Assembly (NCBI RefSeq): GCF_965261555.1
Contig: NZ_OZ253465.1
Location: 166,633 to 230,632, forward strand
DNA from: Candidatus Palauibacter sp.
Lineage (GTDB): Bacteria > Gemmatimonadota > Gemmatimonadetes > Palauibacterales > Palauibacteraceae
DNA length: 64,000 nucleotides
Reading direction: 5' to 3'
Positions 1 through 64,000 of this stretch are shown here, piece after piece (position 1 is the first letter of the stretch; every line of letters starts with the position of its first letter). The notes below the pieces were generated by a model. That model made no database searches. It was given only the letters and a program-made list of their open reading frames with translations, and was not told the origin of the DNA. Made by a program: the position numbers and the translations under genes.

Positions 1-561
1 GCCGTGGAAGAAGCGGCCTTCCTGGCGGCCGTGCGTCCGGTCGTCGGTGCAGTCGATGTCGAGGACGAGGCGCGAGGGGGGCGGTCCGGCCTTCGACTCG
101 ATGAACAGATCGGTGAGCAGGGCCTGCATCGCCTCCGGGTCGTGGCCGATCCTGTGGTACCGGCCCGGCTCACCCTCGGGCGCGTGTTCGAGCCGGTTGA
201 GCGTGCTCTTGCCGGCCAGGGCGGCGCAGTCCTTCCGGGTGGCTCCGGTCTTGTCGCCGAGAAGGCCCAGCACGGGATCGTGGCGCAGGTGGTCGTGATC
301 GTTGAGGTCCTCGAAGCCGAGGGCCAGGGCCACGATGCGCTGGGCCACCAGCGTGGAGACGGAGTGCTCGGTGCGCGCCGGATCGCGGTGGTCGGTGAAG
401 CAGGCCGCGAACCGGTCGAACAGGCTGTCCGCGCGCCCGATCTCCCGGAGCAGCAGCGTTCCGGCGTGGGAGGTGATCGTGCCGCCGTTGAACGCGGCCG
501 TGACTTTACGGCCCCGGAAGCCTTGAAAAGCGAACGATACGGGCTTACGCTGTGTCGGCAC
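1..561 (-). mobile_element. IS1380-family transposase gene, 5' part (runs off the left window edge)
   Basis: Not in the ORF track because there is no stop in the window. Hand translation of the minus strand from GTG at 561, preceded by AAAGGAGG, gives VPTQRKPVSFAFQGFRGRKVTAAFNGGTITSHAGTLLLREIGRADSLFDRFAACFTDHRDPARTEHSVSTLVAQRIVALALGFEDLNDHDHLRHDPVLG...LVLDIDCTDDRTHGRQEGRFFHG. I recognise this N-terminal pattern from IS1380 / DDE group-1 transposases. The + strand ORF 4..660 is its antisense shadow. The IS end should lie in the AT-rich stretch ~580-656, but I cannot define the inverted repeat. Confidence 0.7.
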
Positions 562-656
562 CGGTCCTCCTTTTTTGTAGCCGCCATGTTATTGGGGAAT
601 AACAAATTAGCGACTACTGGAGGCCGGTGCCTACTCCATCCTGTGAGAAATCCGGG

Positions 657-1466
657 CTAGCGTGGTGTCGCGGCAAGATCCGGCGGCAGCGTCGCCGCGG
701 GGCCCGAAGCGGCCGATCGCAGGTACCAATCGAACAGGGCGTCGCCGAACAGGAACGCGAGGGCCGCGCCGAGCGAGAGGAAGGTTCCGAATGGGACGGG
801 CCTCCCGGTGCGAAGTGCGACGGGCCCGAAGACGATGGATCCGGCGAGCGCTCCCAGGAAGATCGTGAGAAGGGCGCCACCGGGGCCGAGGAACGCTCCC
901 ACCATCGCCATCATCTTCACGTCGCCGCCGCCGAGCGCGGGCTTGCGGAATGCTCGTTCGCCGAGCCAGCCCACAATGTACATGAGGCCGAAGCCGAGCA
1001 GGGCCCCGACAAGGGCGGCGGGCGGCGACGCCGGCCCCGGGAGCGCGGAGAGGGCGAGGCCCGCAGCACACCCCCCGAGCGACAGCTCATCGGGGATGAT
1101 GTAGTGGCGCGCATCGATGACCGCGATTCCGATGAGCAGGGTGAAGAGGATCGCGCCCGCCAGCGCGCTCGGCGACGCGCCGTATGCCCAGACCATGCCT
1201 CCCCACACCAGAGCGGTCGCGACCTCGATCGCCGGGTAGCGCCAGGAGATGCGGACGCCGCAGTCGCGGCACCGTCGCCGCAGGAGCAGCCAGGAGAGAA
1301 CGGGGAGATTGTCGCGCCAACGGATCGTGGCCCCGCACGCCGGGCAGCGGCTGCGCGGACGCACGACGCTGTCTCCGGCGGGCATGCGCGTGATGCACAC
1401 GTTGAGGAAGGAGCCGAGCGCCGCGCCGAGCACGGCGGCCGCGCCCAGGGTAGCGGCGCCCGTCAA
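657..1466 (-). CDS. pilD: Prepilin peptidase / N-methyltransferase (peptidase A24, PilD)
   Basis: C-terminal ~270 aa of ORF 657..1790. It has the Cys-box [33 protein letters not shown], the catalytic Asp contexts [12 protein letters not shown] and [16 protein letters not shown], and is multi-TM. The upstream part of the ORF overlaps the trmH-like gene, so I moved the start to TTG 1466 (TTGA overlap with the upstream stop). Start uncertain. Confidence 0.8.
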
Positions 1467-2230
1467 TCGGACGCCCGGGCCAGCAAACGGTCGAGCAGGA
1501 TGGCGCCGGCCGAGGCGACGTTCAGCGACTCCATGCCGCGGGTGAGCGGCACGGAGACGGCGCGGTCGGCGGCGGCGCGGAGAGAGGCGGAGACGCCGTG
1601 TGCCTCGCTCCCCAGCGCGAGCGCCACCGGTCCGGGAGATGGCCCCTCGAGCGGCGGGGCAGCGGCTGCGGCGACCCATATCGGGATCCCCCGCTCGGCG
1701 AGCCGCTCCACCGCCTCCCGGGCGTCCGTGCGGAAGACAGGGCTGCGGAACGACGCTCCCGCCGAGGCCCGCAGCGCCTTCGGCCCCCAAAAATCCGCAG
1801 CCTCCCCAACGCCGATCACGGCGGCTGCTCCGAGCGCGAGCGCGGTGCGCACGAGGGTGCCGACGTTGCCCGGGTCCTGCACGCCATCGAGAAGCACGAT
1901 GGCGCCGTCGCCCACGTCGTCCCAGCCGTACGCCGGGACCTCGCCGATCGCGAGGATGGGCTGGGGCGTGGCGGCATCCGCCAGCGTCCGGACGACGGCT
2001 TCGGGCACCGCCTCCGTGCGCACGCCCCGGGCCGCCGCTCGCGCGAGCAACTTCTCCACGTCCGGCTCATCCCCAACCGCGTCGGCGTGCAGCACGGCGA
2101 CCGTGCGACCCGCCCACTCGAGCATCTCGCCGACGAGCCGCCGCCCCTCGGCCAGGAAACGCCCGGTTTCCCGGCGTCCCTTTCCGCGGTGCAGCGACCG
2201 CCAGGTCTTGATCTCCGCGCGCGTCGGCAT
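1463..2230 (-). CDS. TrmH/SpoU-family RNA 2'-O-methyltransferase
   Basis: ORF 1463..2230. SpoU motifs [27 protein letters not shown] and [20 protein letters not shown], plus an N-terminal substrate-binding-like region. Confidence 0.85.
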
Positions 2231-2329
2231 GCCCTTATTTTACGCCGCGGCGCAACGCACTGTCATCGCGACGCGAGAGCGCACCCGAACTGGCGGACCG
2301 CACAGCCTCACGCGGAGTCGAGGAAGAAC

Positions 2330-3148
2330 GTGACAGGGAAGAACGCAGCCCGGGCGACGGCCCTCACGATCGCGGGAAGCGATTCGGGGGGCGGCGCCGG
2401 CATCCAGGCCGACCTCAAGACCTTCCACGCATTCGGCGTGTTCGGAACGAGTGCGGTCACCGCCGTGACCGCGCAGAACACGCTCGGGGTCCAGGCGGTG
2501 CAGGCGCTCGACCCGTCGATCGTGCGGCGCCAGGTTGAATCGGTGCGGGCGGATCTGCCGCCGGGGGCCGCGAAGACGGGGATGCTCGCCCACGAGGACA
2601 TCGTGCGGGCCGTCGTCGCGGGGCTGCATGGTTTTGAAGCACCGCTGGTCGTCGATCCCGTGATGGTGGCGACGAGCGGCGACCGGCTGCTCGACCCGGC
2701 CGCCGTCGCCGCCATCGTCGAGGAACTACTGCCTCTCGCCGCCCTCGTCACGCCGAACCTGCCGGAGGCCGAGATCCTGGCCGGACGGACCGTGAGCACA
2801 GAAGCCGACATGTCCGCGGCCGCTAGCGCCATCCTCGCGCGCGGAGCCGGGGCCGTGCTCGTGAAGGGCGGGCACCGGGAGGGCGAGGAGGTCGTCGACC
2901 TGTTCCGGGACGGGAATCGCGAGCGCGTGTGGCGGACGCCGCGCATCCGGACGACGGAAACCCACGGGACCGGTTGCACGCTCTCCGCCGCGATCACGGC
3001 CGGGCTGGCCTCGGGGCTCGACCTCGAGTCGGCGATCGAACGAGGGCTCGCCTTCACGCATGCCGCCATCGCGGCGGCGCCGGGTCTCGGCTCCGGCCGC
3101 GGTCCCCTGAATCACTGGGCCGACCCCGGAGCCGGCTCCCGCGACTGA
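2330..3148 (+). CDS. thiD: Hydroxymethylpyrimidine/phosphomethylpyrimidine kinase
   Basis: C-terminal 272 aa of ORF 1598..3148: [22 protein letters not shown]...[13 protein letters not shown]...KTGML...[10 protein letters not shown]...VKGGH...[12 protein letters not shown]. Start set to in-frame GTG 2330 after GGAG..GAGGAAG. The upstream part of the ORF overlaps the trmH-like gene on the opposite strand. Confidence 0.85.
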
Positions 3149-3151
3149 AAA

Positions 3152-5578
3152 CTATTCTCCGTACGGAACCCAGATGTTCTTGATCTGGGAGGCGTGCCGG
3201 AGAAACTCGCGTCCCTCGCCGCCGGAACCGAACCAGTCCCGCCCGTGAACGGTCTCCGTCCACGTGCGCTTCAGATTGGCGGCGGAGCGGCGCTCCACGT
3301 CGGCGGACCCCTCTTCCGTCCCGAAGTACCACATCCCATCCACCGCATCGTGGCCGGCGAGGGTGGGCCGCACTTCCTCCTCGAGGCCCGTAAGGATGTT
3401 GATGACCCCCGGAGGCACGTCCGAGGTCTCGATCACCTGTTGGAAGTCGGTCGCGGGGAGCGGCCAACGCTCCGAGGCGACGGCGACGACGGAGTTCCCG
3501 AGCGCGACCGGCGGGATCACGGTGGAGATGAAGCCCAGGAGGCCGGGTTCCGGCGGACAGACGACCGCCATCACGCCCAGCGGTTCGGGCATGGCGAGGG
3601 TCACGTTGCGGAAGGGCGTCCGGTGGACGGCACCATCCCACTTGTCCGCCCACGCCGCGTAGGTGAAGAGGCGCCCCACCGAGGCCTCGACCTCGCGCCG
3701 GGCCGCCTCCGCATCGCAGCCGGTGAGCGTGCGCAGCCGGTCCTCGAACGCTCCCCGGCGGGCGTCGAGATTCTCGCCCAGGTAGTAGAGGATCTGCGCC
3801 CGCAGGTGCGCCGTCGTCCGGGCCCAACCCGTGGCGAGCGCCGCCTCCACCGCGTTGCGCGCGTCCTTTCTGTTCCCGCGGGCCACATCCCCCGCGGCGC
3901 GTCCCCTGTGGTCGAGGACTTCGAGGCTGTAGCCGCCGTCCGGCCGGGCCTGCCGGCCACCGATGTAGAGCTTCGCCGTCCGGTCTATCGCGGGCAGCGG
4001 CGCCGCGACCGGGGCCGTCTCGCCGGTGTCTTCCCGCCCGTCGCGCACGTCTTCCCGTCCGTCGTCCTCCGCAGTCTCCGCGTGCTTCTCGGGGGTCGGC
4101 TCCTCAGGCTCGGGGCGCCGGCGGACATACTCCCGGAGCCCTTCCCGGCCGCCCTCGCGGCCGAACCCGCTCTCTCGGTAGCCGCCGAACCCGGACGCGG
4201 CGTCGAACACGTTCGTGCAGTTGATCCAGACCGTCCCGGCCTTGATCTGCGAGGCGATGTCGAGGGCGAGGTTCACGTTCTCGGTCCAGACGCTCGCGGC
4301 GAGGCCGTAGCGCGTGTTGTTCGCGAGCGCGACGGCCTCCGCGGGCGTGCGGAACGTCATCTGTACCACGACGGGACCGAAGATCTCGACCTGGGCGATC
4401 CGCGCGGCCGGCGACACGTCGGTGCAAAGCGTCGGCGGGTAGAACCAGCCGTCCTTCGGGACGCTCCAGGAGGGCTGCCAGATCGCGGCGCCCTCCTCGC
4501 GTCCTTCCTCGACGAGCGACTCGATCTTCTGCAACTGGACGGGCGCGATGATCGCGCCGATGTCGATGCCCTTGTCGAGCGGAGCCCCCATGCGGAGCGT
4601 CTCCATGCGGGCGCGCAGTCGGTCGGCGAGCGCGTCGGCGATCCCTTCGTGGGCGAGGATCCGCGAGCCGGCGCAGCACACCTGCCCCTGGTTGAACCAG
4701 ATCGCGTCGACGACGCCCTCGACGACGCTGTCGAGGTCCGCGTCGTCAAAGACGAGGAAGGGCGATTTCCCGCCGAGTTCGAGCGAGATCTTCTTGCCTG
4801 TTCCCGCCGTCGCCTCGCGGATGAGGCGCCCGACCTCCGTCGAGCCCGTGAAGGCGATCTTGTCGACGTCCGGGTGTTCGACGATCGCGGCGCCGGTGCG
4901 GCCATCGCCGGTGACGATGTTCACGACGCCCGGGGGGAGATCGACCTCGCGGCAGAGTTCCGCGAACCGGAGCGCGGTCAGGGACGTGAACTCGGCGGGC
5001 TTGAGGACGACGGTGTTCCCGGTGGCGAGGGCGGGCGCGATCTTCCACGCGAGCATGAGGAGCGGGAAGTTCCAGGGGATGATCTGGCCCGCGACGCCGA
5101 GCGGCTCGCAGTCCGCAAGTTCGGCGTCCATGAGCTGGGCCCAGCCCGCGTGGTGGTAGAAGTGCCGCGCGACGAGCGGAATGTCGATGTCGCGCGATTC
5201 GCGGATGGGCTTCCCGTTGTCGAGCGTCTCGAGCGTCGCGAAGAGCCGGGAGCGCTTCTGCAGGTGGCGGGCGAGCGCGTAGAGGTAGCGCGCCCGTCCG
5301 TGTCCCCCGAGGTCACGCCAGGCCGCCTGGACCGCCCGCGCCGCGGCCACCGCGCGGTCCACATCGCCGGGGCTGCCCTGCGCGATCTCGCCCAGCTGCT
5401 GCTCGTTGCTCGGATCGAGCGTCGCGAAGAACTCCCCGTCCGCCGGTTCGCACCAGGCGCCGCCGATGTAGTGTCCGAAGCGGGGCCCCCGTTCCGCGAT
5501 CCACGCCCGCGCCTCGTCCGCGGCCTCCGGGGCCGGACCGTACTCCATCGTCTCGAACAGTTCCGCGATCTTCGGCAT
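3152..5578 (-). CDS. Two-domain aldehyde dehydrogenase family protein (complete ALDH domain + truncated ALDH-like C-terminal domain)
   Basis: ORF 3152..5587. The N-terminal half has the ALDH motifs ELGGKSP and FNQGQVCCAGSRIL (catalytic Cys). The C-terminal ~300 aa is ALDH-like (VVCPPEPGLLGF..., GNSVVAVAS..., PPGVINILTG) but has no recognisable catalytic Cys. ATG 5578 is preferred over the TTG at 5587. Confidence 0.8.
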   Translation of the reverse strand: MPKIAELFETMEYGPAPEAADEARAWIAERGPRFGHYIGGAWCEPADGEFFATLDPSNEQQLGEIAQGSPGDVDRAVAAARAVQAAWRDLGGHGRARYLYALARHLQKRSRLFATLETLDNGKPIRESRDIDIPLVARHFYHHAGWAQLMDAELADCEPLGVAGQIIPWNFPLLMLAWKIAPALATGNTVVLKPAEFTSLTALRFAELCREVDLPPGVVNIVTGDGRTGAAIVEHPDVDKIAFTGSTEVGRLIREATAGTGKKISLELGGKSPFLVFDDADLDSVVEGVVDAIWFNQGQVCCAGSRILAHEGIADALADRLRARMETLRMGAPLDKGIDIGAIIAPVQLQKIESLVEEGREEGAAIWQPSWSVPKDGWFYPPTLCTDVSPAARIAQVEIFGPVVVQMTFRTPAEAVALANNTRYGLAASVWTENVNLALDIASQIKAGTVWINCTNVFDAASGFGGYRESGFGREGGREGLREYVRRRPEPEEPTPEKHAETAEDDGREDVRDGREDTGETAPVAAPLPAIDRTAKLYIGGRQARPDGGYSLEVLDHRGRAAGDVARGNRKDARNAVEAALATGWARTTAHLRAQILYYLGENLDARRGAFEDRLRTLTGCDAEAARREVEASVGRLFTYAAWADKWDGAVHRTPFRNVTLAMPEPLGVMAVVCPPEPGLLGFISTVIPPVALGNSVVAVASERWPLPATDFQQVIETSDVPPGVINILTGLEEEVRPTLAGHDAVDGMWYFGTEEGSADVERRSAANLKRTWTETVHGRDWFGSGGEGREFLRHASQIKNIWVPYGE

Positions 5579-5618
5579 CTCCCTCAACCCCCTCTCAACC
5601 CGACCCTCGCCCCCGGCC

Positions 5619-6662
5619 TCATCCCAGCGGATGCCGGTGGTAGGCGGAGTACCGCCCCGTCACGTGGTGCTCCAGCTGGCGTTCGATGTCCGCGAGGAGC
5701 GAACTCGCGCCGAAGCGGAACAGCGACCGGTCGAGCCATGCCCCGCCCAGTTCTTCCTTCACGAGAATCAGCCACTCCAGGGCCTGTTTCGCCTTCCCGA
5801 CTCCGCCGGCCGGCTTCAGACCCACGTGGAAGCCGGAGAGTTGCCGGTAGGCGCGGATCGCGCGCGCCATCACGAGCCCGACGGGGAGCGTCGCGTTGAC
5901 CTTCTCCTTGCCCGTCGAGGTCTTGATGAAGTCGGCTCCGGCCATCATGCACGTCCAGCTCGCGCGGGCGACGTTGCGCAGGCTCCCGAGTTCGCCCGTG
6001 GCCATGATCGTCTTCAGGTGTGCTTCGCCGCACGCCTCGCGGAAGGCGCGGACCTCGTCGTACAGCGCCTGCCAGTCGCCGGTGAGCGCGTGGCGGCGGG
6101 TGATGACGATGTCGATCTCGCGCGCCCCCGCCTCGACGGCCTCGTGGATCTCCTCGACGCGCTGGGCGAACGGCGTGAGACCGGCGGGGAAGCCGGCGGC
6201 GACCGCGCACACCGGGATGTCGTCGCCGGCGAGCGCTTCCACGACGGCCGGAACCATCGTCGGATACACGCAGACGGAGGCCACGCGCAGGCCGAGATCT
6301 TCCACGTCCAGCGCGCGGAGCAGGTCGGGACGGACGGGCTGGCGGGCCTTGGCGGCGAGGCGGGCCACGCGTCCCGGGGTGTCGTCGCCGGCGAGCGTCG
6401 TGAGGTCGACCATCGTCACGGCGCGGAGGAGCCAGGCCGCCTGCCACTCCTTCTTGACGCTGCGGCGCTTCCCGAGCGTGGCGGCGCGGCGTTCGATCGC
6501 GCTGCGGTTCGCGGCCTGATCCCGGATCAGGTCCAGGTCGAGCGGGATCCCCGCGTTTCGCGCCCGCATGGGCACCACGGCGGCGCCCCCCGCGCTGCGA
6601 ACAGGAGGGCTGGGCGACGTTGCGGGATTGGGCGAGACGCTCGGTTCCGGTGCCTTGGTCAT
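5619..6662 (-). CDS. deoC: Deoxyribose-phosphate aldolase (long form)
   Basis: ORF 5619..6749. TTLAGDDTPG, VASVCVYP, VCAVAAGFPAG, REIDIVI, LKTIMATGEL and the Schiff-base Lys context ADFIKTSTGK. Start set to ATG 6662 (MTKAPEP...). Confidence 0.8.
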   Translation of the reverse strand: MTKAPEPSVSPNPATSPSPPVRSAGGAAVVPMRARNAGIPLDLDLIRDQAANRSAIERRAATLGKRRSVKKEWQAAWLLRAVTMVDLTTLAGDDTPGRVARLAAKARQPVRPDLLRALDVEDLGLRVASVCVYPTMVPAVVEALAGDDIPVCAVAAGFPAGLTPFAQRVEEIHEAVEAGAREIDIVITRRHALTGDWQALYDEVRAFREACGEAHLKTIMATGELGSLRNVARASWTCMMAGADFIKTSTGKEKVNATLPVGLVMARAIRAYRQLSGFHVGLKPAGGVGKAKQALEWLILVKEELGGAWLDRSLFRFGASSLLADIERQLEHHVTGRYSAYHRHPLG

Positions 6663-6848
6663 GGCTTGAATATCGCGCACTCTCCTCGCACGGGCGAGCG
6701 AACGCCTCCCGCGGCCGCCATCCTCCATTATGAGGACGGCGATGTCCATGACGCGGTCTTGAGCAGATCCCCTTGCACACGGCCGGACGCTACCTTATTC
6801 CGCAGCCGGGCGCCGCTTCATTCCGCAGCGTGCGGCCCGCTACCGTGA

Positions 6849-9014
<2,166 letters not shown>

Positions 9015-9038
9015 TCGCGGAGCGGACGGCGTGGTGCG

Positions 9039-9228
9039 CTACGGCACGATGTCGTAGCGCACCACGTACGGGATGTCGAGCGCGTCCGTCTCCACGACCC
9101 AGACCTCGGTCCGGTTCGCGTAGGACACCCGCGAGGTGGCGGGAAGCCGAAACCAGCCGATACTCTCTGTAGGACGATTGGGGCGCAGAAACTCCCCCCG
9201 CGGATAGTTCGTCCTCGTGCTTGCGCTC
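9039..9228 (-). pseudogene. Relic: last ~55 codons of a 6-bladed beta-propeller paralog (no start, no N-terminal blades)
   Basis: The tail of ORF 9039..9545 reads ...GEFLRPNRPTESIGWFRLPATSRVSYANRTEVWVVETDALDIPYVVRYDIVP*. It aligns with the C-termini of the propeller genes at 12881.. (VWALH.GSLDESSIVALDIEGL*) and 20734.. (...AFGVPSVIRYDR*). It begins immediately after the stop of peptide gene P1. Confidence 0.5.
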
Positions 9229-9483
9229 CTATTCGATGATAATGAGTTCCGGTAGGCAACACCACTCGTATGCCGTAAAGCACGTCGAGCCTTGACAGTT
9301 CCCCAAGTAGACGTGCTGCATGTGCACGCACGGACCCAAGTCCTCCTCCGACTCCTCCGGGCACGCATTCCCGCTCGGCGGTCCGTCCAGCACCGCTGAA
9401 CCGATCGCCATTGGAGCAACCGCGAGGATGAAGACCGCCGCCAGCAGGGTGGCGACGCGGATGATCTGTGCGTAACACCACAT
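9229..9483 (-). CDS. Cys-rich secreted mini-protein P1 (84 aa, 6 Cys after a signal-like segment)
   Basis: Internal ATG of ORF 9229..9594, preceded by GGAGAGGAGG. Sequence: MWCYAQIIRVATLLAAVFILAVAPMAIGSAVLDGPPSGNACPEESEEDLGPCVHMQHVYLGNCQGSTCFTAYEWCCLPELIIIE. About 50% identical to P2, with identical Cys spacing. Confidence 0.65.
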   Translation of the reverse strand: MWCYAQIIRVATLLAAVFILAVAPMAIGSAVLDGPPSGNACPEESEEDLGPCVHMQHVYLGNCQGSTCFTAYEWCCLPELIIIE

Positions 9484-9545
9484 GTTCCTACCTCCTCTCC
9501 GAACTCGATAGGCCTTGGTTCCGGCCCCAGCGCAAGATTCCCCAA

Positions 9546-9573
9546 GCTTGCGCCGGTACGTACCGGCGCAAGC
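9546..9573. promoter_or_regulatory. Perfect 28-nt palindrome GCTTGCGCCGGTAC|GTACCGGCGCAAGC between the propeller gene and P1
   Basis: Read directly from the sequence. The two 14-nt arms are exact reverse complements. Function is unknown (hairpin/attenuator or dimeric-regulator operator). Confidence 0.5.
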
Positions 9574-9636
9574 GTACGGGAGTTGCGACTCCACTGTGTG
9601 CTTCTCCGTCCGAGCCCCGTCGCATCAGTTCAATCG

Positions 9637-10773
9637 TCAATCGGGATTCTCCCTGCGGAAGCTGAGCCTTGCGATCCGCCAAGGCGGGAAACGGGTGTCA
9701 GCGAGGAGGTACAGGTGCCGACCGCCACCCAGAACCCGGGAGTTCTCCGGCAACGGCACGTCCTCGTAGAGCTTGCGGCCGGTGTGCCGGTCGTAGATGT
9801 CGAGGGAGGAATGGTACGCCCCGAAAGGTCCACCGGACTTCGGGTAACCGAAACTGCCGTGCACAACGACGAGGCGGGAACCCACTACGGCGAGGTGCGA
9901 GATCGTGGTGCGCCCCCCAAGCAGGTCCGACACCTGCGTGGCGAACCCAGCTGGCGAGAAGGCGCCCGACTCGAATACGGGAACCAGTTCGAACGCCGCG
10001 GGGGGAACACCGATCTCTCCGATCGAGTCACCTGCCGTGTTCAGAATCGCCACCGGATAGCGCAGCGAAAACGCCATATAGATGGAATCGCCCGCCAAAT
10101 CGAACGAGAGGCGCGCGATCGAATTCCAATAGGGTCTCTCCGCCGGAAGGAACGGCCACATGAATGAACTCCACGTCAGTTCATCCTCTGCGAGGCGATG
10201 CAGCATTAGGGGGCGACGATAGAAGCGTGATCGTGGATCGTCCCCTCCCGATTCGCTGGCAAGCCTCATCTCGAGCAGAAGATCGTCGTCCAAGGTCTTG
10301 ACCCGTGAGGGAACTCCGGGTAGCCGCTTCGTAGTATCCGGCCGCAGGTCTCCGGTAAGCCACGTCAATCGAGCCTGGCGACCATCAACTACGGCTACTC
10401 GTCCGGACGCGGTCTCCGCCAGACCATCGATGCTCTGGAACTCGAACGGGCCCGCTCCAAATCGTCCGAAGGCCGCCTCGAGCCGCCCTTGGGCGTCGTA
10501 GCTCCGGACGCGGGGGAGCTGTCCGTCGCTCAGGAGGAAGCCACCTTCCGCACGTTCCTGAAAGATACCGGGCACGGCGATCGAATCCCGCGCACTCTCC
10601 TCGAGCGCGACAACCGTGGTATCGAACACACTGTCAAGCGCGACTCCGACCGCTGGCTGTGCGGGATCCGGCACCGCGTCGCATGCCGCGATTACCGAAA
10701 CCGTCACTATTACCGCATGGCGGGACAACCACACCCGCTGGCGGAGAGCAGTCAACAGCCTATTGAATGACAA
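9637..10773 (-). CDS. 6-bladed beta-propeller-type lipoprotein (propA)
   Basis: ORF 9637..10773 with a TTG start. Lipobox-like VSVIAAC. Blade-type motif FGRFGAGPFEFQSIDGL and repeated hydrophobic-strand/D-x-G patterns. Paralogous to 12778.., 17232.. and the C-terminal half of 20734... Start uncertain. It overlaps the P2 stop by 14 nt. Confidence 0.75.
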   Translation of the reverse strand: MSFNRLLTALRQRVWLSRHAVIVTVSVIAACDAVPDPAQPAVGVALDSVFDTTVVALEESARDSIAVPGIFQERAEGGFLLSDGQLPRVRSYDAQGRLEAAFGRFGAGPFEFQSIDGLAETASGRVAVVDGRQARLTWLTGDLRPDTTKRLPGVPSRVKTLDDDLLLEMRLASESGGDDPRSRFYRRPLMLHRLAEDELTWSSFMWPFLPAERPYWNSIARLSFDLAGDSIYMAFSLRYPVAILNTAGDSIGEIGVPPAAFELVPVFESGAFSPAGFATQVSDLLGGRTTISHLAVVGSRLVVVHGSFGYPKSGGPFGAYHSSLDIYDRHTGRKLYEDVPLPENSRVLGGGRHLYLLADTRFPPWRIARLSFRRENPD

Positions 10774-11017
10774 CGACTAGTTCCGGGAGGCAGCACCACT
10801 CTTCCGCCGTCCAGCACGACGAGCCCTCGCATTGCCCCTTGTAGTCATGCGCCAGCTCCACGCACGGGCCAAGTTCCTCTTCCCACGCCTCGACGCACGG
10901 GTCGATGCCTTCCTGTCCACCCAACGCCGCTGGACCCACGGTCGTAGATGCAACGGCGAAGATGAAGGCTACCGCTAGCACGGTGGCGATACGTGTGAGC
11001 AGTGCCAACTTGTCCAT
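10760..11017 (-). CDS. Cys-rich secreted mini-protein P2 (85 aa, 6 Cys)
   Basis: ORF 10760..11017 with ATG preceded by AAGGAGGG. Sequence: MDKLALLTRIATVLAVAFIFAVASTTVGPAALGGQEGIDPCVEAWEEELGPCVELAHDYKGQCEGSSCWTAEEWCCLPELVVVIQ. The mature part is acidic. Cys at 41, 52, 63, 68, 75 and 76, the same as in P1. Confidence 0.7.
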   Translation of the reverse strand: MDKLALLTRIATVLAVAFIFAVASTTVGPAALGGQEGIDPCVEAWEEELGPCVELAHDYKGQCEGSSCWTAEEWCCLPELVVVIQ

Positions 11018-11043
11018 GTTGTCCCTCCTTACAGATTCAGGAA

Positions 11044-11631
11044 TCAGCTGCGGATGAGGCTGGTGGCGAGAGTCCCGCGCAAAGCACCAACCTGCGCCTC
11101 GAAGCTCCAGCTACAATCCGAGGCGGCGGTTCTGGAATCGGCCATCAGTACGACTCCAGTGTGATCAACGAGAAGCTTCGTGTTCGGGAGAAGCGGGCCG
11201 AATGCGGTGTCCATGTCTTGCCTCGACGCTGCAATGAACGTCGTGCCGCGCAACGCCCGGCGCGCATCCTGAGGCACCTCGTCGCCACCAAACACCACGA
11301 CGTGACGCTTCAACGACGTATCGTCCCCAAGGGCATTCCACACGGCGACCCCGCCATCCAGGCAGGTTCGGCACCGGGCGAGGTCAACGATCCAGAGCAG
11401 GTGAGCATCCGTCGTATCCGACCTTGCGAGATCGAATGAGGACAGGAACACCGAAGTTCCGACCAGGCGATCCCGGACGCTCGACCGCTCGGCAAGGGGA
11501 CTCGTCACCTGCAGCGTCGCCGCAAGCTCGCGGTTCGACGAGGCCATGTTCCAAACCAGGATCGTGCCGCCAAGCACCAGCCCGAGCAGGGTCCAGTCCA
11601 GCACCGTCCTGGAGAATTTTCGTGCCGCCAT
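11044..11631 (-). CDS. Membrane-anchored thioredoxin-fold (TlpA/redoxin-like) protein with CxxC
   Basis: C-terminal 195 aa of ORF 11044..12579, from ATG 11631. N-terminal TM segment (TVLDWTLLGLVLGGTILVW). LLWIVDLARCRTCLDGGVAVWNAL resembles the beta1-CxxC-alpha1 of redoxins, and later PNTKLLVDHTGVVL resembles the cis-Pro/beta strand region. The fold assignment is motif-level only. Confidence 0.55.
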   Translation of the reverse strand: MAARKFSRTVLDWTLLGLVLGGTILVWNMASSNRELAATLQVTSPLAERSSVRDRLVGTSVFLSSFDLARSDTTDAHLLWIVDLARCRTCLDGGVAVWNALGDDTSLKRHVVVFGGDEVPQDARRALRGTTFIAASRQDMDTAFGPLLPNTKLLVDHTGVVLMADSRTAASDCSWSFEAQVGALRGTLATSLIRS

Positions 11632-11711
11632 GAGCGTCACTCGGCTACGATGAAAACCGGGTTTCTCGCGAACGATAAACTGGCTTCCCCGGGTGGCCGC
11701 AACCAGCAAGG

Positions 11712-12785
11712 AAACAGTATCAATTTGGCTCAAACCGTTTACTCTTGATCCAGAGTGGATACTCCGTCCGATCCGGCCGGGAGAATGGGGCGGACGTGTT
11801 CCGCGGTGAACGCCGCGAACAGCCGCTCCGGGGCCATCCGCTCCAGCTCGCGCGGCGTGCAGCCCGGCCATGTCTTTGTTCTTCGGGCCATGGTGGTCCG
11901 TCCAAGCCCCGTGCGGCGCTCCACGCGTTTCCAGATCAGGCCCGACCGGCGAAGCTCGTACACCCTGAGCACCGAGAGACCGCCGATGAACGCCTTCAGG
12001 GTCGTCGCCCCGTTCGTGCGAGCCCCGAACTGCCGGAACAGCGTGACGCGCGCGTACCCCACGGCTTCGGCCAGTTCCTGCGCGCTGCGGAACGGCCGGT
12101 CGGCGGCATGCCGCGCGGCAAGAACCAGAGCCTTCCCGAGGGCGGGAGGCAGTGAGGAGCGCTCGAGCGTGTCGGCCAGACTCCACAGGCCCCACGTCGC
12201 TCGCACGGCATCGAGGCGAGGTCGCAGATGTGTCCGCAGTTCGGCATACCAGACCAGCGACGCCGCACGCACGCGAAGCAATCGCCTGGCCAACTCGGGA
12301 TCGGGACCTGTCACCAGAACGACCGGCACCCACGGCCGCTCCCGCTCGAGCCTGACCAGGACGTCGACCTGATCGGGCCGAACCCGGCCACCACAAGCGA
12401 CGACCACCGCCTCGATCTGCTGGTCGAAGCTGGCGAACGCTCCGGTCGCGTCCGCCACGCGGGCATCCGGGCCCGCGGCTCCGCATACCTCCTGGGCTGT
12501 CTGAAGCGTGTCCGCGACCACAAGGATCATGGCGGCCTCCTGCATAGGGAACGCGGCTGTCCTCGCGCCTTCGATGCATCTCCGGCGCCTACATCTCCAT
12601 ATGCCGGGAGAGGGCGAACCGTTACGTGAGCCCGTCGACCCGCTCGCGCACCATCGTCGGAGTTCGTGTCGTTCTCTGTTCGTAACAGGCTGCATGACAA
12701 TGGCTTATGAACTTCTATGTCCGACGCGAAGAAGAAAAAGAGCTGTGGTGGTCGTTACCGGTGCACCGCTGGATCGATCACGCGC
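11712..12785. repeat. Copy 1 of a ~1.07-kb dispersed duplication (R gene + 27 nt 3' + ~255 nt 5' region)
   Basis: Collinear with 23491..24566. The sequence is identical just 3' of the stop (AAACAGTATCAATTTGGCTCAAACCGTTTA). The coding part is near-identical, the 5' region is patchily conserved, and similarity stops after the box at 12743-12778. Confidence 0.85.
11739..12530 (-). CDS. Transcription regulator R1: degenerate receiver-like N-domain + AraC-like double HTH
   Basis: Internal ATG 12530 of ORF 11739..12695, preceded by AGGAGG. 263 aa starting MILVVADTLQTAQEV.... The usual phospho-acceptor Asp position reads AVVVACGG. The C-terminus ELAEAVGYARVTLFRQFG...WKRVERRTGLGRTTMARRTKTWPGCTPRELER has the spacing of an AraC-type HTH pair. 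About 87% identical to R2. Confidence 0.7.
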   Translation of the reverse strand: MILVVADTLQTAQEVCGAAGPDARVADATGAFASFDQQIEAVVVACGGRVRPDQVDVLVRLERERPWVPVVLVTGPDPELARRLLRVRAASLVWYAELRTHLRPRLDAVRATWGLWSLADTLERSSLPPALGKALVLAARHAADRPFRSAQELAEAVGYARVTLFRQFGARTNGATTLKAFIGGLSVLRVYELRRSGLIWKRVERRTGLGRTTMARRTKTWPGCTPRELERMAPERLFAAFTAEHVRPILPAGSDGVSTLDQE

Positions 12786-14049
12786 AGCTCGCCAGGAGCT
12801 CTACATCACTCGTTAGGGCGTTCGTGCGCGACTTCATCGCCATGGGGACAAGCCGTGTGGCGATGATCCGGCGCGGGACCTCAGAGTCCTTCGATGTCGA
12901 GGGCGACGATGGAGGATTCGTCGAGGCTGCCGTGTGGAGGGCCCAGACCCTGCGCCCTCTCGCCTCCAGCAACCGTTGATCCTCCGGAAGGCGGATCGAG
13001 CCGAGGAATCGCCCGGACGATAGGAACACGTCGTGCATGGCTCCCGGGGCTCCATGTGGGCCGGCTGCTCCGGGGGGGGCGGGGCGGTCCCGCTGCACCC
13101 AGATCCGTCCGTCCACATCGACGACGATGCGGGAGATGACGGCCGGTAGCGGGGGCTCGCCGGCTTCGGCCAGGGCTTCGCCGAGGGTGCTCCGCCACGC
13201 GTCGGGCAGCTCCTCATCCAGCTCCTCCCCGCGCTCGGCAGGCGAGAGCGGGAGCGGTTCCCCCGGATGACAGAACCGCACGAGGCTCGTGCCGTCCCGG
13301 TCGAAGACCTCCAGTTCGTAACGCCCGTCCGGGTCGGAGACGACCCGGGTCTCCGCACCGACACCGAGCAGCGATCGCGGCCAGGCGGCGAGTGCCACGC
13401 CCGAGGGCACCCTCACGCGGGATCGTGCCACGGTGTCATGCGCGGCCGCGTCGGGAGACCAGCGCACGAAGGACCGCTCCTCCCAGCCATCCTCCACCGG
13501 CCCGGGGGATTCGATCCACACGCTCTGGTCCGGCTGGAGGGAGAGGAACCCGACCTCGCCGGACATGACCGCCGGCATGAGCAACGCCGGATCGACCGCC
13601 GTCACGCTGCTCGAACGCGACGCCAGGTCGAGTGAAGTCAGCCGATTCGTGCCGAGGTCCAGGACGAGGAGGGTGTTGGCATCGACCCAGGTCACCGCTG
13701 CCGGGGCCTGGACCTCGCCCGGGCCTTGGCCCCGTGTCATGACCGGCCCCAGCCACTCTCCATCGGGGTCGACCACGACGACTTCGGCGAGGCCCCAGTC
13801 CGCGATGGCCACCGATCCGTCGGGGCCTACGGCGACGTCAGCCGGAAAGATCAGTTCCTCCGTTTCCTCGGAGCCTCCGGCACGCCACACCTCACGCCAG
13901 GAAAGCTCGGCGGGCCAGGTCCCGACGCCCGTGTTCGTCACGGTCCGACCGTCGGGGTCCACGACTTCACACGCGGGGGATCCCGGCCGGCCGCAACCGG
14001 CGACCGTGGCGGCAAGGAGTGAGGTCAGTGCCCGGGATCCGAGAGTCAT
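12778..14049 (-). CDS. 6-bladed beta-propeller-type lipoprotein (propC), with a probable frameshift near the 3' end
   Basis: ORF 12778..14169 with internal ATG 14049. MTLGSRALTSLLAATVAGCG contains the lipobox VAGC. Blade motif TRGQGPGEVQAP. After ...RRVWALHT the annotated frame gives an unrelated Ser/Pro-rich tail. An alternative frame gives GSLDESSIVALDIEGL* (stop at 12881), which matches paralog C-termini. Confidence 0.7.
   Translation of the reverse strand: MTLGSRALTSLLAATVAGCGRPGSPACEVVDPDGRTVTNTGVGTWPAELSWREVWRAGGSEETEELIFPADVAVGPDGSVAIADWGLAEVVVVDPDGEWLGPVMTRGQGPGEVQAPAAVTWVDANTLLVLDLGTNRLTSLDLASRSSSVTAVDPALLMPAVMSGEVGFLSLQPDQSVWIESPGPVEDGWEERSFVRWSPDAAAHDTVARSRVRVPSGVALAAWPRSLLGVGAETRVVSDPDGRYELEVFDRDGTSLVRFCHPGEPLPLSPAERGEELDEELPDAWRSTLGEALAEAGEPPLPAVISRIVVDVDGRIWVQRDRPAPPGAAGPHGAPGAMHDVFLSSGRFLGSIRLPEDQRLLEARGRRVWALHTAASTNPPSSPSTSKDSEVPRRIIATRLVPMAMKSRTNALTSDVELLASCA
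12817..12841 (+). pseudogene. Relic of a katG 3' end (25 nt, 24/25 identical to katG 8945-8969)
   Basis: GGCGTTCGTGCGCGACTTCaTCGCC versus katG GGCGTTCGTGCGCGACTTCgTCGCC. It translates AFVRDFIA versus AFVRDFVA. Like the real katG end, it lies convergent to a propeller 3' end. Confidence 0.45.
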
Positions 14050-14081
14050 GTACTGACGCCTACCCCGCGATGGGCTCTCCG

Positions 14082-14195
14082 TCAATCGGGATTCGACTCC
14101 AGGAAGCTGGGCCTTGCGATCCGCAAGGGCGGAAAACGGCGGTCCTGGAGAACGTAGAGATACCGCCAATACGGCCTCTCCATGGGAACGAACGG
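14082..14195 (-). pseudogene. Relic: last ~35 codons of a propA-type propeller paralog
   Basis: Hand translation gives (M)ERPYWRYLYVLQDRRFPPLRIARPSFLESNPD*, compared with the propA end GGGRHLYLLADTRFPPWRIARLSFRRENPD*. The nucleotide block ~14082-14140 parallels 9637-9700. Confidence 0.5.
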
Positions 14196-14210
14196 GTAGG
14201 TGTGTAACGT

Positions 14211-14816
14211 TTGGCGGTTTCGCGGCATATACAAGATGGGAGTTTACGTCATCAAGCGGCGGAAGGAATCCATGGCGGGCGACTTGACTTGCTGACGTCC
14301 GAGCAGGAGCGGCGACTGGCCGACGAGGCGGGACGCGGCGATCGCGAGGCTCTGGAGTGCCTGTACAGGGAGTATTCCGACGAGTTGTACGACATTGCGC
14401 GTCGTCTGACCGGATCGTCGGCTGATGCGTACGATGTCGTGCACAGTATGTTCGGTCGGCTTCCCGCTGCCCTTCGGGGCTACGCCCGTCACCGCCCGCT
14501 CAGACCGTGGCTGCACGCTGTGACGGTTCGCGCGGCCCTCTCGCAGATCCGGCGGGAAAGGCGGCGTGGCGAAGTATCGATGCCCGATGATCGGGTCGAT
14601 GAGGCGTCCGTTGGAACGCCCCTCTTGGATTTCATCATGCTTGAACGTGCACTGTCTTCGCTCCCGGAGGGATACAGGTCCGTGATCGTGCTTAAGGAAT
14701 TCCAGGGCTATTCCCACCGGGAGATCGGCAAGCTGCTGGGAATATCGCGTGCCGCTTCGCGCGCGCGGCTATGCAGGGCGCGGATAGAGCTCCGTGCCAT
14801 GCTGGCCGATGAATAA
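14211..14816 (+). CDS. ECF-type RNA polymerase sigma-70 factor
   Basis: ORF 14211..14816. Region 2-like GDREALECLYREYSDELYDIARRLTGSSADAYDVVHSMF. Region 4 YRSVIVLKEFQGYSHREIGKLLGISRAASRARLCRARIELR. The TTG at 14211 is probably too far upstream, so the true start is uncertain. Confidence 0.8.
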   Translation: MAVSRHIQDGSLRHQAAEGIHGGRLDLLTSEQERRLADEAGRGDREALECLYREYSDELYDIARRLTGSSADAYDVVHSMFGRLPAALRGYARHRPLRPWLHAVTVRAALSQIRRERRRGEVSMPDDRVDEASVGTPLLDFIMLERALSSLPEGYRSVIVLKEFQGYSHREIGKLLGISRAASRARLCRARIELRAMLADE

Positions 14817-14827
14817 GGAGATGAGAG

Positions 14828-17011
14828 GTGTTTTCTGACAAGACGGGAGAGCATCCGGACGATCAGGCTCTAAACCGTTTCGCTGACGGCGAATTGAAAG
14901 GACGTGCCGCCCGCCGTGTCCGCTCACACCTTCAATCGTGCGCGGCGTGTCGCGAAGAAGTCCAGTTCATTCGTGACCTGGGGCACGCAATCCGGACGAT
15001 CCCCTCGCCGAGGCCACCGGAAGCTCTGTTCGACGAGATCTTCCGGAAGGAGCCGAAGAGTGCCACGGTTGGCCCCGCGACCGTACCGCAGCCGAGGCTC
15101 ATCGCGTTCTCGCGAAGTCTGCTTCTTGCGGCGGGGATCTGTCTGTTGGTGCTCATCGCGGCAATCGCCGCGTTGACCCTTGGGTCCGACCGGGCCATGG
15201 CCGGCTCGAGCAGATTGAGCTTCGAAGGGGAAGCGCCGGACGCGCTCACACTCCGTTACGAGACGGTCTCACCCTTCGCAGAGGAACGTGCTCTCCGGGC
15301 GCGGTTGCGCTACTGGGTTCCCGATTCGCTCCGCTTCGCGCAGACCGACCCGGGGTACCGCACAGCAGAAATCTCCCGCGAAGGATCCAACGTTTTCGCC
15401 GGCACCGTGGCCCTGCCGTCCGGTACCGTCTACGCCGTCGCCACCGTTGAAGACCTGGACGGAAATTACATCGACAGCAACTTCGGTCGGCTCTGGGAAT
15501 ACGTCGAAGCGGATCCCGGGGGCCGACCGACGTTGCAGGCGCGACGCTACCAACTGCTGGCGACCTCTGCGTTCAGCGTCTCCCGGGCCGCCGCAGTCGC
15601 GGAGGAAGCCGCCTTGCAGTTCCCCGGGCAGCCCGAGTTCCGGGTCCGGCAGTTGTTGTTCGCGCAGAGCGCAATTCCAGCCGCGTCACGCACCGCACTC
15701 CTCCGCCAGCACGCGCTTCGTCTGACGGAACTGGATGGCGCCGCCCGGGAAGGAAATCCGGGCCCCGTGGAACTCGACGCCCTCCAACGCTACGCAGCGC
15801 TCCTCGACCGGCCCGACCTGGCGAGCTACTGGTCGGACCAGCTGGTGCGTCGGTACCCGCAACACGGAGCGGCGGCCATGGCGCACCTGCAGTCGATTGT
15901 CCGTTCTCCCATGACGGCTCCGAGGAAGTTGGAGGATCTTGAGGAGAGCTGGGCGAGGACGGGGGCGCCGGCGACCGCCCAGGTCGGCTTCCGACTCTCG
16001 CTCCAGCTCGCAGATCCCGTCCTGACCAGGAGCTGGTTGGACCGCCACTCCCGGACCTCCGTGTTCCGCGACCTTAGCTACGACACTGAAATAGCCGCGG
16101 ACATGATGGGGGTGCCTGTCCTGTGGCCGATCGCCGAAGCGTGGATCCTCGATCGTCTTGACGACAGCCGCGATGAGATGGGGCCCGAGCGGCCGCTCGA
16201 TCAGTCACGTCGGAACTTCCGGGCCGAAGTGAGCCGGCACCGTGCGCGACTCAACCTCTACCTCGCCCGTCTCCGCCTCGCCCGCGGGCAGTTGGCGGAC
16301 GCGGTGGCGGCAGCAGAGCGGTCGGTCGGGGAGACGTGGAGTCCCCACATCTTTCAGGAAGCCGCCGAGATCCTCCGCGCCGCCGGGTCGGATCTCCGCG
16401 CCGGCGAGTTGCTGGCACTTTCCCGCGTGGATCCGGTGGCCCCCCTGAACTCCCGTCCGGTCTCCGACGGATCGCCGGCCCTCCCCGAGCCTTCGGAGGA
16501 GCAACTCGCGGCGGCTCGGACGACCATGTACGACCGCGTCACGGCCGCACTGCTCGAAGAGTACGTCGACCTCGAAGCACGCGTGCGATCGGCAACCGGC
16601 GAAGAGACGACGCTCCGCGAGGTGGTTGGCGACAGCCTCTTCCTGGTGGTCCAAGCCTATCGGCCAGACTTCGTGCCGGATGACGCATTGGCCCTTCTCG
16701 ACGTGAACTCCAACGAGTTACGCGCAGCCGGCGTGGGGACCCTCCTGATTGCTCAGAGGCCGGCTCCCGCTGAACCGGAACAGCCCGACTCCAGCCTGTC
16801 CAGCCCGAGGTTCCATCACGACGTGGGATACGAGGCGTGGGACAGTCTGCGCGCGTGGCGCCAGGTGCAGTACTTCGTCCTGGATCCGAGTGGCAGGCTC
16901 CGCCACCGCGGGGAGGATCTGGAGACGACTCTCCGCATTCTATTCGTGCTCTCGACGCGAACGGTCGCGTCTTCCGATGTCGCACCAGACCGAAAGGAAA
17001 CGGACACATGA
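14828..17011 (+). CDS. Anti-sigma factor (zf-HC2 N-domain, one TM segment, ~600-aa extracytoplasmic domain)
   Basis: ORF 14828..17011 with GTG start 8 nt after AAGGAG. HLQSCAACREEV is the H-x3-C-x2-C anti-sigma motif. TM segment LLLAAGICLLVLIAAIAAL. The last ~130 aa (TTLREVVGDSLFLVVQAYRPDFVPDDALALL...QYFVLDPSGRLRHRGEDLETTL) resemble a Cys-less redoxin fold, which is a weak call. Confidence 0.75.
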   Translation: MFSDKTGEHPDDQALNRFADGELKGRAARRVRSHLQSCAACREEVQFIRDLGHAIRTIPSPRPPEALFDEIFRKEPKSATVGPATVPQPRLIAFSRSLLLAAGICLLVLIAAIAALTLGSDRAMAGSSRLSFEGEAPDALTLRYETVSPFAEERALRARLRYWVPDSLRFAQTDPGYRTAEISREGSNVFAGTVALPSGTVYAVATVEDLDGNYIDSNFGRLWEYVEADPGGRPTLQARRYQLLATSAFSVSRAAAVAEEAALQFPGQPEFRVRQLLFAQSAIPAASRTALLRQHALRLTELDGAAREGNPGPVELDALQRYAALLDRPDLASYWSDQLVRRYPQHGAAAMAHLQSIVRSPMTAPRKLEDLEESWARTGAPATAQVGFRLSLQLADPVLTRSWLDRHSRTSVFRDLSYDTEIAADMMGVPVLWPIAEAWILDRLDDSRDEMGPERPLDQSRRNFRAEVSRHRARLNLYLARLRLARGQLADAVAAAERSVGETWSPHIFQEAAEILRAAGSDLRAGELLALSRVDPVAPLNSRPVSDGSPALPEPSEEQLAAARTTMYDRVTAALLEEYVDLEARVRSATGEETTLREVVGDSLFLVVQAYRPDFVPDDALALLDVNSNELRAAGVGTLLIAQRPAPAEPEQPDSSLSSPRFHHDVGYEAWDSLRAWRQVQYFVLDPSGRLRHRGEDLETTLRILFVLSTRTVASSDVAPDRKETDT

Positions 17012-17223
17012 CTCGAAAGCGCCTCCTGGCAGCCGCCGTGATCGGACTCACTGCCGCGATCATCCCCGTTACGACCGGGGCCAACGCAAGTCTCGGCGTT
17101 GAATTGTCGACGGCCGCATGCGCGGAAGGGGGTTGTGGAAGGTTGTCGCTGGCCGACTGCTTCTGTCCCGACATGCAATTCCCGAACCTCATGCCGCGGT
17201 GCGATGAGCCTCTCGCGGACTGA
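17008..17223 (+). CDS. Cys-rich secreted mini-protein P3 (71 aa, 5 Cys)
   Basis: Internal ATG of ORF 16837..17223, overlapping the anti-sigma stop (ATGA). Sequence: MTRKRLLAAAVIGLTAAIIPVTTGANA|SLGVELSTAACAEGGCGRLSLADCFCPDMQFPNLMPRCDEPLAD. It has a typical n-h-c signal with an AxA site. The propeller gene starts 8 nt after its stop. Confidence 0.55.
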   Translation: MTRKRLLAAAVIGLTAAIIPVTTGANASLGVELSTAACAEGGCGRLSLADCFCPDMQFPNLMPRCDEPLAD

Positions 17224-17231
17224 GCACCGGA

Positions 17232-18287
17232 TTGCGTAGGTGGACCGTCGGGGCCGTGGCCGGGGTGACGATCTGCGCACTTGCGTTGCTCGGCGGACGT
17301 GGTGGCGAGCCTCGCGCGGCCCCGGCCCCGGCAACCCTCGTTCCTGATGCGGTGTACTCGGACGATTCCCTGGGCTGGATCATAGATCTGGCACTGGCAG
17401 GTGACCGTCTCGTCGGAATCGACGCGCTGCTCGATCCAAGCGTGCACGTGTTCCACCCTCAAAGCGTGGAGCGTCTGGGATCCTACGGAAAACGTGGGGA
17501 CGGGCCGGGGGAGTTCAAGGACCCGGAGCAGATCGTGCCCGCGCCCGACTCGCCGGACGCGGTGTGGATCCTGGACGGCGTCCACCAACGCCTGACGTGG
17601 CTGTCCGTGAGCGAGATTGAAGCGGGATCCGTCGTCGCACCGGAGACGTTCCGCATGGACGGACCGAACGCCGGGTCACTGGTACGCGCCCCAAACGGCC
17701 AGTGGTTCGCGGGTGGCTGGATCACGGGGGGGCGGGTAGCTCGGTACCGGGCGGATCGGAGCTACGATCGCACGATTCTTGGTTTTCCCTCGGGGGTCGA
17801 AGCGCCGGGCATGACGCTCCTGCAGGCGTACGAAAGCCGAGTCGTCGCAAACCCTGCCGGACACCTCCTGGCGGCGGGGACGCTTCTTGGGGGTCTGCTC
17901 GACATCATCGACTACGATGGCACTCTGATCGCTCATGCCGCCGTGTCCGGCGCCTTTCAGCCGGTGTGGCGGCAAGGCCGGTCACGGGGTGGGAGGGCCG
18001 TTATGTCCCTCGGACCGGAGGCGCGCTACGGATTCACGGATCTGGTGGGTACGGAGCGCTACGTTTACGGCCTCTTCTCCGGGCGGAGCGTGGATGGGCC
18101 CGGCACTCCGTGGGCCACGACGCACGTGCAGGTCTACACATGGGATGGCAACTACGTGAAGACGCTGCACCTGGACCGAGCCGCGGAGGCCATCACCGTG
18201 GATGCCTCCGACACGTGGCTGTACGCCACGGGCCCCGACCCCACGCCGTGGGTCGGACGCTTCTTGTTGCAGGGCCACCTGAGATGA
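17232..18287 (+). CDS. 6-bladed beta-propeller-type secreted protein (propD)
   Basis: ORF 17232..18287 with a TTG start. Signal-like VGAVAGVTICALALLGG. Blade motif GKRGDGPGEFKDPEQI. Repeated D-x-x-G-x-hydrophobic strands. Start uncertain. Confidence 0.75.
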   Translation: MRRWTVGAVAGVTICALALLGGRGGEPRAAPAPATLVPDAVYSDDSLGWIIDLALAGDRLVGIDALLDPSVHVFHPQSVERLGSYGKRGDGPGEFKDPEQIVPAPDSPDAVWILDGVHQRLTWLSVSEIEAGSVVAPETFRMDGPNAGSLVRAPNGQWFAGGWITGGRVARYRADRSYDRTILGFPSGVEAPGMTLLQAYESRVVANPAGHLLAAGTLLGGLLDIIDYDGTLIAHAAVSGAFQPVWRQGRSRGGRAVMSLGPEARYGFTDLVGTERYVYGLFSGRSVDGPGTPWATTHVQVYTWDGNYVKTLHLDRAAEAITVDASDTWLYATGPDPTPWVGRFLLQGHLR

Positions 18288-18583
18288 CGCCGACGATTTC
18301 CTTCGCGGACTGGGTGGACTGGCTCGCGATGGAACTGACCGTCGCCCGACTCTACGAGTCGGCGCCTCCGCCTCTGAAGCATGAAATGAAGGCAACGGTC
18401 CGTCGGCTCGCCGAGGGCATCGGCGAAGACGAGATCGAAGCGTTCACGTCGCAGATTCCGAACTTCGGACGAGCGCTGGGCAGTTTCTCGCCCGAAGAAC
18501 AGCGCCGCTTCAACCGTCAGTTCGCGGTATCCGTCACCGAGGTATCCCTCCATTGGGCCACGGTATTCGCCGACCGGGATTGA
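18284..18583 (+). CDS. Hypothetical 99-aa protein, translationally coupled to propD
   Basis: In-frame ATG of ORF 17702..18583, overlapping the propD stop (ATGA). Starts MTPTISFADWVDWLAMELTVARLYE.... No signal peptide and no family recognised. Confidence 0.4.
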   Translation: MTPTISFADWVDWLAMELTVARLYESAPPPLKHEMKATVRRLAEGIGEDEIEAFTSQIPNFGRALGSFSPEEQRRFNRQFAVSVTEVSLHWATVFADRD

Positions 18584-18719
18584 AACATCCGCAGGCCATC
18601 TCCCCGACGCTCGTGTTCCCAACGTCCCGGCCCTCGGAGTCCGTGACTTCATACGCCGGCTTCGGGACGATGAGCGCGCCGTCAACCGATGCAGGCGCCG
18701 CCGGACGACCCTCGCGGAG

Positions 18720-19784
18720 CTACTTCGTCCAGACCACGACCACGCCGCACTGTCCTGTCGGGCCCCCGAATTCCGCGGGTAGCGAGGCGGCGCCCTTGTA
18801 CACTTCGATCCCTGCGACCTCGTGCGGTTTCACCCAGCCAAGGAACCTCTCAACACGCACTCCGTCGAGGTAGTTTGTCATGGGGCAGGAGGATCTTCGG
18901 TTGATCATGCGCCCGTTGCGGTCCACCGAAATGCCCGGGGCCAGCATGCTGACCAGGTGGGCGACTTCCCTCGGACGCCAGAGTTCGATGTAGTCCTCCG
19001 TGATGTACGTTCCGAGTCCGAGAAGCTCACCCCATCGTTTTCGCTCGTAGAACCCCTTGATCTCGAGGCGGCGCGACCGGACCACCGTGGTCACCAGGGG
19101 CTCCATCTCCAGCGGCGCCGGGACAAGGGCGATGCCGACTTCCGTCGTACGACCCTCCTCTACCGAGACCACGTGCCGGAGCGGCGCGTAGCCGATCCGC
19201 CGGGTCTCCAGCACATGCGTGCCGGCGGGCACGCCGCTCATCACGAACCGGCCCTGACGGCCCGTGTCGACCGACCTGGGCTGGCCGGCCAGTGAAACGA
19301 TCACCACATGGACGGGATCATCCGTCAGGGCGTCGCGCACCGAGCCGATGAGGCGCCCCGGCCGGCCCGGGGTACTCGGAGCCGTGGTCGCAACATCGAG
19401 CGGGATGCGGAGGACGACCTCGCGCGCCACCCCCGGCTCGAACAGGACGGACGCTTCGCCGCTCGAATGGTCGCCCAGCTCCGCCCGCACGGCGGCGCGC
19501 TCGGCAGCACGCGGCACGCAAAGGAGGAGCGAGCCATCGGCCCGCGTGGACGCCCGAACGGGCGGCGCGGCCGCGTCACCCCACTCGATGATCACCGTGG
19601 CCCCTGGCAGAGGGATGCTGCCGGACTGGTCCGAGACGGTTACGGCCAGTTCGACTCCGTCCCCGCAGTCGCCCGCCTCCTGTCCCCATGCGCCGCCGCC
19701 CCCGAACGCCAGGCACACCGGGACGAAGATCGCCGCCGTCAGGGAGCGGGGAGTCCGGGCCGTGAACATCGTTCCGCGAACCAT
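18720..19784 (-). CDS. Carboxypeptidase-regulatory-like domain + TonB-dependent-receptor plug-like domain protein (no barrel)
   Basis: ORF 18720..19871. Signal LTAAIFVPVCLAFGGGGAWGQ. GRLIGSVRDALTDDPVHVVIVSLAG...TGRQGRFVMSGVPAGTHVLETRRIGY resembles a CarboxypepD_reg fold. The C-terminus HLVSMLAPGISV...YLDGVRV...EVAGIEVYKGAASLPAEFGG...GVVVVWTK resembles a plug, and the protein ends there. Start at M30 (19784) or M35. Confidence 0.6.
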   Translation of the reverse strand: MVRGTMFTARTPRSLTAAIFVPVCLAFGGGGAWGQEAGDCGDGVELAVTVSDQSGSIPLPGATVIIEWGDAAAPPVRASTRADGSLLLCVPRAAERAAVRAELGDHSSGEASVLFEPGVAREVVLRIPLDVATTAPSTPGRPGRLIGSVRDALTDDPVHVVIVSLAGQPRSVDTGRQGRFVMSGVPAGTHVLETRRIGYAPLRHVVSVEEGRTTEVGIALVPAPLEMEPLVTTVVRSRRLEIKGFYERKRWGELLGLGTYITEDYIELWRPREVAHLVSMLAPGISVDRNGRMINRRSSCPMTNYLDGVRVERFLGWVKPHEVAGIEVYKGAASLPAEFGGPTGQCGVVVVWTK

Positions 19785-20424
19785 CAGTCTCTCCGATCTC
19801 GCCCGGCCGGCCACGCAGGACGCCAGCCCGTAATCGCAGGAAGGTCGAGCTCGTCGCGGCTCACCGTCCATAGCATACCTCCGGTTGCGGTCAGCAGAGC
19901 GTGAGCGGGGGGCAGATCCACGGACCCGATGAACCCATCGTCAAATCGATATGCGGCCCACCGCTCGGCATCGCGCGGCGCACGCGCACTTGCGCGAAAC
20001 CAGACCGTCCCGGCCTCGCTCGCGGTCATTGCATCTACCGCCGTCTCGGCGGGGCGAGGGATCTGCTGCAGGAAAGCTCGCGCCAAAGTCCCTGACGATA
20101 CGCGGGAACGGAACGAATCCGGCATCCCGCCGTGAAGTCCTTGGGCGAACGATCGAACCTCTTCCCGATGTAGCGGGCGCCGCCCCGTGAGAAAACCCGT
20201 ACTGTAGCGTCCTCCGGCAGCAGCACGAACACGCGCTCGGCATCGGCGAGCACCCCGCCGACCCTTGTCAGTCCGTAAACCGGATCGTCGACGCTTCCGA
20301 TCATGACGCCATGCTTGAGCGTCCGCTCCGGGACCTGGCCCGCGACCGGACCGGATACCGGAGCGGCACCGAGCGCCAGCGCGTATCCCAGAAGAATGCT
20401 CCTCATAATGGGCTTCCCGCTCAT
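19784..20424 (-). pseudogene. Degraded propeller paralog (two overlapping ORFs in different frames, internal blades missing)
   Basis: ORF 20035..20490 has a signal (MRSILLGYALALGAAPVSG), a first blade and a decayed GPGEF site (GKRFDRSPKDF). ORF 19784..20125 has the last blades (...YRFDDGFIGSVDLPPAHALLTATGGMLWTVSRDELDLPAITGW...). Together they give ~210 aa, compared with ~350 aa in intact paralogs. Confidence 0.45.
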
Positions 20425-20439
20425 TCGCTGGCCTGTCTT

Positions 20440-20725
20440 TCTTCTACAATCGCAGTTGTGCCGTGGCGCTTCGAATCGCGCTCGTCTCACTCTGCCGGTA
20501 CGCCACCCTCTGCGACGCCAGCCGTGATCTCCACGGAGACCTGCATCGATAACAACGCCAGCGTGTCGCGGATCGTGCCCGCCGTGTCCAACACGACGAG
20601 GGGGCGACCTCGGGTCTCGAGGGTCGGGCCGGGTATCGCCGTGTAGACGCCTCGTGGAGCATGTGGCTCAGTTCGACCGCCGCTTCGGGCACGATCATGC
20701 GTAGTTCGCGGTCGTATATCGCCGC
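20440..20725 (-). pseudogene. Relic of a purine nucleoside phosphorylase 3' part (frameshifted)
   Basis: 20600-20722 aligns by eye at roughly 80% with 24880-24990 of the intact PNP gene (…GTAGACGCCT.CGTGGAGC.TGTGG.CCAGTTCG.CCGC…GCACGATC.TGCG.AGTTCGCGGTCGTA). Translations YDRELRMIVPEAAVELSHMLHE / GVYTAIPGP.LET / VSVEITAGVAEGGV parallel PNP YDRELRTIVRETAAELGHTLHE / GVYAAMHGPAFET / ISCLTNYAAGVLDEPL. They are split over ORFs 20444..20698 and 20487..20744. Confidence 0.55.
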
Positions 20726-20733
20726 AACTTAAG

Positions 20734-22593
20734 CTAACGGTCATAGCGGATCACCGATGGAACGCCAAAGGCGTTTTCTTCGACGGCGATGAAGAAGCTG
20801 CGCGTCGCAGCCGCGACTCGTTGCCGACGTGGAAGCGCCACGACGTCTTGAACCTCGCCAGACGGGGACAGGACAGTCCACACTACGTTCTCCTCGCCAC
20901 GGTCCTCGCGCCTTAGCCAGACCGAACCGTCGCGGCCGACTGCCAGAGCCGTGATCGGAGGGAGCGTCGCCGGAATCAGCCCTCCCTCTCGCAAGGCTTG
21001 TTCAAACTCCGGCCCTTCGGGTGCTTCCTGCTCCCCGGTGGGGAATACGCTCAACTCTTGTAGCGTTCGCTCGATCGCGCGCCTGGTCAGCGGAACCGGC
21101 TCGTAGCCGTAGGCGCGGTGGAACACCGTGTCTCCCTTCATGTCCCTCCGTGTTATTGTAACCAGCCCCTCGGCGGGATCTGTCCAGCGAGCGATGATCG
21201 CGCCTTGGCCGTTCGGCATGACCGCCGTCTTCGAGAAACCTTCGTATGGTGCCTGTACCTGAAACAGCCGGTTCCCCCGCACTATCCCAACGATAGCTCC
21301 GGAGACTTCCCTCCACGCCACGGTATCAATGACCATGCCGAGCGAATCGATTCTCAACAGAGGGATGCGAGAATGCTCCTGCTGGACACCCGCTTCTGGC
21401 AATGCTGGCGCGCCCAAGAGGTGCGGTTCAGCTATGGCGTGTCCACCCTCGAGAAGGACCACGGGCCAACCGCCAGTGATGAATAGTCCATCGCGAACGG
21501 ATTGCATTTCCAGCTTCGCCGCCAAGCGTCGTGTAGCCAGAAAGTGTCCGTCCGTCGAGAACAGGCTCACCCGTCCCTGGTCGGAGTCACTGACGAAGAC
21601 CGTATCATCCAAAACTCCGACCGCCGAGATTGCCGAAAATTCGCCGGGCCCCTCGCCTCGACCCCCGGCCTGCCACAGCACTTCGCCACTGGAATCGAGG
21701 CGCATTATGCGGAGATCCCACGGTTGCGCCACATAGACTTCACCAGCCTCGCCGATGGCCACGTCGTCCAAGCGCCAGGGAAGCAACCCCGCTTGGCCGA
21801 CACCATCAATCGTCCATACCGGTTTCACCTCAGCGGAGATCGCCTTGCTCGCCAACATCGGCAGGGCTCGAGTCCATCGGTCCGCCACCATCTCTGCAAT
21901 CGTGGTTCTTAGCTGGCTCTCAGAGGGGGGCGTCCCGTATCGCCAGCCATTGACCAATACGGTCGGGGTGCCTTCCACGCCAAGCTGCTGACCGAGTTTG
22001 AGTGTCGTCGCGATGCGCTCATCTCGCGTAGTTCCTTCCTCTCGCGCACAGTGCGAGATCCGAGCCGTGTCGCGAATCCCCGCCTCAATGGCCAACGTGC
22101 CCCATCCCATCAAGCCAAGAGACTGCTGATTCCGGTATACCGAGTCGATCCACTCCCGAAAGAACCCCAGTTCGTGCGCGCAGTCCGCAGCGCGCGCCCC
22201 GGGCGTGGAGTGCTCATGATAATCGAGCGGGTGGTTCACATAGAAGACGCGAACCGGCAGCGTATCGGTCGCGATCTTCTGCACGGTCTCGTGAAATAGT
22301 GCGCAGAACGGACACTCCGAATCCATGAACACGACGACATCGACCGGCGGCCGGCCTCCCCCGCTAACGTCGCGAGTCTCGAAGAGGAGGAAACCTTCAT
22401 CGCGCGCGCTCTCCCATCCAGTTTCGAAAACCATCGAAGGATTGTCGGGCTGATGGCTTGGGCCACGAGCTGGGGCGAACACGAGACGGTATCCGACGAT
22501 GACAACCGTCGCCAAGGCGCAAATCGCGAGCAGGATGGTCAAGAGCTGGTCACGTCTCGCGGATCGGCAACTATGCGACATGGCAATCCCCAT
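20734..22593 (-). CDS. Fusion protein: N-terminal TM anchor + DsbA-like thioredoxin domain (CPFC) + 6-bladed beta-propeller
   Basis: ORF 20734..22674, with the start probably at ATG 22593 or 22581. TM segment LLTILLAICALATVVIVGY. VDVVVFMDSECPFCALFHETV...ADCAHELGFFREW...LGVEGTPTVLVNGWRYG is a classical DsbA/BdbD-type pattern. The C-terminal ~350 aa carry GGRGEGPGEFSAISAV and blade repeats and end ...AFGVPSVIRYDR. Confidence 0.75.
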   Translation of the reverse strand: MGIAMSHSCRSARRDQLLTILLAICALATVVIVGYRLVFAPARGPSHQPDNPSMVFETGWESARDEGFLLFETRDVSGGGRPPVDVVVFMDSECPFCALFHETVQKIATDTLPVRVFYVNHPLDYHEHSTPGARAADCAHELGFFREWIDSVYRNQQSLGLMGWGTLAIEAGIRDTARISHCAREEGTTRDERIATTLKLGQQLGVEGTPTVLVNGWRYGTPPSESQLRTTIAEMVADRWTRALPMLASKAISAEVKPVWTIDGVGQAGLLPWRLDDVAIGEAGEVYVAQPWDLRIMRLDSSGEVLWQAGGRGEGPGEFSAISAVGVLDDTVFVSDSDQGRVSLFSTDGHFLATRRLAAKLEMQSVRDGLFITGGWPVVLLEGGHAIAEPHLLGAPALPEAGVQQEHSRIPLLRIDSLGMVIDTVAWREVSGAIVGIVRGNRLFQVQAPYEGFSKTAVMPNGQGAIIARWTDPAEGLVTITRRDMKGDTVFHRAYGYEPVPLTRRAIERTLQELSVFPTGEQEAPEGPEFEQALREGGLIPATLPPITALAVGRDGSVWLRREDRGEENVVWTVLSPSGEVQDVVALPRRQRVAAATRSFFIAVEENAFGVPSVIRYDR

Positions 22594-22697
22594 TTGGTTG
22601 CGGAAAGAAGCTCTTGCCCGGCGAACACAGTGGCGCTTCGGCTGCGCTGCGAGAAAGCAGCACAGCCGAAGCAAGGTGCGCGAATACGGCGGTCAGA

Positions 22698-23006
22698 TCA
22701 ATAAAGGTCGCCGCCACCACTTCCCCCGCCGCCCGGGGAGGCACATCGGATCGTCTTGGCGAGCTGATAGCCCGGCAGGACGCAGGCCCTGCTTTCGCAC
22801 GATCCGCTCTCGCCGCAGCCTACATTCTTGCAATACGTCTCCATGCTGTTGGGGCAGAAGGTCGCACAGATCCGCTGGCAACCGCCGGCGGTACTTGCAG
22901 ACGTCCGACTAGCCAGTACGGTTCCGCCCAGAATCACGAGCAGACAAACGACCTGGATGATGCGACGCGCAGCGGGAGACGACGGAAGCTTCGTTCCTAC
23001 GGACAT
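22698..23006 (-). CDS. Cys-rich secreted mini-protein P4 (102 aa, 8 Cys after the signal, Gly-rich tail)
   Basis: ORF 22698..23006 with ATG preceded by AGGAGGAAAAA. Sequence: MSVGTKLPSSPAARRIIQVVCLLVILGGTVLASRTSASTAGGCQRICATFCPNSMETYCKNVGCGESGSCESRACVLPGYQLAKTIRCASPGGGGSGGGDLY. Confidence 0.6.
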   Translation of the reverse strand: MSVGTKLPSSPAARRIIQVVCLLVILGGTVLASRTSASTAGGCQRICATFCPNSMETYCKNVGCGESGSCESRACVLPGYQLAKTIRCASPGGGGSGGGDLY

Positions 23007-23490
23007 TTTTTCCTCCTAGGTTGGGAACGATAAGCCCCGAAACAATTCCGGGACGCGGTGGTGACGGCTGCGAGGAATAACTTCGCATGCACTCACGGGC
23101 AGCAATCTGAGTTCCCCTGCGGGCTGACGAACACGATCCGCAGCCATCAGCGATCGCAGCAAAAGCCCGCGGCCATGGGGACGATGCCGAAGGGCGAAAG
23201 GCCCTGACGAGACAACGCGCCTTCCGCCCGAGAATCGGGCTGACACACACCCGACCGCGTGAACCAACCAGCTTGAAGACGCCGTAGCGGTGGATCACAG
23301 GCCGGAACTCTGGGCATCTACCTACAGCCAACAGATGCTCGATTGTAGCGTCCGCGGAGCGTCGCATCGGAGGCCACGCCCTTCCTGACCTTGAGCTCCG
23401 GCATGCGTTCGTCCTCCTATCTGGAGATTCGACTCGACGACGACTCTGGCATGGGAAACTGGCGGTTCCCGGGACCTGCATCTAGAACAC

Positions 23491-24566
23491 AAACAGTATC
23501 AATTTGGCTCAAACCGTTTACTCTTGATCCAGAGTGGACACTCCGTCCGATCCGGCCGGGAGAACGGGCCGAACGTGTTCCGCGGTGAACGCGGCGAACA
23601 GCCGGTCCGGGGCCATCCGCTCCAGCTCGCGCGGCGTGCAGCCCGGCCATGTCTTTGTTCTTCGGACCATGGTGCGCCGTCCAAGTCCCGTGCGGCGCTC
23701 CACGCGTTTCCAGATCAGGCCCAACCGGCGAAGCTCGTACACCCTGAGCACCGAGAGACCGCCGATGAACGCCTTCAGGGTCGTCGCGCCGTTCGCGCGA
23801 GCCCCGAACTGCCGGAACAGCGTGACGGGCGCGTACCCCACGGCTTCGGCCAGTTCCCGCGCGTTGCGGAATGGCCGGTCGGCGGCATGCCGCGCCGCAA
23901 GAACGAGCGCCTTCCCGAGGGCGGGAGACAGTGAGGAGCGCTCGAACGTGTCGGCCAGAGTCCACAGGCCCCACGTCGCTCGCACGGCATCGAGGCGAGA
24001 TCGCAGATGTGTCCGCAGTTCGGAATACCCGACCAGCGACGCCGCCCGCACGCGAAGCAATCGCTTGGCCAACTCGGGATCGGGATCCGTCACCAGAACG
24101 ACCGGCACCCACGGCCGCTCGCGCTCGAGCCTGGCCAATAGGTCGACTTGCTCGGGCCGAACGCGGCCGGGGCTCGCGACCACCACCGCATCGACCACCG
24201 CATCGAGGCGAGTGAGCGCTCCGTTCGCGACCGCCACGCGGGCATCCGGGCCCGCGGCTCGGCATACCTCTTGGGCTGTCTGAAGCGTGTCCGCGACCAC
24301 AAGGATCATCGCGACCTCTCTTGAACAGGAACGCGAGAGCGCCCGCGTCCTCGATGTATCTCCACCCTCTACTAGTTAATGGCCCGCTCAAGGGCGAAAC
24401 TTCGTTCGGGTCGAGCGGATCGGCTGGTGCGTGATCGTCGGATGTCACCTCGTAGCCGAATCGTAAGACTCTTTATGGCAATCGATCAGGAACCTCGATG
24501 TCCGAGGCCAGGAAGAAAAAATGGCTTTGGTGGTCGTTACCAATGCACCGTTGGATCGACTCCGCG
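23491..24566. repeat. Copy 2 of the ~1.07-kb dispersed duplication
   Basis: See copy 1 (11712..12785). Confidence 0.85.
23518..24309 (-). CDS. Transcription regulator R2 (paralog of R1)
   Basis: ORF 23518..24309, 263 aa. I count about 33 differences from R1 by hand alignment, clustered at residues 27-59. The HTH region is almost identical. Confidence 0.7.
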   Translation of the reverse strand: MILVVADTLQTAQEVCRAAGPDARVAVANGALTRLDAVVDAVVVASPGRVRPEQVDLLARLERERPWVPVVLVTDPDPELAKRLLRVRAASLVGYSELRTHLRSRLDAVRATWGLWTLADTFERSSLSPALGKALVLAARHAADRPFRNARELAEAVGYAPVTLFRQFGARANGATTLKAFIGGLSVLRVYELRRLGLIWKRVERRTGLGRRTMVRRTKTWPGCTPRELERMAPDRLFAAFTAEHVRPVLPAGSDGVSTLDQE

Positions 24567-24630
24567 AATCCAACTCGAGAACGAGGCACGCACGCTTCAA
24601 CCGCTCACGCCCGCAAGGACGTTCGAGGGG

Positions 24631-25476
24631 TTACGGGAACCGGCGGATCGACTCGGCGACGAGGCGCTGGAATCCGGCTTGGGCGAGTTTTGTCGTCTCG
24701 AGGACTTCCTCGTGATTCAGCGGTTCGTCGAGGACTCCCGCGGCGTAGTTCGTGAGGCAGGAGATGGCGACGCAGCGCATGCCGAGGGCGCGGGCCGCGA
24801 TGACCTCCGGCACCGTGGACATACCGACGGCGTCGGCGCCCAGCATCCGGAGCATGCGGATCTCGGCGGGCGTCTCGAAGGCGGGGCCGTGCATCGCCGC
24901 GTAGACGCCTTCGTGGAGCGTGTGGCCCAGTTCGGCCGCGGTTTCGCGCACGATCGTGCGCAGTTCGCGGTCGTAGGCGAACGTCAGGTCGGGGAAGCGG
25001 CTCTCCGTCCCCACGACGGGGCCGATGAGCGGGCTCGTGCCGGTCAGGTTCAGGTGGTCCGAGATCAGCATCAGTTCGCCGGGGTGCCAGCCCTCCCGGA
25101 TCGCCCCGGCCGCGTTCGAGAGGAAGAGTACCGGGATCCCCAGCGCCGCCGCGACCCGCACGTAGAAGACGACGCGGTCCGGCGGGCCGCCCTCGTAGAG
25201 GTGGACGCGGCCGCTGAGGCCCAGCACGGGTCGGCCGCCGAGCGTCCCGATCAATGCGTGCCCGGCGTGCCCGATCACCGTGGGACGCGGCCAGCCGGGA
25301 AGATCCACGTACGGCACCCGCACCGGATCCTCGATCTCCTCGCCGAGGCCGCCGAGTCCGGAGCCCATCGTGATCACGACGTGCGGCATGGCACCGTCCA
25401 GCCGGTCCCCGATGCGGGCCCGCAGCGCCTCAGCCGCCGCTTCGACGCCGGCCCGGATGTCGGCGGCGCGGGTCAC
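24631..25476 (-). CDS. Purine nucleoside phosphorylase (trimeric PNP/PunA type)
   Basis: C-terminal 281 aa of the composite ORF 24631..27450: ...VVITMGSGLGGL...GHAGHALIGTLGGRPVLGLSGRVHLYEG...FLSNAAGAI...GPAFETPAEIRMLRMLGADAVGMSTVPEVIAARALGMRCVAISCLTNYAAG. GTG 25476 overlaps the nupC stop (GTGA). Confidence 0.85.
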   Translation of the reverse strand: MTRAADIRAGVEAAAEALRARIGDRLDGAMPHVVITMGSGLGGLGEEIEDPVRVPYVDLPGWPRPTVIGHAGHALIGTLGGRPVLGLSGRVHLYEGGPPDRVVFYVRVAAALGIPVLFLSNAAGAIREGWHPGELMLISDHLNLTGTSPLIGPVVGTESRFPDLTFAYDRELRTIVRETAAELGHTLHEGVYAAMHGPAFETPAEIRMLRMLGADAVGMSTVPEVIAARALGMRCVAISCLTNYAAGVLDEPLNHEEVLETTKLAQAGFQRLVAESIRRFP

Positions 25477-26891
25477 GCGAGGACTCCGGCCAGCGTCGCC
25501 GTCATCCAGGTCGCGACCGTCCCCCCGAGCATCGCCCGCAGGCCGAGCTTCGACAGGTCCTCGCGGCGGCCGGGCGCGATCCCGCCGATGCCCCCGATCT
25601 GGATCGCGATCGAGCTGAAGTTCGCGAATCCCGTCAGTGCGTACGTGCAGATGATGAGCGACTTGTTCGAGAGCTGAAGGTCGCCGCCGAGGCCGGCCCC
25701 GAGGTTCGTGAAGGCGAGGAACTCGTTCGCGACCATCTTCACCCCGAACAGCGTCCCGACGTCGATCGCGTCGGCCCACGGGACTCCGATGAGCCAGGCC
25801 ACGGGGGCGAAGACCCAGCCGAAGATCCGCTCGAGCGTGATCCCCTCCACGCCGAACAGTCCCGTCACCCAGCCGATGATGCCGTTCCCCATGGCGATGA
25901 TGGCGAGGAAGGCGAGGAGCATGGCCCCCACGTTCAGGGCGAGCTTCAGCCCGTCCCCCGCTCCTCCGGCCGCCGCGTCGATCACGTTCGCGTGCGCCTG
26001 CGGCGGGTCGATGTCCAGCGTGCCGCGCGTCTCGGGTTCTTCCGTCTCGGGCATCAGCATCTTGCTCACCACGATCCCCGCCGGCGCCGCCATGATGCTC
26101 GCCGCCAGGAGGTGTCCGGCGATACCCGGGAACACGCCCACGAGGATCGCGACGTAGGCGGCCAGCGCTCCGCCCGCCACGGTCGCGAACCCTCCCGTCA
26201 TGACCGTGTTGAGTTCCGACATCGTCATGCGGTCCACGAAGGGCCGGATGAGGAGAGGCGCCTCCGTCTGGCCGACGAAGATGTTGCCGGCCGCCGAGGT
26301 CGTCTCCGCGCCGCTCGTCCCGAGGGTCCGCTGCATCGCCCACGCCACGCCGCGCACGACGCGCTGCATGAACCCCAGGTGATAGGCGAGGGCCATGAGA
26401 GAGGAGAAGAAGATGATCGTGGGCAGGACGCTGAAGGCGAAATTCGCGCCGATGTTCACGACGCCGCCCGCGCCCCCGTCGACCGGGGTCCCGTAATCGA
26501 CGAGCGACCCGAACACGAAGCGCGACCCGGCGTTCGTGTACCCGATGAGCGCGACGAACACGTCGTTGACCGCACTGAAGAAGCCTCGCCCGATCCCGGT
26601 CTTGAGGACAAGGAGGGCGAAGACGATCTGAAGCCCGAGCCCCTTTGCGACGAGCGGCCACGAGATCGACTTCCGGTGCGCGGAACAGAGCCACACGGCC
26701 GTGAGCAGGAAGGCGATCCCGACAAGGCCCCGCAGGAGGCGGGAAAAGAACGGTTCGTCGATCGCGCCGCCCACCCCCTCGAGTCCCTGTGCCGCCAGCG
26801 GCGCCGCGCCCGCGGCCAGCAGGACGCAGAGGGCGGCCGTTGCGGCCGCCGCGGCCACTGCGGAGCGGGGTGGGTCTCGACGCTGGGACAT
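25473..26891 (-). CDS. nupC: NupC/CNT-family nucleoside transporter
   Basis: ORF 25473..27188 with start set to ATG 26891 (MSQRRDPP...). Multi-[37 protein letters not shown] and [22 protein letters not shown] are CNT hallmarks. Confidence 0.8.
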
Positions 26892-27187
26892 CGGCGCACT
26901 CCGGCTGGGGTTCGGGGCGACGGGAACGGCGGAAACATACCCCGTCCCGTCTTCCGCGCCACGCCATGCACGCTTCCATGCCAATTTGGCACCCCGCGCC
27001 GGCCGACGGCCCCGGCGAGTGCCATTTTGTCGGAAAACACGGCCTACGGGCGGGCTGCGGCGCGGCACGGCGCTTGCAATGTGTTTGTGCGTTCGCGGGC
27101 GCGTTGCTGGAGGCGAAGCGAGGCGCCGCGCCGCGCGACTCGGGTCTGGGACGGAAACAGCGGACAAGCACAAGCCAAGGAAAACCA

Positions 27188-29134
27188 ATGGGCAAGATCA
27201 TCGGAATCGATCTCGGGACGACGAACTCGGTCGTCGCCGTAATGGAAGGTGGAGACCCCGTCGTCATCCCGAGCGCGGAGGGCGCGCGCACGACGCCCTC
27301 GGTGGTCGCCTTCACGAAGGAGGGAGAGCGGCTCGTCGGGCAGGTCGCCAAGCGGCAGGCCGTCACGAACCCGCTCAACACCGTCGCCTCGATCAAGCGC
27401 TTCATGGGCCGCAAGCGGTCCGAGGTGGGCGAGGAGATGAAGCTCGTCACCTACGACATCCAGGGCGACAACCAGGACCGCGTGCAGGTGCGGATTGCGC
27501 ACGCGGACAAGACGTTCACGCCGCCCGAACTCTCGGCCATGGTGCTGCAGAAGATGAAGCAGACCGCCGAGGACTACCTGGGACAGGAAGTGACCGAGGC
27601 CGTGATCACGGTCCCGGCCTACTTCAACGACGCCCAGCGGCAGGCGACGAAGGACGCGGGCCGCGTGGCCGGCCTCACCGTCCGCCGGATCATCAACGAG
27701 CCCACGGCGGCGGCGCTCGCGTACGGCCTCGACAAGAAGTCGGACGAGAAGATCGCCGTGTTCGACCTCGGCGGCGGCACCTACGACATCTCCGTGCTCG
27801 AACTCGGGGACGGCGTGTTCGAGGTGAAGGCCACCAACGGCGACACGCATCTCGGTGGAGACGACTTCGACCAGCGCCTCATCAACTGGCTCGTGGACGA
27901 GTTCAAGAAGGACCAGGGGATCGATCTCTCGGCAGACCCGATGGCCCTGCAGCGCCTCAAGGAGGCGGCGGAGAAGGCGAAGATCGAGCTCAGCTCCACG
28001 ATGCAGACCGACATCAACCTCCCCTTCATCACCGCCGACGCGTCGGGACCCAAGCACCTCAACCTCGCCCTCACGCGGGCGAAGTTCGAGCAGCTGGTGG
28101 ACGACCTGATCCAGCGCACGATCCCGCCGATGGAGAAGGCGCTGGGGGACGCCGGTCTCTCGGTGGACGAGATCGACGAGGTGATTCTCGTCGGCGGCTC
28201 GACCCGGATCCCCAAGATCCAGGACGTCGTGAAGGATTTCTTCGGGCAGGACCCGCACAGGGGCGTGAACCCGGACGAGGTCGTGGGCATCGGGGCCGCG
28301 ATCCAGGGCGGCGTGCTCGGGGGCGACGTGAAGGACGTCCTCCTTCTCGACGTCACCCCGCTCTCGCTCGGGATCGAGACGCTGGGCGGCGTCATGACGT
28401 CGCTCATCGAGCGCAACACGACGATCCCCACGAAGAAGTCGGAGATCTTCTCGACCGCGGAGGACAACCAGAACACCGTCGACATCCACGTGCTCCAGGG
28501 CGAGCGGAAGATGGCGAGCGGCAACAAGACGATCGGCCGCTTCCAGCTCACCGGCATCCCGCCCGCGCCGCGCGGCGTGCCCCAGGTCGAGGTCACCTTC
28601 GACATCGACGCGAACGGCATCCTGCACGTGAGCGCCAGGGACAAGGCGACGGGCAAGGAGCAGAAGATCCGCATCGAGGCGTCTTCGGGGCTCTCCGACG
28701 CCGAGATCGAGAGCATGGTGAGGGACGCGGAGTCGCACGCGGCGGAGGACCAGGAGCGTCGCGAGACCGTCGAAGCCCGCAACCGGCTCGACTCCCTCGT
28801 CTACCAGACGGAGAAGAACCTCGAAGACTGGAAGGAGTCGCTCGACGACGCGGACCGGTCCGCGATCGAGGAGACGCTGGAGCGGGGACGGGCCGCGCTC
28901 AAGCAGGACGACACCGAGGAGGTGGCCGCGGCGAGCACCGCCATCCAGGAGGCGGTCGGCGCGGCGGCGCAGAAGATGTACGCCGCGGCCGGGATGGGGG
29001 CCGACGCCGCGCCGGGCGACATGCCGGGCGCCGGCGACGAAGAGGCCGAAGTCGAGGTGGAGGCGGACGACGCCGGTGAAGAGGAAGTCGTCGAGGCGGA
29101 TTACGAGATCGTCGAGGAGTCCGACGACAAGTAG
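27188..29134 (+). CDS. dnaK: Molecular chaperone DnaK (Hsp70)
   Basis: [18 protein letters not shown]..., [27 protein letters not shown]. In frame within ORF 26789..29134. Confidence 0.97.
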
Positions 29135-29156
29135 CCCTCCGGCGCGGTCTGGCACG

Positions 29157-29199
29157 GCGCGACCCGGGGCCCGTTTCCACGGGCAACCCCGGGTCGCGC
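29157..29199 (+). terminator. GC-rich hairpin 3' of dnaK (13-bp stem GCGCGACCCGGGG / CCCCGGGTCGCGC, with a nested inner stem)
   Basis: Read from the sequence. There is no U-tract, so calling it a terminator is an inference. Confidence 0.4.
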
Positions 29200-29368
29200 G
29201 CCGTTCATCCCATGGTTCGGCGTTCCGGTGTGGTGTCGGCACCACACCGGGTGACGGCTCGGGTCTCGCCGCCGTCATCGGTGCAGGAGTTGAAGGAACG
29301 CCAATCGGGTCTGCTATATTGGTATCTTCGGCCGTGGAGTCGCGGCCGGTGATGAGGGAGACAGAGTG

Positions 29369-30997
29369 ATGAGCGAATCGTTGCGTACTCGACTGAATCT
29401 GCTGATCGCCACGGCGATCGCATTCGCGTTCGGCGTGGGGTTGGCTTCGGTGCTGGACCTGACCCCGGTTTCGATCGCGGCGGACACGGACAGCGATCCG
29501 GGGTGGGTAGTCGGAGCCCCCTCGGGCGCCGCGGTGACGATGGAGGACGGCTTCTCCGAAGTGGCCCGGCGCGTGGCTCCCGCCGTCGTGACCATCTACC
29601 TCACGGCCGTCCGGGAGGTGAGCACGGCCGACTTCCCGCCCGGGTTTCCCCCCGGCTTCGAGTTCCCGCCCGGCTTCGAGTTCCCACCCGGTGTCCGGCC
29701 GCCCTCCGGCGATGAGCCCCCACCCGACGATGCGCCGCCCGAGGCCGACCCGCCCGTGCGAAGGGACTCCTGGAGCGGATCCGGGTTCATCGTCTCCGAG
29801 GACGGCTACGTGGTCACGAACAATCACGTCGTCGCGGGCGCCGAGCGCATCGACATCGAACTCCACGACGGACGGGTGTTCGAGGACGTGGAACTGGTGG
29901 GGCGAGATCCGCAGACGGACGTGGCTCTGCTTCGCCTCGACGTGGATGACATCGCCGTCCTGCCGATCGGCTCCAGCGACCAGACGGGGGTCGGGGAATG
30001 GGTGCTCGCCATCGGGAGCCCCGGTTTCCGCCCGCAGGCGGGACCGCTCCTCTCTTCGGTGACCGCGGGGATCGTCTCCGCCAAGGGGCGAAACATCCGG
30101 ATTCTGCAGAACAGCTCCCCTCTCGCGATCGAGGACTTCATCCAGACGGACGCGGTCATCAACCGGGGCAACTCGGGCGGTCCGCTCGTGAATGCCGCGG
30201 GGGAGGTGATCGGCATCAACACCGCGATTCTCTCGACGTCCGGGAACTACCAGGGGTACGGTTTCGCCGTGCCGATCGAACTCGCGCGGGAGGTCGTCGA
30301 CGATCTCATCGAGTTCGGCGAGGTCCGCCGGGCCCTCATCGGCGTCTCGATCACGGACGTGAACGCAGCGGACGCCGCCTTCTACGGACTCGATCGGGTC
30401 GGGGGGGCGAAGATCCAGACCTTTTCCTTCGATGACAGTCCCGCCCGGCTGGCCGGACTCGAAGGCGGGGACGTCATCGTGGGCGTGGCGGGGCAACCGG
30501 TCTCCGGCGTGTCGGAACTCCAGCGGCGGATCCGCGCCTTCGAGCCGGGGGAGACGGTGGAACTGGACGTGGTGCGGCGCGCCACCCTCGAGCGCGATCA
30601 GGCGCGCGTCCGCCTGATCCCGGCGGAGGACGATTCGCCTCCCCGGATCGCGGCGCGCCCCGAAGCGCCTGAAGCGATGGGCGACGTCCTCGGTCTCGAA
30701 GTTCAGGATGACGCCCAGCTGGAAGCGCGGGACCATGCGCGGTATCGGATCGATCCCGGATTCACGGGCGTCATCATCGTCGACGCCGATTCGCGGGGCG
30801 CGGCGGGACGGGCGGGCATCCTTCCCGGCGCGCTCATCGTCGACATCAACGGCGAGGAGATCCGCACGTCGGCCGACTACGAGCGAATCATCTCCGGACT
30901 CGGGCCCGGGGACGCCCTCAGCCTGCAGTACAGCTTCCCCACGCCCGATGGGGGCCGGCTGAGCCGGTTCCGGAGCGTCGTGATCCCGGAGCGTTGA
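29369..30997 (+). CDS. HtrA/DegP-family periplasmic serine protease with two PDZ domains
   Basis: ORF 29366..30997. GSGFIVSEDGYVVTNNHV, DVALLRL and GNSGGPLVN form the catalytic triad contexts. Two PDZ-like segments follow. N-terminal anchor present. Confidence 0.85.
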   Translation: MSESLRTRLNLLIATAIAFAFGVGLASVLDLTPVSIAADTDSDPGWVVGAPSGAAVTMEDGFSEVARRVAPAVVTIYLTAVREVSTADFPPGFPPGFEFPPGFEFPPGVRPPSGDEPPPDDAPPEADPPVRRDSWSGSGFIVSEDGYVVTNNHVVAGAERIDIELHDGRVFEDVELVGRDPQTDVALLRLDVDDIAVLPIGSSDQTGVGEWVLAIGSPGFRPQAGPLLSSVTAGIVSAKGRNIRILQNSSPLAIEDFIQTDAVINRGNSGGPLVNAAGEVIGINTAILSTSGNYQGYGFAVPIELAREVVDDLIEFGEVRRALIGVSITDVNAADAAFYGLDRVGGAKIQTFSFDDSPARLAGLEGGDVIVGVAGQPVSGVSELQRRIRAFEPGETVELDVVRRATLERDQARVRLIPAEDDSPPRIAARPEAPEAMGDVLGLEVQDDAQLEARDHARYRIDPGFTGVIIVDADSRGAAGRAGILPGALIVDINGEEIRTSADYERIISGLGPGDALSLQYSFPTPDGGRLSRFRSVVIPER

Positions 30998-31102
30998 ACC
31001 GCCGGGGCCGAACGGGCGGGGGCGGGCGCTTGCTTGCCCCTGCCCCAGTCGGTCCCGAGATTCCCGCCCGATCCGGCGCCGCGCCGGGCCGAGCGGAGTC
31101 GC

Positions 31103-31185
31103 GCGAAAGTGGCGGAACTGGCAGACGCGCCAGCCTTAGGAGCTGGTGGCCCTTGGCCGTGGGGGTTCGAGTCCCCCCTTTCGCA
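31103..31185 (+). tRNA. tRNA-Leu (anticodon TAG)
   Basis: Hand-folded. Acceptor GCGAAAG/CTTTCGC, D-arm GCGGAACTGGCAGACGC, anticodon stem CCAGC/GCTGG with loop CTTAGGA, a long variable arm, T-arm GGGGG-TTCGAGT-CCCCC and discriminator A. No encoded CCA. Confidence 0.85.
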
Positions 31186-31232
31186 CTTCGCCACTCGAAG
31201 GCAGCAGGGCACGAGCGGGAGCCATACCGACC

Positions 31233-32504
31233 TTGACCGCAGCCGATTCACAAGCCACCGCGACGGATCCGTTCGACATCGCGATCAAGCGGGAGAACGA
31301 CTACCTGCGCCGTCTCGATGTGTCCGTGGACCCCGCGCAGGTAGCGGCGGCCCGTCGCCGGGAAGCCGCCAGACTCCGGAAGACGACCCGCATCAAGGGA
31401 TTCCGGAAGGGGAAGGTCCCGGTGCGGATCATCGAGGAACGTTACGGGCCCCTCATCGACGAACGGACGGTCGATGCGCTCGTCAACCGGGCGTACCGGA
31501 ACGCCGTACAGCGGCACGAGCTCTCCACCATCGGGGAACCCGTGGTGAGCGAACTGGATTACCGGCCGGGGGAGCGGCTCTCCTTCCGCGTCGACGTGGA
31601 GGTGATGCCGGTGGTCGAACTCGCGCGGACCGGAGGGTTCCGGGTCAAGCGGCGCGAGGTGGCCGTCGAGGACGCGGACGTCGATGAGGTCATCGAGAAC
31701 ATCCGCAAGGAAAACGCCGTGCTCCAGCCCGTGGACCGGGCGCCGCAGAGCGGCGATGTCGTCGCCGTGGCCATCAGGGAACGCGAGGGAGGCGACGGCG
31801 CCGAGGAGAAACCGTACCGGTTCGAGCTGGGCGCGGGCTACGCGATTCCGGACGTGGAGGACGCGATCCTCGCGCTGGCGCCCGGCGAGGAAGGCACGTT
31901 CACGGTCTCCTACCCGGATGATTTCGGGGCCGCGGAACTCGCGGGAACGACCCGGTCGCTGCAGATCCGTCTCGACGAGGTCCGTGCCAGCGAGCTGCCG
32001 GAGCTCACGGACGAATTCGCGAGCGAGATCGGCAATTTCGGGACGCTGGCGGAATTTCGTGAAGCGGTCGAAAAGGAACTCCTGGCGCGCGGTGAACGTC
32101 AGGCGGACGAGGAGGTCGGCGAACGACTTCTCGACGCGGTGATCGAAGCCAACGCCTTCGAGGTGCCGCCGAGTCTCACGTCGCGTTATCTTGACCGGGT
32201 GATCGACGCCCCCGAGGGAGCGGATCCCGGGCAGGTCGAGGAGGCCCGCAAGTCCGTGACCCCCCAGGTGGAGCGTCAGATAAAGCGGGATCTGGTGCTC
32301 GAACGACTCATCGAGGATCAGGGACTCGATCTGTCGAGCGAGGAGTTCGACGAGCGCCTGTCGGAACTGGGGAAGGCGAGGGGCAAGAGCCTGGTGGAGA
32401 TGCGCCGGCAGCTCGCGAAGGAGAAGCAGCTCGACCCGCTCCGCCGCCGTTTCGCCATCGACAAGGCGTTCCGGTTTCTGATCGACGGCTCGGACGTGAG
32501 CTGA
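31233..32504 (+). CDS. tig: Trigger factor
   Basis: In ORF 31146..32504. GFRKGKVPVRIIEERYG is the ribosome-binding signature, followed by a PPIase-like middle and a C-terminal arm domain. Start set to TTG 31233, downstream of the tRNA. Uncertain. Confidence 0.85.
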   Translation: MTAADSQATATDPFDIAIKRENDYLRRLDVSVDPAQVAAARRREAARLRKTTRIKGFRKGKVPVRIIEERYGPLIDERTVDALVNRAYRNAVQRHELSTIGEPVVSELDYRPGERLSFRVDVEVMPVVELARTGGFRVKRREVAVEDADVDEVIENIRKENAVLQPVDRAPQSGDVVAVAIREREGGDGAEEKPYRFELGAGYAIPDVEDAILALAPGEEGTFTVSYPDDFGAAELAGTTRSLQIRLDEVRASELPELTDEFASEIGNFGTLAEFREAVEKELLARGERQADEEVGERLLDAVIEANAFEVPPSLTSRYLDRVIDAPEGADPGQVEEARKSVTPQVERQIKRDLVLERLIEDQGLDLSSEEFDERLSELGKARGKSLVEMRRQLAKEKQLDPLRRRFAIDKAFRFLIDGSDVS

Positions 32505-32534
32505 TGGACTTCGCAAACCACGTGAGGGACTGAC

Positions 32535-33170
32535 TTGAGCACGATATTCGCACCGTACGTCATCGAACGGTCGAGCCGCGGGGAACGCACGTACGACATC
32601 TTCTCGCGTCTCCTCATGGACCGGATCGTCTTCCTCGGAGCTCCGATCAACGACGATGTGGCGAACGTGGTGATCGCCCAGTTGCTCTTCCTGGAGGCGG
32701 ACAACCCGGAGCGCGAGATCAACATCTACATCAACTCGCCGGGGGGGAGCGTCCAGGCGGGACTCGCGATCTACGACACGATGCAGTTCCTGAACGCCCC
32801 GGTGGCGACGATGTGCATGGGGATGGCGGCGTCGATGGGAGCGTTCCTGCTCGCCGCCGGCACGCCCGGCAGGCGGCGCTCGCTGCCGAACGCGCGGATC
32901 ATGATCCACCAGCCTTCCGGCGGCTCCTACGGGACGGCGGCGGACATCGAGATCCAGGCGAAGGAGATCCTCAACGCCCGCGAGCGGCTGAACGGGATCC
33001 TCGCCGAACACACCGGGCAGGATCTCGATCGGATCGCCGAGGATGTCGACCGCGACCGCTTCATGTCCCCCGAGGAAGCGCGGGACTACGGGCTCATCGA
33101 CCTCGTGGTCGTGCGCGAGGCGGAGGTCGACGGCAAGAACGGCCGACCCGGCCCCGCCGTGGCGGAGTAG
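32535..33170 (+). CDS. clpP: ATP-dependent Clp protease proteolytic subunit
   Basis: [42 protein letters not shown]. Confidence 0.95.
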
Positions 33171-33206
33171 CGCCGGAGCAACCCGAGGGACCGAGGGGAG
33201 GCGACG

Positions 33207-34454
<1,248 letters not shown>

Positions 34455-34461
34455 CGGGCCC

Positions 34462-35082
34462 GTGCCGCCGACGGACCGGGGCGTCGCGCGCGTCAGGACG
34501 GTCGAGTTTGTCGGCGCCATCGGCGCGGCCGGCCAGAAGCCGCCGCGCGACCTCCCGCAGATCGCGATCGCGGGGCGCTCGAACGTCGGGAAGTCCTCGC
34601 TGCTCAACCGGCTTGTGGGGCGGAAGAGCCTCGCGCGAACCTCGAAGCAGCCCGGGCGCACGCGCGAGATCAACTTCTTCCTCGTCGACGACCGCTACAT
34701 GCTCGTCGATCTGCCGGGCTACGGGTTCGCGAAGGCGCCGAAGACCGTGCGGAAGAAGTGGGGACGGCTGATCGACGGATACCTGCGCCGGACGCCGAAG
34801 CTGCTCGGGCTCGTGCTGCTCGTGGACGCGCGCCGCGGACTCACGGACGACGATGAGCGGATGATCGAGTTCCTGGGGGCGACCGGGACGCCGACGCTCT
34901 TCGCGCTCACGAAGGCGGACAAGCTGAACCGGTCCGCGCGCCGGCGGGCGACGAAGAAGCTGCGCGAGACGCTCGATCTCGATGCGGATCAGCTGGTCGA
35001 GACGTCTGCCCGCACCGGCGCCGGTATCGACACGCTGCGGGAGAGCATCGCCGCCCTCATCGCCGAGGCGGCGCCCGACTAG
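34462..35082 (+). CDS. engB: Ribosome biogenesis GTPase YihA/YsxC (EngB)
   Basis: GRSNVGKSSLLN, DLPGYGFA, TKADK. Confidence 0.85.
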   Translation: MPPTDRGVARVRTVEFVGAIGAAGQKPPRDLPQIAIAGRSNVGKSSLLNRLVGRKSLARTSKQPGRTREINFFLVDDRYMLVDLPGYGFAKAPKTVRKKWGRLIDGYLRRTPKLLGLVLLVDARRGLTDDDERMIEFLGATGTPTLFALTKADKLNRSARRRATKKLRETLDLDADQLVETSARTGAGIDTLRESIAALIAEAAPD

Positions 35083-35150
35083 CCGATCCGACTCATCGCC
35101 CGCGGCACCCGGCACGTCGAGGCCACGGGCGCGGGCCGAAAGGAGACGCG

Positions 35151-36347
35151 ATGAGAGGGCTCGTCATCGGACTGCTCGGGTTCTTTCGGCGCCTCTCGCT
35201 CGCGGCGCAGAAGCTTCGGGGCCGGACCCCGGCGGACACGGCCGCGCAGCGCGTGGTGAGCGGGAAGTCGTGGGATGAATTCTGCGACACGCTCAAGGCG
35301 GCCGGAGCCGCGCTCACCTTCCCGGGCGCACCCCGCGATCCGTTCAACCAGGCGGAGGGATACCGGTATCTCAGCCGCCTGACCCGCGGGGGGCTCATGG
35401 CTTTCGTGGAACACGCCGACCCGCGGGCGCCCGTGCTGCACCGCGTGGCCCACGAGACCGTGAAGCTGGGGAGCGACAACCCGGACAACTACTACCAGAC
35501 CGCCGCGATTCACGGCGACTTCGAGTACAGGATCTCGGGGCGGCGCAACACCGTGAGGTACCTCGGCTTCGGCACGCAGGCCGGCCACTACGGGCAGAGC
35601 GGGGGTCTGCCCCCCACGGGCTACGTCGAGGCGAGCGAGATCGAGATCGGCGAGGACGGGACCTTCGAACTCATCGTCAGCACCCGGCGCCACGAAGGAA
35701 ACTGGCTCCCGATGACGGCGGAGAGCCGGACGCTGATCGTGCGCCAGACCTTCCTCGACCGGGAGACCGAGGAGCCGGCCGAGTTGCACATCGAGCGCAT
35801 CGGCTGTCCGGACGACGAGAAGCAGCCTCATTCCCTCACGCCGGAGCAGATCGACGAGGGGTTGAAGTCCGCCGGGACGCTGGTCGCGGGCGCGGCGATG
35901 CTGTTCGCGAACTGGGCCCGCGGCTTCAGGAAGCACTCGAACACGCTGCCCATGTTCGATCCGGACGTGTCGCTCCAGGCGGGGGGCGACCCGAATATCG
36001 TCTACTATCACAGCCACTGGGCGGTGGCCGAGGACGAGGCCCTGGTGATCGTGGCCGTGCCCCCCGAGTGCGAGCACTGGAACTTCCAGCTGAACAACTA
36101 CTGGATGGAGTCGCTCGACTACCGCTATCACACCATCCACACGAACAAGCACCTCGCGCACCACGAAGCGGACGGCTCCGTGCGCCTGGTGGTGGCCCAC
36201 GAGGACCCCGGGCTCCCGAACTGGATCGAGACCGCGGGCCACACGTCCGGGACGATGTGCTTCCGCTGGATCCGGGCGGAGGCGCATCCGCAGCCGCAAA
36301 CCCGGCTCGTGAAGTTCTCGGAGCTGGACGCGCGCGGCGACTCGTAG
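35151..36347 (+). CDS. Conserved hypothetical protein (reminds me of DUF1214-type proteins)
   Basis: ORF 35151..36347 with AAAGGAG 6 nt upstream. Coding-like composition. WNFQLNNYWMESLDY is the motif behind the tentative family call. Confidence 0.55.
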   Translation: MRGLVIGLLGFFRRLSLAAQKLRGRTPADTAAQRVVSGKSWDEFCDTLKAAGAALTFPGAPRDPFNQAEGYRYLSRLTRGGLMAFVEHADPRAPVLHRVAHETVKLGSDNPDNYYQTAAIHGDFEYRISGRRNTVRYLGFGTQAGHYGQSGGLPPTGYVEASEIEIGEDGTFELIVSTRRHEGNWLPMTAESRTLIVRQTFLDRETEEPAELHIERIGCPDDEKQPHSLTPEQIDEGLKSAGTLVAGAAMLFANWARGFRKHSNTLPMFDPDVSLQAGGDPNIVYYHSHWAVAEDEALVIVAVPPECEHWNFQLNNYWMESLDYRYHTIHTNKHLAHHEADGSVRLVVAHEDPGLPNWIETAGHTSGTMCFRWIRAEAHPQPQTRLVKFSELDARGDS

Positions 36348-36366
36348 CCGGGGGGACGAGAACCCG

Positions 36367-37659
36367 GTGCAGACCTCGACGGAGTACCGCAGACCTTACC
36401 GGCCCCTGCCGGTGTCGATCTTCAACGCCGCGGGGCGCGCGGCCCGCAGGCTCGGCTTCGGCGGCCCTCTGAACGTCGACCGGATGGTCGCCGCGGCGAG
36501 GCGAAAGACGGGGCTCTCCGACTTCGGCGATGAGTGGTTCCTGGAGCCGCTCGAGGTCCTCGTGGGATCGATGAACGCCGAGGCGAGGCTGACGCCGCTC
36601 GGGGCGCGGATCCAGCACGTGCGGATCGTATCGGCGCTCTCCACCCGGCTGCGGGTGGAGCGGCTGCTGCGGGAGAAGCCGGAGATTCTCGACATCGGGC
36701 TCGGGAAGGTCATCCTCATCGCGGGTCTTCAGCGGACGGCCACGACGCTGCTGCACCGGCTGATCGCGGCGGGTCCCGGGATCCGCTCGCTGAAGTCGTG
36801 GGAGGCGCTGAATCCCCTCCCCCTCCCCGGTGAGCGGACCGGCGACCCGCGGGGCCGCATCGGGCGGGCGAAGCTGGCGGTCCGGACGATCCGCTTTCTG
36901 GCCCCCGAGTTCCTGGCGATCCATCCCATCGCCCACGATGCGCCGGAGGAAGATGTCCTGCTCCTCGACCTCTCGTTCATGAGCCAGTCGGCGGAAGCGG
37001 CGATGCACGTGCCGGGCTATTCCGCGTGGCTCGAAGCGCAGGATCACACGAGGTGCTACGAGTACCTGCGCACGGTGCTCAAGATCCTGCACTGGCAGCG
37101 TCCGGGCGCCGGCTGGGTGCTGAAGACGCCCCACCACGTGGAGTATCTCGACGTCATCCGCGGTGTCTTCCCCGGCGTCTGCGTCGTCCAGACGCACCGG
37201 GACCCAAAGAAATCCATTCCCTCATTCTGGAGCATGGTGGCCCACGGCCGAGGGATCTTCAGCGACCACGTCGACCCGGAGGAGATCGGGACGCACTGGA
37301 TGCGGAAGACGCGCCGCCTGATCGAGCGCTCCATGTCAGTGCGAAGGAACGCCGGGAATCGGGGGTTCGTCGATGTGTCCTACTACGATCTGCTTGCCGA
37401 CCCGCTCGCGGAGTTGCGAAGGATATACCGGGCCGCGGGGATCGATTTCACGGCGGAGGCCGAGGCCGCCGCGGAGGCCGTGTCGCGGGGCGGTCCCGCG
37501 GGTCGCCATGGCCGACACGTGTATTCGGCGACCCACTTCGGTTTCGACGACGGCACGATTGACGAGTACTGCGACGCCTACCTGCGGGAGTATCGCATCC
37601 CCGACGAGACCGCGATGCTCGATGGCACCTCGCCGGGAACCCGCGACGAGGAACGGTGA
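36367..37659 (+). CDS. Sulfotransferase-family protein
   Basis: ILIAGLQRTATTLLHRL is PAPS 5'-phosphosulfate-binding-loop-like. LKTPHHVEYLD follows later. Confidence 0.65.
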   Translation: MQTSTEYRRPYRPLPVSIFNAAGRAARRLGFGGPLNVDRMVAAARRKTGLSDFGDEWFLEPLEVLVGSMNAEARLTPLGARIQHVRIVSALSTRLRVERLLREKPEILDIGLGKVILIAGLQRTATTLLHRLIAAGPGIRSLKSWEALNPLPLPGERTGDPRGRIGRAKLAVRTIRFLAPEFLAIHPIAHDAPEEDVLLLDLSFMSQSAEAAMHVPGYSAWLEAQDHTRCYEYLRTVLKILHWQRPGAGWVLKTPHHVEYLDVIRGVFPGVCVVQTHRDPKKSIPSFWSMVAHGRGIFSDHVDPEEIGTHWMRKTRRLIERSMSVRRNAGNRGFVDVSYYDLLADPLAELRRIYRAAGIDFTAEAEAAAEAVSRGGPAGRHGRHVYSATHFGFDDGTIDEYCDAYLREYRIPDETAMLDGTSPGTRDEER

Positions 37660-37662
37660 GAC

Positions 37663-38694
37663 ATGCGAACCACGAACTACAACAGGAAGTTCAGCGCCTT
37701 CGCCAGCGGGGTCGTCGATCGTTTCTCCCAGCGTGCCACGCTCAGGCCGCTCCCGGAGAACGTCCGCCTCGACGGCAGGGTGTGCCTCGTCACCGGGGCG
37801 AACCGGGGGCTGGGCAGGGCGGTGGCCGTCGACCTGGCGAAACGCGGCGGGGAGGTGCTCATGGCCTGCCGGAGCGGTCATCCCGATGCCGGTGAGGAGG
37901 TTCGGCGCCTCGCCGGTTCCGATGCGGTCGACATGCTGCACGTGGACCTGGCCGACCTCGACTCCGTACACGCGCTGTGCGACCGCCTCGAACGCGAGCG
38001 CCGCAGGGTGGACATCCTCGTCCTGAACGCCGGCGTGATGCCGGCGAAGGCACGCAGGTCGGCCCAGGGCTACGAGCTGATGTTCGCGGTTCACTTCCTG
38101 GCCAACCGCGTACTGATCGACCGGCTCCTGGCGGACGGCACGATTCGACCCGCCGGCCGCGACGGTGAGACTCCCAGAATCGTTTTCATCGTGTCCGAAA
38201 CGCACCGGGCCGCCGATTCGATCGACTTCGGCAATTTCGGCGCGTTCACCGACTACGGCCTGAAGGACGGCCTTAAGTACTATGCGTTGAGCAAACTGCA
38301 CCTGTGCACCTACGCCCAGGAGCTGTCGCGCCGGCTGAACCCGGAAGGAGAGGTGAGGATCGCCGTGAACTCGCTGTGCCCGGGGGCGGTCGACTCCGAC
38401 CTGATGCGGGAAGCGCCGTGGTTCCTGAAACCCCTGCTCCACCCGACGAGACGCCTGCTCTTCGCGGCGCCCGACAAGGCGGTGGCGCCCGTGGCCCATG
38501 CGTGCTGCGCGGAGGACATGGGTCGGCGCAGCGGGGTCTATCTGCACCTGATGCGGGAGAAGGAGATGTCCGCGCCGGCCATGGACGCCGCGGCGGGCGC
38601 ACGACTGTGGCGGGAGAGCGAGGCCCTGCTGGCGCGACATCCGCGACCGGGCGAAGAGGGTCCCCGCGGGCTCGCCACGGGTGAATCGGAGTGA
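37663..38694 (+). CDS. SDR-family oxidoreductase
   Basis: VTGANRGLGRA (TGxxxGxG), NAGV, and YALSK matching the YxxxK catalytic context. Confidence 0.8.
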   Translation: MRTTNYNRKFSAFASGVVDRFSQRATLRPLPENVRLDGRVCLVTGANRGLGRAVAVDLAKRGGEVLMACRSGHPDAGEEVRRLAGSDAVDMLHVDLADLDSVHALCDRLERERRRVDILVLNAGVMPAKARRSAQGYELMFAVHFLANRVLIDRLLADGTIRPAGRDGETPRIVFIVSETHRAADSIDFGNFGAFTDYGLKDGLKYYALSKLHLCTYAQELSRRLNPEGEVRIAVNSLCPGAVDSDLMREAPWFLKPLLHPTRRLLFAAPDKAVAPVAHACCAEDMGRRSGVYLHLMREKEMSAPAMDAAAGARLWRESEALLARHPRPGEEGPRGLATGESE

Positions 38695-39167
38695 AATCGC
38701 AGCGGGAGGGCTTCGCCGTGTTCAAGGGGCATGTGAGTTCGGAAACCGTGGAAATCGACGCGCCGATCGAACGGGCGTGGGAGGTCCTCACCGACTTCGA
38801 GCGCTACGGCGAATGGAATCCATTCACGCCCTCGGTCGCCACGGACTTCGAGATCGGCTCGCCGGTCGAACTGTACGTCAGGATGGGACCCTGGAGACTG
38901 AAGCAGATCGAACGGATCGAGGCCGTCGAACCGCCGCACCTCATCGCCTGGAGCACGACGATGGGGCACCGCTTTCTGATCTGCGCCCTGCGGGAGCAGC
39001 GTCTCGAGGCGGTGGGTAATGGACGCTGCCGGTACCGCACGACGGACGATTTTTCCGGCCTTCTGATCCCGCTCGTGATGCTGCTCTTCGGAGGGTTCGT
39101 GCGCCGCGGCTTCAACGACGTCGCACGAGAGCTGAAGGCCCGCGCGGAGACCGGTTCGGCGGAGTGA
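38691..39167 (+). CDS. SRPBCC (START/polyketide-cyclase-like) family protein
   Basis: ETVEIDAPIERAWEVLTDFERYGEWNPF is a typical SRPBCC N-terminus. The GTG start overlaps the upstream stop. Confidence 0.6.
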   Translation: MKSQREGFAVFKGHVSSETVEIDAPIERAWEVLTDFERYGEWNPFTPSVATDFEIGSPVELYVRMGPWRLKQIERIEAVEPPHLIAWSTTMGHRFLICALREQRLEAVGNGRCRYRTTDDFSGLLIPLVMLLFGGFVRRGFNDVARELKARAETGSAE

Positions 39168-39201
39168 CGAGGCCCGCGCCGGTGCGGGGCGCGACGCCAC
39201 G

Positions 39202-40824
39202 CTAGTGTTCGATGCCGTACTTCCGGATCTTGCGGTAGATCGTGCGCTCGCCGATGCCCAGAGCCTCCGCGGCCCTGCGCCGGTTGCCGCCGGACTGGCG
39301 GAGCACGGCGATGATCGCCTCGCGCTCGATCTCCTCCATCGTCATCCCGGGTCGGATCGCGATCATGTCCGCCTCCTCCGGCTCCCGGCCTTCCCCGGCT
39401 GGCGAGACGACTTCGGCCCCGGTCGCATCGATCGCGATCGCGTCGACCGCGTCGGTGATGTCGATCTCGATCGCGTCCTCGATGTCGTTCCCCGCCCCGC
39501 TCCGGGAAGGGGCCGGGAGTCGGCGAGCGCCGAGCCTGTAGGCTTCGAACTCCCGCTTGAGGTCGTCGATGTCCACCTTGAGGTCGACGAGCGTGCGGAA
39601 GACGAACGCGAGTTGCGGTGAACTCGGGATGGACCCGGCGCCCGCGTCGACCGGAGGCGCGATGTGCGCGGGGGACGGCACGAGGCTCACGCCGCCGGAC
39701 CGGATCTCCGGCGGGATGTCCTCCGGGCGGATGACGGAGCCGGGGGCGAGCACGACCATGGACTCGATCAGGTTGCGGAGTTCACGGACGTTCCCCGGCC
39801 AGTCGTAGTCGAGGAGGATCTGGAGCGCTTCCGGCGCGAGTCCGCGGAACTCCCGGTCGTGCTGGCGGCTGAACTCCGAGATGAAGCGGCGGATGAGGAC
39901 GGGGATATCGCGGCGCCGTTCCCGGAGCGGGGGGACGTGGACGCTGAGGACGTTCAGACGGTAGTACAGGTCGCGGCGGAACTCCCCCATCTCGACGGCC
40001 TGCCTGAGGTCGCGGTTCGTGGCGGCGACGACGCGTACGCTGACCTGGATCTCGTGGTCCCCGCCCACCCTCATGAAGCGGCGGCTCTCGAGGATCCTCA
40101 GGAGCCGCGTCTGGGTGGGGAGCGGCATCTCTGCGATCTCGTCGAGGAGGAGCGTGCCGCCATCGGCGAGTTCGAACATCCCCCGCCGCAGCGAGGTCGC
40201 TCCGGTGAAGGCGCCCTTCTCGTGCCCGAACAGTTCGGATTCGAGCAGCGACTCCGGGAGGGCGGCGCAGTTCACCGCGATGAAGGCCCTGGCGCGCCTC
40301 GGGGAGAGCCGGTGGAAGGCGCGCGCCACGAGTTCCTTTCCGGTTCCGCTCTCGCCGGTGAGGAGAACGGTGCTCATCACGGGGGCGATCATGTGCACCC
40401 GCTCGAGGATCTCGCGCACGGCCTCGGTGCGCCCGATGATCCCTGTCTTTCGCTGGAGGTCGTAGCGGTCGAGGTGCGTCTGCAGGACGACCCGCATCTC
40501 GTCGGTATCGAGGGGAAGCGCGAGCGCCTCGTCGAGGTCGAAGGACCGTGCCAGCTGCCGGCGCGCGTCGGGGTGGGTCTCCTCCGTGAGTCCGAGCACG
40601 GGGGGGCGCGGGATCTCCGCCTCGAACAGGCCCCGCATCGCGGCGGCGCGCGATTCGTCGGGAGGGCCCGTGAGGACCAGCGCGACCTCGGCCGCTCCGC
40701 CCAGCCGCCCCTCGAGTTCGCGCACGGACTCCACGAACTCGACCTCGTGCCCATCGGCCTGCGCCGCCTGGCGGACGGCGATGGCGGCCTCGACCGCGCG
40801 CCCGTCGACGAAGACGCGCGCCAT
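39202..40824 (-). CDS. Sigma-54-dependent transcriptional activator (degenerate receiver + AAA+ + Fis-type HTH)
   Basis: GESGTGKELVARAFH, GAFTGA, ESELFGHEKGAFTGA and the C-terminal AAEALGIGERTIYRKIRKYGI. A long acidic linker lies between the AAA+ and HTH domains. Confidence 0.85.
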   Translation of the reverse strand: MARVFVDGRAVEAAIAVRQAAQADGHEVEFVESVRELEGRLGGAAEVALVLTGPPDESRAAAMRGLFEAEIPRPPVLGLTEETHPDARRQLARSFDLDEALALPLDTDEMRVVLQTHLDRYDLQRKTGIIGRTEAVREILERVHMIAPVMSTVLLTGESGTGKELVARAFHRLSPRRARAFIAVNCAALPESLLESELFGHEKGAFTGATSLRRGMFELADGGTLLLDEIAEMPLPTQTRLLRILESRRFMRVGGDHEIQVSVRVVAATNRDLRQAVEMGEFRRDLYYRLNVLSVHVPPLRERRRDIPVLIRRFISEFSRQHDREFRGLAPEALQILLDYDWPGNVRELRNLIESMVVLAPGSVIRPEDIPPEIRSGGVSLVPSPAHIAPPVDAGAGSIPSSPQLAFVFRTLVDLKVDIDDLKREFEAYRLGARRLPAPSRSGAGNDIEDAIEIDITDAVDAIAIDATGAEVVSPAGEGREPEEADMIAIRPGMTMEEIEREAIIAVLRQSGGNRRRAAEALGIGERTIYRKIRKYGIEH

Positions 40825-42413
40825 CAGCCGCCGGGAGACGCGAGTACGGTATCGCCGCGCAGCAGGTCGACAGCGTGGTCGACCACCCGCTCGAGCGCGA
40901 CGAGGCCTTCGGAGACGCCCTGCGGGCTTCCCGGCAGATTGACGATGAGCGTCTCGCCGCGAATGCCGGCCAGCCCGCGGCCAAGCGCGGCGTACGGCGT
41001 CGACTCGGCGCCGATGCGACGCAGCATTTCAGCGATGCCCGGCGCCTCGCGCTCCAGGACGGAACGCGTCGCCTCCGGGGTCACGTCGCGCGGGGCGAGC
41101 CCGGTGCCGCCGGTCGTGAGGACGACGTCGACCCCCTGCACATCGCACCAGTGCAGGAGCCGCGAGGCAATGGCCTCGCCCTCGTCGGGCACGATGTCCG
41201 CGCCGGCGAGCGAGTACGCGCTTCTCCTGATCCACGCCTTGATGAGGTCCCCGGAACCATCTTCCCGCTCTCCGGCGAACACGGCGTCGGACACCGTCAC
41301 GACGGCGATCCGCGGCGCGATGCGGTGCAGCGAGCCGCGCGGGTAGAAGGGCGGACGCACAACCTCGGCCGCGATTGCCTTCCCCCGGATCATGATTTCG
41401 ACCGCGTCGCCGAACCCGGCGGCCACCGGAAGATAGACCGTGGCGATCCCGTGCCCCATGGAAGGGCTCACGGTGCCGCTGCGGACCACACCGACAGCCT
41501 CCCCCTCGAACCGGACGTCGTACCCCGGCCGCGGGAAGCCCCGCTCGAGCAGTCGCAGGAAACGGAGCTTGCGGGTGAGGCCCTCGGCACGCTGCGCCGC
41601 AAGCGCTTCCCCGCCCACGAAGTCGCCCTTGGCGTGCTTCACGAGCCACCCGAGTCCGGCCTCGAGCGCGGTCGTCTCGTCGTCCACGTCGTTGCCGTAG
41701 AGCGCGTAGCCCATCTCGAGCCGGAGCGAGTCGCGGGCGCCCAGGCCCGTGGGGACGGCGCCGGCCGTGACGAGCGCCCGCCACGTCGGCACCGCGTATT
41801 GGTTGGGCAGGTAGAGTTCGAACCCGATCTCGCCCGTGTACCCGGTCCGGCTGATGACGCACGGCGCGCCGGCCACCTCGCCGCGCGCGAAGCGGTAGTA
41901 CTCGATGTCCGCCAGCGGGTACTCGGTCAGCGGCTCCAGCATCACCTCGGCCAGGGGCCCCTGGAGAGCGAGGAGGGCGATCTCATCGCTCTCGTCCGTC
42001 ATCTCCACGTCGAAGTCCTGCGCGAGCCCGCTGAGGTGCGCCCAATCCTTCGCCATGTTGGCGGCGTTCACGACGAGTCGATAATCCGCCTCGCCCATGC
42101 AGTAGACGATGAGGTCGTCGATCACGCCGCCGGTCGCGTGGCACATCGCGCTGTACTGCGCGTCTCCCGGCTCCAGGCCCGAAGGGTCGTTCGTCGTCGC
42201 GTAGGCCACGAACGCCCGTGCGTCTTCGCCGCGCACGCGGAACTCTCCCATGTGGGAGACGTCGAACAGGCCCGCCTTCTCGCGCACGGCGCGGTGTTCG
42301 GCCCGGATGCCGGTCGGATACTGGACGGGCATCGCGTAGCCGGCGAAGGGGACGATCTTCCCGCCCAGCCGGACGTGTTCTTCGAATAGCGGCGTCTCTT
42401 TCAGGTCCTTCAC
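40824..42413 (-). CDS. gcvT: Aminomethyltransferase (glycine cleavage T protein) fused to a MogA/MoaB-type molybdopterin domain
   Basis: Single ORF 40824..42935 with start set to GTG 42413 (GTGA overlap with the argF stop). The GcvT part runs TPLFEEH...FAGYAMPVQY...GLFDVSHMG...RTGYTGEIGFEL...PFYPRG. It continues without a stop into RIAVVTVSD...GEREDGSGD...VVLTTGGTGLAPRDVTPEAT...LIVNLPGSPQGV (Mog-like). Confidence 0.7.
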   Translation of the reverse strand: MKDLKETPLFEEHVRLGGKIVPFAGYAMPVQYPTGIRAEHRAVREKAGLFDVSHMGEFRVRGEDARAFVAYATTNDPSGLEPGDAQYSAMCHATGGVIDDLIVYCMGEADYRLVVNAANMAKDWAHLSGLAQDFDVEMTDESDEIALLALQGPLAEVMLEPLTEYPLADIEYYRFARGEVAGAPCVISRTGYTGEIGFELYLPNQYAVPTWRALVTAGAVPTGLGARDSLRLEMGYALYGNDVDDETTALEAGLGWLVKHAKGDFVGGEALAAQRAEGLTRKLRFLRLLERGFPRPGYDVRFEGEAVGVVRSGTVSPSMGHGIATVYLPVAAGFGDAVEIMIRGKAIAAEVVRPPFYPRGSLHRIAPRIAVVTVSDAVFAGEREDGSGDLIKAWIRRSAYSLAGADIVPDEGEAIASRLLHWCDVQGVDVVLTTGGTGLAPRDVTPEATRSVLEREAPGIAEMLRRIGAESTPYAALGRGLAGIRGETLIVNLPGSPQGVSEGLVALERVVDHAVDLLRGDTVLASPGG

Positions 42414-43327
42414 GCTGCGGCTCCCATGAGCATGGTGAGGATCGCCTTCTGCGAGTGGAGCCGGTTCTCCGCCTCGTCCCACACGCGCGACGCCGGCCCG
42501 TCGATGACTTCGGCGGCGACCTCCTCGCCGCGGTGGGCGGGCAGGCAGTGGAGAAAGATCGCATCGTCGGCGGTCCGGGCCATGACCTCCGCGCCCACAT
42601 GGTATCCCTCGAAAGCCCGTGCGCGTTCCGCGGCTTCCTCCTCCTGTCCCATCGAGGCCCAGACGTCCGTCGTCACGACGTGCGCCCCCTCGGCCGCCTC
42701 CGCGGGCGCCCGGAAAAGATCGACCTGCGTCGCACGTCCCGCGGCGGCGAGGATCGCGGAGTCCGGATCGTAGCCCTCGGGGCAGGCGAGACGGAGCCGG
42801 AAACCGAGCTTCGCCGCCGCGTTCAACCACGAGTTCGCGACGTTGTTGCCGTCGCCGATCCAGGCGACGGTCCGTCCGGAGAGATCGGGGCCGAACTCGT
42901 CGCGCGCGGTCTGCAGATCCGCCATGATCTGGCACGGGTGCAGCAGATCCGTGAGTCCGTTGATGACGGGAATCGAACCGTGCTCGGCCAGCGCCTCGAC
43001 ATCGGACTGCGCGAACGTCCGGATCATGATCCCGTGCACGAAGCGCGACAGAACCCGCGCCGTATCGGAGAGCGGTTCCCCGCGCCCGATCTGGATGTCG
43101 CGCGATGACAGGAATAGCGCCTGCCCGCCCAGTTGGTGCGTCCCCACCTGGAAGGAAACCCGGGTGCGGGTCGAACTCTTGGTGAAGATCATGGCGAGCG
43201 TCTTCCCGGTGAGGGGACGGCCCGCCGCGTCGGGATCGGCCTTGAGGCGGTCGGCGAGATCGAGGGCCTCGCGCAGCCGCTCGGGCGACCAGTCGGCGAT
43301 CGAGAGAAAGTGTCGGGTCCGGTCCAT
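42410..43327 (-). CDS. argF: Ornithine carbamoyltransferase
   Basis: FTKSSTRTRVSF, HPCQIMAD, HCLPAHRGEE. Confidence 0.9.
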   Translation of the reverse strand: MDRTRHFLSIADWSPERLREALDLADRLKADPDAAGRPLTGKTLAMIFTKSSTRTRVSFQVGTHQLGGQALFLSSRDIQIGRGEPLSDTARVLSRFVHGIMIRTFAQSDVEALAEHGSIPVINGLTDLLHPCQIMADLQTARDEFGPDLSGRTVAWIGDGNNVANSWLNAAAKLGFRLRLACPEGYDPDSAILAAAGRATQVDLFRAPAEAAEGAHVVTTDVWASMGQEEEAAERARAFEGYHVGAEVMARTADDAIFLHCLPAHRGEEVAAEVIDGPASRVWDEAENRLHSQKAILTMLMGAAA

Positions 43328-43353
43328 GGCTTCGTGAGTCCTCGGCTCTCCGT

Positions 43354-44838
43354 TCAGAGGATATATCGTCTCAGATCTTCGTCGTCGGCGATGCGCGACA
43401 GACGATCCCGCACGAAGTCCGCGTCGACGATGATCGTCTCGTCCGCCCGCGCTTCCGGCAGATCGAAGAGGATCTTCTCCAGGAGCGTGCTGAGCACGGT
43501 ATGGAGGCGCCGGGCGCCGATGTTCTCCGTCCTTTCGTTCACATGGCTGGCGATGCGGGCGATCTCGCGCACCGCGCTCTCCTCGAACTCGAGCCGGACG
43601 GACTCGGTCTCCACGAGTGCCTGGTACTGCGCGAGGAGGGCGTAGCGAGGTTCCTGGAGGATGCGCGTGAACGCCTCCGCGTCCAGACTCTCGAGTTCCA
43701 CGCGGATCGGGAACCGGCCCTGGAGTTCGGGGATCAGGTCCGAGGGCTTCGCGATGTGGAAGGCCCCGGCCGCGATGAACAGGATGTGATCCGTGCGGAC
43801 CATCCCGTGTCGCGTCTTGACGGTGGATCCCTCGACGATGGGCAGGAGGTCGCGCTGCACGCCCTCGCGCGAAACGTCGGGTCCGGAGCCGCCGTGCTTC
43901 CCGGCGACCTTGTCGATCTCGTCGAGGAAGACGATCCCCATGCTCTCGGTCCGGCGGAGCGCCTGCTCCGTGACCTCCTCCATGTCCACGAGGTTCGCGA
44001 GTTCCTCGGAGCGGAGGATCCGGCGGGCGTCCGCGACCGTGACCCGGCGGCGGCGCGTCTTCTTCGGCAGCACCCCCTTGAGGACTTCCCCGACGTTGAA
44101 GTCCACGCCCTCCATGCCGCCCCCCACATCGAGCATCGGGATCGAGCTGTCGCTGACCTCGACTTCTACCTCCCGCTCATCGAGCATCCCGTCGCGCAGG
44201 AGGCCGCGGAGCTTCTCTCGCGTGCGCTGCTTGCGCTGCTCGGAAGGCTCATCGGAGCGGGTCTCCGATGCCTGTCCCGCGAGCGACACGACGAACTGCC
44301 GCTGCGCGCCGCCGCCGGAACCCGCCGCGGGCTCGCCCTCCGCCACGGGAGGGAGAAGCAGGTCGAGCAGGCGCTCCTCGACCCGCCGGTCGGCGGTCTC
44401 TCCGTGCCGGGCCTCCTGTTCCTCGCGAACGAGCTTGATCGCGATCTCGAGGAGGTCGCGGATCATCGATTCCACATCGCGGCCGACGTAGCCCACTTCG
44501 GTGAACTTCGAGGCCTCGACCTTGATGAACGGAGCCCCGGCGAGCCGCGAGAGGCGGCGGGCGATCTCGGTCTTCCCCACGCCGGTGGGGCCGATGAGGA
44601 TGATGTTGTTGGGGAGGATCTCCTCCCGCATCCCCTCGTCGACGTTCTGCCGGCGCCAGCGGTTGCGGAGCGCGATCGCGACGGCCTTCTTCGCCTCGTC
44701 CTGTCCGATGATGTATTGGTCGAGTTCCTCGACGATCTGTCGCGGGGTGAGCGCCGCCGCGATGCCGGGGTCGCCGGGATCCGGGGCGGGGCTGATGTCG
44801 GGGCGGTGCGTCACCTGTCCGCCATCGCTCGTCGTCAT
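43354..44838 (-). CDS. hslU: ATP-dependent protease ATPase subunit HslU
   Basis: In ORF 43354..45141 from ATG 44838. [48 protein letters not shown]. Confidence 0.93.
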
Positions 44839-45404
44839 GGCTCCTTCCCGTTGCTGTCGGCGCTGCCCGAAAGCTCGAGCACCGTGATCTCCCGGTTCGT
44901 GTACACGCAGATCTCCGCCGCGATCTCGAGGGCCTGCCGCGCCACCTCCGCGGCCGGCAGATCCGTCCGGCGGGCGAGGGCCCGCGCGGCGGCGAGCGCG
45001 TGCGGCCCTCCGGAACCGAGCGCCAGAATGCCGTCGTCCGGTTCGATGACTTCTCCCGTGCCGGCGATCAGCAGGCTCGTCTCCCGGTCGGCGACGGCGA
45101 GCAGCGCCTCGAGCCGCCGAAGATAGCGGTCGCTCCGCCACTCCTTCGCGAGTTCCACCGCCGCGCGGGTGAGGTGGCGAGGGTAGCGCTCGAGTTGCGC
45201 CTCGAACTTCTCGAACAGGGTGAGCGCATCGGCGACGCCGCCGGCGAAGCCCGCGAGGATCCGGCCATCGCGCATCGTGCGGAGCTTGCTCGCCTTCGCC
45301 TTGACGACGGTTTCTCCCATGGTCACCTGGCCGTCGCCCGCCATCGCGACCTCGCCCCCGACCCGAACGCAGAGGATCGTCGTGGCTCGTATCATTCTCT
45401 TCAT
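44835..45404 (-). CDS. hslV: ATP-dependent protease subunit HslV
   Basis: [21 protein letters not shown]..., [18 protein letters not shown] overlap with hslU. Confidence 0.93.
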
Positions 45405-46345
45405 TCTCCTCCGCGCGGATGGGCCCGGGAGTGTACGCGCTTGAGGCGGTCCACGGATGTGTGCGTGTAGATCCGGGTCGTGCTCAGACTCGCGTGCCCC
45501 AGCATCTCCTTCACCGAGACGAGGTCCGCCCCCCGGTCGAGAAGGTGGGTCGCGAAGGAGTGGCGCAGCGAGTGAGTGGTCAGCCGCTCACCGTCCGCGA
45601 CCCGCGCGAGTTGGGCCGTCACGTCGCGCTGGATCTGCCGCCGCGAGAGGCGGGTGCCGCGAACGGAGAGGAACGCGGCGCGGGAGTCGCCCTCCCCCCG
45701 CTTCCCGAAATAGGCGCCGAGCGCCTCCGAGGCGCGCCGGCCGAGAGGGACGACGCGCTCCTTCCCGCCCTTGCCGAGAGCGCGAACCTGCCCGGTGCCG
45801 CGATCCACGGCGGTCACATCGAGACCGTGCACCTCCGCCAGCCGCAGGCCGCAGGAGTACAGCAACTCGAGGAGGGCCCAGCGCCGGAGCGCCACCGCGG
45901 ATCCGTCCCGGCGCGCCGCTTCGCCGGCGGAGTCGAGCAGTTCGCGGGCGTCCTCTTCGCTCAGAAAGGAGGGGAGCGTCCGGTCCTTCCGCGGCGTGCG
46001 GATCAGCAGCGCCGGGCTGGAGTCCACGCGGTCCGTGCGCTGGAGGAAGGCGAAGAAGGCGCGCACGGCGGCGAGCTTGCGGGCGATCGAGGAACGCTTC
46101 AGCCGGCGCAACTCAAGGTCCCCCATGAATGACCGGATGGACACGCGATGTACGTCGGCCCAACCCCAGTCGTGCGTACCCTCGTACCCGCTCACGAAGG
46201 CCTCGAACTGATCGAGGTCACGGCGGTACGCGGACACTGTGCGAGTGGACAGCCGACGCTCCGCACGGGCGTAGCGAAGGAAGTCGTCGACCCATGCGCG
46301 CCGGGCTCGCGCTCGTGCATCGGCGGGCGCGGACGTTCGGGTCAT
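45401..46345 (-). CDS. xerC: Tyrosine recombinase XerC/XerD family
   Basis: Has an N-terminal SAM-like domain. Catalytic residues lie in [19 protein letters not shown] and [14 protein letters not shown]. Confidence 0.85.
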
Positions 46346-48897
46346 TTTCTCGGCGACTTCTTTCGGGGGCCGCCGCGCCGTCCCCCCGCCTTTCTGGTCG
46401 CGTCGCGCTCCTTCCGCTTCTTCAGCAGGTCCAGCGCCACGTCGAGCGTGACCTCGTCGGGTTCCGTCCCCTTCGGCAGCGAAGCGTTCGTCTTGCCGTG
46501 CTTCACGTAGGGACCGTAGCGACCCTTGTAGATCGCGATCGACTCGCCGTCATTCGGGTGCGCACCGACTTCCCGCAGCGGCGTGGCGCTCGCACGGCGG
46601 CCCCGCGTCTTGGGCGCGGAGAGCAGCTCCATGGCGCGCTCGAAGGTCATCTCGAGCGGATCGTCGTTCTCCGTCAGCGAGCGATAGTCCCGCTGGTGGA
46701 CGACGTACGGGCCGTAGCGCCCGATTCCCACCTTCACGGGATCGCCGCTCTCCGGGTGCGGGCCGAGCGGGGCCGGCATGGCAAGCAGCTTGAGCGCCGT
46801 CGCCAGCGACACCTCTTCGGGCCGAAGGTTCTTCGGGAGGGACGCGCGTTTCGGCTTCTTTCCGTCCGCCCGCTCGCCTCGCTGGACGTAGGGGCCGAAG
46901 CGCCCCTCCATGAGGTAGATGTCCTCTCCGGAATCGGGGTCCTCCCCCAGACGATCCGGCCCTTCCGCCCGCTTCCGGAGGAGATCGATCGCCTGCTCCT
47001 CGCTGAGATCGGCCGGGGCCACGTCGTCGGGGAGGGACGCGGTGAGCCGGTCGCCGTTGCTCTCGAGTTCGAGGAAGGGCCCGTAGCGGCCGATCCGCAC
47101 GCGGGGAGTGAGGTCCTGCAGCCGCACGGTCGAGGCCTCGCGCGGGTCGATGGCCGCTTCGCGCTCGACAAGTCGCGCCTCGAGACCCTCTCCCCCGCTG
47201 TAGAACTCCCCGAGGTAGGCGCGCCAGTCCACGTTGCCGCGAGCGATTTCGTCCAGCGCCTCCTCCATCTCGGACGTGAACCCGGTGTCGACGAGGTTCG
47301 GGAAGTGATCTTCCAGGAGACCGGTCACCGCGAAGGCGATGAAGGTGGGGACGAGTTGCTTGTTCTGTCGTACGGCATACCCTCGATCGACGACGGTCGA
47401 GATGATGGCGGCGTAGGTGGATGGACGCCCGATTCCATCCGCCTCCAGTTCCTTCACGAGCGCCGCATCCGTGAAGCGGGGAGGCGGCTTCGTCTCGTGT
47501 TTCCGACTCTCCAGCTTGCGGTTCTCGAGCGTCTGGCCTTCCCGCATGTCGGGGAGCACCGTTTCCTGGTTCTCCAGCGCCGCGTCCGGGTCGTCCGAGC
47601 CTTCGACGTAGGCGCGGAAGAATCCGGGGAACTCGATGACCTTCCCCGCGGCGCGGAAGCGCGCCTCCTCCGCATCCACCTGCACGTTCAGGTGCCGCAG
47701 CCGGGCATCCGCCATCTGCGTGGCGACGGCGCGTCTCCAGATCAGTTCGTAGAGCGCTTTCTGCCGGCCGGTGAGTCCGAGTTCGTCGGCCGTCCGCATG
47801 TCGGTGCCGGCCGGGCGAATCGCCTCGTGGGCCTCCTGCGCCGAGCGCGACTTCGTCTTGTAGCGCCGTGGGGCCGGGCTCAGGTATTCCTGGCCGTACC
47901 GGGTCGCCACGCGGCTTCGAATCGCCGTGATCGCGGCTTCGGAGAGGGTGACGGAATCGGTCCTCATGTAGGTGATGCGGCCGGCTTCGTAGAGCGCCTG
48001 GGCGATCCGCATCGTCTCTCGGGCTCCGAGGTTCAGCTTGCGGTTGGCCTCCTGCTGGAGCGTCGCCGTCGTGAACGGAGGATACGGGCTCCGCTTCGAC
48101 CGCTTCTCCTGCAGGCTGACGACCGTGAAGGTCGCGCCGGACAACCGCGCGCGGAGCGCTTCGGCGCGCTCCCGGTCCAGCAGGACGACCCTGCGACCGG
48201 ACTTGAGGGCGCCGGTGCGCTCATCGAAGTCCCGCCCTCTCGCGATCGCCACCCCGTCGAGCGCAGCCAGATCGGCCGTGAAGGCGCCTCCGTCCGCAGC
48301 GAGGTGCGCGCGCAGCCGCCACCATGCGCCGCTCCGGAAGGCGCGCCGCTCCCGTTCGCGCTCCACGAGCAGGCGGACGGCGACCGATTGCACGCGGCCC
48401 GCGGAGAGTCCGGGCCTGATCTTCTTCCACAGGAGCGGGGAGACCCTGTACCCGACGAGACGATCCAGAATCCTGCGCGCCTGCTGGGCCTCGATGCGGG
48501 GGAGGTCGATCTCTCCCGGCCGCTCGAGCGCCTCGAGCACGGCACTCTTCGTGATCTCATTGAACGTGATGCGGTGGAAGCGCTCTCGAAGCGCCCGCTT
48601 CCGTGCGGTCAGGGCCTCCACGATGTGGTAGGCGATCGCCTCGCCCTCCCGGTCGGGGTCCGTGGCGAGAAGGATGGAATCCGCCTTCGCCGCCGCAGCG
48701 CGCAGCTTCCGGAGGACGGGTTCCTTTCCCTCGATCGTGACGTACTCCGGTTCGAACCCCTTTTCGACGTCGACGCCGAGGCCGCTCCGGGGGAGGTCCC
48801 GGACGTGCCCGACGGATGCCTGCACGCTGAAGCCGGCCCCGAGATACGACTCGAGGGTGCGGGCCTTCGCGGGCGACTCCACGATGACGAGATTCAC
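46342..48897 (-). CDS. topA: DNA topoisomerase I
   Basis: MNLVIVESPAKARTLE (TOPRIM), ITYMRTDS (active-site Tyr), repeated C-terminal GRYGPY modules and a Lys/Arg tail. Confidence 0.95.
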   Translation of the reverse strand: MNLVIVESPAKARTLESYLGAGFSVQASVGHVRDLPRSGLGVDVEKGFEPEYVTIEGKEPVLRKLRAAAAKADSILLATDPDREGEAIAYHIVEALTARKRALRERFHRITFNEITKSAVLEALERPGEIDLPRIEAQQARRILDRLVGYRVSPLLWKKIRPGLSAGRVQSVAVRLLVERERERRAFRSGAWWRLRAHLAADGGAFTADLAALDGVAIARGRDFDERTGALKSGRRVVLLDRERAEALRARLSGATFTVVSLQEKRSKRSPYPPFTTATLQQEANRKLNLGARETMRIAQALYEAGRITYMRTDSVTLSEAAITAIRSRVATRYGQEYLSPAPRRYKTKSRSAQEAHEAIRPAGTDMRTADELGLTGRQKALYELIWRRAVATQMADARLRHLNVQVDAEEARFRAAGKVIEFPGFFRAYVEGSDDPDAALENQETVLPDMREGQTLENRKLESRKHETKPPPRFTDAALVKELEADGIGRPSTYAAIISTVVDRGYAVRQNKQLVPTFIAFAVTGLLEDHFPNLVDTGFTSEMEEALDEIARGNVDWRAYLGEFYSGGEGLEARLVEREAAIDPREASTVRLQDLTPRVRIGRYGPFLELESNGDRLTASLPDDVAPADLSEEQAIDLLRKRAEGPDRLGEDPDSGEDIYLMEGRFGPYVQRGERADGKKPKRASLPKNLRPEEVSLATALKLLAMPAPLGPHPESGDPVKVGIGRYGPYVVHQRDYRSLTENDDPLEMTFERAMELLSAPKTRGRRASATPLREVGAHPNDGESIAIYKGRYGPYVKHGKTNASLPKGTEPDEVTLDVALDLLKKRKERDATRKAGGRRGGPRKKSPRK

Positions 48898-48907
48898 GGG
48901 CGGTCTC

Positions 48908-49483
48908 TCAACTCTCCTGTTGTCCTTCCGTTCGTCCTTCCCTGTCCGCCGGCGGACAGGCGGCGAAACGCCGTAGACTTCTCAGCGCCAACTCCACGAC
49001 ATCTTCCGGTTCCCGTCCATCCGTCTCCAGCACGACCTCGGCCTCCGCGTAGGCGGCCTCCCGGGCCGCGAGTAGCGTGGCGAGCGCGGCCGCGGGGTCG
49101 GGTCCGGCCAGCAGCGGCCGGGCTTCGGCACCCTCCCGGGAGAGGCGATGGATCGCGGTCTCGGGGCGAACGCGCAACCAGACGCGCACGCGGCCGCCGG
49201 ATGTGCGGTCGATGTCCCGGCGCGCCATCCACCCGCCCCCGGTCGCCACGACGACATCCGTTTCCCGCGCCGCCCGGGACGCGGCCGTGGCCTCGAGCCG
49301 TCGGAACCCGGCTTCCCCGCCGTCGCGAAACAGGCGAGGGATCGTCGTTCCCGCCAGCTCCTCGACCTCGCGGTCGAGATCCACATAGCGATACTCCAAC
49401 CGCCGCGCGAGGAGGGGACCTATCGTGCTCTTCCCCGCCCCGGACAGGCCGACGAGCCAGATCCTTCGGGGCACGCCCGACAC
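48908..49483 (-). CDS. aroK: Shikimate kinase
   Basis: VGLSGAGKSTIG, DLD..VE, GGG. Confidence 0.85.
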   Translation of the reverse strand: MSGVPRRIWLVGLSGAGKSTIGPLLARRLEYRYVDLDREVEELAGTTIPRLFRDGGEAGFRRLEATAASRAARETDVVVATGGGWMARRDIDRTSGGRVRVWLRVRPETAIHRLSREGAEARPLLAGPDPAAALATLLAAREAAYAEAEVVLETDGREPEDVVELALRSLRRFAACPPADREGRTEGQQES

Positions 49484-49484
49484 G

Positions 49485-50672
49485 TCACGTCCCGAGCCGG
49501 GCGAGATAGCTCTCCACGTTGGACCGCATCTCCGCGACGCTGTCGCCGCCGAACTTCTCGATCCACGCGTCCGCGAGCACCAGCGCCATCATCGCCTCCC
49601 CGACGACCCCGGCGGCCGGCACCGAGCACACATCGCTGCGCTCGAGGAACGCCTTGGCGGGTTCTCCGGTCCGGGTGTCCACGCTGTCCAGGGGGCGGCG
49701 CAGCGAGCTGAGCGGCTTCATCGCCACGCGAGCGACGATGTCGCCTCCCGTCGACATCCCCCCTTCCAGGCCTCCCGCGTTGTTCCGCCGTCGCCTGTAG
49801 CCTCCGCTCTCGCGGCACGCCGGATCCCGTTCGATCTCGTCGTGGACATCGGACCCGCGGCGGCGTGCGGCCTCGAATCCCATCCCGATCTCGACGCCCT
49901 TCATCGCGTGGATCGACATCATCGCGCCGCCGATCCGGCCGCCCAGACGGGTCTCCCACGTGACGTGACTCCCGAGCCCCACCGGCACGCCGCGAGCGAC
50001 GACCTCGAACACGCCTCCCAGCGAGTCGCCGGCGCGGCGGGCGGCGTCGATCGCGTCGACCATCGCGGCGGTCGCATCCGGGTCGATGCAGCGCACGGGC
50101 GAGGCGTCGGCCACGGCGAGAAGGTCGTCCGGCAGCGGCAGCTCCGGCGGCGCCTCCACCGGACCGATCGACACCACGTGACTCTCGACGCGCACGCCGA
50201 ACTCGCCGAGCAGCCGCTTGGCGACGGCTCCGGCGGCGACGCGGGCGGCGGTCTCGCGCGCGCTCGCCCGCTCGAGGATGTCGCGCGCGTCCTTGCGCCC
50301 GTACTTGAGCATCCCCGCGAGGTCGGCGTGACCCGGCCGCGGCAGGTACGCCCGGCGCAGGAGTTCATCGTCGTCCACCTCCGGCGCCTCGACCGCCATC
50401 GCGACACCCCAGTTTCTGAAGTCGCGGTTGGGGATCCGGATCGCGAGCGGAGACCCCAGCGTCTCCCCGAGGCGCACGCCGCCGAAGATCTCGCCCTCAT
50501 CCTTCTCGATCTTCATGCGGCCCCCGCGGCCGTGACCGCCCTGCCGGCGCGCGAGTTCCCGCGCGATATCGTCGGGCTCGAGCGCCAATCCGGCGGGGAT
50601 CCCCTCCAGCACGGCGACCACGGCGGGGCCGTGCGTTTCGCCTGCCGTGGTCAGCCTCAGGCACCTCAGCAT
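49485..50672 (-). CDS. aroC: Chorismate synthase
   Basis: MLRCLRLTTAGETHG..., RPGHADL, GRSSARETA-like ASARETAARV. Start set to ATG 50672 within ORF 49485..50702. Confidence 0.9.
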   Translation of the reverse strand: MLRCLRLTTAGETHGPAVVAVLEGIPAGLALEPDDIARELARRQGGHGRGGRMKIEKDEGEIFGGVRLGETLGSPLAIRIPNRDFRNWGVAMAVEAPEVDDDELLRRAYLPRPGHADLAGMLKYGRKDARDILERASARETAARVAAGAVAKRLLGEFGVRVESHVVSIGPVEAPPELPLPDDLLAVADASPVRCIDPDATAAMVDAIDAARRAGDSLGGVFEVVARGVPVGLGSHVTWETRLGGRIGGAMMSIHAMKGVEIGMGFEAARRRGSDVHDEIERDPACRESGGYRRRRNNAGGLEGGMSTGGDIVARVAMKPLSSLRRPLDSVDTRTGEPAKAFLERSDVCSVPAAGVVGEAMMALVLADAWIEKFGGDSVAEMRSNVESYLARLGT

Positions 50673-50767
50673 TCTGTCAGCATCGCGTGGATCTCTCCTC
50701 ATCGAACGGCCGTTCCAACGGCGGGAAAAGGATTCGCCGAGGGCGGAAGCCGCAACTACGGCCCCCG

Positions 50768-52531
50768 CTACGACCCTTCAGGGAAGGGCCGAATGATGTG
50801 GGGAGTGACGAGGATGATGAGGTCCTGCTTCACTTCCTTCTCCTTCGTGCTCCGGAACAGGGTCCCGAGCACCGGGAGGTTCATGAGGCCGGGAATGCCG
50901 CTGAGGTTCCGAGTCACTTCGCTCAGCGTGAGTCCTCCGATGACGGCCGTCTCCCCATCCTCGAGCAGCAGGGTCGTCTCTCCGATCTGTTTCTCGAACA
51001 CGAAACCCACGTCCGACAGACCGAGCTTCAGGCCGGACCGCTCCGCCATCAACTCCAGCCGGATCTGGTTGTTGTTCGTCACGTGCGGGACGACATCCAG
51101 AATGATCCCGGTGTCCTGGAAGTCGACGTTTACGCGCGCGGACTCGGTCTGGGCTCCCGGCTCCAGGACCCGGATCGGGGTCCGTTCGCCCACCTGGATC
51201 CTTGCATGCGCGTGGTCCACGACCCGGATGGAGGGCGCCGCCTGCACGTCCGACAACTGGTGGGACTCGAGCGCTTCGAGGAACGAGAAGAGCGAGAACT
51301 CGCCGAACGCCACGGCCGTCAGGATCTGGAGCGCCGGTCCGATCGGCCGATCGTTCGCGTTCGCCAGCGCCGCGACCGCCGTGCCTCCCAGGCTCACGAG
51401 CGTTTCGTTCGTCCGCCTGACGAACCCCTGATCGCCCGTCCCATCGCCGTCCACGTCGACGACCTGGGGCGGCGAGTCGGGGTCGGGCACCGCGATGACA
51501 TCGTTGATGCCCTGCTCCACGAAACCGCCGTCGCGTTCCTTGAGGTCGTACACAATCCCCAGCTGCTGTACGTCCGTCCGATCGACGAACACGATTTTCG
51601 CCTCGATCGCGACCTGGGGGAGACGCCGGTCCAGCGTCGCGATGATCGTGTCCATCCGCGCGACGACGGATGGTGCGTCGGTGACGATGACGGTGTTGCT
51701 GCCGGAGAACGACACCACCTGACCGCGGTCGGGCGTCGCCAGATGCCGGAGCGTCTCCGCCACCGAATCCGCCCGCGCATAGTTGACCCGGATCACGCGC
51801 GTTTCGCTGAGCAGTTGATCGCGCGCCTGGAGGTTCTCCAGCCAGTCGACGACGATGATCCCGCTCTCGGTCCTGTGCCAGCCGAGGTTCTGGGCCGACA
51901 GGATCGCGTTGAGCGCCACATCCCATGGCTGGTCTCGGATGTCGATGCCTCGCACGACGACGGACGCGACCTCGCCGTTCGGAACAACCGATATGTCTGC
52001 GAACTCCGAGAAGCCGGCGAGGACGTCGAGCATGCTGGCGCTGTCGTACACGACGGAGATCCGGGCCAAGGCCTGCTCGGGAAGCTGTGGCGACCGGATG
52101 TCCGGCGTTCCGCGGAGCTCGGGTGTCGCGACGGCGTCCGAGGTCGACCAGGGAGGGAAAGGCGGCCCGGGATTCAGGAAGGTCACGCGAACCGCACCGG
52201 AGTCCGCGGTTACGTGGTAGGCGATTTCTCGATCGAGGTCGAATACGAGTCGCACCGTCTCGGGCCGGAACTGGGTTGAACGCATGCCGAGAACTCCGCC
52301 ACGGTCGATCCGATCGTAGTGGCGGCGCGCCAGTCCCCGGCTCACACCGTCGATGTCCAGGAGCAGCCGCGGAGGATTGGCGAGCATCATGTGGCGGGGC
52401 GTGGACCGTCCGCCGACGATCACCGTGATTTCGGTTTCCGTCCCCTCGGACGCGATCCTCACTTCCCGCATCTCGGTCGGGGACGCCGTCGCGACCGCTA
52501 CGGCGAACGCGAGAATTGTCCGGGATATCAT
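50768..52531 (-). CDS. pilQ: Type IV pilus secretin PilQ (AMIN domain + secretin)
   Basis: AMIN-like N-terminus. The C-terminus GETAVIGGL...IPGLMNLPVLGTLFRS...DLIILVTPHII is the secretin signature. Confidence 0.85.
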   Translation of the reverse strand: MISRTILAFAVAVATASPTEMREVRIASEGTETEITVIVGGRSTPRHMMLANPPRLLLDIDGVSRGLARRHYDRIDRGGVLGMRSTQFRPETVRLVFDLDREIAYHVTADSGAVRVTFLNPGPPFPPWSTSDAVATPELRGTPDIRSPQLPEQALARISVVYDSASMLDVLAGFSEFADISVVPNGEVASVVVRGIDIRDQPWDVALNAILSAQNLGWHRTESGIIVVDWLENLQARDQLLSETRVIRVNYARADSVAETLRHLATPDRGQVVSFSGSNTVIVTDAPSVVARMDTIIATLDRRLPQVAIEAKIVFVDRTDVQQLGIVYDLKERDGGFVEQGINDVIAVPDPDSPPQVVDVDGDGTGDQGFVRRTNETLVSLGGTAVAALANANDRPIGPALQILTAVAFGEFSLFSFLEALESHQLSDVQAAPSIRVVDHAHARIQVGERTPIRVLEPGAQTESARVNVDFQDTGIILDVVPHVTNNNQIRLELMAERSGLKLGLSDVGFVFEKQIGETTLLLEDGETAVIGGLTLSEVTRNLSGIPGLMNLPVLGTLFRSTKEKEVKQDLIILVTPHIIRPFPEGS

Positions 52532-52935
52532 TCGCCCGTCCCCCGTTCACGCCTTGCCCGCAGCGTCTCCTGACGGCTGACACCGAAGCTCGTGATCACG
52601 AAATCCACCTCCTCCATGCGAATCCGCACGACGCGGGCCGTGCCGATGATGTCGCGTTCCCGGGCTCGATACCGCCGACCCGTCGATCGATCAGTCAGAA
52701 TCGCCACGCTCCCCAGTTGCGGGTTGTACAGAACGCCGGCCAGCGCAAGGTCTCCGAAACGGGGCCCCGCCTGCGTATCGAGGTGAAGCGGCTGGAACGG
52801 GTCGCGTCGGTCGAAGGCGGGGTAGCTGAAGACCTCCCGCTCGTAGATCGGTGGCGGCCGTGTCTGCGCCGCGACCTCCAATGGCCCGGCCCGGAACGCC
52901 GCGGCGAGTACGGCGGCGAAGATCAAGCGAGTCAT
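52528..52935 (-). CDS. pilP: Pilus assembly protein PilP-like
   Basis: 135 aa from ATG 52935 (GGAGGAAGG upstream, ATGA overlap with pilO). RRDPFQPL motif. Sits between pilO and pilQ. Confidence 0.6.
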   Translation of the reverse strand: MTRLIFAAVLAAAFRAGPLEVAAQTRPPPIYEREVFSYPAFDRRDPFQPLHLDTQAGPRFGDLALAGVLYNPQLGSVAILTDRSTGRRYRARERDIIGTARVVRIRMEEVDFVITSFGVSRQETLRARRERGTGE

Positions 52936-53522
52936 CCTTCCTCCGGCGAAGTGCTGTTTTCCGGCGGAAGCACGAAGGTCTCGAGGCTGAAGCGCGCGTG
53001 AACGAGTTGCCGTCCCGAGTTGGTGATCCGCGAGGGTATGATCTCTTCGACCTCGGGCCGGACGATGCGGGCGAAGCCGGCGATTCGCGTCAGGAGCGTC
53101 CCGACATCGTGGTACGCACCCTCCACCTGGAGCGCCCACTGTTGCCGCACGAAGTAGCCGGTGGAGTCGGCCACGGGGTCGGCGGGCAAGGCGTGGACGA
53201 GTTCGAGACCCAGCGACTGCGTTTCGGCCGCGATGGCTTCGTAGATGGCCTCGACTTCACCCTCCCGCGGGACGAGTCGTTTCAGCACAGCGAGTTGCCG
53301 TTCACCGAGTACGAGACTCTCGCGTATCGCGTCCAGGTCGCTCGCAGGCAGCTCGGCGAGGGCGTTGGTCCGCTCCGCCCGCTCGACCCGCTCCGCCAAC
53401 TCGGCCAGTTCCACCCTGCGCGGGTTCCCGAAGTACAGATGGAAGGCCGTCCCGCCGCCCAGCAGGAGTACGAGTCCGAGCACCCGGTACTGCGCGCGGG
53501 AATCCATGGCCAGCACGGTCAA
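52932..53522 (-). CDS. pilO: Pilus assembly protein PilO
   Basis: ORF 52932..53522. N-terminal TM, a coiled-coil and a ferredoxin-like C-domain. Assigned from its position in the pilMNOPQ order. Start at TTG 53522 or ATG 53507. Confidence 0.7.
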   Translation of the reverse strand: MTVLAMDSRAQYRVLGLVLLLGGGTAFHLYFGNPRRVELAELAERVERAERTNALAELPASDLDAIRESLVLGERQLAVLKRLVPREGEVEAIYEAIAAETQSLGLELVHALPADPVADSTGYFVRQQWALQVEGAYHDVGTLLTRIAGFARIVRPEVEEIIPSRITNSGRQLVHARFSLETFVLPPENSTSPEEG

Positions 53523-54139
53523 GTGGGTTCGATCCGCCGGAGGGCGGACGCATGGGCGAACCGAAGAACGAGCGTGAAGGCCTGCCGGGAACCATGATCG
53601 GGGCCGGATCCCTGCCGCTGGCTGCCGACGATCTTCACATCGGCGATATAGTCCGAGATCCCCAGGCTACGGACGAATTCCGTGATCGCGAGCGGATTGC
53701 CCGCCACTCCCTGGAGTTCGACGGCAAGGTCGGGCGGCGGCGACAGTTGGCGCAGGGAAACCAGCCACGCCGGCGGCGGGAGCGCGCGGCTGATTTCATC
53801 CATCATGTGCGGCCACGCGAACCGGTCGCGGTCCAGTTGTTCGACCAGGACGACGCGCTCCCGGATCTCGCGGGACCGCTCCGACAGACTGTCGCTTGCG
53901 GCCCGGAGGTCGGCGAGCCTCGCCGAGTCCGCCATCACCGCTTCAAGACGCGCCCGGAGTTCGAGAGCTTCGGCCCGTTGCGACCACCACAGCGCGACCG
54001 TGCCCGGCGGGATGGTCAGTGCCGAGATCAGCAGTGCGACACCCCAAACGTCGATGTGGAGCCCGCCTTCGGCGTGCCGGTTGGTCGCGATTCCTTGCCG
54101 AGCGCGCAGGGATTCGGGCAGAAGATTGATCTCGATCAT
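53519..54139 (-). CDS. pilN: Pilus assembly protein PilN
   Basis: MIEINLLPE... is the conserved PilN N-terminus, followed by a TM segment. It is residue 101 onward of ORF 53519..54439. Confidence 0.75.
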   Translation of the reverse strand: MIEINLLPESLRARQGIATNRHAEGGLHIDVWGVALLISALTIPPGTVALWWSQRAEALELRARLEAVMADSARLADLRAASDSLSERSREIRERVVLVEQLDRDRFAWPHMMDEISRALPPPAWLVSLRQLSPPPDLAVELQGVAGNPLAITEFVRSLGISDYIADVKIVGSQRQGSGPDHGSRQAFTLVLRFAHASALRRIEPT

Positions 54140-54161
54140 GGTCGTACACCCGCCTCCACGT

Positions 54162-55121
54162 TCAGCCGCCCCGGGCCGGGGACCGAAGAGCCAGCCCGAC
54201 GGAGAGCATGAGCATCGGCGCCACCGAGCCCAGATCCGTTCGGTCCGCGACCTCCGGCGCGACCTCGATGCGTTCGAACGCACTCGCGAGGCGCGTTTCC
54301 ACGCCGGTTGTTTCCGCGAGAATCTCGACGAGTCCGGACGCCGTGGCTCCGCCCCCGCACAGGTATACGCGTGCGATCCCCGGTCCCATCTCGACGAGCG
54401 CCCCCGTCCGGTCGATACCGCGCGCGATCCGGCGGGCACACTCTTCCAGCTCGTCCGCGGCCGGGGCGCCGACAGCCAGTTCGCGGGTCACCAGGGGAAG
54501 TCCGTTCCGCAACAGGTGAATGGCGGTCGAATGGACCCCGATGTCGGCCAGCACGGTCACGTCCTTCATTGCGATCGGATGGTTCGCCTCGAACGCGTTG
54601 CGAAGGGCCAGGGCCTCCACGTCGACGATCGTCGGGTTCAGGTCCGCCCGCCGCAGGAGTGCGACGCGCGACTCGATGACGTCGCGCTTCGCCGCCGCCA
54701 GCAGCACGGTCATCGTCGAGCTCTCTCCGTTCGGATCGATGATCGCGAAGTCCAGTTCGGCGTTCTTCATGTCGAAGGGGACGTGCTGCTCCGCCTCCCA
54801 CGGCATCACGGCGCGGGCCTCCGCCTCATCCATCCGGTCGATCTCGATCACCTTGCTCAGGACATCGCGCCCACCGATGCCGATGGTCACATTGCGGGGC
54901 TTGATTCGCTCTCGCTTGAACAGGGCGGAAAGCGTGTCGGCGACCCGCTCCGGATCCCTGATCGCCCCACCGCGCACGGTGCCCGTCTCGTTCGGGGCGG
55001 TCGCGAGCCCTGTCAGGCATGGCCCGCTCTCGCCATGGTCGATTACCGCCGCCTTGCTGAAGCCGGTGCCGATATCGACGCCCACGGTCGTCTTCCGACG
55101 CCGCAATCCGAATCCCCTCAT
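54162..55121 (-). CDS. pilM: Pilus assembly ATPase-like protein PilM
   Basis: VGVDIGTGFSKAAV is actin-like ATPase phosphate 1. LADIGVHSTAI and YLCGGGA follow. Confidence 0.85.
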   Translation of the reverse strand: MRGFGLRRRKTTVGVDIGTGFSKAAVIDHGESGPCLTGLATAPNETGTVRGGAIRDPERVADTLSALFKRERIKPRNVTIGIGGRDVLSKVIEIDRMDEAEARAVMPWEAEQHVPFDMKNAELDFAIIDPNGESSTMTVLLAAAKRDVIESRVALLRRADLNPTIVDVEALALRNAFEANHPIAMKDVTVLADIGVHSTAIHLLRNGLPLVTRELAVGAPAADELEECARRIARGIDRTGALVEMGPGIARVYLCGGGATASGLVEILAETTGVETRLASAFERIEVAPEVADRTDLGSVAPMLMLSVGLALRSPARGG

Positions 55122-55124
55122 GTC

Positions 55125-55973
55125 TCAGTTGCGGAGCGGCATCGCGTAGACGACTCGCCGACCCGCTGCACGTCCGTTTCGGCCGATCCCCGTACCGATC
55201 AGCCGGATCTCGCGCACGCGGGAAAGGTCGCCGGACGCTACGCGGGCCTGAATGGCGCCGCTCGACAATCGGTACTCGAACGCGGCGCCGGACTCGAGGG
55301 GGGACACGAACTCCTGGCCGTTGCGCCGGATGGACACCGTTCCCGACTCGGAATCGGATGAGTGGATGGCGTAGGTGAGCCGTCCATAGACGCGAGCGAG
55401 CGAGCCGGCCGCGGGCATCGCCGCGAAGCCTCCGCTCCAGCCGCTTGTGCGGCGGAACCACCGCGTCGACACCCGATTCGCCCGATCCGCTCCGGCCGCC
55501 CTGCAAGCGGTCTCCGCTGCCGTCGAGACACTGGAAGCGGGCGCAAATCCGTCCGCGTAGACCCAGGCCGCCTGGTACGGCCCGGAAAGCGCCGTGCCGC
55601 GCCACCCGGACTGAAGATTCGCGGCGGTGGAATCGTAGGCGAAGAGATCGATGGAGCCGCCGCTCGCCGTGCCGCATACGATCGCCTTCAAGATGTCCAC
55701 GCGGACGGACACCGTGTCGGGCGTCGCAAGGAGCAGGTCGCCCGGCCCGGCGCCGCGGATCTCCGCTCCCATTCCGTCGGACAGCGCGCGTGCAATCTGC
55801 GACGCCTGGATGGCATCCTCATTACGCAGGTGAAAGCGGCTCTGACTCGCCAGCAGGCCTACGAGCAGGCCGATGAGCAAACCGGCGCCCGTCAGCGCGA
55901 CGAGCATCTCGGCGAGCGTGAACCCTTCCTGGCCGCAGACCCCGGCGGGCGCGAGACGGCGTGGAACGCTCAT
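55125..55973 (-). CDS. Minor pilin (PilW-like), prepilin-type N-terminal methylation motif
   Basis: From M85 of ORF 55125..56225: MSVPRRLAPAGVCGQEG|FTLAEMLVALTGAGLLIGL. Confidence 0.6.
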   Translation of the reverse strand: MSVPRRLAPAGVCGQEGFTLAEMLVALTGAGLLIGLLVGLLASQSRFHLRNEDAIQASQIARALSDGMGAEIRGAGPGDLLLATPDTVSVRVDILKAIVCGTASGGSIDLFAYDSTAANLQSGWRGTALSGPYQAAWVYADGFAPASSVSTAAETACRAAGADRANRVSTRWFRRTSGWSGGFAAMPAAGSLARVYGRLTYAIHSSDSESGTVSIRRNGQEFVSPLESGAAFEYRLSSGAIQARVASGDLSRVREIRLIGTGIGRNGRAAGRRVVYAMPLRN

Positions 55974-56344
55974 GGCGCCGCGGGCAGCGGGCGGGGCCGC
56001 GAGAGAACGATCTCGAGTTCCGCCTCCGGGGCCGTGGCCGGAGGCAGCGACACCGTCACGTGGGCGTGCTTGAGCCGCGGCGACCGTTCGGCCACGTCGT
56101 GCGACACGTCGAATCGACGTCCGCCGACGTCGACGACGCTCGTGTGGGAAGCCGCGGCCGCGTAACCGGCCCGGACGAGCGATTCCACGGCGTTTCGACC
56201 CGCGAGTGCGTGCTCCGTGTCCCACGCCGCCCGGAGCGCCTGCGAACCGACCCCGAGCACTACGCCCGCCGCTCCGAGGACCCCGACGGACGTCACGACG
56301 ATGGCCAGCAGGACTTCGACCAGACTGAAGCCGGCGGTCTTCAA
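55970..56344 (-). CDS. Minor pilin (PilV-like)
   Basis: MKTAG|FSLVEVLLAIVVTSVGVLG. TTG start. Confidence 0.6.
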   Translation of the reverse strand: MKTAGFSLVEVLLAIVVTSVGVLGAAGVVLGVGSQALRAAWDTEHALAGRNAVESLVRAGYAAAASHTSVVDVGGRRFDVSHDVAERSPRLKHAHVTVSLPPATAPEAELEIVLSRPRPLPAAP

Positions 56345-56832
56345 TGTTGAAAAGGCGCCGGGCGAACCCGGCCCAGGAAGTTCGACACCAGCCGAATTCC
56401 CCGGTCGCCGCGATACAGGTAGACGCTACCGGGGGATCCGTGTCCCCGCGCGTTGAAACGGAGCGTGGAGGGCTGCAACCGCACCGAGTCGAGCCGGCCG
56501 AGCGTGTGTCTCCCGAGGTCGACGCGAGACAGCAGCGATCCCCCGTGCCGCGACACCTCGAGCCGGGTCCCCGCGAGCGTCACCGCCGTCGGCGCATGGG
56601 TCGCCATCGCGTGGAGGCGTGCCAGCGTGAGCTGCGACTCCGCCACCCGGGCGGCTCGCGTCAGGCTGAAACGGTCGAGGGGTTCGCGAGAGATGATGAA
56701 GGCCGCGGCCAGGCCAGTGACCGCCAGCGCGACCGCGACCTCCACCAGACTGAACCCACTCCGCCCTCTATGCGATCTACGTGATCCGTCTTGCTGCACG
56801 GGGTGCTCCCTTTCCTGAACGAGCGTTGGCAA
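56341..56832 (-). CDS. Minor pilin (GspH/FimT-like)
   Basis: ...RGRSG|FSLVEVAVALAVTGLAAAFII. Start uncertain. Confidence 0.55.
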   Translation of the reverse strand: MPTLVQEREHPVQQDGSRRSHRGRSGFSLVEVAVALAVTGLAAAFIISREPLDRFSLTRAARVAESQLTLARLHAMATHAPTAVTLAGTRLEVSRHGGSLLSRVDLGRHTLGRLDSVRLQPSTLRFNARGHGSPGSVYLYRGDRGIRLVSNFLGRVRPAPFQH

Positions 56833-56877
56833 CTCTGTCCGTAAGGATCGTCCCCCCTATCAACGGCGCATCAACGG

Positions 56878-57303
56878 CTAACAACTGGTGGCCTCGACGA
56901 TCTGCCCGATGGCTCCCGAGGCGTTCGCGGCCGAGGAATTCACGCACCACGTGTTCGGCGAAGATGCGTGTTTCGCCGTGATCCGGTAGCCGTCCGTATA
57001 GGCGGTCACCGCCAGCGAGATGTTCGTGCTGGCCTGAAAGTCCCGGGTCCCGTCGCCATCCAGGTCCGCCCCTCCGCCTGCGGCCACGCTGACTGCAGCA
57101 TAGGCCTGGTGGTTGAAGAAGTACGCTTCTTCCGCCGTCATCAGGTTGCGAATGTCGCTCTGCGCGGCGGCATCGAACGCCTTTTCCTTCGTGCTTGTGA
57201 ACTGCGGAATCGCGATGGCCGCGAGAATGCCGATGATGACGACCACGATCAGCAGTTCGATCAGCGTGAACCCCTCCGTACCACCCCTCGTCGTTCTCCT
57301 CAT
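56878..57303 (-). CDS. pilA: Major type IV pilin
   Basis: MRRTTRGGTEG|FTLIELLIVVVIIGILAAIAIPQF. C-terminal Cys pair (WCVN...ATSC). ATG 57303 after GAGGAGAGGG is preferred over GTG 57315. Confidence 0.75.
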   Translation of the reverse strand: MRRTTRGGTEGFTLIELLIVVVIIGILAAIAIPQFTSTKEKAFDAAAQSDIRNLMTAEEAYFFNHQAYAAVSVAAGGGADLDGDGTRDFQASTNISLAVTAYTDGYRITAKHASSPNTWCVNSSAANASGAIGQIVEATSC

Positions 57304-57411
57304 CCCTCTCCTCACTTCCGCCCGGGTTGGATCTTCGGCAGCACCTCCAGTGGGGCTGCGCGGGCCGCGGCTCCGGCGGCGCGCCGGCGACCGCGGACGG
57401 TTACCCCATAA

Positions 57412-57873
57412 TTAGACGTCGTCCAGCAACGGGGTCTCAACGTCCCATTCCGGCGCTTCGTCAAAACCGGTGGCCGCACGGATCCGGCCACTCCGCACCG
57501 ACAGAGTCAGCGAATGCACCCGTCCGGCGCCGTCACACAGCGGCCGGCGGATCTCCTCTGTTCCGACCGACGGCTCCGGAGGCGGCAACCCCAGCGCCCG
57601 CAACGCCTCCGGCACGGTGTCGAACCCCTCCGCGAAGGCGGCCGTCCACGACCGGACGAGTGCCGGACCGCCGACCCGGTCCGGCCTGGCTCGCAGACGC
57701 AACGTCCAGTTCGGAGCCTCGAAGCGCAGCCACCGATCCTCCCCGGCGCGCCGATCCGTCTCCGGGCGTCCGTACCGCTCGAAGGCCGCGTCGACCGACT
57801 GGCCGAGGAGGTCCCGCACGCAGGGAGCCGTCCCGCCGTGGATCGAGTCTTCGTCGTTTCTGTTCGCAGACAT
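57412..57873 (-). CDS. Hypothetical protein between pilA and pilC
   Basis: ORF 57412..57960 from M30. No family recognised. Confidence 0.35.
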   Translation of the reverse strand: MSANRNDEDSIHGGTAPCVRDLLGQSVDAAFERYGRPETDRRAGEDRWLRFEAPNWTLRLRARPDRVGGPALVRSWTAAFAEGFDTVPEALRALGLPPPEPSVGTEEIRRPLCDGAGRVHSLTLSVRSGRIRAATGFDEAPEWDVETPLLDDV

Positions 57874-57946
57874 GCGGCAAGAAGAGGAACGAGGTGAAGC
57901 CCCGCAAGCCGCGAGGCGCGTACCTCCCGCGATGTCGACGGCGGCG

Positions 57947-59044
57947 TCACTGGATCGCATTGATGAGTTCGAAGATCGGGAGGTACATGGAGATGATCAT
58001 CCCACCGACGAGACCTCCGAGGACCACGATGAGAACGGGCTCCAGGATCCTCAGCAGACTCTCGGCACCGGCATCGACTTCGTCGTCGTAGAAGTCGGCG
58101 ATCCGGGTCAGCATCCCATCGAGATCTCCGGTCTCTTCTCCGACGTGGATCATTCGGGCCACCATGGGTGGGAAGGCCCCGGTTTCGCGCAGTGGCCGGG
58201 CAATGGAATCACCCCGCCGGATCGCGGCCCGACTCGCCTGTATCGCATCCTGGATCACGCAGTTCCCAGCCGTCCGCGCCGTGATCTCGAGTCCTTCCAG
58301 AATCGGAACGCCCGACGAGAGCAGCGTTCCCAGGGTCCGCGTGACGCGGGACACCGCGGTTTTCCGGATCAGAGAACCGAGAACCGGCAGTTGCAGCAGC
58401 GTACGGTCGAAGTGCCGCCGACCCGCGTCCGTGGCGATCCAGCGGCGCAGTATCAGGACTACGCCGGCCGCCACAGCGAGCAGCGCCCACCACCAGTTCT
58501 GGACGATCCCCGAGAGACCGATGACCACGCGTGTCGGAAGGGGGAGCGTCGCGCCAAGGCTCGCGAACACGGTCTCGAACGTCGGGATCACAAAGAGAAG
58601 GAGTGTCGCGACGACGGCCATGGCCACGGCGAGCACGACGGCGGGATAGAGCATGGCGCCCTTCACCTTGCGGCGGATCTCTTCGCTCTTTTCGAGGAAG
58701 GTCGCGAGGCGGTCGAGAATCCCGTCCAACCTGCTCCCCGACTCCCCGGCATGGACCATGTTCACGTAGAGCCGTGAGAAGACGCGGGGATGCCTGCCGA
58801 GCGCGCCGGCCAGCGTGTTCCCGGCCTCGACATCGCGAAGCGTGTCGCGGGCCACGTGCCGAAGCACGGCGTTTTCCGCCTGGAGCGCGAGGATCTCGAG
58901 CGTCCGGGTGAGCGGCAACCCGGCGCTGGTCATCACCGAGAACTGCCGCGTGAAGAGCACGAGATCACGCGTCTTCACCCGTGCCGATGGCGCGGAGATA
59001 CTGCGCCGCACGCGCCGGCTCATGTTCGCCAGGACGGACGTCAC
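57947..59044 (-). CDS. pilC: Type IV pilus platform protein PilC (GspF family)
   Basis: LFTRQFSVMTSAGLPL..., a second repeat TRTLGTLLSSGVPILEGL, and a C-terminal TM. Confidence 0.85.
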   Translation of the reverse strand: MTSVLANMSRRVRRSISAPSARVKTRDLVLFTRQFSVMTSAGLPLTRTLEILALQAENAVLRHVARDTLRDVEAGNTLAGALGRHPRVFSRLYVNMVHAGESGSRLDGILDRLATFLEKSEEIRRKVKGAMLYPAVVLAVAMAVVATLLLFVIPTFETVFASLGATLPLPTRVVIGLSGIVQNWWWALLAVAAGVVLILRRWIATDAGRRHFDRTLLQLPVLGSLIRKTAVSRVTRTLGTLLSSGVPILEGLEITARTAGNCVIQDAIQASRAAIRRGDSIARPLRETGAFPPMVARMIHVGEETGDLDGMLTRIADFYDDEVDAGAESLLRILEPVLIVVLGGLVGGMIISMYLPIFELINAIQ

Positions 59045-59149
59045 GGGCTCTCGACCCGGAGAGAGGCGGACCGACCGCCAGCCCCCACATCATCCACCCC
59101 ACGCCATCGCCGGCGGCCGGTCCCTGCTGCCCCCCTCACGTCGACTCCG

Positions 59150-60238
59150 TCACCGTGCGGATCCTTCCGACGCCGACGTGTCCGCCATGCGACGGAATTC
59201 GGCGGCATCGGAGGTGATCCGGAGGCATTCGTCGAAGTCCACCTGCCGCCGGACATACAGCCGGTGAAGCGCATCGTTGAGCGTCCGCATGCCGAACCTT
59301 CGCGCGGCCTGCATCGCGGAATGGATCTGATGGACCTTCGCCTCCCGAATCAAAGCCCGAACCGCGGGCGTCGCGACGAGAATCTCGCAGGCCACGACGC
59401 GTCCGCTGCCCTGCGCCCGGCGAAGCAGCGTCTGGGTGATGACCCCCTCGAAGACGTGGGCGAACTGCGCCCGTACCTGCTCCTGCCGGTGGGCCGCGAA
59501 AGCATCGATGATCCGGTGGATGGACTCCGCCGCCGAACGCGTGTGCAGGGTGCCGAGCGCAAGGTGCCCGGTCTCCGCGACCGTGAGCGCAGCCTGGATC
59601 GTCTCGGGATCCCGCAGTTCGCCGATGAGGATGACGTCGGGGTCCTGGCGCAGGGCGTAGCGGAGGGCGCTGGCGAAGTCGGGCGTGTCCTGCCCGATCT
59701 CGCGCTGGTTCACGATGCAGCGTTTGTGCGGATGTACGAATTCGATCGGATCCTCGATCGTCACGATGTGGCCCGCACGGGCCGTGTTGATGCGGTCCAC
59801 CATCGCCGCCAGCGTCGTCGATTTGCCCGAGCCGGTGGGGCCCGTGACCAGCACGAGTCCGCGCGGTTTGTCCGCCAGCCGGCCGACGACCGATGGAACG
59901 CCGAGTTCGCGCAGGCTCGGGATCTCCACCGGCACCCGGCGGATGGCGCACGCCACGCTCCCTCGCTGCCGGAACAGGTTCGCGCGAAAGCGGGAGAGGC
60001 CGGGAATCGCGAAGCCGAAATCGAAGTCGGGCTCGCCCGCGAAACGCGCGCGCTGGTCGCCGGAGAGCATCGAACGGCCGAGAGACGCGGTATCCTCTGG
60101 TTCCAGCACGCCGCCCGCGCGACTGTCCGTGAGGTCGCCGTCGATCCGGAGCTTCGGGCGTTCGCCCGCCGTAAGGTGCAGGTCGGAGGCACCCCGTTCG
60201 ACCATCTCGCTCAGCAGTTCAACCAGACGTGCGTCCAT
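59150..60238 (-). CDS. pilT: Twitching motility ATPase PilT
   Basis: GASDLHL, GPTGSGKSTT, AALRQDPDVILIGELRD, LGTLHT. Confidence 0.9.
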   Translation of the reverse strand: MDARLVELLSEMVERGASDLHLTAGERPKLRIDGDLTDSRAGGVLEPEDTASLGRSMLSGDQRARFAGEPDFDFGFAIPGLSRFRANLFRQRGSVACAIRRVPVEIPSLRELGVPSVVGRLADKPRGLVLVTGPTGSGKSTTLAAMVDRINTARAGHIVTIEDPIEFVHPHKRCIVNQREIGQDTPDFASALRYALRQDPDVILIGELRDPETIQAALTVAETGHLALGTLHTRSAAESIHRIIDAFAAHRQEQVRAQFAHVFEGVITQTLLRRAQGSGRVVACEILVATPAVRALIREAKVHQIHSAMQAARRFGMRTLNDALHRLYVRRQVDFDECLRITSDAAEFRRMADTSASEGSAR

Positions 60239-60249
60239 GCGGCCCCCGC

Positions 60250-61761
60250 CTACGCCGGCGTCTCTCTGAGCACATCTTCGAGCGTCGCGATCCCCCTGCT
60301 CACCTTGGCGAACCCGTCCTGCCGCAGGGTGATCATCCCTTCGTCGACGGCGCAGCGCCCGATCTCCTCCGAGGATGCGCCCGCCAGGACCAGCCGGCGG
60401 ATCGCGGGAGACATCGGAAGGACCTCATACAGGCCTTGACGACCCGAATACCCCGAACCGCCGCATGAATCGCAGCCTGCGCCGCGGTAGAAGGCGCCCT
60501 TGCCGCGTCTGCCCGTTTCCAGTCCGACCGAATTCAGGATCTCGGGGGCATAGCTCGTCTCGACCCGACAGTCGGGACAGATCCGACCGACGAGCCGCTG
60601 GGCGGTGATGACCTTTACGGCGACGGCCACGTTGAACGCTTCGATCCCCATGTCCACCAGCCGCGTCGCGGTCGAAGCGGCGTCATTGGTGTGGAGCGTG
60701 GAGAGGACGAGGTGGCCGGTGAGCGCAGCCTTCACGGCGATACCGCCCGTCTCGCGGTCACGGATCTCGCCCACCATGAGGATGTTGGGGTCCTGCCGCA
60801 GGAAGGCGCGAAGCGTCGTGGCGAACGTAAGACCGATCTTCGGACGGATCTGGACCTGGTTGATGCCCTCGAGGCTGTACTCGACCGGATCCTCGGCGGT
60901 CATGATGTTCGCCTCGGACGTGTTGAGTCTCGCGAGCGCGCTGTAGAGCGTCGTGGTCTTCCCGGATCCTGTGGGACCTGTGACCAGAACCATACCCGAG
61001 GTTTGCGCGATCGCCGCGAGCAGCGCTTGCTCCGCACGCGCCTCCATCCCGAAGGATTCGAGGTCGAAGGCCTGCCGCTCCCTGTCGAGGATTCGAAGGA
61101 CGACCTTCTCACCGAACAGCGTGGGAAGCGTCGAGACCCGGAAGTCGATGACCCGGTCGGCGACCGGCATGCGGATCCGGCCATCCTGGGGTATCCGGCG
61201 CTCCGCGATGTTCAGGTCCGCCAGGATCTTGAGGCGAGACGTAAGGGCCGCCGCCATCCGGAAGGGCGGGCGCATGATCTCGCGCAGTCTCCCATCCAGG
61301 CGATAGCGGACGCGGAGTTCGCCTTCGTACGGCTCGAAGTGAACATCCGAAGCGCCACGATGTACCGCATCGCCGAGGATGTCGTTGATGAGCCTGACGG
61401 CCGGTTCCTCACCGGCTTCGGCCGCATCGGTTTCGGCCGGCGATGCCTCGGCCGCTCCCTCCGCGCGCCCGCCGCCCCGCGTGGTGGCGGCTTCGTAGCT
61501 CCGGTCGATCCGTTGGCGGAGGGTGTTTTCCCCTGCTCTCACCGCTTCGATCTCGAACTGGGTGAGGAACTTCAGGTCGTCGATGAGCGCCGCGTCCGAC
61601 GGGTCCGCCATTGCCACGGAGAGCGTCCGACCGGCGCGCCGCAACGGGAGCACGAGGTGCCGGCTCGCGAATTCCGCCGGGATGAGGCGAAGGACCCTGG
61701 GATCCGACGAGAGCCGCATCCATCTCGGGGCCGGGGTGTCCGTGGCTGGCGTGGGAGTCAT
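60250..61761 (-). CDS. pilB: Type IV pilus assembly ATPase PilB (GspE family)
   Basis: In ORF 60250..62442. N-terminal T2SSE_N-like part (LVLPLRRAGRTLSVAMADP), GPTGSGKTTT, and the tetra-Cys CPDC...CDSCGGSGY. ATG 61761 overlaps the comEA stop. ATG 61776 is an alternative. Confidence 0.9.
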   Translation of the reverse strand: MTPTPATDTPAPRWMRLSSDPRVLRLIPAEFASRHLVLPLRRAGRTLSVAMADPSDAALIDDLKFLTQFEIEAVRAGENTLRQRIDRSYEAATTRGGGRAEGAAEASPAETDAAEAGEEPAVRLINDILGDAVHRGASDVHFEPYEGELRVRYRLDGRLREIMRPPFRMAAALTSRLKILADLNIAERRIPQDGRIRMPVADRVIDFRVSTLPTLFGEKVVLRILDRERQAFDLESFGMEARAEQALLAAIAQTSGMVLVTGPTGSGKTTTLYSALARLNTSEANIMTAEDPVEYSLEGINQVQIRPKIGLTFATTLRAFLRQDPNILMVGEIRDRETGGIAVKAALTGHLVLSTLHTNDAASTATRLVDMGIEAFNVAVAVKVITAQRLVGRICPDCRVETSYAPEILNSVGLETGRRGKGAFYRGAGCDSCGGSGYSGRQGLYEVLPMSPAIRRLVLAGASSEEIGRCAVDEGMITLRQDGFAKVSRGIATLEDVLRETPA

Positions 61762-62435
61762 CGCGCCCCCGTGCATACCCGTTCCCGGAAGCGGGCGAGG
61801 GTGCGTGCCCCGATGCCCCGGACGCGGGTGACGGCCTCGGGCGTCTCGAACGCCCCGTTCTCGCTTCGGTCCTCGATGATGCGGGCCGCGAGGGCGGGCC
61901 CGATGCCGGACAGGCTCTCGAGTTGTGCGGGAGTCGCTCGATTGAGATCGATCCGTGCGCCTCCGGGCGGACATCCCGTCGACACCGGCGCGGCGGGAGC
62001 GGGGGCGGGAGCCGAGCGGGGCGCCCCGCGCTCGAAACGGAGATGCGGCGCGAGGCGACGCGCCGTGACCTCCCCCACGCCAGGGACCCGCTCCAGGTCG
62101 GCGGTTCCGCTGAACGGGGCACGTTCCCGCTCCTCGATGAGAGCCTCCGCGAGGCTCGGCCCGACGCCGGGCAGCCGGCGCAGTTCGTCGGCCGGCGCGC
62201 GGTTCACATCGATCTGCTCCCCGTCGGCGAGTGGCGTCTGTGCTCGCTGCTCCCGGGTCAGGGCGGCGACAACCTCGCTCTCGATGCCGTCCAGATCCGT
62301 CGCGGGGTCGATCGTTTCGAGACCGTGTACCCGCCCGGGCTCGGGCGCGAGGAGGGTGCGAGAGATAAGGCTCACCCCCACGAGTACCAGCGCCGCGCCC
62401 AGCGCCTTGCGTTCCGCGCGATTCAGATCCCACAC
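61758..62435 (-). CDS. comEA: ComEA-family helix-hairpin-helix DNA-binding protein (two HhH modules)
   Basis: N-terminal TM, then IDVNRAPADELRRLPGVGPSLAEALIE and IDLNRATPAQLESLSGIGPALAARIIEDR. Confidence 0.75.
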   Translation of the reverse strand: MWDLNRAERKALGAALVLVGVSLISRTLLAPEPGRVHGLETIDPATDLDGIESEVVAALTREQRAQTPLADGEQIDVNRAPADELRRLPGVGPSLAEALIEERERAPFSGTADLERVPGVGEVTARRLAPHLRFERGAPRSAPAPAPAAPVSTGCPPGGARIDLNRATPAQLESLSGIGPALAARIIEDRSENGAFETPEAVTRVRGIGARTLARFRERVCTGAR

Positions 62436-62531
62436 CCCGCACCTCCCCGCCTGATCGGGACCGATTCCTGTTCCTGCCCGAGGATCGGAGAGCGGATCAA
62501 CCCGCCGTCAAACGGTCTCCGCGGACGTGTG

Positions 62532-62586
62532 GGAAAGCGTCAGAAAGCGTCGGGAGGCGTCGGGAGGCGCCGGAAGGCGTCAGAAG
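62532..62586. repeat. Tandem array of ~5.5 copies of a 10-bp unit (RGRARGCGYC)
   Basis: GGAAAGCGTC AGAAAGCGTC GGGAGGCGTC GGGAGGCGCC GGAAGGCGTC AGAAG. It spans the stop of the TonB-like gene and lies ~100-150 nt upstream of comEA. Confidence 0.6.
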
Positions 62587-63260
62587 ATGAAGGTGATCTC
62601 GGCCCAGCCGTCGACGGGGGTCCCGTCGCGCAGCGCGGGCCGGTACTCCCACGCCCGCACCTGGCGCATGATGTCGCGGTTGAACCCCTCGTCCGGGGTC
62701 GGGGGATCCAGTTCGACGAGGCCCGGGCGCCCGGTGGCGTCGACGAAGACGCGCACCGTCACCTCCATGCCGCGCACGGAGCCGGGGGGGTCCCAGTGCG
62801 GCACGACGGATCTCGGCACGGGCGACACGTAGCCGTCGCCCTCGCCCCCGCCCACGCCCTCTTCGCCGGGACCGATCCCCGCCCCGCGCCCGGGCGACGG
62901 CGCCGGCGCGCCGACGGGGAGCAGTTCGGAGGACACCTCGATCTCCGTCTCCCGGATCTCGATCTCGGGCATGTCGACGGCGAGGACGGGCCGCGGAGGA
63001 GGAGGGATCTCGATCCGCCGGGGCACGGAGACCCGCAACGCCCTCAGCCCGCCCCCGCCGGCGGGGAGGTCCGGGTCCACGCCGGGCCGGGCCGCCGCCT
63101 CGAACTCGGGCGCCGGGCGAACCCACGCGAAGAGGAGGAACGCGTGCAGGAGCGCGGAGGCGAGCATCCCGCCCCACCACACGGCCCGCTCCCGGCCGCG
63201 GGAGCGCGATGACGCCCCCCGGTATCGCCAGTCCGGCCGTTTTCTTGTCGTCGTGCGCAC
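62580..63260 (-). CDS. TonB-like energy transducer
   Basis: N-terminal TM (MLASALLHAFLLFAWV), a Pro-rich spacer, and a C-terminal TonB_C-like part (VTVRVFVDATGRPGLVEL...AWEYRPALRDGTPVDGWAEITFIF). Confidence 0.6.
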   Translation of the reverse strand: MRTTTRKRPDWRYRGASSRSRGRERAVWWGGMLASALLHAFLLFAWVRPAPEFEAAARPGVDPDLPAGGGGLRALRVSVPRRIEIPPPPRPVLAVDMPEIEIRETEIEVSSELLPVGAPAPSPGRGAGIGPGEEGVGGGEGDGYVSPVPRSVVPHWDPPGSVRGMEVTVRVFVDATGRPGLVELDPPTPDEGFNRDIMRQVRAWEYRPALRDGTPVDGWAEITFIF

Positions 63261-63450
63261 AGCTCCGATCCGACTCCAGAAGGGTCCCGAGGCCGCCGGG
63301 ACGGCGTCACGGGGCGGTCAGCGGCTCCCCGCCAAGACATCGTACGGAACGCCGCCGTTCCGGGTTCCCGGCGCTTGCCGGCCGGTCAGACTCTCCGGCA
63401 CATTGTGCGCCACCCGACACGTCTCCATCCAGGAGCCATCTTCCGCCTCC

Positions 63451-64000
63451 ATGAAAGCGATCCGCAAACCCGGGCCGGCCCCCGGCCTCGTGATGTGCGA
63501 CGCGCCGGTGCCCGAGATTCGTTCGCGCGACGTGCTGGTCAAGGTGCGGCGGGCGGGGATCTGCGGCACGGATCTCCACATTCACCAGTGGGACCGCTGG
63601 TCGCAGCACCGGGTGAATCCGCCGGTCATCCTCGGCCATGAATTCATGGGAGAAGTCGTCGAGACCGGCCGGCTGGTCCGGAACATCGAGATCGGCGACC
63701 GCGTCTCGGCGGAAGGGCACCTGGTCTGCGGGCACTGCGAGTACTGCGGCACCGAGCAGGCGCACGTGTGCCGGGACACCCGGATCATCGGCATCGACCG
63801 GGACGGCGCGTTCGCCGAGTACGTCTCCATCCCGGCGGCGAACATCATCCACGTCCCCGATGCCATCGACGACGATCTGGCGGCGGTGTTCGACCCGTTG
63901 GGCAACGCTTTCCACACGGTTTTGCACACGGAGGTGGCGGGTCGGGTCGTCGCCGTGGTCGGCTGCGGCCCGATCGGCCTGTTCGCCATCGGGATCGCGC
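63451..64000 (+). CDS. tdh: L-threonine 3-dehydrogenase, 5' part (runs off the right edge)
   Basis: Not in the track because there is no stop. Hand translation gives MKAIRKPGPAPGLVMCDAPVPEIRSRDVLVKVRRAGICGTDLHIHQWDRWSQ...ILGHEFMGEVVETG...GDRVSAEGHLVCGHCEYCGTEQAHVC...FDPLGNAFHT...VVGCGPIGLFA. It closely parallels known Tdh proteins. Confidence 0.85.
   Translation, partial: MKAIRKPGPAPGLVMCDAPVPEIRSRDVLVKVRRAGICGTDLHIHQWDRWSQHRVNPPVILGHEFMGEVVETGRLVRNIEIGDRVSAEGHLVCGHCEYCGTEQAHVCRDTRIIGIDRDGAFAEYVSIPAANIIHVPDAIDDDLAAVFDPLGNAFHTVLHTEVAGRVVAVVGCGPIGLFAIGIA

Follow-up and report, generated by a model that had tools for sequence, protein, structure and literature searches.

A thioredoxin-like redox motif at the interface of an NHL propeller has been described in SOQ1/NHLRC2 (bioRxiv 10.1101/2021.03.16.435614; PMC6107167). 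Membrane-anchored thioredoxin-fold proteins such as ResA, CcmG/DsbE, TlpA and StoA each have one or few dedicated clients, and methylamine dehydrogenase associates a seven-bladed heavy chain with a light chain that carries a MauG-made, Trp-derived quinone. Features reminiscent of all three are found in the window studied here, by which we mean the whole 64-kb stretch of DNA, where a trio that is real and conserved across Gemmatimonadota joins a tiny exported Cys-rich protein to a six-bladed propeller lipoprotein and to a partner of thioredoxin type. As the first-pass annotation had suggested, the trio is apparently an undescribed system, since its peptides have no covering family in Pfam or NCBIfam, PADLOC gave no match for the module (the trio as a unit), and a literature search found no paper on such a combination. 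Judged from sequence, it is most likely a dedicated disulfide-handling or thiol-sensing unit of the cell envelope.

Pairing of small Cys-rich proteins with propellers

The four small ORFs noticed initially, P1 to P4, were all confirmed in position, with strong Shine-Dalgarno sites (AAGGAGG, GGAGG or AGGAGG, 6–8 nt upstream), and immediately downstream of each lies a propeller gene or the relic of one. They are the only ORFs in the whole window (128 kb of strand) that pass a filter combining a Shine-Dalgarno site, a hydrophobic N-terminus, at least 3 Cys and a length of 45–125 aa. We surveyed 87 related loci, nearly all from Gemmatimonadota and mostly from MAGs. A small ORF of this kind was found upstream in 38/51 propeller loci, where the background rate is 0.007 for an equivalent length, with 12 such ORFs elsewhere in 1.04 Mb (binomial 3e-71); the loci are related by phylogeny, and these counts exceed the number of independent events. 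The remaining 13/51 propeller loci have no upstream small ORF under these criteria (several have a 3-Cys ORF by eye), and a Balneolaceae propeller homolog has no small Cys-rich ORF.

Between orthologs, the small ORFs show dN/dS values of 0.23–0.37 and their Cys residues are invariant; they are thus conserved coding genes beside propeller homologs, as had been proposed. The module mini-proteins have a predicted Sec-type signal-like N-terminus and a Cys-rich mature part of 45–65 aa (signal peptides and lipoboxes were called by eye or by a hydropathy filter). The mini-protein gene precedes that of a Cys-free, six-bladed NHL-type propeller lipoprotein, closely spaced or overlapping (by 4 nt in locus L008), each propeller clade is paired with its own peptide family, and the architecture persists at 30% propeller identity. 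When all ORFs of the 87 loci were clustered all-versus-all, the only recurrent families were propellers, sigma and anti-sigma factors, the membrane CxxC protein (TM-CxxC) and the DsbA-like protein: the partner set of the module is closed.

Four architectures were found. Type I consists of sigma factor, anti-sigma factor ending in a mostly Cys-less TlpA-like domain, peptide and propeller; type II of peptide, propeller and DsbA-like gene; type III of membrane TlpA-like CxxC protein, peptide and propeller, an order seen in 23/30 TM-CxxC loci; and type IV of peptide followed by a DsbA-propeller fusion. Types I, III and IV are represented in the window by P3/propD, P2/propA and P4, respectively. 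A thioredoxin-fold partner is always present. All DsbA-like partners and the TM-CxxC family retain the catalytic motif; most anti-sigma domains have lost it, and type I is mostly without a catalytic partner. Cys counts are odd in all 25 peptides that adjoin an anti-sigma factor and even in 36/37 that adjoin a catalytic partner. The DsbA-like domain and the propeller form a single fusion protein in the window and in L068 and are encoded by adjacent, separate genes in L009/L010 and L053, an arrangement which suggests that thioredoxin fold and propeller act together.

The cassettes of the window

The type III cassette lies on the minus strand. Its membrane-anchored TlpA/ResA-like protein (11044–11631) has CRTC as its active site. 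It has 126 representative homologs; C87, C90 and a third Cys, C173, are invariant in the family. It gave no sequence match in Pfam, NCBIfam or PDB, and 3/64 members of its family match AhpC-TSA/Redoxin; the best Foldseek matches of its AF2 model (pLDDT 93) are ResA, DsbE, StoA and TlpA. P2 (10760–11017; 85 aa, SD AAGGAGG, signal-like N-terminus) carries 6 Cys in the pattern C-x10-C-x10-C-x4-C-x6-CC and a hydrophobic C-terminal tail. Its homologs form four clusters, its dN/dS versus L002 is 0.23, and in 23 loci a family member is flanked by the TM CxxC gene and the propeller gene. The lipoprotein propA (9637–10773; predicted lipobox VIAAC) overlaps P2 by 14 nt, a figure that hinges on the choice of a TTG start. 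It has an NHL-like propeller with the GxGPxEF blade motif common to the other propellers and no Pfam match of its own, and its orthologs follow P2 homologs in L002 and at least 23 type III loci. A further lipoprotein propeller (12778–14052, minus strand; predicted lipobox VAGC), with weak NHL/DUF5128 matches, corresponds to the third kind of propeller found in the P2 operon of relatives; its ortholog in L002 is a 396-aa gene after propA2, the tails differ, and the C-terminal tail is frameshifted in the window.

P1 (9229–9483, minus strand; 84 aa, SD GGAGG, signal-like N-terminus, 6 Cys) is a paralog of P2 with the same Cys pattern (dN/dS 0.6 versus P2). Directly after it lies a last propeller blade of 63 codons (9039–9228, minus strand), which matches propeller C-termini by phmmer (2.6e-11 in L087, 2.7e-10 in L070) and ends in ...DIPYVVRYDIVP, as do other family members. 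This cassette is a remnant, with P1 orphaned beside a dead propeller, and is no working unit.

We note two relics in addition to the one reported earlier. One (14082–14234, minus strand) is the C-terminus of a propA2-type propeller (phmmer 1e-12 to propA2 of L002) and a 77% DNA repeat with 9635–9720. The other is a broken propeller gene (19784–20490, minus strand) in two ORF fragments, an N-terminal and a C-terminal blade. The N-terminal fragment matches propeller N-termini of L070 and L087 (1e-17) and aligns to blade 1; the other (19784–20125), for which phmmer found no homolog, is in our own reading of the sequence a probable C-terminal blade.

The type I cassette, on the plus strand, begins with a promoter-like element, TGTAAC-N15-GGCAT (14203–14228), which occurs once in the window (0 expected by chance) and immediately precedes the sigma gene in about 12 further type I loci. 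We regard it as a putative autoregulated ECF promoter. It overlaps the first start of the sigma ORF (14211–14816; Pfam Sigma70_r2, r4_2 and ECF; TIGR02937), whose true start probably lies downstream of 14211, for example at TTG 14289. The anti-sigma factor (14828–17011) has a zf-HC2 N-terminus (1.3e-7), one TM segment and a periplasmic part of about 600 aa. Its C-terminal end, earlier considered possibly redoxin-like, proved to be a TlpA/AhpC-like domain: 18/22 family members match AhpC-TSA and the family profile matches TlpA/ResA/DsbE at 4e-14, the window copy having lost its Cys/CxxC. P3 (17008–17223; 71 aa, predicted signal peptide ending ANA, 5 Cys, dN/dS 0.37) starts over the anti-sigma stop codon and is separated from propD by 8 nt; homologs occupy the same position in L007, L008, L009 and at least 25 type I loci. 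The six-bladed, NHL-type lipoprotein propD (17232–18287) belongs to the BF3164/TolB_like family (PF15869; 59 bits with a cutoff of 29, 4.7e-16), and its 93 homologs are named 'BF3164 family lipoprotein' by NCBI. Its AF2 model (pLDDT 89.7) superposes on six-bladed NHL domains (Foldseek, TM 0.71).

The type IV cassette, on the minus strand, comprises P4 (22698–23006; 102 aa, SD AGGAGG, signal-like N-terminus, 8 Cys, Gly-rich tail, dN/dS 0.25) and a membrane-anchored fusion of a DsbA-like Thioredoxin_4 domain with CPFC motif to an NHL-like propeller (20734–22593; Pfam Thioredoxin_4 1.2e-16; PDB DsbA 4.5e-8, NHL 3e-17). The P4 homolog P0099 (66% identity) keeps all 8 Cys and the same gene context, and in L068 a 615-aa ortholog of the fusion follows the P4 homolog. 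The propeller and thioredoxin assignments of the first-pass annotation were thus upheld by HMM or structure checks; three of the propellers (propA, that of the fusion and the lipoprotein propeller 12778–14052) stay below every Pfam propeller threshold on their own.

R1 (11739–12530) and its paralog R2 (23518–24309), both on the minus strand, are related at a phmmer E of 4.7e-147, with flanking DNA 91% identical. The window copies have no Pfam match, and a possible AraC-type HTH is suggested by weak HTH_18 matches of homologs (L067/L068). Cassettes in L002, L071, L067/L068 and L007 have an R1 homolog upstream. R-type regulators occur only in Palauibacter-like genomes and are lineage-specific accessories. 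The earlier interpretation thus stands for the cassettes, which are conserved units over the 87 loci; it is not supported for P1 as a working unit, for a regulator of its own in every cassette as a general feature, or for a redox-stress link through katG, whose adjacency is confined to close Palauibacter relatives.

Proposed mechanism and alternatives

Our best explanation, to which we give an even chance, is a conserved envelope module in which the mini-protein sits on the propeller and meets a thioredoxin-fold partner, with type I as a sensor. The region would hold three working copies and one decayed copy. The mini-protein would be exported to the periplasm and dock on its cognate propeller, which would serve as a binding platform and not as an enzyme; the propellers have no conserved Cys or His, and their fold resembles ligand-binding NHL domains. 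The partner would act on the Cys of the propeller-held mini-protein, yielding a disulfide-locked product, free or still bound; it may be DsbA-like, as a domain of the propeller protein or as the product of the following gene, or a TlpA/ResA-like CxxC protein anchored in the membrane. In the P3/propD version, the TlpA-like domain would have become the periplasmic sensor of a zinc-finger anti-sigma factor, with its catalytic Cys mostly lost; the mini-protein would keep one unpaired Cys, and the thiol state or presence of mini-protein and propeller would most likely be reported to the autoregulated ECF sigma factor. The output might lie in defence, in signalling or in the handling of envelope redox stress. 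The persistence of P1 beside its dead propeller and the scarcity of catalytic partners in type I both count against this explanation.

The earlier proposal of a unit for oxidative folding and for binding or processing of the peptides is putative. The partners are chemically mixed (DsbA-like oxidase type, TlpA-like usually reductive, catalytically dead TlpA-like domain). TlpA/ResA-like proteins usually act as reductants, in contrast to DsbA-like proteins, which usually oxidise, so 'oxidative folding' may be wrong for type III.

An unlikely alternative is a toxin/immunity system, in which the mini-proteins would be Sec-exported, disulfide-stabilised antimicrobials, the propeller lipoproteins immunity proteins or receptor decoys, and the thioredoxin fold a dedicated folding catalyst. 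Sublancin and pediocin clusters encode dedicated thiol-disulfide proteins and set a precedent, and the peptides vary strongly outside Cys, form one family per propeller clade and come with several module copies per genome, in an island with relics, rearrangement scars and lower GC3. However, no exporter, peptidase or outer-membrane route recurs in the 87 loci, in a diderm a Sec signal reaches the periplasm only, and PADLOC found no match. Keeping P1 with a dead propeller would mean self-harm unless propA cross-protects, and the anti-sigma sensor link and the odd-Cys rule find no place.

It is likewise improbable that mini-protein and propeller are the permanent disulfide-rich light chain and the heavy chain of a two-subunit periplasmic protein with its own catalytic or binding activity, matured by the thioredoxin fold on the plan of methylamine dehydrogenase (MauB, MauA, MauD). 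The propeller has six blades, not seven, and lacks conserved catalytic residues, the peptides have no conserved Trp pair or other cofactor residues, and no MauG-, MauE- or radical-SAM-like gene recurs in the 87 loci. This is weighed against the close or overlapping gene pairs, the co-diversification of peptide and propeller families, and the TlpA-like membrane protein that adjoins the pair as MauD does, MauE/MauD being tied to light-chain maturation (bioRxiv 10.64898/2026.03.05.709764).

Handling of periplasmic copper or another thiophilic metal by the mini-proteins, with the DsbA-like partners as ScsC-type copper-tolerance proteins, appears very unlikely. The thioredoxin domain of the fusion does match ScsC-type 'copper/metal resistance' structures, but its best matches are generic DsbA; the unpaired Cys of type I peptides could ligate metal, but types II–IV have even Cys counts with a spacing typical of disulfide knots, and neither His/Met-rich motifs nor metal pumps, chaperones or metal-sensing regulators were found in the 87 loci. 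We see hardly any probability in a RiPP-like pathway with the small ORFs as precursors and the propeller as peptide-modifying enzyme: a precursor-like gene does sit directly upstream of a larger one, and NHL propellers include peptidyl-hydroxyglycine lyase (a weak PDB match, E 0.44), but the N-termini resemble Sec signals rather than leader peptides, neither a known RiPP enzyme nor a protease or exporter is among the recurrent genes of the 87 loci, the propellers have no conserved metal-binding or catalytic residues, and Pfam/NCBIfam gave no RiPP-family matches. Finally, high-GC DNA is full of spurious ORFs, but chance ORFs in a coincidental neighbourhood have next to no probability and are refuted by conserved Cys with dN/dS below 0.4, the upstream enrichment (38/51, 3e-71), the strong SD sites, the type III order, the same architecture down to 30% propeller identity and a filter that picks P1–P4 alone.

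Comparison with described systems

The fusion 20734–22593 shares with SOQ1/NHLRC2 its domain order, a thioredoxin fold and then a six-bladed NHL-type propeller, on the non-cytoplasmic side of the membrane. Its sequence does not match NHLRC2/SOQ1 chains at E<=1; its thioredoxin domain is DsbA-like (Thioredoxin_4, CPFC, helical insert), not of TlpA/Trx_8 type, and the C-terminal DsbD-like beta domain is absent. The module includes a partner gene of its own, small and Cys-rich, whereas we know of no such gene and no established client for SOQ1/NHLRC2.

In encoding a propeller together with a small, exported protein rich in disulfides and a TlpA-like CxxC factor anchored in the membrane, the module recalls methylamine dehydrogenase, most closely for type III (11044–11631, P2, propA). 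In contrast, the module has six blades and peptides without a conserved Trp pair, and MauG and MauE are missing from the 87 loci. ResA, CcmG/DsbE, TlpA and StoA resemble 11044–11631 and the anti-sigma C-terminal domain in fold and membrane anchoring. Here, however, the putative clients would be propeller-held small Cys-rich proteins and not apocytochromes or Cu centres, 11044–11631 has the additional C173, and type I uses the fold as the Cys-less sensor domain of its anti-sigma factor.

In the BF3164/TolB_like family, propD is a member by Pfam score, whereas propA, the fusion and the lipoprotein propeller fall below the thresholds; L009 has a neighbour of DUF5128 type (PF17170). No literature on this family was found, nor an established unrelated role, which would have spoken against the module. 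Its Bacteroides members presumably adjoin small 'NVEALA' proteins; the module peptides gave no NVEALA match.

With ZAS (zf-HC2) anti-sigma/ECF pairs, the type I locus shares a sigma70 r2/r4 ECF factor, an N-terminal zf-HC2 domain, one TM segment, putatively co-transcribed genes downstream and, upstream, a conserved promoter-like element. A sensor built on a degenerate TlpA/AhpC-like domain was not found described in the literature. It is at this periplasmic end that the pair differs from other ZAS/ECF systems, and here a mini-protein with an odd Cys count and a propeller always go with the sensor.

Small cysteine-rich genes and their neighbourhoods

The four small ORFs singled out by the first-pass annotation, P1 (9229-9483), P2 (10760-11017), P3 (17008-17223) and P4 (22698-23006), are all present at these coordinates. 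Each is preceded by a strong Shine-Dalgarno (SD) site and encodes a protein whose positively charged N-terminus leads into a hydrophobic segment, the rest being rich in Cys. We defined a filter for ORFs of 45-125 aa that have an SD site, a hydrophobic segment (mean hydropathy >=1.8 over 13 residues) within the first ~40 residues and at least 3 Cys thereafter; applied to the 64-kb window on both strands, it yielded exactly P1, P2, P3 and P4 and no others. Signal-peptide and lipoprotein calls are heuristic predictions throughout. GC3 values of P1-P4 (0.69-0.76) are in line with those of the propeller genes (0.71-0.78), and comparisons with orthologs gave dN/dS ratios of 0.23 for P2 (versus L002), 0.37 for P3 (versus L007) and 0.25 for P4 (versus L068), which shows purifying selection on these three genes, all of whose cysteines are kept in the orthologs.

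There is one peptide family per propeller clade. Peptides of the sigma-linked cassettes (type I) carry the motif ND-x-C-x(3-9)-C(C)-x-E-x-(G/D)S-x-C...YY, and those of the P2 type (type III) carry ...DPYC...C..C(W/Y)(T/S)-x4-CC. P4 has a single homolog, flanked by an R-type regulator on one side and a 615-aa Thioredoxin_4-propeller fusion on the other. NVEALA (PF14055) was not matched at E<=10 by P1-P4 or by ten peptides of other loci. Two ideas on the P2 family were tried and rejected: its hydrophobic C-terminal tail (LPELVVVIQ) as a strand universally donated to the propeller, because many members stop directly after the CC, and a TTQ/CTQ-type cofactor, since there is no conserved Trp. Another family of Cys-rich proteins of small to medium size, recognisable by CCRVC-x-TGK-x-CG-x-SCIS, lies near cassettes in two relatives (L007, 10131-11110; L081, 7174-7407).

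Two neighbourhood surveys were performed on contigs at one genome per species, and almost all of the 87 loci recovered come from MAGs. Distant relatives of propD (17232-18287) led to 57 loci, nearly all from Gemmatimonadota, with one from Acidobacteriota and one from Balneolaceae. The upstream region was complete in 51 propeller loci, and 38 of these carried a filter-passing ORF whose end lay at most 450 nt ahead of the propeller match or at most 150 nt inside it; 12 such ORFs were counted across the other 1.04 Mb of strand, giving an expectation of 0.007 per site and a binomial P of ~3e-71 for the pairing. Several of these 12 background ORFs adjoin other propeller paralogs, and most 'negative' loci carry a 3-Cys ORF that falls just short of the filter. 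The membrane CxxC protein (11044-11631), used as the second query, led to 30 loci, 23 of which are ordered CxxC protein, 6-Cys P2-family peptide and propA-type propeller, while the CxxC gene lies downstream in two more. In answer to a question put by the first-pass annotation, small Cys-rich ORFs co-occur in related genomes with propeller genes (38/51) and with the membrane CxxC gene and a propA-type propeller together (23/30).

All-against-all clustering of the ORFs in the 87 loci returned propellers, ECF sigma factors, anti-sigma factors, the membrane CxxC protein and a DsbA-like protein as the recurrent families; no exporter, protease, radical-SAM or other enzyme recurred. Four architectures can be distinguished. 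Type I (27 loci; window 14203-18287) consists of an ECF sigma factor, a zf-HC2 anti-sigma factor of ~700 aa with a TlpA-like end, a peptide and a propeller, and type II (12-14 loci) of a 6-Cys peptide, a propeller and a DsbA-like gene. Type III (window 9637-11631) combines the membrane TlpA-like CxxC protein with a P2-type peptide and one or more propA-type propellers, and type IV (window 20734-23006) has an 8-Cys peptide followed by a DsbA-propeller fusion. Types II and IV are linked by unfused DsbA-then-propeller pairs in L009/L010 and L053. The type III cassettes of L085 and L086, whose MAGs are classified as Gemmatimonadetes and Bryobacterales, are nearly identical, probably through a binning error rather than transfer. 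A gene at 18720-19871 encodes a CarboxypepD_reg domain and a C-terminus resembling a TonB-receptor Plug, with no beta-barrel; similar short genes occur near cassettes in L009, L015, L025 and L070, and they are not core components of the module.

The window has a G+C content of 68%, and its module region is bounded by katG (6876-9014, + strand) and a purine nucleoside phosphorylase (PNP) gene (from 24631, - strand). A related genome of 4.03 Mb (L002) carries a shorter version of the region, in the order PNP, regulator, membrane CxxC protein, 85-aa P2 homolog, three propeller genes and katG; the window therefore has ~10 kb extra (14.2-24.4 kb). Rearrangement scars, including three propeller relics, are found in this extra stretch. 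A 91% identical repeat surrounds the paralogous putative regulators R1 and R2 (11677-11976 versus 23456-23755), and 65 nt from within the PNP gene recur, at 88% identity, just after the stop codon of the fusion (20652-20716 versus 24911-24975); both look like scars of a duplication or insertion of the R2-P4-fusion block. PNP, katG and R fragments are likewise duplicated in L071. The island (10000-24000) has 62-64% GC versus 68-71% in its flanks, and its genes have GC3 values of 0.69-0.78 versus 0.93 for katG, which could reflect horizontal acquisition or different selection. In L002, a HigB/HigA-type toxin-antitoxin pair (16128-16719) adjoins katG at the edge of the variable region. Since katG adjacency is confined to close relatives, the redox link proposed from it does not extend to the module in general. 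Nor is a regulator for every cassette supported as a general feature, as homologs of R1 (11739-12530) and R2 (23518-24309) accompany cassettes in Palauibacter-like genomes only.

Propellers and thioredoxin-fold partners

When propeller calls were checked with profile HMMs, the call for propD was supported at 59.4 bits to PF15869 (BF3164/TolB_like; Pfam cutoff 29.2), a family also carried by its homologs; propA (9637-10773), the lipoprotein propeller (12778-14052) and the fusion (20734-22593) reached no Pfam propeller threshold and had no PF15869 match at E<=0.01. The AF2 model of propD (pLDDT 89.7, pTM 0.86) has as its best PDB matches the six-bladed NHL domains of Thin, Brat and TRIM71 (TM 0.70-0.71 on target), and the predicted fold is a six-bladed beta-propeller. 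A Cys ending the N-terminal hydrophobic stretch is common, and not invariant, among the propeller homologs (alignment A2), and putative lipoboxes can be read in propA (VIAAC) and in 12778-14052 (VAGC). Beyond the lipobox no Cys is conserved, nor are any catalytic residues. Pattern scans relied on the subsets A3 and A5, the diversity of A2 and A4 being too great for them. We found no papers on NVEALA, BF3164 or DUF5128.

The C-terminal tail of the lipoprotein propeller (window 12778-13198) is longer than, and unlike, that of its L002 ortholog. Its conserved ending, ...ESSIVALDIEGL, sits in another frame (ORF 12881-13198), which suggests a frameshift or a sequencing error. The Balneolaceae locus (L059) encodes a lipoprotein propeller (4045-5145), the sole Bacteroidota-related homolog recovered, with no Cys-rich small ORF upstream; the pairing may therefore stop at Gemmatimonadota and Acidobacteriota. 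A search onward from this homolog for Bacteroidota relatives returned known loci only.

Three thioredoxin-fold elements had been proposed, and all three calls hold, the third at family level only. In the first, residues ~80-235 of the fusion match Thioredoxin_4 (61.7 bits versus a cutoff of 23.2) and contain the CPFC and GTPT motifs of a CxxC active site and a cis-Pro loop, with a PDB match to DsbA at 4.5e-8; this DsbA-like domain precedes an NHL-like propeller. The fusion protein alone recovered no relative from genome contigs, and its only ortholog was reached through P4.

The second, the membrane protein 11044-11631, matched nothing in Pfam, NCBIfam or, by phmmer, the PDB; hhalign gave a probability of 2%, only 3 of 64 family members reached the Redoxin or AhpC-TSA threshold, and the best PDB match of the family profile had an E-value of 0.05. 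Its fold was settled by the family alignment and structure prediction instead of these sequence tests. The 126 representative homologs have an invariant C87-x-x-C90 plus a third Cys, and the AF2 model (pLDDT 93) shows a long N-terminal helix and a thioredoxin fold whose top Foldseek matches are ResA, DsbE, StoA, TlpA and DsbF (E 1e-5, TM 0.5-0.6). The model thus identifies a membrane-anchored TlpA/ResA/CcmG-type fold with CxxC.

The third is the C-terminal domain of the anti-sigma factor (14828-17011), in whose family 18 of 22 members match AhpC-TSA and whose profile finds TlpA/ResA/DsbE structures in the PDB at 4e-14. The window copy has no Pfam match by itself and lacks Cys at the active-site position; given the homology of its family, the fold has probably been kept and catalysis lost. 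Among the loci, CxxC is present in this domain in four only and the first Cys alone in three, while the rest, including the window, have no catalytic Cys. All type II DsbA-like genes with a complete ORF retain CxxC.

Cysteine parity and the sigma-linked cassettes

The cysteine counts follow the partner gene, a rule that goes beyond the first-pass annotation. Peptides adjoining an anti-sigma gene have an odd number of Cys in 25/25 loci (3 or 5; P3 has 5), whereas the number is even in 25/25 loci for those adjoining the membrane CxxC protein (6 Cys), in 11/12 for those adjoining a DsbA-like gene (mostly 6) and in P4, the neighbour of the fusion (8 Cys); as the loci are related to one another, these counts are descriptive only. 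The shift from 3 to 5 Cys preserves parity, as would be expected for one free thiol together with one or two disulfides.

Sigma70 regions 2 and 4 in the sigma factor (14211-14816) and a zf-HC2 motif in the anti-sigma factor, encoded 11 nt apart, identify an ECF sigma/ZAS anti-sigma pair by sequence. The window contains a single copy (14203-14228; 0 expected by chance) of a promoter-like element, TGTAA(C/G)-N15-GGCAT, which also lies directly upstream of the sigma gene in ~12 other type I loci; a scan of the whole window found it upstream of none of the other cassettes. The genes for sigma, anti-sigma, P3 and propD follow one another with overlaps or gaps of 8-11 nt, and the element would fit an autoregulated ECF promoter for all four. 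The earliest possible sigma start, TTG 14211, falls within the conserved element (window 14211-14291), and the true start is therefore probably downstream, for example at TTG 14289, which would give a protein of ~175 aa, the same as its homologs.

The observed gene trio and its conservation, the folds, the catalytic Cys kept or lost copy by copy, the fusion and the parity rule suggest a general mechanism to which we give an even chance. The mini-protein would be exported by Sec and bind its cognate propeller, which, being Cys-free, devoid of conserved catalytic residues and of the fold of ligand-binding NHL domains, could serve as a binder. The thioredoxin-fold partner would then work on the cysteines of the mini-protein. 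The DsbA-propeller fusion argues that this chemistry would take place on the propeller; in SOQ1, the redox motif of the thioredoxin domain lies at the Trx-NHL interface (bioRxiv 10.1101/2021.03.16.435614; NHLRC2: PMC6107167). In type I, the oxidoreductase fold may have been turned into a receptor domain of the anti-sigma factor, with a peptide that keeps a free thiol, a combination that would point to sensing more than to folding.

That type I represents a novel kind of signalling circuit is a serious possibility. A more specific version, which we consider unlikely, takes the sigma-linked cassettes (14203-18287) as a self-contained thiol signalling circuit, in which an exported mini-protein with exactly one unpaired Cys would be presented by a propeller lipoprotein to the TlpA-like receptor of the anti-sigma factor. 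The receptor would be catalytically dead or, in some lineages, a single-Cys 'trap', and the ECF sigma factor would be switched by a single thiol of the peptide, through either its oxidation state or its covalent capture; this pseudo-enzyme receptor would have evolved from the catalytic, enzyme-linked types II-IV. Were this circuit real, types II-IV would provide the Trx+NHL class (NHLRC2/SOQ1), so far without an assigned function, with its first natural client type. The odd/even rule is itself a simple, falsifiable prediction that separates enzyme versions from sensor versions.

Competing readings and comparison with known systems

Less probably, peptide and propeller could be a toxin/immunity pair, serve in metal handling, or form a two-subunit protein built like methylamine dehydrogenase (mau; for MauE/MauD see bioRxiv 10.64898/2026.03.05.709764). 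An anti-phage defence role was tried and rejected, PADLOC giving 0 matches for ten of the region's proteins. The mau system itself differs from the present one in several respects: the mau heavy chain is seven-bladed, whereas the fold here is a six-bladed NHL type; the mau light chain has a TTQ-forming Trp pair, whereas the P2 family has no invariant Trp; and mau includes MauG and MauE genes, whereas no further genes recur in the 87 loci. A RiPP-like pathway or bacteriocin cluster, already doubted in the first-pass annotation, is opposed by the 87-locus clustering, with no recurrent leader, modifying enzyme, exporter/peptidase or immunity family, and by the absence of Pfam or NCBIfam RiPP precursor matches for P1-P4 and peptides of other loci.

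The components belong to known superfamilies, namely NHL propellers, DsbA-like and TlpA-like thioredoxin folds and ECF/ZAS pairs, and there are precedents both for dedicated oxidoreductase-client modules and for Trx+NHL proteins. Neither the trio with its small Cys-rich partner and four architectures nor the putative pseudo-TlpA anti-sigma sensor has a match in Pfam, NCBIfam, PADLOC or the literature searched, and within these sources the system is undescribed, as first proposed. It offers a testable set of partners for the BF3164/TolB_like and DUF5128 propellers, large families with structures and without function, and likewise for the TlpA-like membrane proteins (~126 clusters). It also defines at least 4 unannotated families of small, predicted exported Cys-rich proteins, mostly missed by gene callers and domain databases, and describes a putative ECF anti-sigma sensor made from a decayed thiol oxidoreductase.

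The window fusion shares the Trx-then-propeller order with SOQ1 and NHLRC2, a family characterised by a TlpA-type Trx domain, an NHL propeller and a C-terminal beta domain, although its own Trx domain is DsbA-like, and no NHLRC2 or SOQ1 chain is among its PDB matches at E<=1. To our knowledge, clients have been established for neither protein. The present system offers a bacterial counterpart to the Trx+NHL architecture known from human NHLRC2 and plant SOQ1, with a probable client encoded by an adjacent gene.

Follow-up and report, generated by a model that had tools for sequence, protein, structure and literature searches.

Two small open reading frames, P1 and P2, lie on the minus strand of a 64,000-nucleotide stretch of the Candidatus Palauibacter sp. 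genome (hereafter the window). Are they genes, and if so, what do their products do beside the thioredoxin-fold and β-propeller genes that accompany them? The original prediction described P1 and P2 as paralogues with the same six Cys positions, conserved blocks, aliphatic tails and acidic mature parts, and all of these features were recovered. The two precursors are identical at 42/84 positions in a full-length ungapped count, and BLASTP aligned them without gaps at 41/79 identical residues (E 5e-30). Both carry Cys 41, 52, 63, 68, 75 and 76, and P1 alone has an additional Cys at position 3 within the signal n-region. The blocks (S/W)EE(D/E)LGPCV and TA(Y/E)EWCCLPEL are present in both peptides, which end in the tails IIIE (P1) and VVVIQ (P2). 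Past residue 30, D and E outnumber K and R by 9 to 0 in P1 and by 12 to 1 in P2. When the window was searched by tblastn, each peptide had just one match, the other copy (E 5e-27), and no larger opposite-strand gene overlapping P1 or P2 is present in the window ORF list. The mechanical ORF of P1 runs upstream to a GTG at 9594, but translation probably starts at the ATG at 9483, because a GGAGG box is located 8 nt upstream and the resulting N-terminus fits that of the family. P2 is preceded by an AGGAGG box 7 nt upstream of its start. The features of the locus are listed in Table 1.

Table 1. Features of the P1/P2 locus; positions are those of the window.
Feature	Position	Strand	Description
P1	9229..9483	minus	precursor, 84 aa; six-Cys mini-protein, predicted exported; extra paralogue at the distal end of the cassette
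Hairpin	9546..9573	minus	perfect, 12-bp stem and 4-nt loop; on the mRNA, between propeller A and P1
Propeller A	9637..10773	minus	NHL-repeat beta-propeller lipoprotein (predicted), 378 aa; PDB profile, lipobox
P2	10760..11017	minus	precursor, 85 aa; six-Cys mini-protein, predicted exported; resident syntenic member of the cassette
CxxC protein	11044..11631	minus	membrane-anchored (predicted) thioredoxin-fold CxxC protein, 195 aa; AF2 and Foldseek
Putative transcription regulator	11739..12530	minus	263 aa from ATG 12530; receiver-like N half, weak helix-turn-helix C half
Propeller B	12778..14049	minus	divergent, NHL-like, lipoprotein-like N-terminus; same locus in relatives
Remnant A'	14082..14165	minus	C-terminal end of a propeller A-type gene, left by rearrangement

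GC-rich DNA gives rise to many spurious ORFs in the window, and P1 and P2 could in principle be chance or shadow frames of this kind. Such a reading is almost certainly wrong, as it is refuted by the occurrence, in independent genomes and metagenomes, of homologues whose Cys framework is invariant, by purifying selection, by the Shine-Dalgarno boxes on both genes and by conserved synteny. Comparison of P2 with its orthologues gave dN/dS values of 0.23-0.27, comparable to those of the cassette neighbours (0.30 for the thioredoxin-fold gene and 0.21 for the propeller). The differences between P1 and P2 show a third-position and synonymous bias, being distributed as 30/21/35 by codon position with a dN/dS of 0.58, which falls to 0.36 in the Cys core. 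The GC3 of both genes is of the coding type, and the three codon positions of P1 have GC contents of 0.58/0.46/0.78. The two ORFs are real genes, and the claim that they are coding and under selection stands on their strong Shine-Dalgarno boxes, the dN/dS of P2 and the Cys framework kept across the family.

Homologues with the same Cys pattern were found. An exhaustive HMMER search of 1.84 billion representatives yielded 17 clusters for the peptide family, in which the six Cys proved invariant first in 22 and later in 30 sequences down to ~30% identity. Apart from the start Met and these Cys, no residue is invariant among the 30 sequences, and the spacing C-x4-C-x6-CC is fixed throughout. The motif EWCCLPEL and the hydrophobic tail, which had been noted as conserved, are indeed present in P1 and P2, but they are lineage features; what is universal in the family is the six Cys with the C-x4-C-x6-CC spacing. 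Arg9 is nearly invariant, a His after the second Cys is frequently conserved, no Trp is invariant, and the net charge of the mature peptides ranges from -2 to -13. Neither P1 nor P2 matched a Pfam or NCBIfam family at E up to 1, the family profile had no meaningful match in the PDB (best E 2.6), and we found no description of the family in the literature, which agrees with the view that the motif falls outside any named family. All organism-named members found belong to Gemmatimonadota (Palauibacter and relatives). Judged from their sequences, the six-Cys peptides constitute a previously unannotated family from marine Gemmatimonadota.

The two copies are not equivalent. P2 has orthologues at 69-95% identity, one of them in Candidatus Palauibacter sp., and its position between the thioredoxin-fold gene and the propeller is the same in loci L002, L010, L014, L016 and L042. 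P1 matches the family HMM at 1.9e-30, and no orthologue of it was found in the databases searched, where a word-index search returned only P1 itself. By this comparison P2 is the cassette resident and P1 an extra copy, so far seen in this genome only.

The N-terminal part of the peptides resembles a Sec signal. Residues 3-26 form a confidently predicted helix (AF2 pLDDT about 90), small residues recur at -1 and -3 ahead of a conserved Gln, and the family alignment shows a recurrent [AVLT]-x-[AGS] followed by Q, S, A or E at position 34/35. The peptides are thus probably exported via Sec and cleaved between [AVLT]-x-[AGS] and Q, which would release an acidic mature peptide of ~50 residues with six Cys; alternatively, the N-terminal segment of P1 and P2 may be an uncleaved membrane anchor. 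The original prediction suggested a knottin-like mini-protein with three disulfides, or a metal/redox site; both are conjectural. In the AF2 model of P2, built on a 22-sequence alignment, pLDDT was <50 over the whole Cys-rich part, and neither a confident fold nor a disulfide connectivity, such as the knotted I-IV, II-V, III-VI pattern of knottins, could be read from it.

The neighbours had been taken for a thioredoxin protein and a propeller, and AF2/Foldseek and NHL profile matches uphold both assignments. The CxxC protein had no Pfam or NCBIfam match at E up to 1 and no PDB match by sequence or profile; among its 63 homologues none carries a Pfam domain, and the two with a source name are called 'hypothetical protein'. 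Its AF2 model (pLDDT 86.9) consists of an N-terminal helix spanning residues 2-56, the length of which is consistent with a membrane anchor, and a following alpha/beta domain. Foldseek matched this model to ResA, DsbE, TlpA, StoA, the C-terminal domain of DipZ and peroxiredoxins (E 2e-5 to 4e-4; target-normalised TM score at most 0.62). The active-site-like motif C87-R-T-C90 is located just past the strand 76-83 of the model. C87 and C90 (in 36 homologues), C173, W175 and F177 are invariant, so that a third invariant Cys lies in an extra C-x-W-x-F motif near the C-terminus. The CRTC of the window is replaced by CPSC, CQTC, CPAC, CTRC or CFGC in relatives. On the strength of the model, the CxxC protein has a ResA/TlpA-type thioredoxin fold, and a role in thiol-disulfide exchange is predicted.

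Propeller A reached neither the Pfam NHL model nor any other Pfam model. A single-sequence search of the PDB matched it to the NHL domains of Thin and TRIM71 at E 3e-9, and a profile of nine homologues matched TRIM71, Thin and TRIM2/3 at E 1e-20 to 3e-13 over up to four stretches. Its lipobox, IAAC in the window and IVAC, VTAC, VAGC, VASC, LAGC, VVAC or LGGC in homologues, predicts a lipoprotein. The lipobox Cys is invariant and usually the sole Cys in the propeller, and no further Cys or His is invariant. Propeller B showed weak matches to NHL, DUF5128 and ScyF-NHL and shares 74% identity with the third L002 propeller. Remnant A' is a direct repeat of 86 nt that matches the 3′ end of the propeller A gene at 77% identity; tblastn matched residues 352-378 of propeller A there, and L002 retains an intact A' gene. 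Among other propellers of the window and of related loci, propC matches TolB_like at E 5e-16 and an L008 propeller matches DUF5128 at E 3e-7. The gene at 20734-22674 encodes a fusion of a DsbA-type thioredoxin domain (CPFC) with an NHL-like propeller, and immediately before it lies a further small ORF for an exported Cys-rich product. This fusion provides Rosetta-stone support for a partnership between the two kinds of protein.

The thioredoxin-fold gene, the six-Cys peptide and the propeller occurred together in 14/14 loci sampled, a count that includes two loci with a damaged partner: L019, which has only a fragment of the thioredoxin-fold gene, and L014, in which the propeller is frameshifted. 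Linkage of the trio is kept where the identity of the partners drops to 29-36%, and also in L062 and L066, where the gene order is peptide-propeller-thioredoxin. The propeller A gene adjoins a peptide gene in all sampled loci. In the window it starts at a TTG and shares 14 nt with the 3′ end of P2; the corresponding overlaps are 4 nt in L075, 19 nt in L076 and 22 nt in L078. Propeller A lacks a Shine-Dalgarno box of its own, and the overlap is consistent with coupled translation of peptide and propeller. Between genomes, the peptide and the propeller have diverged almost equally (78/65/54% versus 75/67/56% identity), which fits a stable partnership. Copy numbers are unequal: one peptide accompanies three propellers in L002, while in the window there are two of each, counting intact propellers only. 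As the peptide is always found beside its own thioredoxin-fold enzyme and propeller lipoprotein, the three would constitute a new three-part envelope module.

Two further elements may bear on expression of the cassette. The hairpin stem upstream of P1 appeared in both the MFE and the centroid structures when the RNA of 9484-9640 (minus strand) was folded. Its palindrome is present as a single copy in the window and is absent from the 80 loci fetched; it is possibly an attenuator, an mRNA-stabilising hairpin or a protein-binding palindrome. The putative regulator, whose role is predicted, showed weak matches to TetR_N and HTH_18. It heads the cassette in Palauibacter genomes, being syntenic upstream of the thioredoxin-fold gene in L002 and L016 (71-72% identity), and a second copy, 87% identical, is located at 23518-24309.

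How might the three proteins work together? The reading that we favour, to which we give about an even chance, is a module in which a Sec-exported peptide has its thiols handled by the dedicated thioredoxin-fold partner and the product is bound by the propeller. Guided by its hydrophobic N-terminal segment, the peptide would use Sec for membrane insertion or export and would probably be cleaved at the site described above. On the periplasmic face, the thioredoxin-fold protein of the cassette would form or shuffle disulfides among the six Cys, the simplest outcome being three disulfides. The folded mini-protein would then work with the co-translated propeller lipoprotein, most likely as a bound small partner (subunit or ligand), and the propeller would serve as a binding platform, not as a catalyst.

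A bacteriocin-like module, which we consider possible but unlikely, would consist of a Sec-exported, disulfide-stabilised antimicrobial or antagonistic peptide, a thioredoxin-fold disulfide accessory and one or more propellers acting as immunity proteins, which would bind the peptide at the membrane of the producer. Sublancin (BdbA/BdbB) and pediocin (PedC) are disulfide bacteriocins with dedicated thiol-disulfide oxidoreductases, and they too pair a small exported Cys peptide with its own thioredoxin-type accessory and a protective partner. The tight overlap of peptide and lipoprotein genes recalls toxin-immunity pairs, and the extra 'orphan' propellers in L002 and the extra peptide copy P1 point in the same direction. 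The cassette sits in a variable, rearranged island of lower GC3 with gene remnants, and in L075 its flanks carry integrases, an IS110 transposase and MobC; such a setting is seen more often with accessory modules for competition or defence than with housekeeping complexes. In L042, the cassette adjoins an ABC exporter and four more Cys-rich signal-bearing peptides, but no peptidase domain was detected in this exporter, and L042 is the only locus with an ABC exporter nearby. The conserved cassette itself lacks a double-glycine leader, a C39 protease/ABC exporter and an outer-membrane export function, and Sec alone would strand the peptide in the periplasm of the diderm host. The strongly anionic mature peptides are unlike most membrane-active bacteriocins, and to our knowledge an NHL propeller lipoprotein has not been described as an immunity protein. 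Class II double-glycine bacteriocins were rejected on the Sec-type N-terminus, the presence of an ABC exporter near L042 only and the net charge of -2 to -13. One close species pair gave a peptide dN/dS of 1.17 against 0.23-0.27 for the neighbours, which speaks for this reading, but this pair contains the frameshifted L014 propeller, and relaxed constraint therefore explains the value equally well. In most orthologue pairs the peptide is under ordinary purifying selection and evolves at the rate of its partners.

The direction of the redox step bears on another reading. As ResA, TlpA, DsbE and StoA are mostly reductases, the CxxC protein could keep the peptide Cys reduced rather than oxidise them. 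The peptide might then be a metal- or redox-active periplasmic factor, its six Cys, the vicinal CC among them, kept reduced by a TlpA/ResA-like reductase to bind a metal such as copper or zinc or to serve in thiol buffering or sensing, while the propeller would be a docking partner; we hold this to be decidedly unlikely. In its favour, the best structural matches of the CxxC protein, including the C-terminal domain of DipZ, are reductive-pathway enzymes, TlpA reduces ScoI and CoxB ahead of metallation, the peptides are acidic and Cys-rich with the frequently conserved His, and katG adjoins the cassette in Palauibacter. However, His57 is not invariant, Cys alone being so apart from the start Met, the katG adjacency is absent in other lineages, no CcdA/DsbD-type electron donor was found in the cassette and the flanking DNA examined, and the fused paralogous module of the window carries a DsbA-type, i.e. 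oxidase-type, domain. Highly improbable, in our judgement, is a RiPP-type product, in which the N-terminus would be a leader and the propeller an enzyme installing cross-links or modifications on the Cys-rich core. A small precursor beside conserved partner genes and a core that is disordered in the AF2 prediction, as RiPP cores often are, would suit such a product, and the γ subunit of quinohemoprotein amine dehydrogenase, a cross-linked Cys-rich peptide held by a propeller, offers a precedent. Against it, the N-terminus is a hydrophobic Sec-type segment, unlike a leader that stays soluble in the cytoplasm. Apart from the lipobox Cys, no His or Cys of the propeller is invariant, and its nearest solved relatives are TRIM71, Thin, TRIM2/3 and Brat, the NHL domains of which are RNA- and protein-binding scaffolds. 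None of the 14 cassettes contains a radical SAM, LanM, YcaO, cyclodehydratase or leader protease gene, and radical-SAM Cys-rich RiPPs (SCIFF, ranthipeptides and sactipeptides) were rejected for want of a radical SAM gene in the cassette neighbourhoods, where the thioredoxin-fold protein and the propeller are the sole conserved partners.

The favoured reading, thiol handling by a dedicated partner followed by binding to the propeller, has a counterpart in methylamine dehydrogenase, where an exported Cys-rich small protein (MauA), a β-propeller (MauB) and a dedicated CxxC thioredoxin-fold protein (MauD) are likewise encoded in one cluster. The likeness would be one of working, not of family membership. 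No cassette protein matches the corresponding Pfam/NCBIfam models (Me-amine-dh_L, MauD), the peptide family has six Cys instead of twelve and no invariant Trp for TTQ, and the cassette lacks MauE and MauG. The methylamine dehydrogenase heavy subunit is soluble and seven-bladed, in contrast to the NHL-type lipoprotein of the cassette. MauD is needed for the disulfides of the methylamine dehydrogenase small subunit (bioRxiv 10.64898/2026.03.05.709764).

Other known systems share parts of the arrangement. The CxxC protein has in common with ResA, TlpA, DsbE and StoA an N-terminal anchor, the thioredoxin fold and a CxxC motif, but sequence homology is undetectable even by profile, with no match to Pfam Redoxin, AhpC-TSA or Thioredoxin_x, and its predicted client is a small Cys-rich peptide, not apocytochrome c or Sco/CoxB. 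The cassette peptides differ from sublancin and pediocin in being anionic, in having a Sec-type signal, in lacking a double-glycine leader or dedicated exporter and in their diderm host. Bacteroidota DUF5128 (PF17170) and TolB_like (PF15869) proteins are similarly lipoprotein-like six-bladed propellers in paralogous groups, and they neighbour small (~80-aa) signal-bearing NVEALA proteins. However, propeller A reaches no Pfam model and the peptides miss the Pfam NVEALA model; we found no papers on the function of these Bacteroidota families.

Pairing of a TlpA-type thioredoxin fold with an NHL propeller, as in the cassette, is also seen in NHLRC2 and SOQ1. NHLRC2 combines a TlpA/DsbE/DipZ-like thioredoxin fold with a six-bladed NHL propeller, and the two are thought to form a joint partner-binding site; its homologues have no conserved operon partner, and its interaction partner and mechanism remain unknown (PMC6107167). 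SOQ1 is membrane-anchored on the non-cytoplasmic side and possibly acts in disulfide exchange (bioRxiv 10.1101/2021.03.16.435614). In these proteins the domains are fused and the motif is CC(I/V)NC, whereas the cassette encodes separate proteins with a variable CxxC, and the cassette carries a gene for a candidate Cys-rich client between thioredoxin and propeller. We tentatively raise the idea, unlikely as it is, that the cassette is a naturally split, client-linked version of the ancient thioredoxin-NHL module of NHLRC2 and SOQ1, in which the propeller captures the six-Cys mini-protein and hands it to the membrane-anchored CxxC protein. If so, bacteria would show how such a module, of unknown mechanism in humans and plants, deals with its substrates, and the complex of mini-protein and propeller would be a new envelope device, sensor or effector.

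To a poorly studied, mostly uncultured marine phylum the locus adds a protein family so far without annotation, together with an envelope module of three genes that is compact and portable, and all three cassette proteins fall outside Pfam and NCBIfam models. Should the peptide instead prove to be secreted and antagonistic, it would represent an unusual type of bacteriocin, anionic, Sec-dependent and rich in disulfides, with immunity conferred by a propeller lipoprotein. The invariant C-x4-C-x6-CC signature together with the synteny of the cassette makes it possible to annotate these small genes, which gene callers and databases now leave unnamed. The module ties a thioredoxin-fold protein and an NHL propeller genetically to a specific Cys-rich client, and it offers a tractable bacterial system for the question of how thioredoxin-NHL pairs function.

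P1 and P2, the two six-Cys peptides of the locus, align without gaps by BLASTP (41/79 identical, E 5e-30) and are identical at 42 of 84 positions end to end, and their six Cys residues fall at positions 41, 52, 63, 68, 75 and 76 in both. P1 has an additional Cys at position 3. The original prediction of two paralogues with about half of their residues and the Cys spacing in common is thus reproduced, and the conserved blocks, aliphatic tails and acidity that it described were all found in the two peptides. No third copy was detected in the whole window by tblastn. Taken mechanically, the P1 ORF begins further upstream, with a GTG at 9594. The start that fits the N-terminus of the family is the ATG at 9483, which is preceded by a GGAGG box at a distance of 8 nt; in P2, AGGAGG stands 7 nt before the start. 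A PEP-CTERM-like reading of the LPE, aliphatic and basic tail was discarded: the hydrophobic run spans only 3-6 residues, and several members of the family have no tail.

The differences between P1 and P2 are distributed over the codon positions as 30/21/35, and dN/dS calculated by the Nei-Gojobori method is 0.58 overall and 0.36 in the Cys core (residues 41-81). This substitution signal has the expected direction but is weak, as one would expect of old paralogues. The purifying signal is clearer in orthologue comparisons, where dN/dS of P2 is 0.23 against its orthologue in another Palauibacter locus (L002) and 0.26 against each of the related loci L016 and L010. In the genome pairs compared, the values range from 0.19 to 0.35 for the neighboring thioredoxin (Trx)-fold gene and from 0.16 to 0.29 for the propeller gene. 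The low orthologue dN/dS, along with the absence from the opposite strand of P1 and P2 of any long ORF able to make shadow frames, upholds the view that both are real coding genes under selection. An exception is the pair L010 (5974-6228) and L014 (1992-2243) from two close Palauibacter genomes, whose peptides are 72% identical with a dN/dS of 1.17, while their Trx-fold and propeller neighbors are 92-94% identical with dN/dS of 0.23-0.27. Because a frameshift interrupts the propeller gene of L014, relaxed constraint fits this value as well as positive selection, and the high divergence may reflect decay or an assembly error instead. Diversifying selection on the peptide was accordingly set aside, as it concerns a single pair and is confounded by the frameshifted propeller. 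Between genomes, peptide and propeller diverge almost equally (78/65/54% versus 75/67/56% identity), which would fit a stable partnership.

We searched for further members of the peptide family at the protein and DNA levels. A word-index search gave P1 no match besides P1 itself and P2 only four homologues; these are 69-95% identical, and one bears the name Candidatus Palauibacter sp. When 1.84 billion representative proteins were searched exhaustively by HMMER with a six-sequence profile, 17 clusters were obtained at E <1e-3. In an alignment of 22 sequences, the invariant positions are M1, E73 and the six Cys. Three collections were scanned with a degenerate DNA pattern for the C-x-G-x2-C-[YWF]-[ST]-x2-E-x-C-C-L core, and the matches were filtered with the family HMM, which removed about two-thirds of them as chance. 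True matches among 185,579 species genomes are confined to three of Palauibacter and two MAGs of other Gemmatimonadota; six more loci came from JGI metagenomes, and the viral contigs yielded one chance match and no family member. More distant peptides were reached in the loci L075, L076, L078 and L082 via homologues of the neighboring CxxC protein. In these, E73 is replaced by Q and the aromatic residue by N, with the six Cys and the C-x4-C-x6-CC spacing kept. The Cys pattern is thereby retained in 30 sequences, in which no residue other than the six Cys and the start Met is invariant. As the peptides match nothing in Pfam, NCBIfam or the PDB, the statement that the motif belongs to no named family holds. 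These results support the core of the original prediction: P1 and P2 are paralogues, both genuinely coding, whose Cys framework is under selection and which fall outside the named families. Our literature searches found nothing on NVEALA and, judged by title and abstract, nothing relevant on DUF5128/PF15869/BF3164 or Cys-rich peptides of Gemmatimonadota; the peptides form a new family, and the three-gene module around them is of an undescribed composition.

The membrane-anchored CxxC protein (195 aa) has no match in curated libraries or the PDB by sequence or profile, and its 63 homologues are all unannotated. Its residues C87, C90, C173, W175 and F177 are invariant. The AlphaFold2 model (pLDDT 86.9) shows an alpha/beta domain preceded by a long helix at the N-terminus, and a Foldseek search with the model matched this domain to ResA, DsbE, TlpA, StoA and the C-terminal domain of DipZ (E 2e-5 to 4e-4). 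Therefore, the earlier designation of this neighbor as a 'Trx protein' is right at the level of fold. The invariant columns also place the third Cys in a C-x-W-x-F motif near the C-terminus (residues 173-177). Propeller A matches the NHL propellers of TRIM71, Thin and TRIM2/3 in the PDB (E 3e-9 with the single sequence and 1e-20 with a nine-sequence profile) and reaches no Pfam or NCBIfam model. In its family the lipobox Cys is invariant, with no other invariant Cys or His. A role as a PAL-like Zn lyase was considered unlikely because His is invariant nowhere in the family. The propeller A gene has a TTG start that lies within P2, with 14 nt shared between the two genes, and it lacks a separate Shine-Dalgarno box; peptide and propeller genes also overlap in L075, L076 and L078. 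No homologue of the propeller was found on plasmids.

The Trx-fold gene, the peptide and the propeller occur together in 14 of the 14 loci examined (the window, L002, L010, L014, L016, L019, L042, L062, L066, L075, L076, L078, L081 and L082), a count that includes L019, where only a Trx-fold fragment was detected, and L014 with its frameshifted propeller. The trio is kept where the identity of the partners drops to 29-36%, and despite a change of order from Trx-peptide-propeller to peptide-propeller-Trx. In the short or partial loci L007, L008 and L036, the peptide adjoins the propeller. In the window, katG on the plus strand converges on the P1 end of the locus.

Features of the locus and its surroundings, with their order along the minus strand where they form part of the locus
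Order	Feature	Coordinates	Strand	Description
1	Propeller gene remnant	14082-14165	-	86 nt, from propA' (propeller A-type gene)
2	Propeller B	12778-14049	-	
3	Regulator	11739-12530	-	receiver-like/HTH
4	CxxC protein	11044-11631	-	Trx-fold
5	P2	10760-11017	-	small ORF, 85 aa
6	Propeller A	9637-10773	-	
7	Strong hairpin	9546-9573		perfect 12-bp stem
8	P1	9229-9483	-	small ORF, 84 aa
	Strong hairpin	9030-9066		inverted repeat, 17-nt arms
	katG 3' end remnant	12817-12841		25 nt, 96% identical
	Peptide of second module	17008-17223	+	71 aa, signal-bearing, five Cys
	Propeller of second module	17232-18287	+	TolB_like (PF15869), E 5e-16
	CarboxypepD_reg protein	18720-19871	-	383 aa
	Trx-propeller fusion	20734-22674	-	646 aa
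	Cys-rich small ORF	22698-23006	-	102 aa
	Second regulator copy	23518-24309	-	

The palindrome between propeller A and P1 is unique, which ruled it out as a repeated element. The inverted repeat that separates katG from P1, at their converging ends, is conserved in L002 and is likely a bidirectional terminator. Rfam and tRNA scans of the region returned nothing.

Other combinations of Cys-rich peptides and propellers are encoded nearby. The fusion protein belongs to a third module. It carries a membrane anchor and joins a thioredoxin domain of the DsbA type (PF13462, E 1e-16, motif CPFC) to a propeller resembling NHL/DUF5128. The Cys-rich small ORF directly before it has a strong Shine-Dalgarno box, a hydrophobic N-terminus and eleven Cys, ten of which follow that N-terminus; it is the sole member of its 90%-identity cluster, and its product is probably exported. 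As a Rosetta stone, the fusion provides a second line of support for the linkage of Trx fold, propeller and peptide. In a second peptide-propeller module, which lies downstream of 14211-14816 and 14828-17011, the peptide gene directly precedes the propeller gene; genes for an ECF sigma factor and a zf-HC2 anti-sigma factor come before both. The contig L079 has the same arrangement with a 71-aa peptide of the same 90%-identity cluster. On the metagenomic contig L042, the Trx-peptide-propeller cassette is directly preceded by the regions 8645-11290 (-) and 11497-13137 (-), which encode four paralogous signal-bearing peptides (73-81 aa) of another Cys-rich family (CC-x..C-x..C-x..C-x..C), beside another propeller and an ABC exporter.

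The selected genes, the six invariant Cys, the linked trio, the folds of the partners, the propeller lipobox and the gene overlap are the observed basis of a model in which our confidence, for the whole of it, is evenly balanced against doubt. The peptide would enter the Sec pathway via its N-terminal hydrophobic helix (residues 3-26, pLDDT about 90 by AlphaFold2), the only confident part of the P2 model, whose Cys-rich part stays at pLDDT <50 throughout. The low pLDDT of that part speaks neither for nor against the knottin-like fold suggested in the original prediction. Cleavage would probably occur at a recurrent [AVLT]-x-[AGS]/Q site and leave an anionic product of roughly 50 residues; the predicted mature peptides have net charges of -2 to -13. 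The membrane-anchored Trx-fold protein may then form or shuffle the disulfides, and the product would function together with the propeller lipoprotein that is translated along with it, most likely by binding to it. Electrostatic complementarity between peptide and propeller was not seen, both being acidic.

We weighed this model against three other readings of the same genes. An unlikely one, though the most probable of the three, is that the trio represents a bacteriocin with its oxidoreductase and an immunity lipoprotein, in line with the island and mobile context, the extra copies of propellers and peptides, and the L042 locus, where an ABC exporter and four other Cys-rich peptides are encoded; however, the peptides are anionic, the cassette itself contains no exporter, and purifying selection on it is ordinary. 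It is more doubtful still that the peptide is kept reduced as a metal- or redox-active molecule served by a TlpA-like reductase. We regard as quite improbable a RiPP modified by the propeller, since no known maturase is encoded, the peptide has a hydrophobic leader, and none of the invariant propeller residues is of catalytic type.

In architecture, the nearest analogue of the trio is the maturation of methylamine dehydrogenase (MADH), where the exported small subunit is rich in Cys, the heavy subunit is a beta-propeller, and a CxxC protein, MauD, is needed for the disulfides of the small subunit (bioRxiv 10.64898/2026.03.05.709764). The trio is not a member of that system by sequence, and the six-Cys family has no conserved Trp for the cofactor. 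A TTQ/CTQ-type cofactor, as a literal reading of the analogy with MADH/QHNDH, was rejected because neither Trp nor Tyr is invariant anywhere in the peptide family. NHLRC2/SOQ1, whose partners and mechanism are unresolved (PMC6107167; bioRxiv 10.1101/2021.03.16.435614), likewise pair a TlpA/DipZ-like thioredoxin fold with an NHL propeller; in contrast, the trio has split domains, a different motif and a candidate client encoded between them. The Bacteroidota propeller families DUF5128 and TolB_like are matched by other propellers of the window and related loci, but by neither propeller A nor the peptides. On these comparisons, we read the trio as an exported Cys-rich client with a thioredoxin-fold accessory protein of its own.

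The syntenic slot is held by P2. P1 has no orthologue, and its closest relatives are the P2 group at ~50% identity. In L002, the order is regulator-Trx-peptide-propA-propA'-propB-katG, whereas in the window propeller B and katG are separated by the block regulator-Trx-P2-propA-P1 (about 9082-12816). This displaced block, the remnant of the katG 3' end beside propeller B and that of propA' upstream of propeller B are footprints of rearrangement. The regulator is present in two copies with 87% protein identity, the second of which adjoins the purine nucleoside phosphorylase gene, as the single copy does in L002. The protein with CarboxypepD_reg domains, which lies inside the island, weakly matches the TonB-dependent-receptor Plug but has no barrel; it may represent the N-terminal part of such a receptor, either truncated or free-standing.

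GC3 is 0.68-0.82 in the genes between about 9000 and 24400, versus 0.91-0.95 in the flanking katG, PNP and dnaK, with local GC as low as 0.62-0.64. The composition suggests that katG and the nucleoside phosphorylase gene enclose an island that is variable or has been acquired. The flanks of the L075 cassette (6001-8058, within 1709-12061) contain two phage-type integrase genes, a MobC/NikA-like gene and an IS110 transposase, and suggest that it is carried on an integrative mobilisable element. Given the GC3 of the island and the mobile flanks in L075, the module behaves as accessory, movable DNA. It is clean and portable, and all three of its components lie outside Pfam and NCBIfam.

Follow-up and report, generated by a model that had tools for sequence, protein, structure and literature searches.

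What might a compact run of genes for an ECF sigma factor, an anti-sigma factor, a small cysteine-containing secreted protein (P3), a beta-propeller protein (propD) and a further small protein (ORF5) accomplish together in a bacterium of the Candidatus Palauibacter lineage? We have analyzed a 64,000-nt stretch of contig NZ_OZ253465.1, referred to as the window, for which an earlier note made from the sequence alone had proposed an ECF sigma/anti-sigma operon with tight translational coupling, its other genes encoding a Cys peptide, a propeller and a small protein. The proposal is supported: this five-gene operon is real and conserved in marine Gemmatimonadota, and in Candidatus Palauibacter, a member of that phylum, it encodes a single envelope signal-transduction module. 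The module is a variant of ordinary ECF sigma signalling in which a membrane anti-sigma factor with a cysteine-less thioredoxin-type domain is co-expressed with the secreted Cys mini-protein and the propeller lipoprotein.

Features of the five-gene operon and its upstream region (positions in the window)
Feature	Coordinates	Strand	Description
Candidate ECF promoter GGAAC-N18-CGTT	14185-14211	+	unsupported beyond chance
ECF sigma factor	14211-14816	+	longest ORF 201 aa from TTG 14211
Anti-sigma factor	14828-17011	+	GTG start, 727 aa
Cytoplasmic class I anti-sigma domain, residues 1-57	14828-15000	+	zinc motif H34-x3-C38-x2-C41
Single TM helix, residues 96-118	15113-15181	+	AlphaFold helix spanning LLLAAGICLLVLIAAIAALTLG
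Periplasmic beta-sandwich, residues 129-226	15212-15505	+	AlphaFold strands, pLDDT 75-91
Periplasmic TPR-like alpha-solenoid, residues 236-534	15533-16429	+	AlphaFold helices, pLDDT about 90
Cysteine-less TlpA/AhpC-type thioredoxin-fold domain, residues 585-718	16580-16981	+	predicted from AlphaFold, Foldseek and profiles
P3	17008-17223	+	71-aa precursor; mature Sec-exported protein about 44 aa
propD	17232-18287	+	351 aa; exported TolB-like six-bladed beta-propeller
ORF5	18284-18583	+	99 aa, without signal peptide, predicted helical bundle

The five ORFs occupy 14211-18583 of the + strand in the order sigma, anti-sigma, P3, propD, ORF5, and the tight packing described earlier agrees in every spacing with the ORF list and the sequence: 11 nt between sigma and anti-sigma genes, an ATGA overlap of the anti-sigma stop with the P3 start (17008-17011, -4 nt), 8 nt between P3 and propD, and a second ATGA overlap of the propD stop with the ORF5 start (18284-18287, -4 nt). 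The arrangement recurs elsewhere. An identical gene order was found in the loci L001/2, L003, L004/5 and L006/7 as well as in most of 21 species-representative loci, and Candidatus Palauibacter relatives retain it at anti-sigma identities as low as 41%. The sigma gene is present in all 21 species-representative loci (21/21), and P3 lies immediately 3′ of the anti-sigma gene in 15 of them, with a frameshifted copy in L011 besides. The five-gene arrangement is more than chance. Short contigs from a coral metatranscriptome match the sigma, anti-sigma and propeller genes at 90-95% identity and, DNA carry-over being possible, may be read as weak evidence of transcription.

The sigma factor is recognized by Pfam (Sigma70_r2, 9.4e-11; Sigma70_r4_2, 6.1e-15) and by TIGR02937 (76.2 bits, cut-off 42.9). 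Its start codon is ambiguous: a Shine-Dalgarno-like box, AGGTG, lies 8 nt before TTG 14211, and conservation begins at TSEQERRL, with the core running from 14292, just past TTG 14289, which makes the latter (175 aa) an alternative start. The ECF-type promoter proposed just upstream of the operon did not hold up, as the pattern, though present, is no more frequent than chance predicts and lacks conservation. It overlaps both the Shine-Dalgarno-like box and TTG 14211; the relaxed form GGAAC-N15-19-CGTT is found 3 times in the window, where chance alone would give 2.93. Four orthologous upstream regions lack the candidate pattern. Of 26 such regions only 4 contain a relaxed GAAC-N15-19-CGT, and no common bipartite motif in them exceeded shuffled controls.

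The zf-HC2 motif, one TM segment and some 600 extracytoplasmic residues attributed to the anti-sigma factor are borne out by Pfam and by an AlphaFold model (overall pLDDT 80, pTM 0.73) that places about 609 residues beyond the TM helix, outside the membrane. The N-terminal domain matches zf-HC2 (1.3e-07, 32.0 bits, cut-off 22.2) and is modelled with helices at 12-57; H34, C38 and C41 are invariant across 71 diverse relatives, and the family profile gave weak matches in PDB to DdvA, ChrR and RsiW (E 0.002-0.045). According to the model the periplasmic part is a beta-sandwich followed by a TPR-like solenoid and a C-terminal TlpA/AhpC-type thioredoxin fold. The most conserved motifs of the family, LRARLRYW and VYAxAAVED, sit in the beta-sandwich. 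The best Foldseek matches of the solenoid are the TPR proteins SPINDLY, APC6 and BBS4 (E 6e-5 to 1e-3), and relatives have weak Pfam TPR matches.

The earlier note had seen in the C-terminus a redoxin fold that has lost its CxxC, and had asked for a fold prediction. For about the last 135 residues AlphaFold returns a thioredoxin-like order of elements, b-b-a-b-a-b-b-a-b-b-a, at pLDDT 81-92; Foldseek finds thioredoxin-like human PGFS (TM 0.49-0.62), and the family profile has weak matches in PDB to the thioredoxin-family entries 3hdc, 2cvb and 2ywi. Full-length relatives match AhpC-TSA/Redoxin beyond Pfam cut-offs, and hhalign aligned the close set with these distant relatives over 697 columns (probability 100, E 3.5e-93); in public sources relatives are named redoxin, peroxiredoxin or thioredoxin. 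At the CxxC site the window protein reads RPDF (..VVQAYRPDFVP..) and at the cis-Pro (T-P) site V680-Q681, so it is incapable of thiol-disulfide chemistry and, with both catalytic cysteines and the cis-proline lost, the domain is a pseudo-enzyme. Among 44 homologues no conserved periplasmic Cys was found. The wider family (369 representatives at E<=1e-30) shows CxxC, CxxS, CxxA and Cys-less states at the position aligned with RPDF; in the 138 representatives in which the site was read, 9 have CxxC, 29 CxxS/T, 33 another single Cys and 67 no Cys, and some relatives still carry FWSxxCxxC or FWSRYCGPS. We infer that the pseudo-redoxin domain descended from a redox-active CxxC domain and that it may now serve to bind a periplasmic client that contains Cys.

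P3 has five invariant cysteines in the pattern C-x4-C-x8-10-C-x-C-x12-C, a putative signal peptide with an ANA/S cleavage site (read by eye from the sequence), and an SD-like AAGGAAA upstream; it has no match in Pfam or NCBIfam. The idea that it is a chance ORF or annotation artefact in what is really a four-gene operon could appeal to the absence of the exact window sequence from the protein collection, where the best match is 94% identical, and to the lack of a P3 call in L003. It is refuted by the conservation data and deserves almost no credence. P3 has 25 relatives in the collection, the five cysteines and the signal peptide are kept over loci at 41-69% anti-sigma identity, and the copies in L003 and L011 are frameshifts inside an otherwise conserved frame. 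Most orthologous operons carry an intact P3, and its median dN/dS of 0.29 points to purifying selection. P3 is a real gene.

The propeller assignment of propD comes from PF15869 TolB_like (4.7e-16, 59.4 bits, cut-off 29.2). Most orthologues have a lipobox with N-termini LAxGAC, where the window reads VTIC, and propD has no Cys beyond its N-terminal signal. ORF5 is predicted to be a small cytoplasmic helical protein (AlphaFold pLDDT 87.7, best model only) for which Foldseek returned nothing with E below 1. All of its 31 relatives are annotated hypothetical; it is confined to the Palauibacter clade, being missing from distant loci, and its dN/dS is 0.49.

A small Cys peptide and a TolB-like propeller are found 3′ of such anti-sigma genes even at about 25% identity. 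The distant loci L029, L030, L033/34, L048 and L058 encode sigma, anti-sigma, small secreted Cys peptide and TolB_like in this order, and L031 has the same genes with the peptide position masked. The P3 and distant-peptide HMMs do not detect each other, so the two peptides are positional analogues rather than proven homologues. Elsewhere the complete sensor, thioredoxin-like domain included, occurs with no adjacent peptide or propeller (L025, L028 and, in L010 and L012, the first sigma/anti-sigma pair). L028 has other cargo adjacent, and a large soil clade has, after the sensor gene, a selD-like gene and another conserved gene, this one of about 250 aa.

Taken as an ECF/anti-sigma module with a pseudo-redoxin sensor, the system would work as follows. 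The sigma factor would be retained at the membrane by the anti-sigma factor; a periplasmic event, read by the sensor made of TPR and pseudo-redoxin domains, would release it, probably via regulated proteolysis, as the analogy to further single-pass anti-sigma factors suggests; and the freed sigma factor would transcribe its own operon, autoregulation being assumed. The most economical candidate for client or co-sensor would be P3, alone or propeller-bound, in a role analogous to that of RseB in rpoE-rseABC. P3 is favoured because its gene is translationally coupled to that of the anti-sigma factor and because a Cys peptide and propeller recur after such genes at about 25% identity. We lean, by a modest margin of belief, towards this reading. 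Recognition of P3 itself, or of its redox state, by the pseudo-redoxin domain, as suggested earlier, may be part of it, although P3 as the ligand is weakened by the full retention of the domain in members without adjacent peptide or propeller.

About one chance in three may be given to P3, the propeller and ORF5 being output of the regulon, another peptide/propeller cassette of the island and not its input, while the TPR and thioredoxin-like domains sense something else, for example a molecule from the host, envelope stress or general thiol/disulfide stress. Such a division of labour is suggested by further Cys-peptide/propeller/thioredoxin cassettes in the window under other regulators and by the equal sensor of family members with different or no adjacent cargo. 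The monothiol states CxxS/CxxA are moreover the commonest motif states, and a lone thiol could trap exposed thiols generally; the peptide-associated members sampled are, however, mostly Cys-less (a small sample), which suits a dedicated non-covalent partner better. The ATGA overlap joining P3 to the anti-sigma gene, and the Cys peptide with TolB-like propeller behind this anti-sigma type in such remote relatives, likewise argue against mere cargo. A reading in which the beta-sandwich and TPR solenoid do the sensing, with the thioredoxin-like domain surviving as a vestigial structural cap that has no ligand role, seems improbable. The top conserved motifs do belong to the sandwich and about half of the family shows decayed catalytic residues, but the domain is confidently modelled by AlphaFold, is full length in almost all listed family representatives and, in the Palauibacter clade, includes positions that are invariant or nearly so (D665, W671, W677, Q681, R694, G695).

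Among the closest known counterparts of the operon is rpoE-rseA-rseB-rseC of Escherichia coli, a tightly packed, autoregulated sigma-E envelope stress operon in which RseB, the product of a co-transcribed accessory gene, acts on the periplasmic side of RseA and which also has a small protein of minor role. Both systems place an ECF sigma gene before that of a single-pass anti-sigma factor, tightly packed with accessory genes and a small protein; a likeness in autoregulation and regulated proteolysis is assumed by analogy. RseA has a short periplasmic domain, whereas the sensor in the window is a 609-residue beta-sandwich/TPR/pseudo-thioredoxin array, and the accessory genes, for a five-Cys mini-protein and a TolB-like propeller, have no sequence relation to RseB or RseC. 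The H-x3-C-x2-C (zf-HC2) N-terminus is shared with the membrane-bound class I (zinc-motif) anti-sigma factors RsiW, RslA, ChrR and DdvA, none of which, to our knowledge, has a thioredoxin fold on the periplasmic side; in ChrR there is a cupin domain in the cytoplasm. The periplasmic domain of DdvA (PMC11506125) differs from that of the window anti-sigma factor. With the periplasmic thioredoxins of the type of TlpA, ResA, CcmG and MauD (Pfam AhpC-TSA, Redoxin, Thioredoxin_8) the C-terminal domain shares fold and secondary-structure order, but these are stand-alone membrane-anchored enzymes, while the window domain is fused to an anti-sigma factor and has RPDF in place of CxxC.

A Cys-rich secreted small subunit, a beta-propeller and a thioredoxin-fold protein are also co-encoded by mauA, mauB and mauD of methylamine dehydrogenase, to which no homology of the window genes was detected. 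MauA has about 130 aa, 12 Cys and a tryptophan-derived cofactor, and the MauB propeller has seven blades; P3, in contrast, has five Cys and is unlike MauA in sequence, the window propeller is six-bladed and the thioredoxin fold is catalytically dead. In Bacteroidota, genes for NVEALA peptides pair with genes for six-bladed propeller lipoproteins (TolB_like PF15869 / DUF5128 PF17170). We know of no function for these pairs, and a literature search found no papers on them. P3 lacks any Pfam match and therefore does not match the NVEALA family. As in the Bacteroidota pairs, a small secreted peptide gene adjoins a TolB-like propeller lipoprotein gene and paralogous arrays occur, but in the window the pair is wired to an ECF sigma/anti-sigma pair.

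The five plus-strand genes of the operon encode an ECF sigma factor, an anti-sigma factor, a secreted five-cysteine mini-protein (P3), a TolB-like six-bladed propeller (propD) and a small helical protein (ORF5). An ORF listing and the raw sequence bear out these genes and the spacings described in the earlier note, which are, in gene order, a gap of 11 nt placing the anti-sigma gene directly downstream of the sigma gene, an ATGA overlap, a gap of 8 nt and a second ATGA overlap.

Genes of the operon and its surroundings (window positions) and segments of the anti-sigma factor (residues)
Feature	Position	Strand	Remarks
Thioredoxin gene of a neighbouring cassette	11044-11640	-	
propC	12778-14169	-	
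sigma	14211-14816	+	TTG start
anti-sigma	14828-17011	+	GTG start, 727 aa, strong AAGGAG box upstream
P3	17008-17223	+	71 aa
propD	17232-18287	+	351 aa
ORF5	18284-18583	+	99 aa
Gene of secreted CarboxypepD_reg protein	18720-19871	-	
Helical anti-sigma domain	residues 12-57		AlphaFold
Transmembrane helix	residues 96-118		AlphaFold
Beta-sandwich	residues 129-226		AlphaFold
Alpha-solenoid	residues 236-534		AlphaFold
Linker helix	residues 557-573		AlphaFold
Alpha/beta domain	residues 585-718		AlphaFold

The sigma factor belongs to the ECF (group 4) branch of the sigma-70 family: it consists of the sigma-2 and sigma-4 domains only, with a length of about 170-200 aa, Pfam detected Sigma70_r2 (9.4e-11) and Sigma70_r4_2 (6.1e-15), and the score with the ECF model TIGR02937 was 76.2 bits (cut-off 42.9). 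No NCBIfam equivalog reached its cut-off for this protein. Two start codons have to be considered. TTG at 14289 is plausible since the conserved sigma core starts at 14292, and TTG at 14211 has to be kept as a candidate because an AGGTG box is located 8 nt upstream of it. In the 14170-14290 region the operon diverges from propC, the two being separated by 41 nt with the first TTG as the start and by 119 nt with the second, so in either case their control regions must overlap. The ECF-type promoter GGAAC-N18-CGTT that had been proposed in front of the sigma gene is unsupported. The relaxed motif GGAAC-N15-19-CGTT occurs three times in the window against a chance expectation of 2.93, and of 26 upstream regions no more than 4 carry the relaxed form GAAC-N15-19-CGT. 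The sequences upstream of four orthologues do not align and lack the motif, and a brute-force search of the upstream regions for bipartite k-mers gave nothing above shuffled controls. No RNA runs of the window organism were found. In a coral metatranscriptome, short contigs matched stretches of the sigma, anti-sigma and propeller genes at 90-95% identity, which is consistent with, though no proof of, expression in a relative.

The anti-sigma factor is of the class I zinc-motif type (PF13490, zf-HC2, 32.0 bits with the cut-off at 22.2). Its N-terminal helical domain carries H-x3-C-x2-C with H34, C38 and C41 invariant, and when the family profile was compared with PDB sequences the N-terminal part weakly matched DdvA, ChrR and RsiW. 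The AlphaFold model, built on 44 homologues (pLDDT 80, pTM 0.73), resolved six segments, and Foldseek against the PDB returned mostly TPR proteins, matching the solenoid. When the periplasmic part of the window protein was compared with Pfam in three segments, the only hits, to TPR and DUF4397, were below threshold, and none fell in the C-terminal, thioredoxin-like segment.

The assignment of this C-terminal domain is based on its model and on its relatives. The order of its secondary structure elements, b-b-a-b-a-b-b-a-b-b-a, is that of TlpA-type thioredoxins; Foldseek also returned the thioredoxin-like human prostamide/prostaglandin F synthase (PGFS) with a target-normalised TM of 0.49-0.62, and in the comparison of the family profile with the PDB residues 585-693 gave weak, individually non-significant matches to three thioredoxin-family proteins. 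At E<=1e-30 an exhaustive profile search retrieved 369 cluster representatives; among those listed, nearly all are 700-750 aa long and match over the full profile. Relatives exceed the gathering scores of the Pfam families AhpC-TSA and Redoxin (e.g. 3.3e-15 and 5.3e-13; range for AhpC-TSA 1.2e-06 to 3.3e-15) and are named redoxin, peroxiredoxin or thioredoxin in public sources. Alignment of the Palauibacter set with the distant set by hhalign (probability 100, E 3.5e-93, 697 columns) puts the residues RPDF of the window protein where the CxxC used to be, and V680-Q681 at the T-P position in the cis-proline loop. The window protein therefore has the thioredoxin fold but not the catalytic features of the superfamily, CxxC (or the N-terminal Cys) and the cis-Pro both being absent, and no periplasmic Cys is conserved among the 44 close homologues. 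The domain is a pseudo-enzyme with no capacity for redox chemistry; the earlier guess of a redoxin fold that has lost its CxxC was right, as the fold, the alignment and the loss of the cysteines indicate. A recent origin from the thioredoxin of the neighbouring cassette is not supported, there being no profile match in the redoxin region.

The state of the active site was read in 138 of the 369 representatives, aligned at the position of AYRPDFVP in the window protein. CxxC was found in 9 of them, CxxS/T in 29, another single Cys (mostly CxxA) in 33 and no Cys in 67. Typical strings in the relatives are FWSRYCGPS, FWSWLCAPC and FWSQECPPC, textbook signatures of the thioredoxin family. As judged from these aligned sites, the anti-sigma family appears to document a stepwise decay of a catalytic site.

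The P3 precursor has a basic N-terminus, a hydrophobic core and an ANA/S-type cleavage site, followed by a mature part of ~44 aa; this predicted signal peptide, which was read by eye, is of the Sec type and not a leader peptide. All five cysteines are invariant in the motif LSTAxC-A-x3-CG-x8-10-DCxCPD-x10-P[RQ]C. P3 is a real gene under purifying selection since its median pairwise dN/dS is 0.29. P3 as a RiPP precursor was considered and rejected because no maturase (radical SAM, MNIO, YcaO, lanthipeptide synthetase etc.) is encoded among the five operon proteins and three neighbours. In one homologous locus (L003:7130-7386, the same record as L011; here and below, positions after the colon are those within the locus) the P3 copy is frameshifted, its signal peptide and Cys-rich part being in different frames, and was missed by the gene caller; this may be either an error of a long-read assembly or a genuine frameshift.

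The propD product matches PF15869 (TolB_like) over residues 195-324 with a score of 59.4 bits (cut-off 29.2), and the propellers of the orthologous loci bear the same match. Most of the orthologues have the lipobox LAxGAC, the canonical form, or SxxAC; at this site the window protein and that of L001 read VTIC, with Ile at position -1. No Cys other than this one is present in the propeller orthologues, so the odd fifth Cys of P3 cannot form a disulfide with the propeller.

ORF5 is conserved (dN/dS 0.49), lacks a signal peptide and is confined to the Palauibacter clade. It was modelled as a small helical bundle, with only one of five AlphaFold models confident, and the fold search gave no structural match with E below 1; neither ORF5 nor P3 matches a family in Pfam or NCBIfam. 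In the same genome pairs dS was 0.36-0.78 for ORF5 versus 0.5-3.0 for P3, which hints at an additional constraint at the nucleotide level or at strong codon bias.

The arrangement of the operon is conserved. The anti-sigma factor has 103 relatives of 41-69% identity, all named ones belonging to Candidatus Palauibacter or Gemmatimonadales, and on the contigs of relatives at 66%, 53%, 47% and 41% identity the order sigma, anti-sigma, ~70-aa peptide, TolB_like propeller and ~99-aa protein was found, with genes overlapping or nearly abutting on all four. In a survey of one genome per species, with gene presence scored by HMMs made from the genes of the window, 21 loci were obtained, all from Palauibacter or Gemmatimonadota, a single genome having as many as three paralogous operons. 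The sigma gene was detected in all 21 and P3 immediately 3′ of the anti-sigma gene in 15, one of which is truncated at a contig edge; the frameshifted copy in L011 comes in addition. In L021 (5995-6511) P3 and the first two thirds of the propeller are lost through a deletion, and only the C-terminal third (residues 226-351) remains right behind an intact anti-sigma gene. L025 is an orphan sigma/anti-sigma pair with an internal part of the anti-sigma factor deleted. Tandem sigma/anti-sigma pairs of the family occur in L010, L012, L015 and L016; in L010 and L012 the extra pair, devoid of peptide and propeller, lies directly upstream of a complete operon, suggesting a duplication of the regulators only. 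In Candidatus Palauibacter polyketidifaciens (L004:4347-4982, L005:794-1429) the sigma gene has an in-frame stop at a conserved Trp (RPLGP*LRSV), with the anti-sigma, P3, propeller and ORF5 genes intact; the stop is present in both an NCBI and a Logan assembly, so that either the gene is a true pseudogene or one data set was deposited under two entries.

Around the established parts and topology, pseudo-enzymatic sensor domain and conserved synteny of the operon a mechanism may be proposed, which follows the same logic as rpoE-rseABC and other single-pass ECF systems. The anti-sigma factor would sequester the sigma factor, its array of TPR and pseudo-redoxin domains would bind a Cys-containing periplasmic client, and release of the sigma factor would activate the operon. 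The favoured client, or RseB-like co-sensor, would be P3, possibly presented by the propeller lipoprotein; that P3 specifically is the ligand is a tentative assignment, and we regard it as rather doubtful. In the main competing view, P3, the propeller and ORF5 would be nothing more than the output of the circuit. In favour of a link between peptide and sensor, the anti-sigma stop overlaps the P3 start, and a TolB_like propeller gene lies downstream of the anti-sigma gene in six distant loci of ~25-30% identity (L029, L030, L031, L033/34, L048 and L058). In five of these six a small signal-bearing Cys peptide is encoded between the two genes, the corresponding stretch of L031 being masked. Four of the distant peptides share [IV]-x-D-[AG]-C-A-x3-CC-x6-C-x13-17-C with five cysteines, and that of L030 is related to them and has three. 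Their C-A-x3-C start resembles that of P3 by eye. Homology to P3 is not claimed because the P3 HMM fails to detect the distant peptides and their HMM fails to detect P3; these peptides are treated as positional analogues.

Against a necessary link stands a large clade from soil metagenomes with the CGPS motif, in which a selD-like gene and another conserved gene (~250 aa) take the place of peptide and propeller behind the sigma/anti-sigma genes; the metagenome scan was made with a 13-sequence alignment and search patterns that favoured one soil clade. L025, L028 and the first pairs of the tandem arrangements likewise lack peptide and propeller. The loci of the soil clade (L035-L051, L060, L062 and L072) keep a monothiol FWSRxCGPS, and the putative identities of the selD (selenophosphate synthetase-like) and ~250-aa genes were read from N-terminal sequences. 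The active site is Cys-less in six of the seven sampled lineages with peptide and propeller (Palauibacter, L030, L031, L033/34, L048 and L058), the exception being L029 with its CxxS site, and the soil clade devoid of this cargo is monothiol. In this small sample the association of a Cys-less sensor with peptide and propeller, as opposed to a monothiol one with no cargo, is suggestive. The fullest form of the proposal is that in this family a stepwise decay (CxxC, then CxxS/A, then no Cys) turned a thioredoxin domain from an enzyme into a receptor and that its Cys-less branches read a self-encoded, secreted five-Cys mini-protein held or processed by a propeller lipoprotein, making a self-signalling, peptide-gated ECF circuit; we consider it unlikely to hold as a whole. 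Upstream of the distant operon in L029, and divergent from it, lie genes for a stand-alone protein of 192 aa of the Redoxin/AhpC-TSA type and for a secreted, Cys-rich peptide of 80 aa (L029:2880-3797, minus strand), which looks like another pairing of peptide and thioredoxin beside an operon.

ECF sigma/anti-sigma pairs are among the main signalling systems of bacteria, and to our knowledge the sensed signal is unknown for most ECF groups. The anti-sigma family described here is large, with at least 369 clusters at 50% identity, and not previously described: its members carry only automatic names in databases, and a literature search found nothing on an anti-sigma factor with a thioredoxin-type sensor, on the peptide/propeller pairs or on this Palauibacter system. 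The main text of PMC7826278 names neither Gemmatimonadota nor redoxin. With its traceable enzymatic ancestry and graded loss of the catalytic Cys, the sensor domain offers a natural series for the question of how a redox enzyme becomes a receptor. The operon also offers a first point of entry to the regulation of the uncharacterised pairs of small Cys peptide and TolB-like propeller, which are expanded in Gemmatimonadota that are marine or associated with sponges and corals. If P3 were the ligand, the system would constitute a compact, orthogonal peptide-gated transcription switch.

Secreted CarboxypepD_reg proteins recur beside these operons, in the window, where the gene is convergent with ORF5, and in L003:1408-3862, L031:8807-11473 and L032:2401-3198. 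In L028:6292-10129 the cargo behind a paralogous sigma/anti-sigma pair is a different one and comprises two tandem copies of a gene for a secreted protein of ~450 aa and a putative TonB-dependent receptor-like gene, named from its sequence, with a CarboxypepD_reg-like N-terminal part.
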